From positions 124,001-188,000 of the forward strand of contig NW_026859154.1 in the NCBI RefSeq assembly GCF_026571515.1: a stretch of 64,000 bases of DNA, in the 5' to 3' direction. The position numbers were made by a program, and so were the translations under genes. Position 1 is the stretch's first letter, and each line of letters begins with the position of its first letter. Shown piece after piece: positions 1 through 64,000 of the stretch. The notes beneath the pieces were generated by a model. The model was given only the letters and a program-made list of their open reading frames with translations. It searched no databases and was not told the origin of the DNA. The stretch is from Ruditapes philippinarum (Eukaryota).

Positions 1-564
1 ATCAAAAAAAGCATATCCTGACAATTACAGACTCGCTTTTATTGAGTCTGTACAGGAGAAATAATGCAATGCGCAACATCTTTATACCACAAGCATCGGC
101 TTAATTTGTGATCAGTCATCAGCACTAATGATATTGAAAGCAATGCTCTTATGTGTACGCTGCAATGCTTAAGTCTACACCCGGCAAATATATAAGTGAA
201 AATTAAGTTCTTAAAAAGATAAAAAAAAAATATTAAAGATTCTGTTCAAACCACTGTAAATACACCCTAGTATCGGCTGAAACAGTATTTAACATTTTTA
301 AATGGCAATGACCATCTTTTAAAGTTCTGAAACATCTGCAGATATTGTCATACGAGGTGGACCCTTCGATTGGTCACTTTTGTGCCACATATGTAGCGCG
401 GTGTGTTGTCCCAAATAATTGAATGCAAATATACCAAACCATAAACACTATTGGTAGGACGAATTTTAAATAAAATGAAGTTTTGAAATATCTTTTATTG
501 TTATGTGATTTATTTTGCGGCGCACCAACACAATTCATACGGTGCTGAAACAGGAACAAAGATT

Positions 565-710
565 TAAACTTTAGGCGATACAAACTTTAAGCAACACAAG
601 GTGTCAAAACCACCTCATCTGCTGTAGCTAAGAGATACATAGACAATTTATTCGAATTCATTTAGTCGCCTTTTACGATCACACAGTGATAAACAATGGC
701 TGTTATTCAA
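565..710 (+). repeat. Dispersed repeat fragment shared with about 11954-12100
   Basis: Both sites contain AAAACCACCTCA..AGCTAAGAG..CATAGAC..TTATTCGAAT.CATTTAGTCGCCT...CGATCAC.CAG.GATAAAC. Confidence 0.75.
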
Positions 711-1407
711 AAGCTTTAGAGGCAACCAGGGAAGATTTGTAACGAGACCAGAGGTTCAGAGGTTCTAATCTGAAATAACTTATTCCTTTTATATGAAACT
801 ACTGTTTCTAGTTGTCCTAATGTGTTGCCTTCTTTTAAATTCTTCTTAATCATTGCAATAAGGCATTCGTCACTGTTATATCTACTCAGTCATAAATAAT
901 GAAACGTTAGATGTTTATTATTGCTTTCTATGCTTTTATTTCAAAATTCCTTTTCGTTAATTATAACTTATACGTGCTAGATACAATAATTGTGCCATGC
1001 CCTAAACAACAAGGTGTATGCATTTAAGTGTCTAATTTCCTATAAATGTAACAATTTTGCCTTAATGAAACTATTTCACTTTTGTTACAAATGCCAAAGT
1101 CGGTGACAAAATGAATACAGGTAAACAAATTTGGTCGTAGGAGCAGAAAACGATTAAACCACACCTGAAAATGAGTGAGTGACGTTAAAAGCGTTTATGG
1201 TTTATTGCCTTGCTTTGTGACGTCATTTACTTGTGAATATTAAAGGTAAAAATATCTATTAGTCTATTAGTCTGAGAATTATGTTAATACGTCAAAGCGA
1301 TAAGATATTATGGCAAATAAATAAGGATCGGAGTAGTTGGGTTGTAAAGGAATTATTTGTATGACGTAAAAGGTGCCCATTAGGATATGTATTGTTTATT
1401 TGTTTTA

Positions 1408-1446
1408 TTTTGTTGTTGATGTTGTTGTTGTTGTTGTTGTTGTCGT
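1408..1446 (+). repeat. (TTG)n microsatellite
   Basis: Read directly from the sequence. Confidence 0.9.
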
Positions 1447-2378
1447 CAGGATTTTCATTTTAACACGTTTTCATTTCCCTGATGAATTCAGAAATCCAAT
1501 TTATTACACGGGTTTGTCGGTTTTAAACTATAACTATTTTGATTAAATATTTACCTTCACATATTCTTTATGTATGCTGCAAATATTGTTTTAATTTTAT
1601 AATTTAATTATTTTTACCCAAACCATGAATTAATTGTTTTTTAAGAATAAATATAATATTCTTTCTGTTATCGGGTATAAAGAGCACCTGGGCGTTTACT
1701 CAACCATTAAAGCTTGAAAGTCACCATATGTCCTGTTATGTGTTGGTACGAGGTTAATTCCAATCGTCCAACCTCTATTAATATTTATTCAATATATACA
1801 AATTATTGTCATCTACAATATTATTTTTGTGTATGTTTGGTATATGTCTGCTATTGTACCGTTGCTTCAAACGTTGACGAAGATGTTTTTAATTTTTCAA
1901 CCATTAATCGACATTCATAAGTAAAATTACCTTTCTCCTAGATTTATCACAGACCTTGAAAACATCGGCCACTTTCTTCTTTAATGTAAATATCTTTTAA
2001 AAAGTTTGTCATTACGGATTTTCTTGTGTTTTAATTTCGCTCAAATTAAGATGTTTTGTTTAGATAGTATTTTGTTGGGTTCCGCCCATTTTTTTCTCGT
2101 TTAGGGCATATGCTTTCTTTTACTTATCTCAAAAATAATAATAATAATGTTTTGTCTGGCAAGTTTTTTGTGACCCTTATTCTTTAAGTAGGCATTTTTT
2201 GTTCTCTACATGTTAAAATAAAGCACATAAATATGGTAGTCAACAAGTTTTCAGAAAGGCGATCTACAGTGTGACTGTTGTAAAGACGATAAGACCTGGG
2301 ATGCTTTTCTATGTGCATATTTGGCAAAAAGTAAAATCTGGCGACTTTTGGGCTATTAGATGCTCAGTCAGTAACTGT

Positions 2379-2588
2379 TTGTTTGTTTCATTTTACGCCT
2401 TTTTCCAACAGTATTTCAGTCATATAGGCGGGTAGTTTCCTAACCATCGTTGCTTGAGAGTTACACCAGTACTAGACTACCTTCCTCCGCGCTAAACTAC
2501 TAAAGCATCTCCCGGGGATCGAACCCACGCCAGAGAGGTAACTTGATTATAAGTCATCGACTCTAACCCCTCGACCACGGAGGCGGTC
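2379..2588 (-). mobile_element. tRNA-derived SINE with (AAAC)n tail
   Basis: Minus strand has A box TGGTCGAGGGG, B box GGTTCGATCCC and an (AAAC)n tail. Flanking duplication GT[C/T]AGTAACTGT at about 2367-2378 and 2589-2600. A 3' fragment of the same family lies at about 35457-35540. Confidence 0.8.
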
Positions 2589-4050
2589 GTTAGTAACTGT
2601 ATTGATACTTCAAAATACGTTAATAAGTATATAAAACACCCAAGTACTTTGGTATCTTATACAATGTATGAACACTTATTCTTTACAATTCTATTTTAAA
2701 CAAAAAACTGCGTGTTTATTTTCTTCATGGGATCCATTTTTCTTTAAAAGGCATTTTATAAATCATACATTTTCATAAATATATAATTATATACATGTAT
2801 ATATAATGTGTATAAGTGGAGGCATGCATTTGCGTAAATCAATTTGTAGTGTTAGAGCAAAATGCATTTTGACATGTATAAAATTCACCTGTCGTACAGT
2901 AATTGATAATTAATTATTATTTACGACAAAACTTGTAAAAAAGGTAATAAATTACATGTGTCCTTTAAAATTTACTTTATACATTGTACTGGTTAATCTG
3001 ACAAATAAATTATTTATAAATTCCAATCTGTTAATATAGGTATTTTTTTACTTTGCAACCAAAGTGAATATAAATTATATATAATTTTGATTTCTTAAAT
3101 CTAAATTGTGAAATATTTATGTTTATTACATACCTATAAATGAAATATTGATGCAATGAAATGCGTATGCAATGAAATGCGTATTGTTTCACTGCAGAGA
3201 AACATATTTTCCGTATTTTCACTGGTGTCTTGTCAGACTAATTTTTTTTCAAAATTCTACCAGTACACATAATTTAAGGGAAAGCCTTTCAAATTGTAAT
3301 GTCTAAAAAAAGAAAAATGTATGTAATAAACTTAAACATAAAGTGTTTTTCTATGAACACATGATTTATTTAAAATTGTGGTATGAAAACTATCATATTT
3401 CACTCGTGGCTACCGCCACTCATGATCTATTTATTTTCATACCACTCGAAGAACATAAAACCTGTATGCAGAGAAAAACACTTAAATATCTTTTTTATAC
3501 AGATCAGTACCTGCATGGAAGCATCATTCTAAAAATAACGAAACAAGATTTCTAAGACGAATACGTTGAACTTCGTAGACTAACACATGATGTTACACTG
3601 CCGCTAGCTGTAAAGACGCTAACTTAATAAAGCTACTTTTACAATATATGTGATGACCCCTTGACTTATTACATAGACAGAGTTATATTAAACACTGAAA
3701 ATGTAAATATGCCCATAATAATCATCACACACTGATGTAGACGTCATTCAAAAAATGATATAAATTTAATTCAAATATTCATCTGCCAGGAAAAGGTGCA
3801 TCAATATAACATGATTTTAATTAGCTCTTTGACTGAGTGATGAATGTTGAACATTTAATTTGCTGACGATATATTTGACATATGAAGTGTCGGACAAGAA
3901 TAGCCATGTTCATGAAGACAATGTCTTAAATTAAATATTTCAATAAACAAAAAAAAAAAGAAGAAAAAAGTTGATTTTGTAGAAATAGAAATTATATTGA
4001 AAAGACTTCATTGAACTTCAAACGTATCATAATATTTCCTTTGATATAAA

Positions 4051-4129
4051 TGACTCAATCAAACCGAGCCTGTAGTTCTCTTGTAATTTTGTTGTGATAA
4101 ATGCTTCCGAGGGATCACTTTGTTTCCAG
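4051..4129 (-). repeat. Inverted partial copy (about 80 bp) of the 298-bp array unit
   Basis: Reverse complement of about 13041-13117, ending at the same CTGGAAAC boundary. More diverged relatives at about 28-105 and 22333-22400. Confidence 0.85.
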
Positions 4130-5673
4130 TTATTTATTATCTGACTCACTTTACAAGTACACGGTCACAGTGGTTTGCCTTAAATATTTCAAGTAAAAAG
4201 TCTTTTACAGAGATAAATTATTTCTAAGTATGTGCAAGATATGCGTGGGGAAAAAGTTAACCTATTTATAAGTATTCTTTCATAGCAATTTCATAGCATG
4301 GTGTGTGACAGGTCAATTGTTTTCTAAATAACAACACAGTAAGGGGTCAAAATTGAAAAAAAAAGCTTGTTCAAACATAAAGAAAAACTTTTAAATTGCT
4401 TTGATATTTGTCGTATTGTTTGGTCTTTAAAGGGAATAAAAATTTTATTACATCATATATGTAATGACCAGTAGATCGATTTAAATTAAAAGGTTGAAAT
4501 ATCATTGGAGCTGTATGTGCCTTTAAATAAGATCCTTGACCCCGGGTGTATTGTATATCGTAACTGATTTAACAATCTAACAATTGCATTTTTTTCTCTC
4601 TCTCTCTCTCTCTTTTGCATTGTTACATTTTTGCTTGTTAAATTTTGGCTTTACGGTTGAATAAACGTATGCCCGCGTCATTAGAAATGGATAGATTTTA
4701 ACAAAATATGTAAACATAGAATTTAAAATTAAAGGTCAGCATCATTTAAGACATTATAAATTCCGTTTTTAAATCAAGGACTAATAAATTGGACGCCGTT
4801 CTTCCATATGCTGTGACCTATTGCATATGTATAATAATTCGTCACATGTCTAACCGTACCACGAAAATGCGAAAGAAAAGTGATACAAATAGAAAAGATA
4901 ACAATTCAAAAATACGACAAAAGAACAATGTTATATTGCTAAACATGAAACAATTCGGAAAAGGAAAAAAGATGCGAAAAAAGTAAATATGCGAACATGC
5001 AAATTAAGGAGAGAAAAAACGTGTTTTTGTCTAATTTAAGTTAAGCATGACATAAGAAGAAATATTTTATCTGCTATAGATTCTGCGTAAAAATGTTGAA
5101 TATCCCTACCCTACCTATTAAAATGAAAAGGGCCACGCAAAAGATTACGTCAAAATCTTGCTTTATCGTTGCCGACTTTTGGTAAGATATATATTGCAGT
5201 TACGTTTCAATGTGTTTGAATATTGTGATTTGTGAATACAGTGTAATTATAGTTTTAGCAAATAGAAATAATCGTACTTCAAACGATCTTACATGTTTGA
5301 GGAGAAACATAATCTTATGTCACAGGTTTCGTTATGTAAAAAAAATCAAACTTTATGATAATATACTAACATCAGTCTTTCATAAAAAGAACATGGTTCT
5401 AACTAAAATAAAAGAACAACAAAATGTGCATTATTTATAATGTGAATCAAGAATAACACTTTTTGAGTTTTATTTTTTACTTTTTTATTAACATTGCTTT
5501 TTATATTGAGTGTACATTGTAAATGCACATATCTTCATATGTTACTTTCATATTTAAGTATAGTGATTATAAACCCTTTGATAAATGATTAACACCGGCA
5601 AAATCTGTAAAACTTTAATATATTGTTGTCTTGTATTATGTTATTCATGGATATTTTGTATTTGAAAATAAGT

Positions 5674-5679
5674 TTTATT
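5674..5679 (-). terminator. Candidate polyadenylation signal of gene C
   Basis: AATAAA on the minus strand, about 38 nt after the TAG at 5719-5717. Confidence 0.45.
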
Positions 5680-5716
5680 TAGATGCAGTTAGTAGCATTG
5701 AGATTTTTGGAATTTG

Positions 5717-8700
5717 CTATTTTCCCCATGTTCCAAAATCAAGTGGTTCATCATGCCATTGACCAATCGACGGTTGTTCTATTCCATAATCTGAAAAACA
5801 TAGATTTAATATAGACAACATGAAACGTTATCACAAACAAATCAAAAAACCGTTCTGAATTTTATAGAAATAACATTTGCTTGCCATTTTAGAAAATCCT
5901 TTGCTAATATGTCTGAATTTCTTTTCTTTTTTTCTTTTAATTTATAGCCGTCTAATTACACTTGTTTATGTATTTTTCACACCTGGTAAAGGTACTTTGC
6001 TTTGATACAAAAGTTTCTGACAAACTTCAAGGTTTTCATGAAATTAATTTTAATTTATATCAAATGTTTCATTATAAATTTTGTTTGATGTAAGACCCGT
6101 GTTAACTCTAAGAACCAATTTTCAAAAGATAACTGAATCTCTTATGACATATTTTATAAATGCCAAAATATGAATCTGGGAAGACAACACCTCTAATTTA
6201 CATACATACATACCAGATGAAGATGCGAGGGTGGTACATTTGTTTCCATGACATTGGTATAGTCCATAACATGAACAGTCGTGATTTGTCACACAACTCT
6301 TAGTATCAATGGTGTCACAATCACTCTATCAAATAAACAAACAAATATGCTGAAAAAGATGGTCATTACGAACGGCACGTCAAATTAGAATATACATGTA
6401 TAACATCGCATTACATGTGCCTAATGATTTCTTTTTTTTATATACTTTCGTTAAAAAAGGACATTAATTAAAAGATAATTATAATTCTATATTATATTAT
6501 ATTAAGTGCATATCTGACAGTATCCCCCGTGACAGGAATCCATACAAAATGTGTTTGAATCATATTTTTTTTAGAATAAATGAATGTTTTTTTTCAACTT
6601 ATTTATGAACGAAATTACAGAGAAATTATTAATACAAGAATCTAAATATGCAGTGTGAAACACGTTCTCGGAGGACGCGCTATGAAATAAATCTAGTTAT
6701 GAAAGAGAACTCAATTAATAAAGAGTGTTATCATAAGGGAATGTTATTTCCCAGTGAAAGCGTCACGGGAATTTGTGTTTTCACAGTAAATGCGAAGCAG
6801 GTTGGTCTCCTCCAAAACTTGATTGCATTAATAGTTTAAACTTTTGACCTTCCTATATAGACGTGATTTAAAGGCTCTGAAATTTTGTTCTAATTGTAAT
6901 ACTTTTTTTCAACATAAAAACCTTTTTAACTTTGAACATTCGCAATAAGTAACACCATTTTCATGTGGTTATATCAAACCATATATTTGCAAGTATTTAT
7001 ACTTTATGCACCTGATTTAGTTATCATAATTAATGAAAATAACTATAGGAGGATTTTTGATTTTGGGTAAACACCAAGACACATATTAGTATGGACAACA
7101 TAAAAATATAAATTCCAGTAATTTACTTATTTTGCAATTTGTTTTTATAAAAAAAAGTGGTAAAAGAAAATCGCGTTTTTATTTTATTGAAGTCTTCATT
7201 TAACCTATGTTAAGGTGGAATATTGATTTAAAAACAAATAAAACACTTAAAACTTTGAAAACATATGTGTTCAAACAGTTTTTAACATTAAAAGTTATTA
7301 ATGTTTATGAGTAAGTAATATGTATTAGATTTTCTAACATGGGCTATGAATTTTTTATCGTAAAACAGATTTAAATGCATTTCGTTAAAGTCAAATGGAA
7401 GCATACAAAATTTAATAAACATATTTTGTTGATAAAAACGTCACAATTATTATAGAATCAACTTTTAAAATAAATCATTCGTCCTTATTCCTACAATAAT
7501 CATCTCCTCCAAAAGTATAAACGATACAAAGATAACATTAAATTGTATTTTCTTATCTATGTGATTGTTTATATTCATTTTAATATATATTGTTTTGTTT
7601 CGATAAAGTAAGGTTGTAAAGTTTTTGTAAAGAATGAAACACTTACATCATCAGAATTGAAAGACCCAAAGCCCTCTTCAAATGGATCAATAACATCATT
7701 ATAATACAATGACTCAACGCCAAATTGAGGCTTTGCATTCACAGGTTTGAAATCAGAAAATCCTGATGCTTCATTACTGGGTATGGAACTTTTTTCTGTC
7801 GAGTCCTCAAAAAATCCAAAATCTCCAAAACCGTCGTCCATTGAAATGGCACTGTGCGCACTTTTCATATCATTGTGTTTAATTCCCTGATTATTAATCT
7901 CCTCTTCTGTTTCGTATAAATATTGTGCGTCACTCCCAGCACCATAAGGTTGACTCTCGATGAAAAAGTCACCATTTGGTTCGGTGAATTCTATGAAAGT
8001 ATCGAATCCATTGTCTGGACTTGATGCAAAACCATTTAAAACATCTGAAGTATGTAAACTTTCCGCGTTTATTTCGTTATGATTTTGATGCTGCTTTAAT
8101 GAATATATTTGATGTAAGTCATTATTTGGAGTAATTTCTGCTACATCTTGCCCATTATCAATAAATGAAAAGAAATCACCGTCTGTATTTAAATCTGAAA
8201 CATATTCAGGAAACTTTTTGAATTTAGGCGTGATTGCTTTGAAAATTCCATTGTTTTTGGGAAAGGTTCATACTTTTGAATGTTGTTGGGGCAGTTAATG
8301 GTTAAAAGTATCCATCACTTTACTTTGTTGCATTTTTGAGTAAATACTTTATCCAAATAAGTGTATTTCGCATTTCATTGGTATAATCCTTTTAAGTTAG
8401 TATTCTCAAAATCGTTTTCAAATATCAATGGGCTATGTTCCAACAATTTTAAATCTTTGCTGTTTAATAGCTCTTTAGTTTTAGGCTTCAGTAATGTCTG
8501 TATAATTGATTTACTTAAAGACGGCATTACTTCATCAATAGGTAAATGTTCATGTTTTACATTTTGCTTGTCCTTTTTTGGATTCTTCAAATGAAATGTA
8601 AACGATTTAACTCCTGAAAAATGATCAACATACGGCCTAATAGATTTTGGTTTATCCCCATTGTTTATATAAGTCGACTTAAAACTTGACAAGGGATGTT

Positions 8701-9022
8701 CTTCATTTAGCAGCATCGAGTTCTTTTTAAAGTTCTGAAGACTTGTTATAAACGGTGAAAATTGAAACGTAGGTTGAAACTTTTGTTCCGGTTTAATAGA
8801 GGATTTTCGATTGAATGCTACGGGATTGAACTCAAAGAAACGTTTTAATTTATTGTTTGCCGGAACATATGGAACAGACGAAGATTGTTTCAATCTTAAT
8901 AATCGTGTTTTATCCACTTGCATAGGATTAAGTGACGATTCAATATTTCCAATCCGAAATCCATCTAATCCAAGAATGTTATAAAGTATCCAAAGAATCA
9001 AAGGTTTTGCATTTATTTCCAT
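5717..9022 (-). CDS. Gene C: putative secreted low-complexity protein with a C-terminal 6-Cys domain; exon 1 interrupted (extra intron or pseudogene)
   Basis: ATG 9022 begins a signal-like segment (MEINAKPLILWILYNILGLDG). The frame is open to 8375; a second stop-free frame runs 8267-7647 to a GAT|gtaagt donor. Exon 6325-6214 = SDCDTIDTKSCVTNHDCSCYGLYQCHGNKCTTLASSS (phase 0/1). Exon 5790-5717 = DYGIEQPSIGQWHDEPLDFGTWGK-stop (phase 1). AATAAA at 5679-5674. Confidence 0.68.
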
Positions 9023-10311
9023 ATTTCAACTACAAATCAAAGGCAACTTGCATTAAAAGTTGAACAAGAAAGTAACTTATAACAATAAATAGCTGCAACT
9101 CTTTCAAATCGTGTTTTATGTTTTTACTCAATTTATTCTGAAATCAAACTGCTGTACTAAAGACAATTTAATCATAGCCTCAATATTTTATTGCGTATCC
9201 TTATTTTATGCTGAATTATGATTTAAAACAATTTTCAAAATATATACAACATGGTTTAGTTTTGTTTCTATCCAGTGTACACATAGTCCTTGTAATATTC
9301 TGTTAAAGAGTGAGAGGTTTAACTTACTATTCAATTATAAATATTTTCAGGCTTCACCTCCTCATTACGGATAAAGATTTACTCAAAGCAGTTTCCTTCT
9401 TTCTAATTTTGCCAATCCTTCAAAAGCATTAAAATGACGAATCAAAAGATTTTCTCCCTCTAATGAATATCTCCTTAATTTAGACAAAAAACCCTTTACT
9501 TATTTATATTAATCGTTCACATCAAATAAACCGTTTGATATTACCACGATACGTTTATATCTCCTGATACATTATCGCTTATTAAGACAATATTGAAAAA
9601 ACAAAGTGGAGTCTATCAACTAATGGTATGCCAGTTATATTTCCAATAGTGTTGACGATGTGGCGGAGTTTGTACGTAAGCCAATATCGTAATTCAAAAA
9701 CTATTTTCTATACGAACTGAGAGATTACCACGTCACAAAGCGTACGGAACATGGAGAGTAAACAAGAGACACCGTTTCTTAAATAGTAGTCTTAGTCATG
9801 TACTGAACTTGTAGGAGTAGAAAAAAACATGTAATTATGGTAGGAGGGAATATGTATTTTCGAGGACGTCACATGGAGACGATGATTTAAAGACGATTTT
9901 ATTGATGGGACTTTGTTAAAATATGTTCCGCGCAATTTCAACATGTTATCTTTAAATAACAGTTTTCTAGTCAGACGATGCACACATTTTTAATTATTAT
10001 ATTTATGCACGATTAGAAATAAGAGACCTGTTGTTGATATCTTTTTCTGCAATTAAACTATTTAAATTGTCTGTTCGTTTTTTATCCTTTTAAAGTCTTG
10101 CACGGATTAAAGCTCCTAGTTTTTTACCAGCTCACAAGGAAGCACAAAATAGTAACTGTAGGATGTTATATCAGTTGCCACATTTATCGATTATCATTCC
10201 ATTGATTTAAATTAAACTTTTTGATTTCGTGATTAATAAAGTTCAAGGTCCGTTATTTTTAATTTTTACTTACTTTTAATTTTAAATACATATTCAATTA
10301 TTTTATTTAAA

Positions 10312-10315
10312 ATTA

Positions 10316-10359
<44 letters not shown>
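10312..10359 (+). repeat. (ATT)n microsatellite
   Basis: Read directly from the sequence. Confidence 0.95.
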
Positions 10360-12733
10360 TAAAAATACCTCAGAAATACCCTTTTACAACTTGTCCTTTC
10401 TTCAAATTGTCTAATTCGGCAGCTATTTTTTCGTCTAATCGTTCTGAATTATTTCGAGTGTCTAACGACTTCGTGTGCCGGTTACTTATACATGTATGAT
10501 TTTGAGTCGAATTCCAAGTAAACTTGTTGACCCTTTACAACTTCTAACATTGATGAATAGCAAGTATTAATTTTGATTAGTTCAGGGCTATAAATGCCAA
10601 AACATTTATCAAACATGACCCACCCACAAGCTAAATGAAAATTTTAATTGTTTGTAAATTATTTAATTGGTTAGTTAATTGTAAGAATGTGATTATCGAT
10701 TTACAAGTTCATTTTAATATCGCTGTAGATGGTTTTATACCTTACATACGTTAATCATGATAATGTCAATATTTTAATACTGAGAGTAGTGGAATTTGTA
10801 TATCACTTAACAATCTAATTTCCCAATTCATGATTAAAGCAAGCCAAGCGAAATCGGAATTAACTTTAATTGCAGAAGTGTTTGCCTGCGAATTTGCAAT
10901 AATGACTCCATACACTTTCCATAATCCAAAGTTCAATGCGATTTCGAAACGCTAGTTAGCATTTAAATTTATTCAATTTACGTGTGAAAGGATTATCGAA
11001 GTTACAGCATGAAATGTTACTATTGATTTGGAATTAAATCAATGTACAAAATAATTCAAAACGTTTATCACAGGCAGATATATTAAGCCGGTACAGAATT
11101 GGACACTAGGTGCCGACAAAGACGGTGATTCTGTAATAAGGGTAACAGGTTTAGGTTGTAACGGGGCTCTTCCGAGTTTTTAATTAACAATGTCTCAAAA
11201 ACCTGATAATCCTGCATGTGACGGAAAACAGTTTTATACGTTTCTTTTTCTTTGTATAACGTATTAATTATAGGAAGTAAACATGACATTTAGCACGATT
11301 TCTTTTTTTTACAGCATATACATTTTAAGCGTCATTCATTTACGGCAGAATGATATCATCCTTAGCACTTGACTCATTCATATGTTACCAAAGAAAATAC
11401 CTCAATTTTAGGGCTGCGTTCAAACTTCCCTCTCTATTGTTGGTCTTTACTTCTATATTACATTAATAAAGCTAACGAAACGACGTCATGTCGACGTCAT
11501 TTTACACAAGTTACCATTTTTATAATTATCGTGATTTGTTTTACAATATATTCGGTTGTTTCGTTTTGTTGGCTTTCAAGTTCAATAACTATTACAGTCC
11601 ATGAACAAAGCATCATACCGAGCTTGAAACATTTTCACTTTTGCAGATTTTGTCGTCGTTTTTTTTCTCTTTTCTGTTTCATTGAGCCTGCTCATGGATG
11701 GTAGTGGTAAATACAAGGTACTGTCTACACCCACTAACGCCGGATTAAACAGAATTCAACATAAAGCAAGAATATGGTGAAATAATTTTTAATTTAGAAA
11801 CATCAGCAGATGTGTAAATACGGCACAAAACAACAACAACAACAAACAAGAACACAATGAACGAAAGGTCATATAACGACAGTCCATGTTTGGTTTCATG
11901 GCGAACCATCATAGTATAGGTCATATTGCGCCGACAGGAATAATGATTCTGGCTAAACTCTGGTGTTTTAAACTTCAAAGCCACACAAAAAGTCAAAAAC
12001 CACCTCAAATTCTGGAGCTAAGAGCAGCATAGACTCTACTTATTCGAATCCATTTAGTCGCCTCTGCCGATCACGCAGAGATAAACGGTACCTGCAGTTC
12101 TGACGCCTCAGACGTTAAAAAAAATCCTCAGACACATGGGTATTACGGAATAGATAAAAACACAAATCGAAATAGCTTAATTTTGACGAAAAACTTATAT
12201 ATGTATAAAACTACTAAAAAGGTTATATGACACAAAATGATTACATGTATATTACTTTCTTGGTAACATATAAACTTTGATTCAAATGAATACTAATATA
12301 AACATTATGTTGTTTACATATTTTTATTAGCGATTCTCGAAAGATTTGTAACAAAGAATGACTCTGTTATTTAACACACATCCATATTTTATGTAAGCAG
12401 AGTAAAATGGTCCAGAACAAAACATTGTTCTGCTATTTAAAAAAGGTTTTAATTGCTTAGCAATAATTTCGTGCATATGTCATTATGGTAAAAGACAAAC
12501 TTATTTACTGTTTTTTCGATCCATTCTTCTTTTTTGTCAAATTACAAACAATGTTTTTGAAAAGATGTAGGCAGCAGACATAAAACTTGAAATACTTAAA
12601 GAATCAGTTTTATACATTTCATATACATAGTATTATTTGATGTTCATGGTAACAAAAAAACATGTATATGTCATATTCTAACACTATCGGTAATGTTTCT
12701 ATGTAAACCAAGTAAACAAAGAAGTCCCGAAGC

Positions 12734-14772
12734 GTGCATTATTCTACAACAATGCACTCGCCGTTCTTATTATCTCCCTGTGTATTTTCACATTGAGGGC
12801 GCCATTTTGTTTGAATAAAAAACAATTTTTTTGTCGGATTTTGTTGTGAAAACTATCAAGAATGAAAGAAAATGGTCTAACTAAGAAAATAAATCCGAAC
12901 ACCAATATTTTTTATTCAGTCGTTAACGCTGTAAAGACGTTTAAAGTGTTGTTTACGTGACGTCACAATGTAGCGCCAAACAGCACGTGCAGAACAATCA
13001 AATCAAGTACGCTATTTTAATGTCGCAAACGAGTTAAATTCTGGAAACAAAGTGATCCCTCGGAAGCATTAATCACAACAAAATAACATAAGAATTGCAG
13101 ACTCGGTTTGATTGAGTCTGTACATGAGGGATAATGAATAAGTGCAACATCCCTCACGCCCCCTAGCACCGGCTTGAGCGGTACTCAATAGAGCGGTACT
13201 CAATTCTCAACACTTTATAGTGTTGGCATCAATGATCCCGAAGGACCAGAAAATATAACAACACTGAAGTGAAGTACGGGGCAACTTTTTACGGCTGCCA
13301 CACGGCACTTGACACCTGCTGTTGTGAAGTACAAAATTCTGGAAACAAAGTGATCCCTCGGAAGCATTAATCACAACAAAATAACATAAGAATTGCAGAC
13401 TCGGTTTGATTGAGTCTGTACATGAGGGATAATGAATAAGTGCAACATCCCTCACGCCCCCTAGCACCGGCTTGAGCGGTACTCAATTCTCAAGAGCGGT
13501 ACTCAATTCTCAACACTTTATAGTGTTGGCATCAATAATCCCGAAGGACCAGAATATATAACAACACTGAAGTGAAGTACGGGGCAACTTTTTACATCTG
13601 CCACACGGCACTTGACACCTGCTGTTGTCAAGTACAAAATTCTGGAAACAAAGTGATCCATCGGAAGCATTAATCACAACAAAATAACATATGAACTGCA
13701 GACTCGGTTTGATTGAGTCTGTTCATGAGGGATAATGAATAAGTGCAACATCCCTCACGCCCCCTAGCACCGGCTTGAGCGGTACTCAATAGAGCGGTAC
13801 TCAATTCTCAACACTTTATAGTGTTGGCATCAATGATCCCGAAGGACCAGAAAATATAACAACACTGAAGTGAAGTACGGGGCAACTTTTTACGGCTGCC
13901 ACACGGCACTTGACACCTGCTGTTGTGAAGTACAAAATTCTGGAAACAAAGTGATCCCTCGGAAGCATTAATCACAACAAAATAACATAAGAATTGCAGA
14001 CTCGGTTTGATTGAGTCTGTACATGAGGGATAATGAATAAGTGCAACATCCCTCACGCCCCTAGCACCGGCTTGAGCGGTACTCAATAGAGCGGTACTCA
14101 ATTCTCAACACTTTATAGTGTTGGCATCAATGATCCCGAAGGACCAGAAAATATAACAACACTGAAGTGAAGTACGGGGCAACTTTTTACGGCTGCCACA
14201 CGGCACTTGACACCTGCTGTTGTGAAGTACAAAATTCTGGAAACAAAGTGATCCCTCGGAAGCATTAATCACAACAAAATAACATAAGAATTGCAGACTC
14301 GGTTTGATTGAGTCTGTACATTAAGTTTTACATTTATTTCACTTTTGATAATTTGTATTTCGCTTGAAAAATTATAGAGTGAAAAAAATAAACAAACAAA
14401 GTTTTATCAACGTTTTCAAAATTCGTTATTCTCAAAATGGTTCTACACACGGAAGATTTAACGACAGTTTTTTTTCAACCCACTGGAACAGCCTTTAAAG
14501 AACGTTTCTATTGGAAACTCTGAGGCGAAAACAAATTTAACCACCAAACATAAAGTCCAACTTTATAATAATAATTATATTTTTTCTTGACGTGTTAGAA
14601 TGTAAATAGATATTAATTCTTCGTGCATTATTGTATAATAATGCACGTTTTTCGTTCAAATGCTTTGTAATTAATCACTCAGGCCTATCGGCCTTCGTGA
14701 TTATATTACTACGCATTTGAACTCAAACCGTGCATTGTTCTACAACAATGCACTCAGAATTGATATCTATTT
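12734..14772. mobile_element. Non-autonomous foldback element (possibly Crypton/tyrosine-recombinase type) hosting the tandem array
   Basis: Imperfect palindrome 14604-14772 centred on AGGCC-TATC-GGCCT. The 24-bp self-palindrome GTGCATTRTT-N4-AAYAATGCAC occurs at 12734, 14623 and 14730. A second, inverted copy of the terminus lies at 45003-45272. The class assignment is inference. Confidence 0.5.
13038..14320. repeat. Tandem array of a 298-bp unit (4 full copies plus about 85 bp), flanked by TTAA
   Basis: CTGGAAACAAAGTGATCC recurs at 13041, 13339, 13642, 13940 and 14237; units are nearly identical. Confidence 0.97.
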
Positions 14773-17282
14773 CCTAAATAAACAAAAATGTATCATAAAT
14801 AGAAATAAAAGAAAGTTATAAATTCATGTATTTAATTATGTTTGTTATAGCTCATGATAAAGCATTAAAATGCTTTAATTTGTCTATACAGGAAAGATCA
14901 TTTTGAAGCAAAAGAGGTTACACAAAAACTTGACAATTTCAGAATCGATTTAATTTTGAATAAGTATGTTCAAATAATACAAAAAATATAACAACAGAGG
15001 AGAAATACGGGACTACATTTTACAAATGTCAAACAAAGATTTTTCGTCTGCTGCCATGAGTATAAATTAATTAAAAACCTTCGAGAGCAATGAAAAATAT
15101 TCACAGATTGGTTGTGTTTCATGGAAGATATTGAAAAGTGCCCCAAGCGACAACGATGCTTTTATTTTTATGGCACATTTTATGTGGTATGTTGCTTTTT
15201 CCGTGTGAAAAAGGACATTACTTGCTCCAAATACAATGAAGCACAAATTCGCCTTTCAGAGAAACAAACATACTAAGTTTAACACATTACTATGGAATGG
15301 AATCACTTTAAATGTAAAACATTTTCAAAACAAATGCAATTTGATTAAAACATTTTAGAACATTCTTTTAAATGAACAAAAAATATATGTATACTTATAA
15401 TGTTAAAATTGTTCCATGAGAGCGAATACGTAGTCGATATTTCATTGAAAATACTCGTTTGACATGATTATTTGTTGAAGAAGGTTTCTAGCCTGGTACC
15501 TGAGTAGAAAACACCCATCTTCCGTAAGCTTGCTTGATAGCTTGCTCAGAAGAAATATTCTAAAGGACAGAAATCTACAATACCAGTACAAAACATGTAC
15601 TTATATAGTATAAGTATTCCTATCACAAGTGAGACCCAAAATGGAAAATGTTACAAAATATTGAATGTTTGTGTTAGGCTCGATTAAGTTGATATTTAAT
15701 GTTAATTCACCATTTAAAACCTTGAGTCTTTTGCTTTAAGAAGAACAGAACAAAATATTGAAGAAGCGCAGATTACGAGATTACATTTTGTAACAACATG
15801 TGCGCATAACATATACAAGTCCCTTTAGGGGTATCAGTATTTCACGCTTCTTGTGTAGAAAGTGGTAATAATCAACTTATATATACATGTATTTATAGAA
15901 GAATAGACGATTTTAAAAAAGTACAATAGAAACTATATACTGGGACATGACTTTACAATTTACAAATTATCAATAACAATTTAAGCTCATATTATCTATA
16001 TATCAGGAAAATATATAATTATATATACATATGAAAAAAACGGAGAGTTATGCAAATCGTTTGACAATTTATCATATTATTAGCAACTCATATAAAGCGA
16101 AATGTTTTAGATCTTCGATAACTGGCAACTAATGCTGGTTGAATATAACATAAGTACTATATAAAAATCTATACCAATAGTAAAACAGTAACCGGCTTCT
16201 TGAATATTATTGACAGAATTATAATCTTCTAGTGACTGTAATAGTGTTTTACTCAGATGAATCGGTTACCCGTTAAATGACAATGTGCCTTCAACTTTTG
16301 TCAAATTGCAATTGTTTATAGTGATAATAGGAAGAAATATATCTGGTAAAAATGTGAATCCTAGTAAGTATTATACTACGTAACCATACACTTGGGAATC
16401 AGATAAGATTATTAATTTAAAATGAAAATCATATAAGTGTTTGATATATAGCCCCTGTTTAAAGGAAGACACAGGCAAAATTTTCATTTCTTCGTTTGAA
16501 CTTTTCATTCGTTATTCTGTAAATGTCCTCAAAATGAATACACTAGGCAGTCGTCACACCAACAAAACTTTACTCATAGTAAAGAATAAAATGATGGTTT
16601 CCTAACTTTACCCATTTGAGCGTTAAAATTTTACAATAGTTGACAAAGTGAACTCTGGAAACCTTAAAGAACATGTCAAATGAATGGCTTAGGCTTGTTT
16701 CAATCATACAATATTTATAATATCTATTATTGTAACCTCTAGGCTTTGTTCAAGTCACATGACTTGTTTTAAAACTACTCAGTGATTCTGTCGGCGGCTA
16801 AATTTCGTAAATAATTATAGATATATTTACGCTTCAAACCCCCAAAAATATAGAATTTATACAGAAATTCCCGACGGGGCTTCAGAAAATATCATTTTAG
16901 CATGATTTGAGACAATAAGATCATTTTAATAATTTTGTCATTATTTGCCTGAGTATCCCTTTAAAAGGACATAATAGTTTGATAAAAATTTAATAAATGT
17001 ATTATAAAATATATATGAACAGAAAGTAAAAGTCATGGAAGTTAAGACATAAATGCGGCTAGTAATTACCTTAAGCAATAGCGTTGAATTACAAACTATG
17101 ATCAATTAATTAATCTAAAATGTCACTTAAAATGATAAAATGATACATTGTATAAGATTATACTAAACAAAATACAGGCTACTGTATGTATGAGAACACT
17201 AATACAGAATGGTTAATTGCTCTGATGTTGGAACTTGGATCACAATTACCCTTGAGATATCAAAACAAGTTGGCTCATGTGA

Positions 17283-20200
17283 TTACGATTGACTTATTTC
17301 TTCACATAGGTTGTCTATTCTTTTCTTCACGTTTATTGCTGAATCAGCAGTATCTGTGTATATATGAAACACCATTCTCGAGAGGTCGGTTTGATCTGTA
17401 GATTTGGTTTCCCAGAACTTAGACACTGTGAAAGAATATTAAAGAAAAATATTATAAATACGGTTGTAATTTACTTTTATTTTTATCAGCTTACTTTATT
17501 ACTCATGTTCATTACTTTGACTGATACAAATACCGTTTTTATTTTTTATTTTAGAAAAAAAAACTATTTTAGTTATCCTATGTTTAATTCAAAACTTTGT
17601 GGGATGCTTTTGAATCTGATTATAATACCGAACGATACATAGCACGCTTTAAGTATTAGGATTAATTGATTATCTGTTCAAATAAATTAATTGTTTGTTA
17701 GTTGTAAACATTGATCAACCGTTTGTGACAGTACTTTGCTTGCAATTTTGGTTTCTATTCCGTGTCTAACGATTGCATATATACTTACAAAATGACATTC
17801 GCTTAGCTGCTTTAAGAGCAGATTTTGCTTCCTTCGTGAATATGTCTTCCATTTCAGCATCGTATACCACAATCTTGATACTTTTTAGGCATCCCTGGTA
17901 ACTGTCGCCGCGAATGTATTTTTGAAATGCGCTTATCATTGTTCTGGCCATTTCGCTGACAGGAAATCCTTTGCCACCTGCATATAGATTATATGTAATT
18001 TCAATCGGGAATTATAACGAAAAATTAATTTTAAAAATAGAAGTTTGAAATGACGAATGTTATAGTACACCGTACGATAAAATTATACACAATTTTTTTT
18101 ATTCTAAACTTGTTACTTTTCAAATGTTTAAATTTGTGTTCAGTGTTGTTTATTCTTATCATACAATAAGTCCGCATAACACGACGTTAATATTTGAAAC
18201 GAGAGAATATAAAAAAGAGGAAATAAAGATTTACTAGGTATGGTGACATTAAAAGAATGCAGTCGTATTGGTTGAAATAATTACCTGTACCCATGGCAGG
18301 AAATGATACTGAACTTAACTTTAAACGTTCTACTTCAGCAAGGCTTTTGACAAAAGTTCTTTTCCATCCCTCGAAACCGTTTCTGGCACGTACATGTATT
18401 ATCTTCTGACATATTAAACTCCCAGAACTTGTTGTCACTAAATCTTCCTTCTTGAATGTTTCGAGGAGTCCGTACGCTGCAAGTATAAGCATGATAAGAT
18501 TTTATAACCAATATTTTGATAACATAAAACTACAGTGCAAAAAAATAAGTTTTCCTTAAGGCTTCAATGGGTTTAATTTAATTTAAAATAAAAACATTAT
18601 AATTGCCATCGAGTAATTTCACTTTGTCCGGGATCGAACCGGTGACCTGTGTCCTATTGAGCTAAGCCATCTTATAGTGGAGAAAACAACTTATAGAAGA
18701 CATTCAAGAAACAAGCTTGTACATTAATGTTGTACAACTTACAAAACTCTTATATTATTTATTTATTTATTTTCTTCTTAAAATGTGTCTACCTATAAAA
18801 TATGGGTGACATCTGAAGGATAGACACTTACAGCTTACAGAAAATGTGTAATATGTTGAAGGTCAAGTACATAACTTGTTGGAAAATCTACTGTTTGTAC
18901 AACAATCATTACTTAAATAAGCATATTCAAATATATAAAAATGTTTTACTTAATCCGTTACTTATGTATTTATATTGCAAACAAAGAAAATATAATAATA
19001 ATAACCTTGGAACTGAATGGTTCTTCCAGCGGCTCTCAAAATTGATTTGGAAATCTCTCCGGTATCTAAATTTAGATCTGATGAAACGCTGTTCACAATA
19101 ACGGCTGTGTCGGCCTTAGTTATGTCCCCTTGCTGTATACTAACGGTCACATGGCCAATCTTTGTTGTAAAGTATGGACCTAAACGGAATTATATATTTT
19201 TGTCGTTTTAGGCGTTTTTTCATGGTTTCAAAGATAAACAAAGTATTTATAAATTAGTTGATATGATAGCAAATTGATAGTATAATTTTAAATCAACTAC
19301 TTATATATTACAGTTTGATTATATTATTTCCAGTTTTTGTGGAAATGAAATACACTAAATTCCCAGAGAACTGAACTGTATATTGTATTATAAGATTATA
19401 TGATATAAATGTATTATGCCATTATGTTTTTCATAATAGTAAAATAAATTGTAAGGTGAAATAGTGGATGGATCCCCGAGACTATTTTACCTATGACTGA
19501 GACAATTAACGGAGTTACCTCTTGGGCTTGAAAAATTAAATAAAAAATGCAACACATTTCTATATACATTAACTTTATACATATGTTAAGTGATGATACA
19601 GCACAACACATCATCACTATTTATAAATGATAGATGTATAACGTATGATAAATTTGAAATGGTAAGTATATAAATTATAATAAATATATGATGCTCAATA
19701 TTCAGAAACATTTACCTAGAAAAACGTTTTCTACTGCAAACATTTGAGTGACAGATATTAAAACTTAAAGGTAAATGTTATATATTATTACCTTCGGAGG
19801 GATATGATATATGTTATATTCGACATAATATATATTCTAGAAATAAAACAAAAATAACAGCAGCATATCTTCAAGTACAATAGAATCCTAAATTTTAAAG
19901 CCAGTTATGGTCGGTTAACCAGCAAATTTTAATAAAGAGTCTTTTTGATAAAAAAAACAATTATCCATCAATCTATTGAAAGAAGCAAAGTAGGATTCTT
20001 CTTATTAGACTCAGGTAAAGTAATATTATAATCTATTACATATATAAAACAAAGCGCATGAGTTATAATAATGATACGAGACAAAATTACGTTCGAAATA
20101 GTCATGATGAAACTTTAATTTTAACCCACCAGTGCTTTTTATAAACACACTCTCCCGTATACAACGTTGTCTGCTGTGTATCATAGACAGTTGGGAAACC

Positions 20201-23200
20201 ATTGCCTTGCGATCGTATGGTGTCTTGTATTCTTCAAATGCCTGGATCATAAAAAATATAAAAAAATATTCCAAACTATTTCATTTGTAAAAAAAAACAA
20301 CATTCTTTTAGAACAATGAGAGCATAATAGAATAGATATGCGGAAGTTTCAGATGTATTTTTGTTCGGGAGAAATGATTTGCATTGCATCATTAGGAATA
20401 GTGATATTGCAAGACCAGGCGACAATGTCGCATGAGATTAGGAAGGATGATACTTTATTTTATGCTTTTGAGTGAAAATTATATTTGATAATTCCACAAA
20501 ATCAAAATAAAATATCATACTTTTCAATGATGAGACTACTTTTTCTTTTTGCTTACAATTCTGACATTATCAGGGCTATTTATGGAAAAGCAAAAATGAA
20601 ATACATATTAAATAACTTAACTTTAATTAATTCCAATCACCAAATTTTATATCGACTGTCTGACTCTTCAAATTTTTGTTTTATTTTTACAGTTTGAAAA
20701 ATTTCACTCCCTTCCACTTGCAAAACTGCTCTTAATAACATTTGGGCATATCTAATTATCCTACGAGCAACAACTGCCTAATGCAATATGAAAAGCAATC
20801 ACAGACACCAGCCAGAAGAAGCAGTAAACAACCCAGCATTTGGAAGACAGCCTTTCAAGAATTCCATGTTTTCCAAATCCCTAGTTGCTTTTTGAACGTT
20901 TATACATTTGTCAACAATTATTTATTGTCTGTTACAATCTTAACATCTTTGAAACAGTGGCGAATGATTTCATTACAAACTTCGTCTGATATATAAGCTT
21001 ATGCCTAAAATAACGGAAATACGGTCGGCTTGGTGTGATATTTTCTTCTACCTGAACTGTTTGTTTTTATTATTAAGACAAGCAATCATTCATATTCTTT
21101 TAAATAAAATAGAAAATATTATCAACATTAAACGTTGATTTTTAACTGACTCATGTATTTATGAGAACTACGCCTAAACTGATGGCTACCAGTTGGGCAA
21201 ACAAACTTTGATATTCAAGTAAATATGAGGGAATTTCATCTTAAATGGTATTCAAGCATAAATTAAAAAATATTGTTTTTGTTTGTTGTGTAAGATGTTG
21301 TTTTATTTCATCGCATGAACTTCTAAAACAGTATGCCACTCGTGAGAATACTGTTTAAAAGCTTACTCAATAAAATAAAATTTCATCTTAAACAAACAAA
21401 TATCCTCTATTTATCAAATATTAATAAAACAGTTTATTAAATATCTAAATCGGGTTTTGTTGCTTTTCAAATAAATAAAAAATCTGTGATAGGAAATAAC
21501 GAAATGCGTATACCCGGACCGATATGTCCAAGTCTTCACGCCACATGCCGTTATAAACATACGTTTTTCAAACGGAAAAGTAATTAATTGACTCTGTTGC
21601 GCATTTAACAGTAGCAAAGTAACATCCATTGGTTCAAATAATTTTTTTTAAATATTATCAAAGATATAACTTACTTTTAGTGCTTGTTCATCTTCTGGTT
21701 GTATTACTATACGAACAGTTTCAAAGGTATGTACAGGATTCTCTTCGCCAAATTCTTCAATGGCTTTAACCATTATTTTTGCAACACGTTGAGGCGGGAA
21801 AGAATGTGTTCCTGTTGCAAGTACTGGGAAAGCTATAGATTTATAACGTTTCTTCATAGCAGAAGAAAGACAACTTTGAACGAAGCAATTCAGTACCTGA
21901 AGAATATTACATATATAACATATTTTCACTAACATTGTTCCCTTATCATATTAAAATCATTTTGAAATTGACACAAAATGACTAAGCGTGACCTTTACTT
22001 TCACCTGAAAATGTCAAACCTGCGCTCTGTATACATCGTTTCATTATGGATAAGTTATATCTTCTGCGTGTGTTATGGAAAATATACTTTTTAACATTTT
22101 AGAGGTAACTATGACAACATTTAATAACATACCCAAAAGTAAAATACTAGTGTGTCGAAACAGAAATTATTATATATTTTGATCTTAAGTTGCACAAAAA
22201 CAAATCAATTAATAGGTAATCATAAACAAATTTAAATGGTAGGATTCATAACAAAATTAAAATATATTTAAAATAGGGAAAAACAGAATCCCTGAAGAAC
22301 GTCCGAAACAACAAAAATGAAAATGTTGCTGGCTGACTCGGTTTGATTAAGGCTGTTCATGGGCATTACTGGTGAGTGCAAGTGGAGTCGGCTTAATCGC
22401 TAAAAAAATAAGAAGTTATAAGTTTTAAGAAATTGTTGAATCTATTATAACTACAATATGTTGAAATCGACGTTAAAACATCCAAACTAACCATAAGATT
22501 ATATAAAACATTTAGTTCACATTTCCTTCACAATGAAAATAATTGTTACCATTTCTGCATGACCTTGGCCATTGTCCCAATCTACAAGAACTCCGTGATA
22601 AATTGCTTTACATTTCAAATTTCCAGCTTTTGATTCAGCAATTTCGCCCGGCAAAATACCATTTGGATATAATTCCTCGAGTTTGGATTCTATTTCATCA
22701 CCGCCGTCTTTTACAATAGCCTTTGAAAGTCTACCAATTCGAAGATTGAGCTCGCTGTTTGTTGAATTAACAATAACGTCTACCTGTTTATACAAGATAA
22801 GCAATCAAATGTTTTTGCTATACCATTTTACTATAGACATGATCTCAAAGTAACAATATAAAACAGAAATCTTTCTCAAAACCACCAGTAATAACTGAAT
22901 TTTGTTTTAAATAAAAATACTTTGAAATTATTTACTTTAGTTTGAAAATAAAGATTTACCATAATTAATCATATGTTCAGGTCTTAAAAAAAGAAAAATA
23001 CTTGCATCTTGTGATACCAATGAGCCTGTCACAATTTCTGGATATATATTATATCCGTACAATTCATTGGCCTCAGCTCGGCTTTCTGTTAACATCTCTG
23101 AAACAATGTAAACAAATATGTAATATATAATCGGGGGAAAAGTGGCAAATGTGTTCTTGTTTGTTTACCAGATCTACAGTATTATGACTGGTCTGAAAAT

Positions 23201-26200
23201 ACACAACATAAAAGTATTAAAGCGATATGAATTAAAATGAAACAGTTAAAGAATTTTCATTATGTTGCACATTTACTTAAAACCATTGTTTTGGCAGTCT
23301 TTTTTTAACAAAAACATGTGCTTTCTGACTTTGAAATTCTATATATACGGTTGATAATAGAGAGCCTACACTGAGCAAACATTATACTGCAAATATTAAT
23401 GGAAACGTCACCTGGAATCAAAATAGTTGACTGAGGTATTTCGTTCTTCATCGCTTTGACAAAAAGCAAAGAAGATTCCTTTTCAACGTCATGCATGTAA
23501 ATATGTCTCAAACAAGTATCAGCCCCGTTTTCCATGAGGTATTCTTTTATTGATTTAATCATCTGTTCCACAATGACATCACTCGGATAACGAAATCTTC
23601 CTGCACCTAAAGGGGGGAAGGCAATGCTTGTAGCCTTCCTATTCTCCCCTTCCAAAAGGCATTTAGTTACGGCGTTGCTTATTATTGATTCCTTTTCACT
23701 ATTTTCCTTCGTCCAGACGGGTAATACGACGTGAATAATTTCTCGACATGGGAGATGCCCGGATGAAGTTATGAACGTGTCTCCATCGTTTACGCATTTT
23801 GCTTCTGAAATGTACTGTTGACATTCTCTTTGGATACTGAAACCACCTACAAAATTAGAACAAATAAAGAAGCAAATGTAAATATCTTAATAAATTGTGC
23901 AAAGTATTTATTTTCAAGTCACGTGCATTTGGAATAGAAAAGGAAACAATGATGAAGTTATAATTATGCTGTTAGTGATAAAAGAACATTTGAGCTTATT
24001 TATTTCTAGTTTAATGCATATCTTTTAATGAAAAAGCCAAATAGATATATTTTTAACGTTTACCTTTATCAATTATTGTGCGGGCTAAACCATATTTGTG
24101 ATCAAATGTAGACTCATTTGGAATGACTATGAAATCAACTTCAGCCTCGGTAATGTCGCCCTTTAGAATTTGAATTTCGCAACCCCCTATCCTACATTCA
24201 GAGAGGCACACGTTTGTAGGAACAACTTGTGATTCTGGTGTGGAAATTCGAATTACGCACTTCTCAGATAACTCAAATGTTTTCAATTTGTCTATACCTT
24301 CAGATGTTCCAAAATATTTGCTCAATTCATGACTATTCACTGTGTGTTCATCTCGAGTTATTGTTTCTGCAACAAAGTCACGCAAATGAGCTATTGCAGT
24401 TTTACAGCTTTTTCTCTCCCCCTTTACAGCAAATCCTTTTCTAGTAAGCTTATCAAGCACATCTATTTCAACATTCATGTCCTCGTAATGTTGTAAAATC
24501 TTCCTGATTGATGTCTTCTTATAACTAAATAGATACCGAAATTCACCAGGATCAAGATGAAAATCCTCCGAAACGTTTGTATGTAAATCAAGAAATTTCT
24601 TTACTTTTTCGACTATTTCATCATGCAAACTATCCCATGACAAAATAAGAAGCCTATTTGTAGAACAGTCGAATTGGACTTTTTCTTTATATTCCGTTTC
24701 TAGCTTTGCAAGGAACTTTTCTTGTTGCAGATGGTCCCTTAGCTCCCTTTCAATCTCTAAGCTTGTACTTCTAAAACATGAACGTATGCACCTCTCTACT
24801 GTTATTAACCCGTTACAAGTTAAACTGTACAGTTCTAGAGTACCCTGTCCTACAAAGTGCCAACATCCGGTAACCTCCGATTTCATCAATATTTGCTTGA
24901 CATAATGGTTGGTTTTACTTGTATGTAGTAAGGCTAGTACCATTGGACTCAAACCTTCAAACATAAATAAGTACATTTATAACATTATATGTTAAATGTT
25001 TAAAAGTTTATGAATGTATTTTTTGAAACACAGATTCATAAAATAGACACGCGACGATAAATACTAGTAGTGTTATAAAAAGGGCATTTTTATCTCAATT
25101 GTTTACTATATCATAACCTGACCTTTTATGTCTTTTTTCGGAAAATCCCGTATCATTTGAACTACTTTGTTCACAGCAGAATCTACCATCTGTTTCCTTC
25201 CCTAGAAAGAAAATACAAACCATATATCAATATAAAATCTACGTCTGTAATATTTTATAACGTGATATTATTTAATAAGCATTTAATTCTACTACTAGCT
25301 GTATAAAAACATCCTGCATCAAAAAAAATATCTTTAATCAATACAAATATTTATATAATATTTATAACAATAAATGACAATAAATGATCGTTTTAAAATA
25401 TCGCCTTTAATCATGTACCTTTAAAACTAATGTTTTGTTTTTAAGTGTCCTTTCCACATTTTTAAGCTTCTCAAAGCTGTTACTAGCGTCCAAAAGTTCA
25501 AATTCGAACGGTTTCAGCTTCATGGTTTTTGTAAGATATTTTCCCTGACTGTCATGTTCCTGTTCAATCGACGTTATCATGTTTTCAACCCGACTGGCCC
25601 ATTTTTCAGCGTCATTCTGATAACCAGCAATAACCACTCTATTCTCTTCAATTTTTATGAAAAATGAGTCTGGATTAGTTGACCCAACACTTTCTATTCT
25701 TGATCGAAGCTGTGATTTTATCTGCATGATAGATAAAACTCAATATTATAATGGATACATCTCTAATTGCTTATTCCTGTCCGAGAACTATAAAAAGTAA
25801 TTACAAATAATCAGTATAAATAAACAGAATGAATGTACTAATCATTTATGACGCATGAATATAGGAACATTAATTATGTTTTCATATTAACATGTTTCTA
25901 GTGTTTGTTTGTTCCAATTGAATGTTTCTGTTGTACTGATAAGTTACAGTGACTTTTGTCTGATGATTAACTGTAGCTTTGAAAACCTAATGACAGACAA
26001 ACATGTTACTGCGAATTCACTTATATCAAAACGGGCATTTTTGTGGGTTCTTAAATTCGTGGATTTTCAATTTCTTGGGAAAAAAAAACTAATGCAAAGT
26101 AATCTTACAGTTAATCGCCGCGCATTTTACTTACCGCATGAACATATCTTTACGTATTACACAGCGCTTGTCAATAAATTCATTACACAAACATCGGATG

Positions 26201-29200
26201 CAGGTTTGTAATATATAGAAAAGTGACATGGCTAGAAGTATTTGTTGAGATAAAATTTCGATGGATCTTAAATTCGTGGATTGACATACCAACGAAAACC
26301 ACGAAAATTCGTGCCCCACGAATAATAATGATTTTACAGTATATTAATGACAATAAAAGTAGAAATATGAAAGTATAATTTGAATAACATAAAAATAAAC
26401 ATTAAAGCGTTACGCCGTGAAACATGACAAATTCAAAAGGAAATGAAGAAAAAAATAGTTTATTTTTAGAACTATGTAGGATGTGTGGCTATCGTCCTTT
26501 TAAGGAAGAGCAAATCTCCTTAAATGATATAAATATCTTATCTAGCAGCATCTAACCTCGTTAACCATATCATCATATAGAAAGTAATATATTTATCTTA
26601 TTGTAAATGGTCACCCTGCAAGATAACATGCAAAACCGCGCTTCCTTTATTTATTTTGTACTGAAGTGGTCAGTTTTTTTGCGTGAATACACATACCATC
26701 TCGACTTCTTGCCATGTATTTTCATGTTTTCCTTTTTTTAATGTTTTTTTCTCCTTTTTTGTGCATATATATTGATATTTTGCCAATAGCCCTTCTAAGG
26801 GCTTTAATACAAATACATATAAAAGTTCTTCTTCTATTAAAATCTAACAAAGCGATGTTTTAAGAGGCGTCACTCAGAATGTGTGTAACGCTACGCGCAA
26901 TTCAATTCAGGTTATATAAAGCTTAAATGATAGAAACGTATGTTTGTTTTACAAGCTCAAATTGCGTGTATGAAAAAACTGTTACATCCAACATGGGGAT
27001 ATTTCGTCTATCGCTTACGATGTTTGAAAAGAACAACGCATTAAAATGCATATTAAATAAAATTTAAAATTCGAGCAATGAATTTAAAAAAAAACATCAT
27101 ATTGTTTCTACACGATAAACATTTTTATTTAGCATACTTTTAGTATGTATTATTCTTATACTCCCTACCTCTAAGGCAAAGTATTGTATTTTTACAGAGA
27201 ACATTTTGCATATCTGAGCCACCACTCCTGTTATATTTTCCTTCCAATCTTTGACCTTTGCAATGGCCGTTTTATCATTTTCATCAATATTGCACTGTAT
27301 ATATAATTTCCTTTCCATTCCAGTATCAGGCCATATGATCTTCCCATGATGACTTTCTACAATTTCTTCAACATCTTTTTTGGGCTGTTGAGACTCTTGA
27401 AGAAAACTTGAAACAAACAAAATTGTATGTCGCAATTTATTTTACAGATACATTGATTACAAAAATAACAGTTCAATTTTACAGTAATGTAGGTATTTGT
27501 GCTAAATCAACAACAAAATTTTTGACTTCATAATTGTATACGTCCAGATATTTCAAAGCCGTTTGAAAATCTCTAAAGATAAATGAATGCAAACATTAAG
27601 AGTTCCGTTAATTAAAAATATATAGGAATAAGACACGTAGCAAGAATGATATATCATAACAAATAAGTAGTTTAGCCTGATTAATCGTCTGATTAATTAA
27701 GTATGTACCGGCAAATGTAGATATTAAGATCATCTATCTTAAAAGGTGCTGGTGTGTTCAAGAAGTATTCTTCGTCGCCAGCAAGAAACGGATAATAAAG
27801 GGACACTTCAAGTTCGGCTTCATTGAGCTTGTGTGGACCTGCCCTAACCAAGGCATCTGCATCTGTCCAAAAAATGTTTGAGATAAAATATTTATCTGCC
27901 TAGAATATATACAGTCTGTCATAACTGTACTGAGCAGTATGTTATGAAATTGAAAGGAAAATATTAACTTATTTTAACTGTCACTTGGTCACTCTGTATA
28001 TACCCTTGGATCGGCACAATGTCTGTTTCATAAACCTGTTCATCTTTGATACTGTAAATACTATATCTTGCTAGATGTTGAATCATCAGAAATAATTATC
28101 GCATATACATAATAAGGAAATTGTGTAAAGGGCGTACTTTAAACATCAACATTATGTTGCTATATATTTCCTTGTCACAAGACATACGCGTGTCTATATT
28201 CATTTCTCGGAGCTGCATCAGCTAAATGTAGAAGGCAAACAAGTTATTAAAATATCTATTGTCTTTCATGATTTCAAATCTCATTCAAATCTAGTGGACA
28301 GATTTGACCATTCTACAAATGTAAGAAATATGTATAAGCCGCCCGGTTTTTTTCAGCTACAGTTTTGTTGAAAAATACAATTAAGTCGGTGTAATTTAAA
28401 ATCAAAATTAAAGATCTAAATGAAAATCAAATTATGATCTGTGTTCGTGTGAAAAGTATATACTATTGTTTTTATGTATGCTGTTGAACTACAAAAGAAG
28501 ATTGCTTTGTTAATATGACAGGGAAATATTTAAAACACTATGACTTAAATCATAAGTATTTATAAAATAAAGACAAAGATAATATGATTTCCTTTTAAAA
28601 TACATTTTCTAAATACAGAGATATGAAAAATGTACCTTCATCTTTAGTAAATGAGATTATATAATCGTTCCAGACATCTCTGTATTTGATATATTTGATA
28701 TGATGAATTGATCCGTCTTTTGAGAACTGTTTTAAATAATGCTCCAATGCATTTGGTGTAGTTTCCATGGGAACGCCTTGAACACGAACTCTACATGTTC
28801 GTTCGACAGGTAATGGCATCCATTTTGTTTCGTTTGCTTTTAACTTACATTGGAACTCCGTCAAATCTGAAATGGTTAATGTTTACCACTACTAGCTACT
28901 GCACAAAAAAATCATTTTATTTTTCATTCATTTATTTATTTTTGCTATTACTTGATAGTTTATAATTATAAAGTATCTTTGTATATACCAAACAGTTTTA
29001 AAATCAACGGGTTTCAGCTTTCATTTTCTGTTGAAAAAATAATTCTGTGTAGTTTCAAACTACTAGTAAATATTTCAGTAATTTTATCCATATCAATGGT
29101 AAACCTTCTTCAAAATGGCGTCCCGAGAGCTATTTATAACGCGTAAGAAACGTTCGTTTCTAAAAATAGAATATCGGGGCTTTACAAATTTAAATATAGA

Positions 29201-32200
29201 GAGCGGACCGTTATACTAGAGGTGTCGTGGGGTCTTCGTTTATTGTATATGTACTTATCGTCGGAAAATTCTATTTTCCACCTTTATTCTTTTGATTTGG
29301 CATGTATATGAAACGATCTGGAAAAAAAATATTCAAGCTTTACAAAAGCTGAATGTCGCTTTAAATAATAACGTTTCAACTGCCTGGTGAAACACAGGTT
29401 GTTTACCGAACATGAAAACAAAAATTTGTAGGGGATACTTAAAGAGAAAAATACAATAAGTGACTCGCTAAGAGTAAGGATTTGTGTCGATCTAATGGAA
29501 AAAAAATAATATGAAATGACAAAATGTTTTTATTTACGTTTAAATCCGTTTTAAAAAGATGAATTTAGCATTTTTAAGTGCAGCAATACCCCCATTAGCA
29601 ATAATCAAGTAAATATTTATGAAAATTAAGTGTTTTAAGAAATTTAATAAGGGTCAAATGTGCACATAAGGAGATGTATATTTACCAAAAGGACCACAAA
29701 GTATTCCTCACTATGCTTTAAACGTATCAAACCATGTGAAAAACCATGTGAAAACATCAGTAGATGTAACTCGTAATTATGCATTAGGAATATCAAATAT
29801 GTTTGTCTTTAAGTAAACAAATTCGTTCTAATTTTGTCGTTGAAATAATATTAAGCTTACCTGTATTAGAATCAAAGACAAGCATTGCAATCGTAGGGTC
29901 GACACCTTTTATTACGCTCAATGGTTGTACTCCACATATTGATTTTATTTGACTCGAAACAAACTGAGTGGTGCTTTCTTCGTTTAACCCTAATAAAAGA
30001 ATTTTAGTGGGATCCAAAGACGTCTGTTCATAATGTGCAATTGACACGTGTTTCTCTTTTAGAATAAAATGTTTGCCCGATCTTGCTCTCTTCAATAATT
30101 CATCTGCAGCTGTAAATATAAAAGAAATGTTTTAGCATTGCAGTATTGAAATAATCTCAGTAACTAATTGTGTACCTAGGTAAATGGTTTTCACTTAATA
30201 CAAGCTCAAAAGACAATTATTTAATTAATCATTGCTTTTTCTTGTGTTTGTTATGATTTGAGCCGTGCCATGACAAAACCAACATAATGGGTTTGCGACC
30301 AGCATGGATCTAGACCAGCCTGCGCATCTGCGCTGTCTGATCAGGATCCATGCTGTTTGCTATTAGTTTCTCTACTTGTTATAGGGTTTGTAAGCGAACA
30401 GCATGGACCCTGATCAGACAGCTGGTCTGGATCCATGATGGTCGCAACATTATGTCATTTAATCCATAGCACGCTTCCATCAACTAATTCTATCTAAGCA
30501 ACCAGTGTAGACAAATATCAGCCGCAACATCAGTGCCGTCTCTGTTTCTTTCGCTACTCAGTCCATACATATTTTGCAAATTTCCGTAAAATGATAAAGG
30601 GTTTTTCCAGAATCAAAGTAGAGAAGCTAATGTAAGAAATTTTCAGAGGTAAGGTTAAAATTACCTGTTGAGTTTTTAAGCGTTACGACGGCTTCTTTCA
30701 GTGTTCTATTCAAAGTGATATCTTCAAAGTCGTCACCCTTTGACAATAACTCTCTTTCAATATTAACATGGATTTCCTTGATAGATATATCATTAGGGAC
30801 TTCGTCTAATATAATTTTCCTTAAACGATCTGATGCTATGTCAGGTTGTGAAGGATCAATTATATGCAGAGGCTGTAAAATACCATCTGTTGAGTCAGAA
30901 AACGTGTTTATTTTTGTAGGTCTAGGTGTTTTTGGTAATTCTGGAGGAACATCTTTTGGTGAAAGATTCATTTCTTCATAGTTTATTTCATTATAGATAT
31001 GATCTTCAGGTAATGTAGGTACAGGAGGAGGACCCTCGGGTGATTTGGGCTTAATTGTGTCCGGTTGACTGTCACTTACCTCAGTGTTTATGTTGTCTGA
31101 AAAATAAGAAGATTTTACATTATACATTTTAACATGGCTCGTTATCATATCACTATATACAACGATGAAAATAAGCGGTGTTTAGCAACAAACATAATTA
31201 ACGAAGTTCATGTAAATACGGCTGTTCTATTTAAACATTTTTTTCTCGGACGACATGGATAAACAAAGTAACAATAATGTAGCATTTTTATTGATATTTT
31301 CCTTTTTGCATATTTGATTTTCATATAATGCTAAGATAATCCCAAATACACTGAAGTGATAGGTTTTTAATTTTATCTTTATCAAGATAAAAGTGTATAT
31401 AAGAAGTATCTTAAATGATTCGTAAGATGCGTAATAGCGTCATCATTAGTACGCAACTCATTCATAAAGGCTCGAATATGACGTCATTGTAACCTTACAT
31501 AGGTAGGGGGTAATGGTTGATTTATCGAGCACCAAGAAAATGAATGTAAACTCAATACAATCAGGACAATGCGAAAGGTGTTGACAGATAACATTTGAGA
31601 GAAAAAAACAACAAAGATAACTACGATCTAATACCTTGTGCGGAAATATTTAATTCGGTAGCGGAAATAATATTATTAAATGGCGTTCGTGATAACCCCT
31701 TTTTTTACTTGTTAAAATCGATATATTATTTTTCTGAGGTGTGTTAATCGGTTACATAACACCTGTTTGTCGTTTTGACGCAACAAAATTAAACCGCTAA
31801 TGCTTAATTTCCAATTTGACATCTTTTATTAAAATCAATGCATGTAAATAAAAGAATTTAGTCAATATTTTGTTTTCATATTGCTAAAACAGTTCCTTCA
31901 ACCAAACATGTAGCAAATTTAATCAGCTTACCCTTTGTAGATCCATAAATGCTAATAATGCTTTCCTTTCCTTGTGCATGACTCATGTCCACATAAATAT
32001 CCTCATCATCATCTTCACATCTTTGGAGTTTACCAGAATCAGATTCATTATCTGGGTCCTTTTCAATAGAAACAAGACTTTTCTCCTTTAAATCACCAGA
32101 TGAAGGTTCTAACTGAAGAGTCTTATTTTCTTTAACCGCAATGTTCATGTCACAGCTTTCAGTTTTATCCGTGTATGTTCCTTCATTTGGAGTAAGCTTT

Positions 32201-32547
32201 GTACTTTCAAATGTTTCGAAACTTGGCTTTTTCTCTAAACTTTCCGTATCATGTTGATGAGTATTTTCACTTGGGTGATTTTCGTCAACATGTTTTTTGG
32301 AATCAATCCTGTTCTCCTTTTCATTGCATTGATCCTGATTATATTTTATTTCATTTCCATTTAGTGTTTGTTTGTCTTTATTTATGTCATCAAGATCGTC
32401 GCCTGAGCATTTTGCATTGTTTGCAGGTAAAACATGTTCAATCTCTTCTGATTTTTCTATTTTACTTTTACTTGCATTTGTTGAAACAGGTGTAACATTC
32501 GTTTCATCTTCAACGTTTTCGGGCATCTCCTCAATATTTCGCTCCAT
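17283..32547 (-). CDS. PARP14: Gene A: PARP14/PARP9-family macrodomain protein (disordered N-terminus, RRM-like, KH-like, 3 macrodomains), about 1673 aa, 19 coding exons, no WWE/ART domain seen
   Basis: Exons joined by hand with matching phases: 32547-31932, 31096-30665, 30109-29861, 28866-28636, 27862-27709, 27406-27169, 25721-25419, 25201-25123, 24954-24064, 23846-23412, 23097-23006 (GC donor), 22783-22550, 21896-21675, 20241-20130, 19526-19491, 19179-19006, 18476-18285, 17977-17789, 17425-17283 (TAA). Total 5022 nt. Macro motifs: KGDITEAEVDFIV..SIAFPPLGAGRF; VDVIVNST..SIAFPVLATG; QGDITKADTAVIVNS..SVSFPAMGTG. The symbol denotes family, not proven orthology. Confidence 0.88.
17789..19179 (-). 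CDS. Gene A macrodomain 3 (exons 16-18)
   Basis: IGHVTVSIQQGDITKADTAVIVNSVSSDLNLDTGEISKSILRAAG..TSSGSLICQKIIHV..SVSFPAMGT|GGKGFP..LKSIKIVVYD. Confidence 0.9.
21278..21412. mobile_element. Degenerate palindromic (foldback) element terminus in a gene A intron
   Basis: Arms TTTGTTGTGTAAGATG..TTTTATTTC..AAACAGTAT and ATACTGTTT..AAATAAAA..CATCTTAAACAAACAAA around a GCCACTCGTGAG centre. Confidence 0.45.
21675..23097 (-). CDS. Gene A macrodomain 2 (exons 11-13)
   Basis: EIVTGSLVSQD|VDVIVNSTNSELNLRIGRLSKAIVKDGG..AGNLKCKAIYHG..|VLNCFVQSCL..SIAFPVLATGTHSFP. Confidence 0.9.
23412..24200 (-). CDS. Gene A macrodomain 1 (end of exon 9 plus exon 10)
   Basis: CEIQILKGDITEAEVDFIVIPNESTFDHKYGLARTIIDK|GGFSIQRECQQY..TSSGHLPCREIIHVVLPVW..ATSIAFPPLGAGRFRYP. 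Confidence 0.9.
24200..27406 (-). CDS. Gene A exons 6-9: KH-like repeat region
   Basis: Lies between the RRM-like and macro1 regions. KH-like alpha/beta patterns (RVVIAGYQNDAEKWASRV, LVLKGRKQMVDSAVNKV, FAVKGERKSCKTAIAHL), as in PARP14. Confidence 0.62.
26007..26341. mobile_element. Tc1/mariner-like MITE
   Basis: TA-CTG...CAG-TA termini; repeated subterminal TCTTAAATTCGTGGATT and CCACGAA motifs. Confidence 0.55.
27709..31096 (-). CDS. Gene A exons 2-5: Pro/Tyr-rich linker and tandem RRM-like domains
   Basis: Translations KIILDEVPNDISIKEI..EAVVTLKN, KILLLGLNEESTTQFV..IAMLVFD, RVRVQGVPMETTPNALEHYL..YIISF and HKLNEAELEVSLYYPFL resemble the degenerate RRMs at the N-terminus of PARP14/PARP10-type proteins. 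GT-AG sites are in phase. Confidence 0.72.
30260..30455. mobile_element. MITE (GAG...CTC termini, Sola-like family), right end degenerate
   Basis: GAGCCGTGCCATGACAAAACCAACATA..CAGCATGGATC..; same family as the copies at 52417 and 53442. Confidence 0.8.
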
Positions 32548-32967
32548 ATTTATTTATTATCTGCAACAGTTCGTGAGCATAACCCAATAAATTTCTTTTT
32601 TGTTTGTGAAACTGAAGAGAAAAGGACTCAAGATATAAAAATCGCCATTTCTATTAATGTTAAAAAACAACAACACGTCAATCACGTGACCACAGTACTA
32701 ATGTTTATTCATTTCAGTAACATTCAATGCAATCGGCTTTTATGCATAAAAACATCGGACTTTATTGAAAGTAGTTCTATCACGTGGTTTTAGATGTTAA
32801 CAAAACAGAGGGTGTAACCTTTGATAATGTATAACGAACTTATATATTTGACATCCAAAGGAAAAATAAAATTATAATTGAAAATATATATGACAATCTT
32901 AATCAATTAAAATAAATGCACTTTAATGTAACAGATCCGGAAAAATGCCAACAGGTAGACGTTTTGT

Positions 32968-32979
32968 ACTTTCGGTTTC
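32968..32979 (-). promoter_or_regulatory. ISRE/IRF-E-like site upstream of gene A
   Basis: GAAACCGAAAGT on the gene strand, about 420 bp upstream of the ATG. Confidence 0.42.
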
Positions 32980-33796
32980 TACAAAAATAATAATAAAATT
33001 GCTGTTAACCTATACTCGTATATCTATAAATTCACTAAATTAAGGTTTAAGGTGGATATATATATTGAAATAAACGTATTCAACAACTCCAAGCAAAATA
33101 TTACTATTTGTAACATGTTTAGTTTCTTAGCGTAGGTAGGTTAGACCGAAACACCGTATGCGTGATGTGTAATCTTACTATTGTTTGCCAGGTTTGACGG
33201 AAAAGGCCGAGAAGATGCGATTGCCTCCATGATTAAATATAATAATGTCTCTAAGTCACAACTATAAGTCATTTAAATGCAATAATATATTTTGACATAC
33301 TTTGGGATTGTAACTATATATACATTGTATAATTTTTCATTACATGTTATCATGCTCTGAAAATATTTCATAGCATTTTTTCCGTTTAATTTGTTAAAAC
33401 ATCATGCACACGTATAATTTAGAATATCATTTTAAGATGACTTATAGCCCCATGTGGCCGGATGTTGACTGATTTATTTTATTTTGAAAATAAAAAAAAA
33501 TTGTATTTGGGAACACATGTCACTATAATGAACAATTTATCGAATTTTTGTCTATCTTCAAAAAATTAAAAGTCACGTAAGTACAACTTTCAGTTACTGA
33601 AATTCAATAATTATTATACATGTAAAACATTATACCATTTAAACGGCTTTCGGCTTTAATTTCTGTTGGTAATACAATTCTGTTTTATTAAAACTAAGTA
33701 TTATATGCAATTTTAAATCGAAAACTGCATTATTACACGCCGGCGTGATATGATATACATATGGGGAAAAATTGGCCTGTGTATTTGACGTCATAA

Positions 33797-33997
33797 GGCC
33801 AAAACAAAAAGATCTTGAGGTTCTGGTAACATGCTGAAAAATAATAGGGTAGGTAGGTCGGAAAAACTTTTTTTAATTAGTATTTTATTAAAATTTAACT
33901 GTATGTCAGATATATACGTTATAGGACACTCTAGGTTAGGTGCGGAAATACAGGGTCGGTCAGGTAACTGGAACCATAAGATCATTTTGTTTTGGCC
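33797..33997. mobile_element. PIF/Harbinger-type MITE
   Basis: TIRs GGCCAAAACAAAA[A/T]GATCTT; TSD TAA on both sides. Confidence 0.8.
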
Positions 33998-34424
33998 TAA
34001 TCTCGCGTGAATTAGTCTCGCGATAATTGTCATTTATTTTTTTTTATTTTTTTAAACATGAACGAATAAAGGTATATAATGAAGTTATTAATGATTTTTT
34101 ATTACAGTAATCATCGATCTTCCTTTCGCTCACACTGAAAAATACGAAAGTGACTTATAAAATTTTAGATATAGTATTTTAATTGAAATTTATAAAAATT
34201 TTAATCTTCATTTATTTGCATATTGTTTATACATTAGCTGAGACATCTATCTTCCTTTCGCTCATTGTGAACCTGACGAAAGTGACTTATTGAATATCAA
34301 ATATAGCGTTTAAACAGACTTTAATATTACTATTGCAGTTTGAAGAAAGTACAGTATGAATATGTTACATTTATATATTTTGTATAAATAATAATGTGTC
34401 ATAATTTCCTTACATATTTCACAA

Positions 34425-34868
34425 GTTGTGTATGGAATTGTATTGAGTTCCAACCAGTAGTTTTCAAGTTATGCTCTGGACAAGTAAAAAACAATGGAAA
34501 CGTAACAAAGGGCAATAACTATTTAATTACTCTGGACAGAGTAAAATGTCTTGTGCACTGCACTTCCTCTTATTGTGCTGGACCATTGTATGAAGTTGTT
34601 TTGAATTCCAACCAGTAGTTTTCAAGTTATGCACCGGACAAAGAAAAGTAACAAAGGGCAATAACTCTGTAATTAGTGAAGATGGAGTTATAATTCTCAT
34701 GCACTGCATTTCCTCTCAATGTGCTTGATCATTGTATGGAGTTGTATTGGATTCCAATCATTAATCTTCAAGTTATGCTCCGGACAAGGAAAATGCAACG
34801 GACCGCTAGACCGACCACCGAGTGCCTCCTATACACCCCTTCCCAAAACTTAGTTTCGTGGGTATAAA
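34425..34868 (+). mobile_element. Helentron-associated (pearl/DTC84-like) element, 5' truncated, with about 150-bp internal tandem repeats
   Basis: Repeats with periods 158 and 146 bp (TTCCAA.CA.TA.T.TTCAAGTTATGC; AAGGGCAATAACT), then a GACC/ACGG microsatellite-like tract and a 3' hairpin (TATAC..CCC...GGGTATA). This layout is known for bivalve HINE elements. Confidence 0.7.
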
Positions 34869-36600
34869 TATCGACAACTTAATCATATGTCAGCGTAACG
34901 AAGTAGGTAAGGTTGTCAGTTAATCTTCTAGTTAAATATCAATGCAAGACTGTTCGGATTGTACTTTTATCGCAAAATAATTTCTGTATATAAACAAATA
35001 AATACGAATATGTAATATTTATTATTGACGCAAAGACATGTTAAGTGTTGTCATAATTTCTATAAACATCTCATTTCACATTTTTTTAATCGTAATATCT
35101 AGCAATGTTGGTACAACCTTATACTGAATACTAAACGAATGAGTTTAAACGCACGAAATACTCGTGCACTGCACAAGTTCTATGACTACTGCATACCACA
35201 CAATACTAATATAAATATTATTACCGGTATATTTAACTTTTTAGATATTATGCATCTTTCGTAAAATTGAAAAAAAGGGAAACAAAATAAAAAAGAAAGA
35301 AAAACAACTTGTGAGGCTCGAACTCGTGAAGAAATTTAGTAGCATATGACTTTACAAATTTTGTCATCAAGACATTTAAAGTTCTTTTTCTATCTAGTAC
35401 TATATTCGCTTCTAAAACCCCGATACTAATTCAGACAAAGAGTGTTTACTTTTGCGTTTGTTTGTTTGATTTTACGCCTTTTCCCAACAGTATTTCAGTT
35501 ATATCATGCATATAGGCTGGTAGTTTCCTAAACATCGTTCCTACTTTTGCGTACACAGCAAATGCAACGTAACTCTCACATTATCATAGCGGCACTGTAT
35601 TGTTTGATTTTATTAACCTGTCAATTGCATACTGATTACACGGTCAATGCATACAATATATTTATCTTCGACAAATGATCGGTAAAGTTCGTGAGATGTA
35701 CTCAGTAACATTTGATTAAATTTAATTTGTTTCTATGAAATAGCTATACTGACCGTTATAGCGCAATAAGACAAACTACAGGTTTATAACTTCAAAATGT
35801 CCCACCTCTTGTAAGATCTAGACCGCTTTTGTCTATGTTTTTTTTTCTTATTTATATTTTCCACAGTTTTGAAGGTATGATTGATTTTTTTAAGTTGTTC
35901 TTTTTTATGTTTTGCATCTATTTTGGCAGACAATACGTTTTTTAAATAGCATGGTTTAAAAATCAAAATTAAAATTAATAAAGCTCATTTCAATGCACAA
36001 AACAAACAAATATGTGTTTCTAAGTTGTTCCATATCCGTTTAGACTATTTTGCAAGCCCTATTCATTAAAGCAACCTTCAAAAATAAAGAAAGAATTTGT
36101 CTAAAAACAATTGCAAAAGTATGGATCGAACCATAAACCTCTAATATATGAGTTAATCACTCAACCGACAGTGCTATTGCTGATATAACCAGAACATAAA
36201 CATTCAGATAGTGTGACTCTTCAAAATATTAGTCATAAACATGTACTCCAAATTAATTCTCGTAATCTATACGGACAGACCCGAAGTGGTATCGGATATT
36301 AAGATGAGTGCTATATTATGTATTCATAAATGACAGGTCAATAAAATCAGACTATAATTCTGTGTCAAGTGAAACATAACAACCGCTAGGTCGTGATAAA
36401 TGCAAATTATCTTTTATGCATATTAAATAACTGTAAACAAATATATTGATGTTTTAGACCCGTTTTGTGTGGTAGAGTAGCTTACAAGGAAGAATAACTT
36501 TCAGTCACATAAATACAATCATAACTTTCTGTCATTGAAATGCAATATAAACTTTCAGTCACGCAAATACAATATTAAGTATAAAAACTAACATATAAGT

Positions 36601-36956
36601 TATGGTGGCTGATTTGTGCCATTCGTGTTTTCACCACGCGACCCTGCCTAGGGAAAAGTCGAGAATTAACAAGTTAAAATGGCGGGGGCGTGGAGCAAAA
36701 ACATGCTTATAAGTGAGAGCGCGTTTTATTTATTAAACTTCACCGCGGGGGGGGGGGGGGCGGAGCGAGAGCAGGGAGCGGATCGAGATTTAAGGAATTA
36801 AATAAAACTTCCCGCCGCGCCCCGCCGCTTTATTTCTTATATCTCGCTCCGGGCCCCCGCGGGGCGAAATTTTATTTATTCAACTTGTTAATTTTCGACT
36901 TTTCGCTTGGCGGGGTCGCGGGGCGAAAACACGAACGGCACAAATCAGCTATCATA
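36601..36956. mobile_element. GC-rich palindromic MITE, IS3EU-like
   Basis: About 75-bp TIRs TATGGTGGCTGATTTGTGCC..AACAAGTT / AACTTGTT..GGCACAAATCAGCTATCATA; 6-bp TSD ATAAGT (36595-36600, 36957-36962). TAY..RTA ends with a 6-bp TSD fit IS3EU. Confidence 0.8.
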
Positions 36957-37498
36957 ATAAGTGTTTTTACGAAGTATTTCCAGCTTTCCTTTGGGAGAAA
37001 ACATCAGGTTTTCTTCCGTGCATTATTTCTGCCACGTGCCTGCTAGGCACCTGAGTAGAACCGACGACGTCCTGTAAGTTAGCAGATTAGCTTCCTCACA
37101 TGAAAGAATCCAAAGACCCTAGCAGTATTCGGACAACGGTGAAAGGCAAATGGTTTGATGTAGGACGGCTATGTATAGCAAAACCATACTTTTCTGCATA
37201 AAGATAAGTTTGTTCTAATACAATCTGATCGAAGTTCAAATCTGCTTATTTCTTTCATGTGGATCTAATAACGACCGTATATGTTTCGCCTTCTTCATAA
37301 GTAAGACTTCCCCCAAGAACGCTATTTTAGCCATGCAATCAAACCGGTTTTTAAAAGATAGGCATTTGAAGAAGTATCTAAATACCGTTATCCGTGGAAG
37401 TAAAACAAATTGTTGATTTTTGTTAGAAAAAAAGTTTAAAGTAATTTTCAATAAATTAACTTGAACAATTTTAATGGGATCAGTTTACCTGTCGGCTA

Positions 37499-38685
37499 TA
37501 GACCTTTTTACGACGCGGTCCGTTGCTATGAAAAATTGACCGGAAGTAGTATTTTCTCGCGCATGCGCAATCTGCGTAGGGCAAAAAAGCGTTGCCCTAC
37601 ATAGATTTGTAGTAGAAATTCATAGATAATGCCGAGTTAGTTTAAGGTAAAAATTAGGAAATCAAATAGCTTTTTACACAAACATGAAAGATACATTTAT
37701 AGCTTTGTGGCCAAAATTGCCACAAAAAGGCACGGAAAAGACGATTGTTTAAGAATTCCCCCTTACGATCACGGACATGACAATGAGATAATTGTTGTAA
37801 AAAATGTCGAAATATATATATTATCAAATAAAGAAGTCAATTTAATTGTTGTTGAAATTGTTCTTATAAATCTAAAGAAATTTTATAACATATAAAATAG
37901 AGGTTTATTATTATTCTGAAAATAAGTCGGAACACGTGATAATTAATGCATTTTTAGTTTTCAGCTTACCTTATATTATCCTTAATCCGACTTGACTGTG
38001 ATGCCAAGAAGAAACTTTTAAAGACACAAGATATATTTAAATAATGTTTCAAACTCTTGAAAGGTTAAGATAGGTTGTTTAATAACACACATTTTAACAC
38101 ATGGAAATGCACGCCACGTACACTATTTAATTGTCACTTCACAAAATTAATAAACATTGATGGTATAAACTTTTAAAATGTAACTGAAATTACGATAATT
38201 TCATAGTTTTATGTGATTAACTATGTCATGGTACTAAAACGTCCCGGTTAAATGATACTGAAAACTATAGCTGGCAAATAACATTTAAGCGGTCACTCGA
38301 TCACGTTTCAATCCGTTTGACACTTACCGCCTTGCCAATCCACTTTATAATAAAAGTGTATCTTTTACACCCTGCTGTTTCAATTCAAGTTACTGATGAA
38401 AAAGTCATTGTATGATACCTTGAACAGGACTTTAGGCCTTGAATTATTAGTCCCGCTAACTTTGTATATCTGTTATAAATATCAATTCACGTTTGAAGTA
38501 CTTACCGCTTAAATTCATCACAAAAAAGTCTGTTTTCAGGGTGACATAACTTATAATTCATCTTTTCTAGCCTTCAAGTACGCTAAATGTAGTCTATCGT
38601 TATTGCGCTTTTGCCCTACGCAAAATGAGCATGCGCGAAATGCAACATCGGTTGCTATGGACAAATCGTAGTGTAAAAAGGTCTA
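37499..38685. mobile_element. Non-autonomous TIR DNA transposon, about 1.19 kb, TAG...CTA (Academ-like) termini
   Basis: TAGACCTTTTTAC at 37499 and GTAAAAAGGTCTA ending 38685; inverted subterminal CGCGCATGC..TGCGTAGGGCAAAA blocks; no transposase ORF. Confidence 0.7.
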
Positions 38686-40551
38686 TATAAATCGTGAAAA
38701 TGCCTACTAAAGACCACGAGAAGGTGACTGCCTATGGTGTGAATGTAAGCGTAATTTGGAGCTGATTATTATTAGATTGGTTCTAATAGATCTTATCTGT
38801 AGATTGAATATTGATTGATAAACCCATTGTTAGTTATAACTTACGAACCCCTTTCATTTTAAAACCATCTGAGGTTTTCAGTGATGTCATTAAAAAAAGA
38901 TGATATTTATTTGCATTATAATGAAAAGACGTGTATCTTCGGGAATTTAAAAATAGGCCACTTTTTTATCTAAATGACTTTCTATGGTTACAATGTGTAC
39001 AATATAAAATGCTTTACCTTAAATACATAACCTATCTTCATATCCTTTATAAATTATAAAATGCTTATAATTCCAATGTAAAAAAAAACTATAATATGGT
39101 AATAAATATTGTCTCATTCGAAATTGTTTGTATAACCTTTACTCCGTGATGCGTTAAATTCACTATTCTGCATAAATGAATGGCCCATAACACCCGATAT
39201 TGCAAAATTTATATCTACTCCGTGTTAAAATGTATATATACAAAGAATGTCGGCTCGCCGATATTTAAACACGTCATTTTGATGTCTAAAAATATCTTAA
39301 TGGTTAATGGAAACAAGTAATTGACATAATTTTAAACTTTTTAAGTTTTCTTTTAACTAATTACACATGTATATATTACACTTACACTTTATTACTTACG
39401 GCACACTTCTTTTATCACGGTTATTATTTAAATCCACAATTTAGTACATAACACGATAAAATCTTAAGCGAGTTTATTTAAATTTGAATGAGAGCATATT
39501 TACATTGGATCGGTAAAATGAATTAATTTATGTACAGAGTTACGTGCTCCTTACCTCTCTAAATTGAAAAAAAAGAAAACTACAAATAATACAGGCGTTA
39601 ACAAGTCAATAATTACCTCACCTCTCTAACAAAAAATAGAAATTCTCCGAAATTATTAATGTTTGGGTTTCCCCCAGTTATCCCTTTAACAGTCAATACG
39701 TAGTAAAATATGTCAACACATTGATAAACCTGTTGTGAATGGTCGTGCACCTTATAGATTATTACTAAACGGCGTTTACAATGTTATGTCATATACATGT
39801 GTCATGGGGTAGTATAAAATATTAATCAATACTGTTTTTTGTTTTCAATCTTTAATCCTTAAACGCAAAATTGGGTCTCGCATTTAGTCAAACATATATC
39901 TCTTTTCACACCAAGGAGTCATTCAATAACTAATAGTTCGGTTATCCTATTATTATACTCCTATAGTAACATGTACTTACCGTTCACAAGTGTTAACACA
40001 AAGTGATATTTACGGGCTGTTCTCACTTTGTATAGACGTATTTTGTTAATGTATAATAAATCATCTATGATAATACTATATTGCCACCAATTATAACCAA
40101 ACGATCTAACTAATATTTGTGCGACGGGCCTGAGCTAGCCAATGACCGACAAAGCAGTCCTACGTCACATGTATGTTCTCAATATGGGCTTTGTAGATTG
40201 CAGCCAGAAATAGGAGAAGTATTGAGACTCAAAAAGCGGGCTTTGCTATATGTACAGTTATATTTCTTAATTTCCTTATTTTAGTCTTCGTCTCACGAGA
40301 TATGACCCAAAACGTGTTTAATTCGGCGTACAAACAATCAAACAAAAATCATGTTTCATGTTAGTTAAAAGGTACGATTAATATCAGATAACTATGTGTA
40401 CTCGAACTACTTGTTAATTCGTAAGTATACCTATTGAAGTTTCAGTTATCATACATGCTTCTGCAACTTTTATGTCAAATATGTTCTGCTGTTTCTAGTA
40501 ACGCGAGCGGTTTAAAACAGAACATGTGAGTTTGCTGCTGGTCAAAAAAAA

Positions 40552-40747
40552 AATCTGGAAACAAAGTGATCCCTCGGAAGCATTGATCACAACAAAATTA
40601 CATAAGACTTGCAGACTCGGTTTAATTGAGTCTGTACATGAGGGATAATGATTAAGTGCAACATCCCACACGCCCCCTTGCACCGGCTTGATCGGTACTC
40701 TATTCTCAGAGCGGTACTCAATTCTCAACACTTAATAGTGCTGGCAT
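40552..40747 (+). repeat. Dispersed partial copy (about 195 bp) of the 298-bp array unit
   Basis: Closely matches 13041-13230 and starts at the same CTGGAAAC end. Confidence 0.92.
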
Positions 40748-43700
40748 GGTTCGTAAAGCCTTTATAAAGCATACGATAGAAACATTTAAAGTCAACGCAG
40801 TTTGTAATTATTAATCGTAAATTAGTTTTAGTTGCGGGCCCTTTCTCTTTTGACCAGGTCAGTATGACATTTGACCTTACATCTTTAACCGACAATACTT
40901 GAACTACCTCGTTATTGGTCAGACAAACTTTTTCTAATGGTTACGGTACTTGACTTTTGGATTAAAGGGTTATTTAAGTGACAGATCTTGGAATTTCACT
41001 TATGTGGTCGGACGTCCGGCTGTTCTACAAATTGCAAGCAATTCTAGAAGACATTTTAGAACAAAGTATAATTACTTTCTAGCTTTATTACCTGATAAAT
41101 ATTTAGGAACTTTTAAAGCCGATTTACTAAAGTTAATATGTAACTGTTCATTTGAAATACATGTTCTGCCATTCTATTGGATGTAAATAATTTCAGACAC
41201 CAAGAGAGCATTAATTGCATAGAACATGTCGCTTCAATTTTATCAATTCTGACACAAAAATACTAACCATTATTGAAAAAATATAAATTATCAAAGTACT
41301 TGTAAGTACTGATGGAAAGCGGTTTTCAAATTGTGAAAACATAATCATAAATATTTTTACGTCGCACCATTTTAAAGGGGAAGTAGCTCCGAAAAACTTA
41401 CACAATATAGACTCTTGCCCTACAAATTGGCCTCACGGTAACTTTATAATGTTACGCCACTGTACTGAACAGGAAATATCACAGCTATAACGATTTTCAA
41501 AGTGTTTTCCCTATAACTTTCATGATTTATAGTACTTCTATAAACTGCTTTCGATAAATTAATAACTGTAATTGAGATAAAAAAAATACTTTAATAGCAT
41601 AGAACTATATTTTGACGTGTATGAATGGATTCATAATTGGCATATTGAACTGGAAACTACGGCATATGAAGGCAATATCTCCTTCAAAAAACAAAATTTT
41701 ATAGTAAACTTTACTTACATGATGTCACTGTCGAAAATCCTCATTTCCTTTATGTATATTTCACGTATGAACTTATTTTTAGGTTAAAGCCTTAGTTAAA
41801 TGAAACAAGGACATTATTTATTTCTTTACATCAATAAGTGGGATGGTTTAAAAATTTAAATATATACAACTCATAAAGTTTGAATGTTGAAAACAATATC
41901 AGTTTACTTATTACATACAAGAACAATAAAGAACGGTATAACTTCCTTATTTTAAAGAATACAATGAATAAATGGTGAAGTTAACATCCTAACCGCAAAT
42001 ACACAATGACTTGTAATAGAGTGTCCACTTAATACTTATAATTCTACTTCCTTTCTATCATAAAGATGTGTCCAAATAAAATCGAAACAAACAATTAAAT
42101 GTTGATTTAGTGAGGTTTCAACGGATAAATAAGGTTACCACGGATACAAAAGGGTTCTACGAATAAGTAAGGTGTGACTAGTTTTAGCATGCAATTTACG
42201 TTTGTATCATAGTTTAAAGACATTAATATTGAAAACATGTCAGAGTTAAATCGTAAACCAATACATGCTAGCGTTATCAAGAGTGCAGGTATTAGTTACA
42301 GCACTAAGTATCTGTATAGAGCATGCCCGCTGATTGGCTAATTTTTTCAGAGGTTTACTTATTTCGACGACATAGAAAAATGTAACGATAGAAACTTTAT
42401 ATTCAGATGCTCGTACATTGGTTACTTTTTTTCGGGGGTGACAGGGAACGTGTTTTTATTTTTGCCTATGATACAAAAGAGAAAGCGATATATAAAATAC
42501 GAGTACATGTACATGTATTTACCTACCGGCTCCTTTGGTAGAGCAAATATATACATATATACCACCTGTTATTGTTCAATTGTTCTCTCTATACAAAACA
42601 GATATTTACGGACCCTAATGCTCACCGACAAGAATAAGGTTTTCATACCTTTTTTTCTTACCTAGATAGTATAAGACATTTATTTCTCAAATATTAGGAA
42701 ATTTCACCATCTGATTTTTATTATTATTATTTTAGTGCCACACCCCGCTCTTTGCATGTTTACTCAAATTTCAATCTCCCTGGCATATTTAGAAGAATTA
42801 TGTTTGCATATAAAACATAATTTTTGTACAAATTATCTATGTCTTTGTTTTTAGTTTGGACCTGTACATTGTACAAAGTGACTGTAAGTGACAAGTATTC
42901 ATTACGTTTTTATATTTTCTTCATCTTAGATAAATGCATGCGCATAAAATGAACTCCCCTTTTCACAGGTTCAAAAATTACATATCTTTTCCAACAACTA
43001 AATCCAGTGTTTGTATGTAGGAAATCTAATCAAAGTTAAATAAGAAATATCTTTATATGTATATAAACAAGTTCTTAAAGTATAAAAGACCTTTACCATC
43101 TAGATTTTTTGCTATAACAGTTTGAGTTTGATACATACGGAATTTTGCATGGTCAGAGTTTCTAACTTGAATTATAATATCACTTATGTACATTTTTTAT
43201 GACAGCCATACTTTATCCTTGTATATCCGGAGCACAGCAAATATGATATTTTCTTGTGCAAACACACTTTAACCGTTTTAGCTTCACGGTGCACTAAGCC
43301 CGGGGTTCAGTGAAAGTAATCATCTCGTAAAAAGATTAAATTTGTATGAAAACATCCGTTACAATGCGGAAATATACCGTTAAATTAGGACTGCTACTTA
43401 TAGTCATGTTTGATGTACGGATGATCCGAAGGTGGAGCTTCTAATGCAAACAGAACTTGTACATCCCATTTCGACACAATGAGGTTACCTATTTTTATGC
43501 TAATAAAACTTATTTTGGTTGTCTGGACACCAAAATAAGACCTGGAGTCGATATAAAACCCAATTTATTAATGAAATGTCGCTATTTAGTTTTTTATGAA
43601 ATTTATTAAATGTAGCTTTAAGTATATTCTTTATATCGATCAGATATTAGTTTGTCGTAAATAATTCCGAAAAACAGATCTTTGAAGTATATATTTCGGC

Positions 43701-45093
43701 AAATGATGTAGGGTTTACCGAAGCTAACTTTTAAACAAGAGCCAAATTGTTGCTTATATTAACATCATGAATATCGTCGAATGCACACGAACTTCAAACG
43801 TCTAGAGAACATAGCCAGTACGGTATTATTTGCAGACATTAACTGGTCGGTTATAGTGATTTCAAGTATCGCTATTTACTAAAGACGGTGTAAATACTAT
43901 GCAAACCTATTCCACGTAAGGTGCGATTTTTATCCCTTATATTATGTTCTATTATGTAGCTGTATTTTGTATAAAAGTGTTCTGCGTTAATACGAACAGT
44001 ATTGGAATAAACGATTCTCGAATTCATATTTTGGCTTATGATTACTTAGAGAAATCGAACGTAAAAACAGTCTGATAGTTGAACATCACTACCCGTTGGA
44101 TAATCGTGACGTTTATAAAGTTTTACATAAACGGCTGCGGAATCCCACTTTTCTCGCTACTGCGTTCTAAATTTCGTTTTAAATATTTCTGTTATATGGG
44201 CGAATTAAAACTATTGTTTGCAATATAACCGTTTATATAGGGACATATAACCTGTCAAAACATTTTTGTAACTAATAATATACAATGGCGTATTATCTTC
44301 GAAAATTTTAAAGACAATAACAAACGTGCTTATGTCCCATAAAGTATATTATCCTTTGTAATATTCCATAATAAAATTCAATATGACGCTATCTATGTTA
44401 CTTCATTCTTTTTTTCGACAAATTACAAAATTTTCAAAATTCTTTGAATAAACACTACATGTGACATATGTATTTTAAGGAAATAAATGAAACAAAAACA
44501 CTCACAGTTCGTCAAAGTTTGTCTGCCAATGAAATCGCTCTATTTTGTTTACATTTTTTTCCGCAATATTGACCATACAGTGTTGTAACTCAACTGTATG
44601 TATAACATGTATATGTAAAACGAGTCGTTTAAAACTAATGTCTTAAAACTGTGTTTATAAACTACAACCTATACTTATTAACCGGATATGACATCATTAG
44701 CATGCTTTCACGGCCTGTTTAGTATAAGTTTAACAATTTAAATATATTTGTTTTACACTTATTTGAACCTGGTTATAAGATCATGATCTAGAGAGTTCGC
44801 CATTCAGTCAATAATTTAAAAAAAATCTCTAAACTGAATTAATGTGCATCTAACATGCTAAGTGTTAAAAGCACGTACGACGTCAGTAATGACGTTTTGA
44901 TGGCATATGTGATAATTTTTATTTTGTGATGGAAATACTGTCATGAGTATTGCTAGCAATATCAAGTTTGAGCTATTTAATCCACCAAAAGATGCTCGAA
45001 TCAGGAAATAGATATCAATTCTGAGTGCATTGTTGTAGAATAATGATCGTTGTAGAATAATTGCACAGTCAGTTCAAATCTACGCAATATAAT

Positions 45094-45227
45094 GAGCCCG
45101 TCACACAAAACAACATAACGGTTGCACCAAATCTGATCAACTGCGCTATAGTTTCTACTTGTAAGAAGTGGTACGAACACATGCTCCATGCTGGCGCAAA
45201 ACACTATTGGTTGTCGTGACGCGACTC
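45094..45227. mobile_element. Shortened copy of the same MITE nested in a foldback-element terminus
   Basis: GAGCCCGTCACACAAAACAACATA ... TATTGGTTGTCGTGACGCGACTC interrupts the palindrome at 45003-45272. Confidence 0.65.
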
Positions 45228-45999
45228 AAATATATGAATATAACCATGAAGGCCAATAGGCCTTAATGATTTAAGTGACATGTTTAAAAATTATGTACCA
45301 TAAATTAACAAAAAATATATATTTCGTCCAAGGCATTTACAAATAATTCATTTGATTGAAATCATAATTAAAATTACCAAAAAAAGGTAGTAGCAGCAAA
45401 TAGTGAAAAACAGAATCCCTAAAGAAAGCCCAACACGGCAAAATTGTAAAATGTTGCAGGCAACACATTTTTCTCCATGATTCATATAATGGTCTCATTG
45501 GCCTCCCATGCACTAAAATAATCTATACCTCAAAAGTGAGTTATGTATATATAAAGTATCATTCAGTGAATTATTGAATTCATAATCTGTAGGTCACCAT
45601 TTGACAAATTATTAACTTTTTACGGACATGAATCGAAATCTATTAGCTAACATTTTTTTATCTGAGTATTTTTCTCAAATTAATATGTAAAAACAAAAAA
45701 TATATATACCTCGGTAAATCGTTATTTAATTTAAGTAATATTAAAAACGAAAAGCTGACTGCTAAAACAAATTAATAAAGGGTCCGTTACCCTTAAAATT
45801 GTGATGATGTCTCCCCGCAGGAAACTATTTTTTACCAGATTCGAACCACATGGCCATTGTCATTGATTCACATGCTAACAAATCAACCTATCACGGATTT
45901 TAATCTTGCCCTTAAAGATTTTGTTTGGATTTATTTTATACAAAAGATTCGCCTTAAAATACGAAATATTTTCAAAACATAGCTCGATACAAAATACAA

Positions 46000-46640
46000 G
46001 CAGAATTTAGCCGGCTTCTAAACCAAAATACGTTCATTTCCTTGGCCTTAGAAGAATAAAATTTCAAAGTTTAATAGTTATTATGGTATTAGTCAGTTTT
46101 CAAATTGATTGTAATTTAGTCGGCAGGTCATATTGAGATGCTCGACCATCCTACATTAGTACTAAGATATCTTATATTGTTCAAGCGAAGAATTGACAAC
46201 AACCACACAATCGACCAAACTTGTTTAATCTAGATCTTCATCAATCCATGATGTTATCATAAATTATAAGTAACCAAGTAATAGATGCAAAAAGATTAGT
46301 GGTTAAAACTCTTAAACGGTTAGATCTTGGAAATAACAGTAAAGAATAGAAACAATTGAGGAAATTGAGGGTCACTAACAAGAAAAAGGCAAACCTATAT
46401 ACGTACTTTATTTAATTGAAAACAATGATAAATTTTGTAGTTTCTCTTCCTTATGACATGTTCATTGTTAATAAATTTTCCTCGACATTGTATTTTCAAA
46501 CGACATCCTCATTGATATTCAGAACGATGTCAAGAATAAGATGGTCAAGATTAAGTAATTGTTTTTCCAGTCTTGATAAGATTTTATTTATGAAGCGAAA
46601 CAATTATCTTAATTCGGAAGATAAACTGTTACTATTTTAA
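46000..46640 (+). pseudogene. Decayed leucine-rich-repeat (possibly Toll-like receptor ectodomain) gene fragment
   Basis: One frame reads PNLFNLDLHQS..*..KTLKRLDLGNNS..*KQLRKLRVTN..*..FVVSLPYDMF with interspersed stops; upstream is LLNQNTFISLALEE*NF. Confidence 0.45.
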
Positions 46641-48475
46641 CAAATCTGTTATCAGTGTATATCTGCCCCCTTCCCACCCACACAGTTTATGGTTCAACCA
46701 GAACAGAACAATTTCGTTGTATGCATAGTACAAAATATAGACATATACAAACAGAATAAATATACAAACAATGCTCAGTATAAATATTCACATACAAATT
46801 ATACATATGGCTACATATTAAATCGTTGTTGTGTTTTAACGAGTATCAAAGATTTTATGTAAACAATTTTACATTAAAAATCAAACGATTTGAACAACCA
46901 TTTTTAATGTGTGGCTTTAAACCTTGTCTTTATATTGTGCAAACCATTAAGGCCTGTATCAAGATATAAATAAATTTTATTGTCAAGTACGTATGAACAT
47001 GAATGTCACAGATTGAAATTATATGTTAATGGCAGTTGTTGCTTTCAAAGTTCCTGTTAAACAATTTTTTACGGTTTTTTTTTCTCACAAATATGATGCT
47101 TAAGTTAAGATTTATCAATATTGTAAGTTCCAATAAGCATTATTTATAAAGATATTACCGAATTTAACATTTCATGTAAATAAATGGAGGTAATTAGAAA
47201 TTTATTTTCTATAAATATAAGAAATAAATGCATATAATTTATTGATTACATATAATGTGCACAAAAATTTGCAGTACATATTTTACATATTCTTCGATGT
47301 TTGAAAATTGTTTTATTTGCAAAATTATATACATATATAATTTCTTGTAAGTGTGGTATACACACAGTAATAATATCAATCACAAAACATACAGGATCTT
47401 TAAAAACATCGTGCACGCGCGTTTTTAATCCGTTTCGTTTAGTTTTTATTGTGTATGTTTAACTTCGTGTATTGAATCGGCGAAACTCGTCAATTTCCGT
47501 CGCTGGTGTACTTTGTCGAGCTCAATCACGACAAAATCTTGAACACTGGTCGCTCGTTCTGTGTTGTACTTTTCAAATTGTTTTTATTCTTTTATATTAT
47601 AATTTTTTCTGTGTAAGAAAGATATTCAGTGTGTAAGAAAGATATTCTTTACTTCTGCGCACTGTTTGCTTTTTCTGACCCGCTCACTCTTTACAGTCCC
47701 CTCTTACGAGTCAGACGTTAAGTTAATTCATTTACTATTATTTAGATCTACGTTTATTTAATTTCAATTTATATTTTAATATTCCATAAGTAAATATCTT
47801 CATACAGACGCTGTGGTGAGAACTAATATTAAAATTAGGATATTGATTGTATTTCTTATTTACGTATTTTTGTATTTCTTATTTCATTTTATTTTGGGTT
47901 TTTATATGTAATGTATTGTATATGATGTATAATTAATTTATTATATTTTAAGATCATTTTTATTTGGATTAAAATATCGAACCTATGTCAAGAGTTTGTT
48001 TCTTTCCTGTAATATTTATTATTTAACCCGTAACCTGTTATTGTCAAGTACGTTTGAAAATGTCTTTAAAAATGAAGGGTGCTCTATGAAATATTCTTAG
48101 ATAAAATCACAATGAAGATTTGTCCAACAAAAAGTAAAATATGTGACGTTTAACGGGTGTATTTCTAAATTATTAAAATCTAAGTGTTAAGAAAAAAGAG
48201 GAAGTTTAAATATGTGAAGTTTAAGAATATATAAGTCAGTTTCAATTTCATTAGTATGAAATGAGATAATCATCATGCGGTTATCTATTTTACAGGAAAT
48301 AACAATGACTGTTATTTAACAGGAAGGTTTTAGGTTAATCATAAAACATAAGAAAATTCAATCAATGATTGTCTTAGTCCGGTAAAAATCTTGTCATAGT
48401 TCACACTAAGCTACTGTTTAAAGAGCATAATCTAATTCTTGATTTGGATAAATGACCGGTGAGTAGATTTTGTTT

Positions 48476-48694
48476 ATATACAGATTTTTTTAGTTCGATT
48501 GTGTAGGAAGCTATAAGCTTATAGACTATTTTTCAAATCCGTTCCTGGAACCAACCAGTCGTGAGCAATTAGTGTAAACTTTCTTGCTCAAGGAAACAAC
48601 AGCGACTTGCCCCTGACGGGGTTTGAACCTATGCGTGTAGCTATCATAAGATTACTAGTCCGCCGCGTTAACCACTCGGCCATGTCGCCACTTT
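48476..48694 (-). mobile_element. tRNA-derived SINE (CORE/Meta-type central domain)
   Basis: A box TGGCCGAGTGG, B box GGTTCAAACCC, central TTCCTTGAGCAAG..TGGTTGGTTCCAGGAACGG, A-rich tail. TSD AGTAGATTT[T/A]GTTT at 48462-48475 and 48695-48708. Confidence 0.8.
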
Positions 48695-50003
48695 AGTAGA
48701 TTTAGTTTGTCAGGATAGACTAGCATTTGTTAGTTCACATGTTGTTGTTGAACTTTGTTTTAATTACATCAAATAGGTTGTCTTTTTAACACTTCATGGA
48801 AAAAATATGTTGCCATTTATGCAAAAGTATGTTATGAAGGAGATTGAAAACACTACGACTAGAATTGCCGCTTCCACATTACATAAAACTATTCTCGTTT
48901 TATTAAATATCTGTTCATGTATTTAATTAATTTAATTAATTGTTAATTTTCCCCGTCGTGAACACCGTCAATTGATAATTTTAGCTTGCAAAGTTCAGGA
49001 TCGAACTCGTCCTTTCTAAATTTGCAGTAAGTGTTGCCGCACGCATTTGATATATTAATTAGGGTTTGTCAGGTGTTACATAATACTATAAGATAAGTTT
49101 TTCCTGACATACTCTCCAATCGAGAGAAAACGGACAAATCCATCCATTTTAAGTAACAGGGAGAATAGAATATCTACCTAGTTCTCTCCAGCACACCCCC
49201 CCCCAACATCGCTCGTACGGGTGAACAAAATTCATACAATTAGTCAGAAGCCAATTCATCAAAAATACCATATCTAATATGAAACAACAGTTCAACATGT
49301 TCCTTGTTAAAGGTGTGTTTTACAACGAACAAATAAAATCATATATCAGGATAGTGACCTATATTCAATGTAGTTAAGCGAGTGAAGGTATGTAAAATAC
49401 ATTTAGGAAGTGAAATTAACACTCATCAATGAAACGTATAAAATGTCACCGAGTTGTACCAAACTACTACCTTATATTTTGGATTTATAAAAATAAATCA
49501 AAGTAAGTGAAATTAATCATTTTGTTTTTGAAATGCAATTACTCAAAATGAAAACTTGACTCTTTACCCAAAATGAAAACTTGACTCTTTTTCCATGTGA
49601 ACATATGTTTAATCGGTATGGTTATAAATACAACCTCGGTTAAACATTTAAACTGTAATCAAATCTATATCGATCTTTATTTCTTACCTGTAACATAATG
49701 CGATCTTTATATCTTACCTGTCAGATGATTTATTATCATTTAAACACAGTTTATTTGTTAAGTGTCAATAATTTTTATATCAAACATGTTTGATGTTGTT
49801 TAATAAAAAAATACACAATATTCGGCATACTTAAATATATTTCCAAATTGTTATACCTGAATACATGTTAAAACACAGGCTAAATAAGAAATGTCCATGC
49901 ATTTGGCAAAGGGCTAGTTAAATCGTCGTAACATCTGACCACACTATTCAATAAAATGTTTGCCTTATTATTGCATAGTGATACCTTGTAATATAGAGTA
50001 AAC

Positions 50004-50015
50004 AGTTTCGTTTTC
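50004..50015 (+). promoter_or_regulatory. ISRE-like site upstream of gene B
   Basis: AGTTTCGTTTTC matches AGTTTCNNTTTC, about 950 bp upstream of the ATG. Confidence 0.38.
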
Positions 50016-50959
50016 AAAGTATACAAGTGGGGATGGGTAGAGGATAAAATAACAAAACATTTTATAACATTACAGCCGTTTCGTCCACTTGTTTTCGTAT
50101 GAAATATAATGGCATGTATTATTAACAAATCCAATAAAATGTTAATGACAAAAAAAAATGACCTAGCACTTATATAATATATACACAAAAGCAACATTTT
50201 GCAACCATTTAACATGGGATATGAGGAACAATTATATTCATAAGTGGATATAATTTGTCTATCCATTACATCTTATTAGACCGGAAATGGTGCTTAATTA
50301 CAATTAAGTATAAAGTATATATCCACTCATCGATCAAGGATGTTGTTATTACCCTACAGGGATGTTAATTAGTTCTTCAAACACAACTATTGACCTTTTA
50401 AAGCTTATTAACAAAGGATGAAATTTCAGAACAACACTAGATATTTTACGAACATATACACCATTTGTCTGTCATATTAATTATATCTCAACAGGAAGTA
50501 TGTTATAAGAGGACCGTTTATCATAAGGAAGAATAAAATAATTTTCTGCGACTAGGTGGTTTTTCAATTAAGTCATTCGCTTGCTACTGCATGCTCAGAA
50601 AAATCTTTTAAGCATTAGATACGTTATCTTTAACGGTAGGCAGTACGTTATTTTTTGTACTTGAACCGCTTTAATTTCATACCTGAAACATGATTCATAT
50701 AAAAATCAGATATTCTTATATCTGTGTGTTCGTATGCGAACCAAAAACTTAAATAAATATTGATCTTGTTTCAACAATATCAAAGATCTTCTCAACGTTA
50801 TTTACTAGAAATGAAGGTTATTTACTAGAAATGAAGAAGCAATATTTTGCTAGTAATATGCAATTTGTATTTTGTTACAAAAGTATTTGTTACAAAAACA
50901 GATAGCTTTTGTTTTCTGTTTTAGCTACTTAATGGTCTGAGCAAGAAATCTAGATAAAC

Positions 50960-53900
50960 ATGGCTTCACATGACAGGGGACCGACTAAAAACATTTATGA
51001 TTTTCCACGATCTCAACCAATCCCAACCATTCCTATTACACCTGAGTCCACCGAAACAGTTTCATCAACGCTTCATGTAAATTTGGAGCCGACTAAAAAC
51101 ATTTATGATATTCCACGATCACAACCGATCCCAACCATTCCTATTTCACCTGAGTCCACCGAAACAGTTTCACCAACGCTTCATGTAAATTTGGAGCCGA
51201 CTAAAAACATTTATGATGTTCCACGATCACAACCGACCCCAACCATTTCTACTACAACAGCATCCACCGAAACTGTTTCATCAACTATTCATGAAAATTT
51301 GGAGCCGCCGAAATCTTCCGATGATCGGCCAACATTTCAGAAAGCAGTACATGATGAAAGTTTTGATACATCAAACACAAAAGCAACCGACGATGATTTT
51401 AAATCACCGGTGACGAAAACCGATGAGCCTCTCGTTACAAGTGAGCAACCCACTACTCACAAGGATACTGACAATAAAACTGAAGATTGTCTAGAAAATT
51501 CTAAGTGTCAGTCCGATAAAAGCCCAGACTGTCTCCCAATGAATGGTGCAATGAAGTTAATGTCAGACATATCACCGATGGATTCCGAGCAGAACTCTAA
51601 AGGCAAGTCATAAATAATAATAAACTTTATGTTATGGCTCATTTACAAATCAACATATGCAAGTCACAAAAATCTAGTGCAATAACTTATCTACATTTTT
51701 CGGTTTAACATATTCTGTGAATTCACATGCATATATATATAATGTCAGTATGTTATTACTTTGTAAGGAAAACAGCTTTTAAAAATAAATCAATTTGCAA
51801 GACAATTGAACTTATTTAAGATGAAAGCTACTAATACAGTGAAAATTTGGTTTTGAATTTCTATTTAAGATCATGATTATGAGGCCATAGATGAAGACGC
51901 ATTGGATACGAATCCAACGCGATCGACTTATCCACCACCAACGATTCCGATGTCACCTCGGCCTAACAGAGCAAGGTCGACATCATCCCTCAAACCAGTG
52001 CGGATAGTAGACGTAGCAAACACTTACATGGATCTATCAACCCTAACAACGGATGAAAACAGACAGATACTATTAACAGGAATCAGAAAAACCATTTCCA
52101 TAAAAGAAATCGAAACCATACTGAAATCGGATTTACTTAAAAGAAATGATGACCTTGAAGATATCAAGGTCGACAGAGTTCACGGAGAAGCCGTTGTTAT
52201 GTTGAAAAACGGAAGAGGTAAGTTTTAGGTTTTTCATTAAGTATATTAAAAAGGAATAAAGTACGAAAATTCCTTCTTACAGCGCCATAACATACGCTTC
52301 AGCCACATATGCTCGGGACTTGCGTGCTCGCAATGAAACAGATGATTTTCGTTGCAAACCATTGTGTCATTTGTAGCACAAAATAATTGAAATGTATCAA
52401 AAATTAAAAATGAAATGAGCCGCGTCACGACAAAACCAACACAATGATTTTGCGACCAGCATGGATCCAAACCAGCCTTCGCATACGCGCAGTCTGATCA
52501 GGATCCATTATGTTCGCTTACAAACCTATTAAAAGTAGAAAAACTGATAGCGAACAGCATGGATCCTGATCAGACCATGCGGATGCGCAGGCTGGTCTGG
52601 ATCAATACTGGTCGCAAATCCATTATGTTGGTTTTGCCGTGACACGGCTCATATGTGAAATTTATATGCATGACAAACACACGAAGTACCCGTACATTGA
52701 AGACAAAACTGGAGCTGCTTGGATTTGAACACGCATCAGTATGGTTGAATAATCAAGGCGCACCCAATATACTACAACTTCTTTCTAAAAAGACTATGGT
52801 CAATATTATAGTATTACTATACAACCCATACACACATGACTTATTTTTTTTTGAAGTGAACTCATCCATGTCATATTTACAAAGGTTGCGATATAACTAA
52901 TATTCACCAGTATCTATTGTGACCGGTAGTGCACCGTGAAGCTATAACGTTAAAAGTTTGTTTATACCCGGGGATTAGCTTGGAAAACCATTGATTTGCC
53001 GAGTTCCGGATATTATCTATTGATTTAACGTTTTCCACACTTACATAAGTGGCAAATAAAGATAAATACTATTTAATTTAAGCGGAAAGTATTTTTGCTT
53101 TGAAATAATATTTCATGTTCAGTAAGACGATAATTGTCCAATTCAAACTTTGTTACCATTAGCTGCTAGCGATGTCTTGGATAAAGCAAAACCTGAAGGG
53201 AAAGTAACATTGCAAGATACAGAGGTCTATGTATCGCCATTGAACCAGGCTCCAATTGATCCACGTAAGATGTTTGTATTTGATTTTGACAAATCATTTG
53301 AAGATATGATTCTATACGATGATGCAACACTTGGAACACGGCCCACAAAAGAAATTAGAGGAGAAAATAGGACAGCTGTTTTGTTATGCTTTGATATTGA
53401 TGTTTCTCAAGGTATAATTTTTTGTTGTTATAATCAAATTTGAGCCGTGCCATGACAAAACCAACATAGTGCGTTTGTGATCAACATGGAGCCAGACCAG
53501 CCTGCGCGTTTACGCAGTCTGATCAGAATCCATGCTGTTCGCTTACAAACCCTTTTACAAGTAGAGAAACTGATTGCAAACAGCATGGATCCTGATCAGA
53601 CTGCGCGGATGCGCAGACTGGCTTGGATCCATGATGGTCGCAAACGCACTGTATTGGTTTTGTCATTGCGCAGCTTATTTAATGAGTACTAAAAACTTTT
53701 TTTTTTTAAATACTATGACATATTTTTATGCTGATATTGTGACTCATTTAAATCAAAGTTTATATTTTATCAAGTAAATGATATAATCATTATTGTCGTT
53801 TTATACACGTATTTGCTTTCTTTCCAAATTAGGTTGTTTCGTCTGTAATAAAACATATTTTATTAACTATTTGCAAGATCATATTCTTATAATTAACATG

Positions 53901-56900
53901 TATTCTCAATGAATTTTAAAATTAACACGTATTCTCAATGAATTGGTCAACTTGAATTGTAAAAAATGTTAAAACAAATAATTTTTGAGCCTCGTTTTTC
54001 AAGCATGTAATACTTTGTTTATATATGAATGTTATCATTAATAACTATTGTTTCAATCAAGGAGAAGATTTTCTAAAAAAAAGCGTCTAGCTTTCTTCTC
54101 AATTCTTTTTGCATTTTATTGTAATATATTGTGTATATACTGTATATTTGGCTAACATAAAATATTTTTTTAACCAAACTTAATTCAAGATGGCATCAAA
54201 CAAGGTATTCGTGAAAGCTTAACTACAAACAATATACATAAAAACAAATTCATTTTTACTAATTTTGAATTTTTTAACACATTTCGGTGAAGAAATAAAA
54301 ATAATTTGTACAAATTATTGAAATATCGTGACAAACGTCACGTAAACTTTATGTTATATCTGTTTACATGAATGACTATTCATATTCAAGTTATATCAAT
54401 TATGTAAGGAAAACTATATATTGGATAAGATAAATAAACATCTCTTAATTCAAAATATTAGCACAACATGCGTGATTACTTTTATAAAAGAATCCGATAT
54501 ATAAATATAAATCCTAAACTCAAATAATATTTAAATGCCCATTAAAAAATCTAAAATGTATAGGAATAGCAAATTAGACTTATACATGAAATTGGATAGA
54601 TTTACGTGGCACACTATACATTAAAACTATAATTGCGTCCTTGATCAGTGGTAATTTTATTAAAACTGAATCGAGTCATTGAATATAGTTTCATATTTAT
54701 TAGGTGAATTTGATTTTTACCAAATATTCAACATGCTGACCTCTTACATATGAATTCCTAAAAACTATTTACAATCTTTTGTATTAGAAGATATTCAAAT
54801 AAAAACGGCAATTTCAAAGATACGGTATCTAACAGTACTTTCTTGCTAATAAAAGTTTTGTGAACAAAATATCGTTTAAATCGAGGATAAATCTTTTATA
54901 ACAAACCGTTGCTAACTGTAAAGCTTCACCACGTAAGATATATATTTATTTTAAGTGGTTACATTGATAGTAGAATCTAATTAAAGATGTGGTTTATATT
55001 TTCAATTACCAAAAAATATATCAATTATCACAAAGCAATCTTTTATTTTATTCTTATTTATAAAATGAAGTTCGTTTACTTGCACATGTCACGGAACCGA
55101 GATATACAGTTCATATATTTAACCATTTTAAGGTCAATTAGCGTTCATTCAATAGAAATGAAGCATCATTCTTTCTAATATTACTATACAAAAAGACATT
55201 TTCAAAAACTGATAATTTGGTTCTACCTTTTACCTTTTTATCATAAACTACCTTTGTAAAAGTTGCTATGTAAATTTCATGAATATTTTGGCATCAATAT
55301 GAAAAATGTATCTAGTTTTCCAGCATTATGTTTCAACTTCAAAGCGATACCTTGTATAACAGTTAAAGACGTTCACGTTTGCTGGACATTGATGTATTAA
55401 TCATTAGAAGAATGTTCCTTTCTATATTCCACTCTTTATTTTACGTTCAGATGGTCTGTTCTACTTCCACTTCTTCACAACTAGAAATTTGTTCTAAATT
55501 TTTCAATTGTCAAACAAATTGTCACAAATGAACTTAAATCATTAATTTGAACCTACGTTTAGAATGAAAATTACCAAATAAAATCTGCGACATGGTCTTG
55601 GTCAGTTCATTGAGAATGTGTTTAATTCAAGCATAACTTTATCGTCTATTTCCACTATTAACTTCAAATAGGATTTGAAGCTCGATACATTCTTACATAT
55701 AAAGTGTGATCTGATTAAATGTGCATTTACATTTTACATTTACTACATTTGAATACTCTTAGATCAGACATTTCAACATCTACTTACCGCCTATAAATGG
55801 AATATGTTGCCTGTGGAACGTACAAATAGAGTTCGAATTAAAGGCGTTTCTATGGAAACAACACCTGAGGACGTGAAAGACTATTTCAATAAAAAGCTTT
55901 CAAATGATGAAAGCATAACATCTATGGAATATAGAGAACACTTGGGGGACTATATCATCACGTTTTCTACAATAAATGGTAAAATTTATGTCTTTCTAAT
56001 TAGATACAATTTGATAAAGTGAAAAAAAGAACAAACCAAATATTTATAGAGAAAAGGAATGTTTGTCAACAAAATAGTTTTTTAATGCCCGGGTTGGGAC
56101 GTCCTTTTAGAAATTTTGGAAGGGGAAAAAATTTTAAAAAAGTAAAAAAAAAGAATTTAAAACCCCAAACCGTGCCCGGGCGGGGTTTTAAATTTTTGTT
56201 GATTTCGAATCATTTGCCCCTCAACGCTGTGAATTCGGATCCCCCCAAAGGGCTTTGAACCCCTTAATTTAAAGTATAATTAGAGCGTTGTGGTTTATTC
56301 AGGAAACCGCTCGTTTTCCTCCTTAAATAAAAAATTTTGTATAAAAAAATTTGAATCCCTTTAAAGAAGCAATTCAAAAATTTTCCCTGGAAAGTAAATT
56401 TTTTATTGTTTTTTTTTTTTTTTCCCTTTACTTTTTATCTTTTTTATTCTTGTTTTTTTTTTTTTCTTTTTAAATTATGAAATTTTAAGTTTAAGTTTTT
56501 TAAAGATTTTTGACAAAGAAATATATTAAAAAGGAGTGTGTATAAAAATATATCCCATTTGAGTTTTTGGGTTTTTGAATCACTAAATTTTCCTAGCTTT
56601 AAAAATACTTTGGTAGTGAAAATAAAGGGTCTTTTTTATACGGGAATTTTTTTAAAAAGTAAAAGGGGAACTTTAACTTTTTTTTTGTGTTGTTTCTTTT
56701 TTTACAAAGGGGTTCAGTAATCATGAATATGTGATTCTGACTTCTATATTTTAGTCTTGATTTCATCAACTCAAAGGAATCTCATTTCGTTTTATATACA
56801 CCTTCTGTTATAAACCGTTTACATATATATTTTGATACAATAGTCAAAAGCATGCATATTTACAGATGCAGAGAGAGTGGAAAACCAAGAGATTAACTCT

Positions 56901-59900
56901 ATAAATGGAAAATAAATTGAAATAGCTTATTACTATCCTTATCTAGAAGATGAGGATGCATATATATTTAATATTCCACAACCAAAGAAAATGCGGTACG
57001 TTGACAGAGATATTTGCGGGTATGTATAGATTTTATTTCTTTTAATAGAAAGTTACGTAATTGAGATTGATGAATTTGCTCGGATGGTGAGGGATTCAGG
57101 ATAAGAAGAGTTCATATTATCATTGTTGTCTGAAAATTAAAATAAAGGATTTTGGGTTTCTTTTGAAACCATCATTCCCAAAACCGGGGTTTTCAAAAAA
57201 GAACTTTTTAAAAAACCCTTTTCAGCATAATTTTTTTAAAAGTGAAAACAAAACAAAAACGGGTTTGAAAAAAAAAAAAAAGGAAAATTTTTTTTTTTCA
57301 TTATTTTTTTCCCCTGTTCCTTGCAAATTGTTAAAAAACCCGGTATTTTAAACCCGGGAAAAAAAACATAATTTTAACCAATACTTTAACATTTTTTTTT
57401 AAAAAGAAAAATTGTTCTTTTTTAAAACTAATTATTTTTTTAAAAATTGTAAACAAATCATGAAAATTTAAAGTTTATTTTTGATTTTTATAAAAGCTAA
57501 TTTAAATTTTTTAAAATCCTTTTAAATCGTTTGATTTTTAATGGTTTTTTTATTTTTCAAAAAAAAAAAATTTAAAAATGCCAAAAAAATTTAAAAAAAC
57601 CCTTAAAAAAAAAATAAAATTTTTAATTTGTAATTTCCCCAAATTTGAAAAAAGAGAAATGAATGAAATATTTTTTAAAAGTTTACATAAAATGTGGAAA
57701 AAATATTTGCTGTAATCTTTTTACATATTTTTTGATTTTTAAAAATTTTTTTAAAAAGTAAAATTAAATAGTTACATATATAATATCTCAATAAGTGGGG
57801 GGTAAAAACCCTTAAATTAAAACCATACGGGATTTTTAAGGGTCAATTAAAAAAACCTGAAGATTTTGGGGGCTGTAAATGTCTGGACTAATTTGAGGAT
57901 TTTTTTTATTATAATAACCATAAGACCCTGACTAGTATTACATGAAAAAGAAACTACCCAATCGCAAAACCCCACTCAAAATAATGTCAAAAAAATTGGG
58001 CTACTGTTACTAGTTTAACATCCCGTTTATTTAGGTATCTACAAACATCCGCTAAATACAAAAAAGAGTTAGAAGAAAGTGTAGCGTCCCATCATGGAAA
58101 AGTTCGTTGGCCTAGTAATGAAGGAGCATATATGGAGGTGATGTGCAATGTGGATGAACGAGACAGAAAGGCAAAGATAAAAGTTGAAGACTGGGAAGAA
58201 CATGCGGCCTCGGCAAAAGGAAAAAGGGGGGGGNNNNNNNNNNNNNNNNNNNNNNNNNNNNNNNNNNNNNNNNNNNNNNNNNNNNNNNNNNNNNNNNNNN
58301 NNNNNNNNNNNNNNNNNNNNNNNNNNNNNNNNNNNNNNNNNNNNNNNNNNNNNNNNNNNNNNNNNNNNNNNNNNNNNNNNNNTTTAAAAATTTTTTTTAA
58401 AAAAAAATTTTTTAAAATTTTAAAATTTTTTTTGGGGAAAAAAAGGGGGGGTTTTTTGGGGGGGGTTTTTAAAAAAAAATTTTTTTTTTTTCCCCTTTCC
58501 CAAAAAATTTTCCCCCAAAAACCGGGGGTTTCCCCAAGGTTTTTTGGGGGAAAAAAGGGGTTTTTTAAAAAAAAAGAAACAAAATTTAGGGAAAAAAAAA
58601 CCCCTTTTTTTTTTCCCTTTTTTTTTAAAATTTTTTATTTTTTTTTGGGGGGAAAAACCCCTGGGGGAAAAAAAAACCCAAATTTTTTCCCAAAAAAAAA
58701 AAAACCTTTAAAAAAAAAAATTTTCCCCCCTTTAAAAAAATTTTTAAAAAATTTTAAAAAGGGTTTTTTTGGGGGAAATTTTTTTAAAAAAAAAACCCCC
58801 CCCGGGGGGGGAAAATTTTTTTTTGGGGGCCAAACCTTTTTTTTTTTCNNNNNNNNNNNNNNNNNNNNNNNNNNNNNNNNNNNNNNNNNNNNNNNNNNNN
58901 NNNNNNNNNNNNNNNNNNNNNNNNNNNNNNNNNNNNNNNNNNNNNNNNNNNNNNNNNNNNNNNNNNNNNNNNNNNNNNNNNNNNNNNNNNNNNNNNNNNN
59001 NNNNNNNNNNNNNNNNNNNNNNNNNNNNNNNNNNNNNNNNNNNNNNNNNNNNNNNNNNNNNNNNNNNNNNNNNNNNNNNNNNNNNNNNNNNNNNNNNNNN
59101 NNNNNNNNNNNNNNNNNNNNNNNNNNNNNNNNNNNNNNNNNNNNNNNNNNNNNNNNNNNNNNNNNNNNNNNNNNNNNNNNNNNNNNNNNNNNNNNNNNNN
59201 NNNNNNNNNNNNNNNNNNNNNNNNNNNNNNNNNNNNNNGTTTTTGGGGGGTTTTTTGGGTTTTTTTTGTTTAAAAATTTTTTGGGGGGGGAAAAAAAAAT
59301 TTTTAATTTTTTTAAAAAAAAAAAAACCTTTTTAAAAAATTTTTGGGTTTTGTTTTAAAAAATTTTTAAAAAAAAATTTTTTAAAAAAAAAATTTTTTTT
59401 TGGAAAAAAAATTTTTTTTTTAAAAAATTTTTAAAAAAATTTTTTTCCCCCAAAAAATTTTTTGGGAAAATTTTTGGGAAAAAATAAATTTTTTTTTTTT
59501 ATAATTTTTTTTTAAAATGATTGGGGTTTTTAAAAAGGTTTTAAAAATTTTGGGTTTTTAATTTTTAATTTTTTTTTAAAAAAAAGGTTTTAACAAAAAA
59601 TTTTTTTTAAAAAGGGGGGTTTTAAAAAAAAATTTTTTTTTTTTTAAAAAAAAATTTTAAAAAAACCAAAAAAAAAATTTAAAAAAACCCTTTTCAATTT
59701 TTTTTTTTTTAATTTTTTTGTAAAAAACCCAAAAAAAATTTTTCCCCAAAAAAGGTTTAAAAAAAATTTTTTAAAAAAAAAAAAATTTTTTAAAAAACCC
59801 TTTTTTTGGGGAAAAAGGGGCCCCCAAAAAAAAAAATTTTTTGGTTTTAAAAATTTTTAAAAGGAAATTTTTTTCCTTTAAAACCCCTTTAAAAAAATTT

Positions 59901-62900
59901 TTTTTTAATTTGGGGTTTTTTTTTTGGGGAAAAAAAATTTTTTTTAAAAAAAAAATTTTTTTTTTTAAAATTTTTAAAAAAATTTCCCTTTTTTTTCCCC
60001 CCCCCCCAAAAATTTTAAAAACAAAAAAAAATTTCCAAAAGGGGGGTTTTTTTTAAAAAAGAAAAAAAAATTTTTTTTTTTAAAAAAATTTTTTTTTTTT
60101 TTGGAAAAAAAATAAAAAATTTTAAAAAAAAAAAAAAAATTTTTTTAAAATTTTAAATTTTAAAAATTTTAATTGAAAAATTAAAAAATTTAACCGGGAA
60201 AAAAAAACCCCCCGNNNNNNNNNNNNNNNNNNNNNNNNNNNNNNNNNNNNNNNNNNNNNNNNNNNNNNNNNNNNNNNNNNNNNNNNNNNNNNNNNNNNNN
60301 NNNNNNNNNNNNNNNNNNNNNNNNNNNNNNNNNNNNNNNNNNNTTTTAAAAAGGGAAAATTTTAAAAAATTTAAAAAAAAAAAAAAAATTTTAAACTTTT
60401 TGAAAGGGGGGTTTTAAAAAAAAGGGCCCCCCTTTTCCCTTGGGTTTTTTAAAAAAAATTTTTAAAAATTTTTTTAAATTTTTTTTAAAAAACCCAATTT
60501 TTAATTTTTTTTTTAAAAACCTTTTTTCCCCTTTTTTTTTAAAAAAAATTTAAAAAAAAAAAAAACTTCCCCCCCTTTTAAAAAAGGGGAAATTTAAAAA
60601 AATTTTTTTTTTTGGGGGGGGCAAGGGTTTTAAAAAAAAACCCCCCTTTTTTTTAANNNNNNNNNNNNNNNNNNNNNNNNNNNNNNNNNNNNNNNNNNNN
60701 NNNNNNNNNNNNNNNNNNNNNNNNNNNNNNNNNNNNNNNNNNNNNNNNNNNNNNNNNNNNNNNNNNNNNNNNNNNNNNNNNNNNNNNNTTTTTTGAATTT
60801 AAATTTTTAAAAAAAAAAAATTTTTTTTTTAAAAAAAAAAATTTTTTTTTTAAAAAAATTTTTTTCCCCCAAAAAAAAAAAAAAACCCCCCCCTTTTTNN
60901 NNNNNNNNNNNNNNNNNNNNNNNNNNNNNNNNNNNNNNNNNNNNNNNNNNNNNNNNNNNNNNNNNNNNNNNNNNNNNNNNNNNNNNNNNNNNNNNNNNNN
61001 NNNNNNNNNNNNNNNNNNNNNNNNNNNNNNNNTAATTTAAAAATTTTAAAAATTTTTTTTTTTTTTTAAAAAAAAATAAAAATTTTTTTTTTAAAAATTT
61101 TTTTTTTCCTTTTTTAAAATTTTTAAAAAAAATTGGGGGGGGTTTTTTTTTTCCTTTTGGGTTTTTCTTTTTAAAAACCCCTTTTTTTTTTTTTTCCCCC
61201 CAAAAAAAAATTTTTTTTTAAATTTTTTTTTTAAAATTTTTTTTTTAAAAAATTTTTAAAAAGGGGGAAAAAAAAATTTTTTAAAAAAAATTTTGGGTGG
61301 GGGGTTTTTTAAAAAGGTTCCCAAAAAGAAAAAAGGGGGGAAAAAAAATTTTTTTTCCTTTTTTTTTTTTTTCCCCCCTTTCTTTTTAAAAGGGGAAAAA
61401 AAAATTACCGGGGTTTTAAAAAAAAAATTTTTTTAAATTAAAATTTTTTTTAAAAAAATTTTAAAAAGGGGGGGCATTTGCAAAGGAAATTTTTTTAAAA
61501 AAAACCCCCCGGTTTTTTTCCCGGGAAAAAAATTTTTTTTTTTTTTCCCCTTTTTTTTAAAAAAAATTTTTTTTTTTTTAAGGGAAAAAAATTTTAAAGT
61601 AAAAAAAAAAATTTAAAAATTTTTTTTCCCCGGGGTTAAAAAAGGGGAAACCCCCCCAAAATTTTAAAAAAAAAGGTTTTTTAAAAAAAAAAAATTTTTG
61701 GTTTTTTTTTTTTTAAAAAAATTTTTTTCCCAAAACAATTTTTTAAAAAAAAAAATTTTTTTAAAAAAGGGCCCCCCCTTTTTTTTTTTCCCCCCCCAAG
61801 GCCGGGGGGGGAAAAAAATTTTCTTTTTTAAATTTTTCCCCCTTTTTTTAAAATTAAAAAACCCCCCCCTTCCCCCGCTTCCTTTTTTTTTTTCCCCCCA
61901 AAAATTAAAAAAGGGAAAAAAAAAAAATTTTTAAAAAAAANNNNNNNNNNNNNNNNNNNNNNNNNNNNNNNNNNNNNNNNNNNNNNNNNNNNNNNNNNNN
62001 NNNNNNNNNNNNNNNNNNNNNNNNNNNNNNNNNNNNNNNNNNNNNNNNNNNNNNNNNNNNNNNNNNNNNNNNNNNCAAATTTTGGGCCCCCCCCCCCCCC
62101 CCCCAAAAAAAAAAAAAAAAAAAAATTTTTTTTTTTACAAAAAAAAAAAAAAACCCCCCCAAAAACCCCCAAAAAAAACCCCCAAAAACCCAAACCCCAA
62201 AAAAAAAAAAAAACCCCCCGAAAATTTTTAAAAAAAAAATTTTTTTAAGGGGGGCACATTACAGACCGATTGTGGAAGAAAACATCTCGAAAAGCTAGTT
62301 GATGAGTATGATGGCAGACTTATCTATCAGATACAAGGAGACGACTTATATATTGTTTCAGTGGACTATTTGCATCAGGAGATCATTAAAAAAGTGAAAA
62401 CCTTCCTAGATTCACATTCTTACCTCGAAGAAACGGTTCTTTTTGACAGTGGTGTATTCCTCTACCTGTTTAACAATAAAAAGAGGGATGTTCAACAAGT
62501 TATCAAGCAATTCAAGGACTTGAATGTCGAAATAGATATAGTTGATAGAGAAACAAGAAAGGGGTTTACGGTAAAGGGAGATAAACAGGTATGCAAGATT
62601 GCCTTAGCACAGCTTAATAGCATCAAAGATAATGTCATAAGGACAGATATGAATGTCAGTGACGAATTCTTTCACAAATTCCTTCAACGTCCGGAGGGCA
62701 TGGAAAAAATGAAAAATATTCAGTTGGCAGAAAAATGCATTATTCAAATACCAATGGCAATACCAGAGAGAGGTAGTCGACAACGATCGGAAAATATACT
62801 TGCAAAATCTAAATTTGGACATTGCGACCTACAAATTAAAGGCGGCGACATTACTGATCAAATTGTTGATTTTATTGTTAACCCAACAGATAGAATGTTG

Positions 62901-63797
62901 GAGCATAAACGGGGTTTAGGAAGAACATTAGTTGATAAAGGTCTGAATATTTTGTTTATAATAATATGTTTTAAAAAAGGCATTAATTAAGCATTCAAAT
63001 TAATTCTAGATTTTTTTGTTTTGATGTTCGGTACGATTTAGCGATTTCGGTGCTTTAATGTAATTGCAGGATTAACAACATACGATCGTTCATTGAAAAT
63101 TATTGATATGACTATGTTTTTATTATTTTGCCAAAGCAAATGTATGTCGTTACGTTTTTGATTTTTCTTTTGCATTTACAAAATTTGAAATAAAAACTAT
63201 ATATATTTAAACAAGACAAAGCAGTGCCTTTCTTAACAAAAATATATATAAGACAGATGATGTATTACTAACATGTGACAATAGAAACATACGGGAATAA
63301 CATTTGGTTGTAAACGGTTAAGTTATGGTTTTAACTGTAAGTATTTTGTGATAACTATTTTTGTTTTGCTTTTTTCTAAGGCGGGTTTCTTGTTTCAAAG
63401 TCATGTGAGGAAAAAAAGCGGTGCATTAAAGAGTTTGATGCTTTCGTTGGGAGTGCAGGTGACCTTCCATATCGTGGTATAATACATGTGGTCATACCTA
63501 CCTATTCAGTTGAACGTAATGATAGAAAACAGGAGGATATACATCACGCAGTTAGACAATGTCTTCTTGAAGCAGACAAACAAAATGCAACAAGTATTGC
63601 GTTTCCGTTGCTAGGGTCAGGAAGATTTGGATATCCTGATGACATCATTGTTGACAGTATGATGAAAGAAATTAAAAATTATCTGCTTCAAAATGGAACA
63701 AGCACATTCTTGAGACGTATCACAGTGTGTGATATAGAATCTGATTTAACGATTCTTCTCCCAGAATCAATAGCTGAGGACTTTTCTCTTCCAGCAG
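50960..63797 (+). CDS. PARP14: Gene B: second PARP14-like paralogue (5' part; continues past window end; possibly a pseudogene or affected by an assembly error)
   Basis: Exons 50960-51602 (GC donor), 51870-52217, 53163-53411, 55763-55978, 56866-57019 (in-frame TAA 56913-56915), 58035-about 58215 (runs into a gap), about 62255-62940 (partial), 63381-63797. Intron phases match gene A, and exon 3 (249 nt) and exon 5 (154 nt) have identical lengths. Similarity is clear (LPVERT.RVR..GV.METTP; SHHGK..WP; DIT...VDFIV; SIAFP.LG.GRF.YP). Confidence 0.82.
50981..51304 (+). repeat. Coding tandem repeat, 3 x 108 bp (36 aa; PTKNIYD[F/I/V]PRSQP...NLE)
   Basis: Units start at 50981, 51089 and 51197; a degenerate fourth starts at 51305. 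Confidence 0.95.
52417..52650. mobile_element. MITE, 234 bp, long imperfect TIRs (Sola-like)
   Basis: GAGCCGCGTCACGACAAAACCAACACAATG ... CATTATGTTGGTTTTGCCGTGACACGGCTC; flanks AAAT/ATAT. Confidence 0.85.
53442..53676. mobile_element. MITE, 235 bp, same family, TSD ATTT
   Basis: Long imperfect TIRs; ATTT at 53438-53441 and 53677-53680. Confidence 0.85.
58216..62254. other. Unreliable assembly: homopolymer-inflated sequence with six N gaps
   Basis: Almost only A/T/G/C runs; begins inside exon 6 and ends inside exon 9 of gene B. Milder degradation at about 56050-57950. Confidence 0.95.
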
Positions 63798-64000
63798 GTA
63801 AAATAATATTCAATAACAAACTAAGTTCTCTGTTTTTTTTAATTATTATCCGTTATATTTATAGTCACGAAACAAGGCAATAATGAGACATAAACAAGGC
63901 AATAATGAGATAATGATTTTGATTAATATTCACATCATTTATAATAGATAACGTTTTGTTTCTTGTGTATTGTGTTGCTTTTTCAAGTATATATACATAT

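Follow-up and report, generated by a model that had tools for sequence, protein, structure and literature searches.

The window, a 64,000-nucleotide stretch of the Ruditapes philippinarum genome, contains two PARP14-like paralogues, here called genes A and B, arranged head to head as the sequence-only reading had proposed, with start codons at 32547 (minus strand) and 50960 (plus strand) separated by 18,413 bp. The best 150 matches are PARP14-like, and the RefSeq protein of gene A (P0001) matches the Pfam families PF23085 (E 2e-10), PF23084 (E 8e-9) and PF01661. Gene A encodes, in order, an N-terminal tail, three RRMs, a KH array and three macro domains inside a split KH7, followed by a stop codon. 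Its features are as follows.

17283..32547, minus strand: PARP14-like gene A, 1661 aa encoded in 18 exons
31932..32547, minus strand: exon 1, acidic, predicted disordered tail with EDIYVDM (Y185, codon 31995-31993)
30665..31096, minus strand: exon 2, with the DHIYNEIN cassette (Y240, codon 30995-30993), EINYEEM (Y245), a proline cluster and the first half of RRM1
23412..24170, minus strand: macro1, split by intron 9, predicted hydrolase-dead
22784..23005, minus strand: intron 11, GC-AG, spliced in a transcriptome contig (X1 record 4) and absent from the RefSeq model
17789..22783, minus strand: exons 12-17, macro2 and macro3, reader-type by sequence
17283..17425, minus strand: last coding exon, strand and helix closing the split KH7, then the stop
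15947..17282, minus strand: 3' UTR, extent as in contigs X1 records 4 and 2

The RefSeq model of gene A, LOC132755435 (P0001), holds only its first 1240 aa and ends at the GC-AG intron, without two of the macro domains. Our model corrects this public annotation, and the RefSeq end at 1262 aa was rejected as the main form on transcript evidence. A 2577-nt contig matches exons 9-18 and continues through the stop and 58 nt beyond into the 3' UTR, in which contig X1 record 2 leaves out a repeat at ~16430-16965. The earlier claim that the complete copy lacks an ART domain is borne out by the contig, which has no ART exons, together with the 1661-aa frame that stays open to 17283; WWE is absent as well. 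A reading of the stop as a hidden splice donor (GTAATC after TC, overlapping the TAA) was rejected, given that the contig reads through it and no KH8, WWE or ART exon lies downstream; a minor isoform may use that donor. No ART or WWE exon was found in the 132 kb around the pair, where all 10 macro-coding ORFs were recovered.

Gene B extends 7 kb beyond the window, with exons 11-18 at window-equivalent positions 64006-71174 (L001:2006-9174). Within the window it comprises the following features.

50960..63797, plus strand: gene B, exons 1-10
50960..51602, plus strand: exon 1, three 108-bp repeats, each encoding NIYDxP; predicted GC donor
51870..52217, plus strand: exon 2, with the DHDYEAID cassette (Y218, codon 51878-51880), a proline cluster, ANTYMDL and the first half of RRM1
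56913..56915, plus strand: in-frame TAA in exon 5
56000..62250, no strand: unpolished, homopolymer-rich assembly with masked stretches, hiding exons 7-8 and part of 9

A and B have a common exon plan, as the earlier reading had it, and intron phases also agree, which holds for all readable B exons; exon 6 is known only as an ORF, and the unpolished, partly masked stretch at ~58220-62250 covers exons 7-8 together with the 5' end of exon 9. The exon-5 TAA is most likely an assembly error, since position 56913 is G in contigs of runs X1 and X5 and the second copy of B, on C10821, has a Glu codon there; with the stop missing from two runs and a second copy, a pseudogene reading of B was rejected. 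The GC donor of exon 1 also occurs in the C10821 copy. The joint between exons 1 and 2 is absent from reads, and that between exons 2 and 3 was observed in two runs. A search with exon 1 for a longer annotated protein scored 0 of 5448 candidates, which counts as weak evidence.

Both genes are spliced in transcriptome contigs. This transcript evidence is evidence of splicing, from 14 data sets taken as RNA by guess; exon read depth is low (1-7x in ~4% of one raw run), contig depth is no measure of expression, and the 3' end of B comes from the genomic model completed with L001, not from reads.

A and B both terminate directly after the half that closes KH7, without KH8, WWE or ART. The A transcript, the genomic models of both genes and the model of the Mercenaria orthologue all lack the ART domain (PF00644), which supports the proposal that these are non-catalytic PARP14-like proteins. 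The Mercenaria orthologue consists of two gene models (P0035 and P0002) joined by inference, and its ART is absent as annotated; P0002 carries three macro domains and KH8, likewise without WWE or ART. In the AlphaFold model of P0002 (alignment-based, pLDDT 86.6; a single-sequence fold at pLDDT 36 was set aside), a strand-helix-helix-strand unit precedes the macro domains and a strand-helix unit (1067-1088, after macro3) succeeds them. The stop of A and B corresponds to the end of the latter unit's helix, so that in this model the truncation falls at a clean domain boundary, after the KH7-closing helix. The same arrangement of three RRMs, a KH array and three macro domains in a split KH is found in human PARP14 (ARTD8), whose macro domains are described as inserted inside a split KH (PMC10450202) and are the best solved-structure and fold matches for those of A and B. 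Unlike human PARP14, A and B lack KH8, WWE and ART, and their macro1 lacks hydrolase residues.

Macrodomain hydrolases are characterized by Asn or Ser plus Gly in loop 1 and a hydrophobic plus an aromatic residue in loop 2 (PMC10221186). In A, the loop-1 Asn is replaced by Glu and the loop-2 hydrophobic residue by Arg, so that the four positions read Glu, Gly, Arg, Phe; they are Asp, Gly, Arg, Phe in B and Asp, Gly, Arg, Leu in Mercenaria. With two of the four features missing in both A and B, their macro1 domains are predicted to have lost hydrolase activity. The macro1 pocket had been described as remodelled: it is indeed altered, though in a way that indicates hydrolase loss and not a new pocket, and such alteration is common among relatives, 46 of 104 family matches failing a crude macro1 motif. 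Macro2 and macro3 keep the pocket Gly and loop 2 and resemble MD2 and MD3 of PARP14 in sequence and fold (25-30% identity to the human domains), making them putative ADP-ribose readers.

The RNA binding originally proposed appears doubtful: no GxxG loop occurs in the KH array of A (residues 545-1020), and no aromatic RNP1 or RNP2 residues were seen in its RRM1 and RRM2, as judged by eye and with human PARP14 not put to the same test. These features weigh against an account in which A and B are mainly antiviral RNA sensors working through the RRM-KH array while the tail only tunes them, as does the loss of KH8, which is among the human RNA-binding fragments. The array is nevertheless retained entire, and PMC10450202 reports that KH1-KH2 of human PARP14 binds single-stranded RNA; on balance we regard this account as highly improbable.

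In both proteins a tail of 280-300 aa precedes RRM1, whereas most of the best matches to the vertebrate PARP14 Pfam set (e.g. P0026) begin RRM1 within ~20 residues. The disorder attributed to these tails is upheld by FoldIndex, which predicts it across residues 1-250 of A and over most of the same span in B and is its basis here. They had also been called rich in tyrosine and PxxP motifs and non-alignable. Tyrosine content is in fact low (11 in 540 residues, 2.0%, against 2.6% in other PARP14-like tails), and only the A tail has an excess of PxxP (6, where 1.6 are expected, p 0.003), the B tail (p 0.25) and the Mercenaria tail (p 0.45) having none. The final 60-70 residues before RRM1 do align (A-B E 0.008, and in a six-way alignment).

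It is the context of the tyrosines that stands out. By a rule formulated post hoc, after these sequences were seen, 7 of the 11 tyrosines in the A and B tails lie in acidic, +3-hydrophobic contexts, against 1.6 in shuffles (p 0.001). The same rule gives 7 of 32 for six close relatives (p 0.04) and 11 of 20 for two scallop proteins; the folded portion of A yields only 1 of 39, and 17 other PARP14-like tails, with 7 of 109, show no enrichment (p 0.74). Counting the B repeats once, A, B and Mercenaria together have 9 motifs against 2.2; taken one protein at a time, A, P0098 and P0016 reach p values of only 0.06-0.09. Among proteins in or near the clade, P0017 has one motif (p 0.42) and P0058, P0009, P0030 and P0019 have none. 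Within the alignable segment, a cassette Y[DEN]xI[DEN] (background 13 in 256,411 residues) followed by a proline cluster before RRM1 is present in A, B, the B copy, a third Ruditapes gene (gene C), Mercenaria and Mya. It is kept while the flanking sequence diverges, and its retention in Mercenaria speaks to the earlier question of whether the motifs are conserved in orthologues.

YDxP, YxxM and Y[DE]xI are presumably SH2-binding motif classes of the Nck/Crk/p85 type. Of the tyrosine docking tail that had been envisaged, the conserved, non-random motifs in predicted disordered sequence stand; phosphorylation and SH2 binding are what we infer from them. We discounted tyrosine sulfation because inspection by eye showed neither a signal peptide nor a membrane segment. 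In known tyrosine-kinase docking proteins such as p130Cas, Dok, Gab and IRS, motifs of the YDxP, YxxM and acidic YxxI types are strung along disordered sequence together with proline clusters. A and B resemble them in such arrays, with only 3-5 motifs per protein, no SH3, PH or PTB domain and no homology.

The acidic Y-x-x-I could instead be an LIR, making A and B selective-autophagy receptors that take ADP-ribosylated or RNA-containing cargo to ATG8-coated membranes. The LIR consensus is an acidic [WFY]xx[LIV], in which Trp or Phe is accepted as readily as Tyr, whereas the cassette position is Tyr in 6 of 6 sequences and Phe or Trp in none. Additionally, 6 of the 8 scoring motifs in the A and B tails are YxxP, YxxM or alike, with Pro or Met at +3, which an LIR does not explain. 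Each clam tail does have one Y-type LIR-like motif at a conserved place, ATG8-family genes are present in the clam, and human PARP14 reportedly works in p62 bodies. We consider an autophagy role unlikely.

The family is large and shuffled in this genome (32 macro1-like and 63 ART matches). Together with the degenerate ART of Mya P0016 and Dreissena P0017 and the low read depth, this could mean that A and B are slowly decaying duplicates in a family of fast domain turnover, the tail tyrosines being neutral in acidic disordered sequence. Against such decay, open frames and all splice sites are retained at 43% identity between A and B (over 825 aa; A and Mercenaria share 47%), the Mercenaria orthologue is also ART-less, the truncation lies at a domain boundary, and the motif persists amid diverging flanks while control tails show no enrichment. 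Decay thus seems improbable.

Gene C lies 115 kb away on the same contig, bears an ART and the same cassette, and is sister to A and B in the tree (support 0.97). Acidic tyrosine motifs just before the RRM block are also found in Mya P0098, Pecten P0004 and Mizuhopecten P0005. Unlike A and B, all four keep an ART with an H-Y-I type triad; gene C and P0098 lack macro1; in P0004 and P0005 macro1 looks intact, and an additional macro domain sits at the N-terminus. The tyrosine motifs are therefore uncoupled from ART loss, and since the ART-intact scallop proteins bear such motifs, tail gain and ART loss were separate events. The clam cassette has no aligned counterpart among the scallop motifs, and the trees do not firmly place the scallop branch as sister to the clam clade (support 0.45-0.97 across three trees). 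Distinct orthologue fragments of A and of B were also found (P0003, P0060). The trees suggest a history in which a clam PARP14 with the tyrosine cassette before RRM1 was duplicated. Gene C would have retained the ART and lost macro1; the ancestor of A and B would have retained three macro domains and lost WWE-ART before the Ruditapes-Mercenaria split, and A and B of Ruditapes would additionally have lost KH8.

Having such a sibling, A and B might interfere with gene C and other ART-bearing PARP14s as dominant-negative or decoy partners, competing for the same docking site, KH partners or ADP-ribosylated targets, or soaking up a pathogen antagonist, with the cassette as an inherited localisation signal. 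Catalysis-independent roles of human PARP14 via KH-like contacts, described in PMC11080071, and the repeated loss of macro1 activity in host-virus conflict (PMC10221186) are in keeping with this. A pure decoy would have had no need of the motifs that A and B gained on their own (two YxxM in A, three YDxP in B). This role is rather unlikely as the main one, and it is compatible with the scaffold reading developed below.

Three sites of ISRE type lie upstream of the two start codons.

32968..32979, minus strand: ISRE/IRF-like site, 0.43 kb 5' of the A start codon
48238..48249, plus strand: ISRE-like site, 2.7 kb 5' of the B start codon; identical in the C10821 second copy
50004..50015, plus strand: second ISRE-like site of B, in a stretch missing from the C10821 copy

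The ISRE-like sites noticed at the outset hold up: AGTTTCNNTTTC occurs 3 times in the window against 0.34 expected, a count attained in 2 of 100 shuffles. A stricter pattern picked after inspection, GAAANNGAAA[GC]T, occurs 5 times in 132 kb, and three of the five precede the two ATGs by at most 2.8 kb. For the loose GAAANNGAAA there is no enrichment (14 where 8.9 are expected, reached in 10 of 100 shuffles). A splice acceptor lies just upstream of both ATG exons, and B has an upstream exon of at least 57 nt, so the distance between the ATGs does not measure how far apart the promoters lie. A GTGAGT donor 210 bp downstream of the site at 48238 may end the non-coding first exon of B. No promoter sequence common to A and B and no sign of a bidirectional promoter were found. 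Oyster IRFs activate ISRE reporters (PMC5557890), and an immune role for A and B is suggested by the ISRE-like sites and by analogy with the family.

The loss of the ART and the retention of the tail tyrosine motif across clam species make A and B likely non-enzymatic scaffolds. Our preferred explanation, to which we give about an even chance in its full form, is that they are expressed PARP14 duplicates without the ART half, acting as non-catalytic, tyrosine-phosphorylated scaffolds that read ADP-ribose. Building on the observed gene structure, splicing, ART absence and motif conservation, IRFs would drive induction of A and B through the ISRE-like sites; the disordered tails would be phosphorylated by kinases of the Src, Abl or receptor type and would then bind SH2 domains of the Nck/Crk/p85 type, recruiting SH2/SH3 adaptors; macro2 and macro3 would serve as readers of the ADP-ribose that other PARPs attach; and the KH array would make protein contacts rather than bind RNA. 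What is new here is the non-catalytic PARP14 variant, likely a tyrosine-phosphorylated scaffold. A literature search returned no paper on an ART-less, tailed bivalve PARP14 subfamily nor, going by the listing, on phosphorylation of a PARP14 tail.

Known control of vertebrate PARP14-type proteins is transcriptional and via PARP9/DTX3L. If correct, the scaffold explanation would provide, through the SH2-type docking motifs of this PARP14 lineage, a direct link from tyrosine kinases to mono-ADP-ribosylation; it would also supply a naturally occurring PARP14 with neither writer nor eraser activity, a ready test of non-catalytic roles. Should the motifs be unphosphorylated, the locus would represent ordinary domain loss in an expanded invertebrate family. 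More tentatively, it is possible that the phosphotyrosine cassette coupled a bivalve PARP14 branch to tyrosine-kinase signalling and that venerids split a writer (C) from enzyme-dead readers (A, B), independently of vertebrate PARP9, so that in innate immunity ADP-ribosylation would be coupled to signalling from receptors or phagocytosis. PARP9 arose through partial PARP14 duplication and is confined to jawed vertebrates (PMC10221186). The interval separating A from B showed no DTX3L-like gene. Similar to A and B, human PARP9 (with DTX3L) is a PARP14-derived macro protein that regulates ADP-ribose and does not write it; it retains an ART-fold domain and an active macro1, whereas A and B are without an ART fold, have a macro1 that looks inactive and carry the complete RRM-KH array.

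Gene A and gene B are an expressed pair of PARP14 descent that carries a conserved tyrosine cassette but lacks the ART domain by which PARP enzymes are defined, and the sequence-only observation holds for the most part. No paper on a transferase-less, tyrosine-cassette PARP14 subfamily was found among the open-access papers searched. The window (G000:C7641:124001-188000) belongs to a genome of 1.41 Gb, and the loci discussed are:

Window 32547 to 17283, minus strand: gene A, 18 coding exons, open frame of 1661 aa, modeled from splice signals
G000:C7641:about 310050-339600, minus strand: gene C (loci L010-L013), a PARP14-like paralogue on the gene A/B contig
G000:C10821:1700-12300, minus strand: partial second copy of gene B, comprising its 5' half (loci L008-L009)

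The single protein returned by a gene A exon 9 query was the Ruditapes philippinarum RefSeq model P0001 (LOC132755435), which has Pfam matches to the third RRM and first KH of PARP14 and to one macro domain. It equals the first 1240 residues of our gene A model exactly; past residue 1240, P0001 runs into intron 11, whose donor is GC. A 2577-nt contig from run X1 covers exons 9, 10, 12, and 13, with 92 letters separating exons 10 and 12; with exons 14-17 counted in, 201 nt remain for the last exon, and the contig end at 17225, 58 nt beyond the stop, agrees with the listed end distance. Exons 14, 15, 17, and 18 were placed by length fit; in the difference table, 15, 16, and 18 stand at the depth of this contig. 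A second contig extends the 3' UTR to 15947. The runs are presumed to be RNA, and cDNA status rests on exact exon joins. Our own profiles recovered three macro domains in gene A and no KH8, WWE, or ART, and no exon for these three was found within the window, 20 kb to its left, or 48 kb to its right (best ART E-value 0.77), a stretch in which 10 macro-coding ORFs were recovered as a control. The genome holds 63 PF00644 matches, the sole one on C7641 lying 120 kb off on the minus strand. The profiles, the contig running through the stop, and the exon search confirm the claim that the complete copy lacks an ART domain.

Wherever gene B is readable, its exon lengths or phases match those of gene A, as does its end point once completed from the adjoining stretch L001, which bears out the common exon plan proposed earlier. 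Gene B is transcribed: its exon 2-3 joint is present in runs X2 and X5, exons 3-4-5 are joined in one X1 contig and exons 4-5 in X5, and reads extend exon 1 upstream by 57 nt. This support covers the exon 2-5 joints, the exon 1-2 joint and 3' end being genomic prediction. The in-frame TAA at 56913 has a G in X1 and X5 and is Glu in the C10821 copy, which shows 83-92% DNA identity and may be a haplotype or a recent duplicate. In that copy, the beginning of exon 1 lies in an unpolished stretch of its own, exon 3 is frameshifted, and the tail repeats apparently number two versus three in gene B. Upstream of it, L009 (C10821:15100-18200, plus strand) holds ORFs that, judged by eye, resemble a DIRS-type retroelement, with zinc knuckle, reverse transcriptase-like, and methylase-like pieces. 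A short, very high-copy palindromic repeat in gene A intron 2 (30256-30420) and gene B introns 2-3 (52410-52650 and 53440-53660) attracts most of the reads aligned to both genes.

Searching gene A residues 179-1209 against 1.84 billion representatives gave 5520 matches; among the best 150, which were examined, the top one was Mercenaria P0002, annotated with three macros and without WWE or ART, and P0035 on the same chromosome was taken to contribute the N-terminal part of this orthologue. Three FastTree trees of 75, 66, and 35 rows were built from rows picked by domain content or rank, omitting isoforms and P0001 and using composite rows for gene B, Mercenaria, and gene C. Genes A and B group with Mercenaria (support 1.0), gene C is sister to this clade (0.97), and both sit in a wider clade (0.998) alongside proteins of Mya and Dreissena whose ART is intact or degenerate; deeper branches are unstable. 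Gene C carries RRM-KH, macro2-3 only (macro1 is absent), an ART with an H-Y-I type triad, a 670-codon acidic, Gln/Pro/Tyr-rich exon, and the same cassette. That genes A and B act as decoys of this ART-bearing sibling is the foremost rival reading but unlikely.

The tails, the predicted disordered stretches before RRM1, had been described as rich in Tyr, which they are not, since Tyr makes up only 2.0% of the gene A and gene B tails; its context, not its amount, is unusual. Under a rule set after the sequences were seen (hydrophobic or Pro at +3, acidic neighbors), 7 of 11 tail Tyr fit in A and B versus 1.6 in 1000 shuffles (p 0.001), as do 7 of 32 in six close relatives (p 0.04). The fraction is 11/20 in two scallop proteins, 27/110 in the 14 clade proteins with tails of at least 100 aa (the other 3 of the 17 clade proteins have shorter tails or none), and 7/109 in 17 other PARP14-like control tails (p 0.74). 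Taken one by one, B and the scallop proteins give a strong signal, A, Mercenaria, and the Mya pair a borderline one, and P0058, P0009, P0030, P0019, P0038, and P0090 none. In the alignable cassette, Y[DEN]xI[DEN] is followed by a cluster of prolines that includes a basic residue, then by a short strand ahead of RRM1. Genes A, B, and C, the C10821 copy, Mercenaria, and Mya P0098 all carry it, and the Y[DEN]xI[DEN] pattern has 13 occurrences in a total of 256,411 residues.

SH2 and LIR motifs differ in residue preference. The cassette position is Tyr in 6/6, and Pro or Met occupies +3 in the remaining tail motifs, which favors phosphotyrosine-SH2 docking over LIR binding; a role as LIR receptor is unlikely. 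The most likely reading, held with middling confidence, is that the A and B proteins are scaffolds that would be tyrosine-phosphorylated on the tail and would read ADP-ribose. Because motifs and ART occur together in gene C, in P0098, and in the scallop proteins, the tail predates ART loss, which is a separate event. In scallop P0004 and P0005, macro1 and ART look intact, and a dense group of 5-6 acidic Tyr motifs (YxN, YxxM) separates the RRM block from an additional N-terminal macro; these proteins would be the most suitable system for asking whether kinases control an active PARP14.

As for the macro domains, the macro1 sequence is NASN...HYGG with loop 2 GVF in human and IPNE...HKYG with GRF in gene A, and the Asn-to-acid and hydrophobic-to-Arg changes are common to gene A, gene B, and Mercenaria. 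Hydrolase activity has been tied to four features, two of them altered here, and was lost repeatedly in mammals (PMC10221186). The remodeled pocket noted earlier is real, although such decay is common among relatives: 46 of 104 matches failed a crude macro1 motif, a result that for some reflects a first macro of macro2 type. Human G832E blocks the site (PMC10499325); the clam macro1 keeps a Gly that is probably the counterpart of G832, and residual ADP-ribose binding is therefore possible. Macro2 and macro3 look like human domains of the type with a reader role (PMC13224862). An RNA sensor is scarcely probable: although RRM and KH domains are retained, no GxxG was found in the gene A KH array and no aromatic RNP residues in its RRM1-2. 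Human PARP14 KH-like domains also mediate protein contacts (PMC11080071).

Human PARP14 has three macros inserted in a split KH, then one further KH, WWE, and ART (PMC10450202). The AlphaFold model of P0002 (60 sequences, pLDDT 86.6), whose top fold matches are human PARP14 macros, predicts a strand and helix after macro3, then KH8. Genes A and B terminate directly beyond this helix, as does transcript-derived P0032; the loss therefore coincides with a domain boundary, which would fit a retained, folded protein. That the two genes are simply decaying is very unlikely.

Both genes have ISRE-like sites upstream, and such sites are enriched, in line with the suggestion of one per gene. The distal site of gene B is unchanged in the C10821 copy, and the proximal one falls in a stretch missing from it; three ISRE-like matches 1-9 kb upstream of gene C all belong to the low-complexity GAAAAAGAAA type. 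ISRE reporters are driven by IRFs in oyster (PMC5557890), and an oyster PARP14 is counted among antiviral effectors (PMC12803857; see also PMC8195618, on Aplysia). Some 15 kb containing repeats separates the likely A and B promoters, which have no sequence in common, and the head-to-head layout therefore reads as an inverted duplication. Between the genes, two similar CpG-rich stretches (37500-37620 and 38590-38700), seen by eye in inverted orientation, are possibly DNA transposon ends.

Beyond the 3' end of gene A, a 298-bp unit is repeated in 4.3 tandem copies at 97% identity (13036-14321), with a related unit at ~40500-40740. Two long ORFs of 216 and 230 codons (7578-9025, minus strand) and a short Cys-rich ORF (6125-6325) had no Pfam match; the first has a hydrophobic N-terminus, a possible signal peptide, and the 7578-9025 locus probably encodes a secreted or matrix protein.
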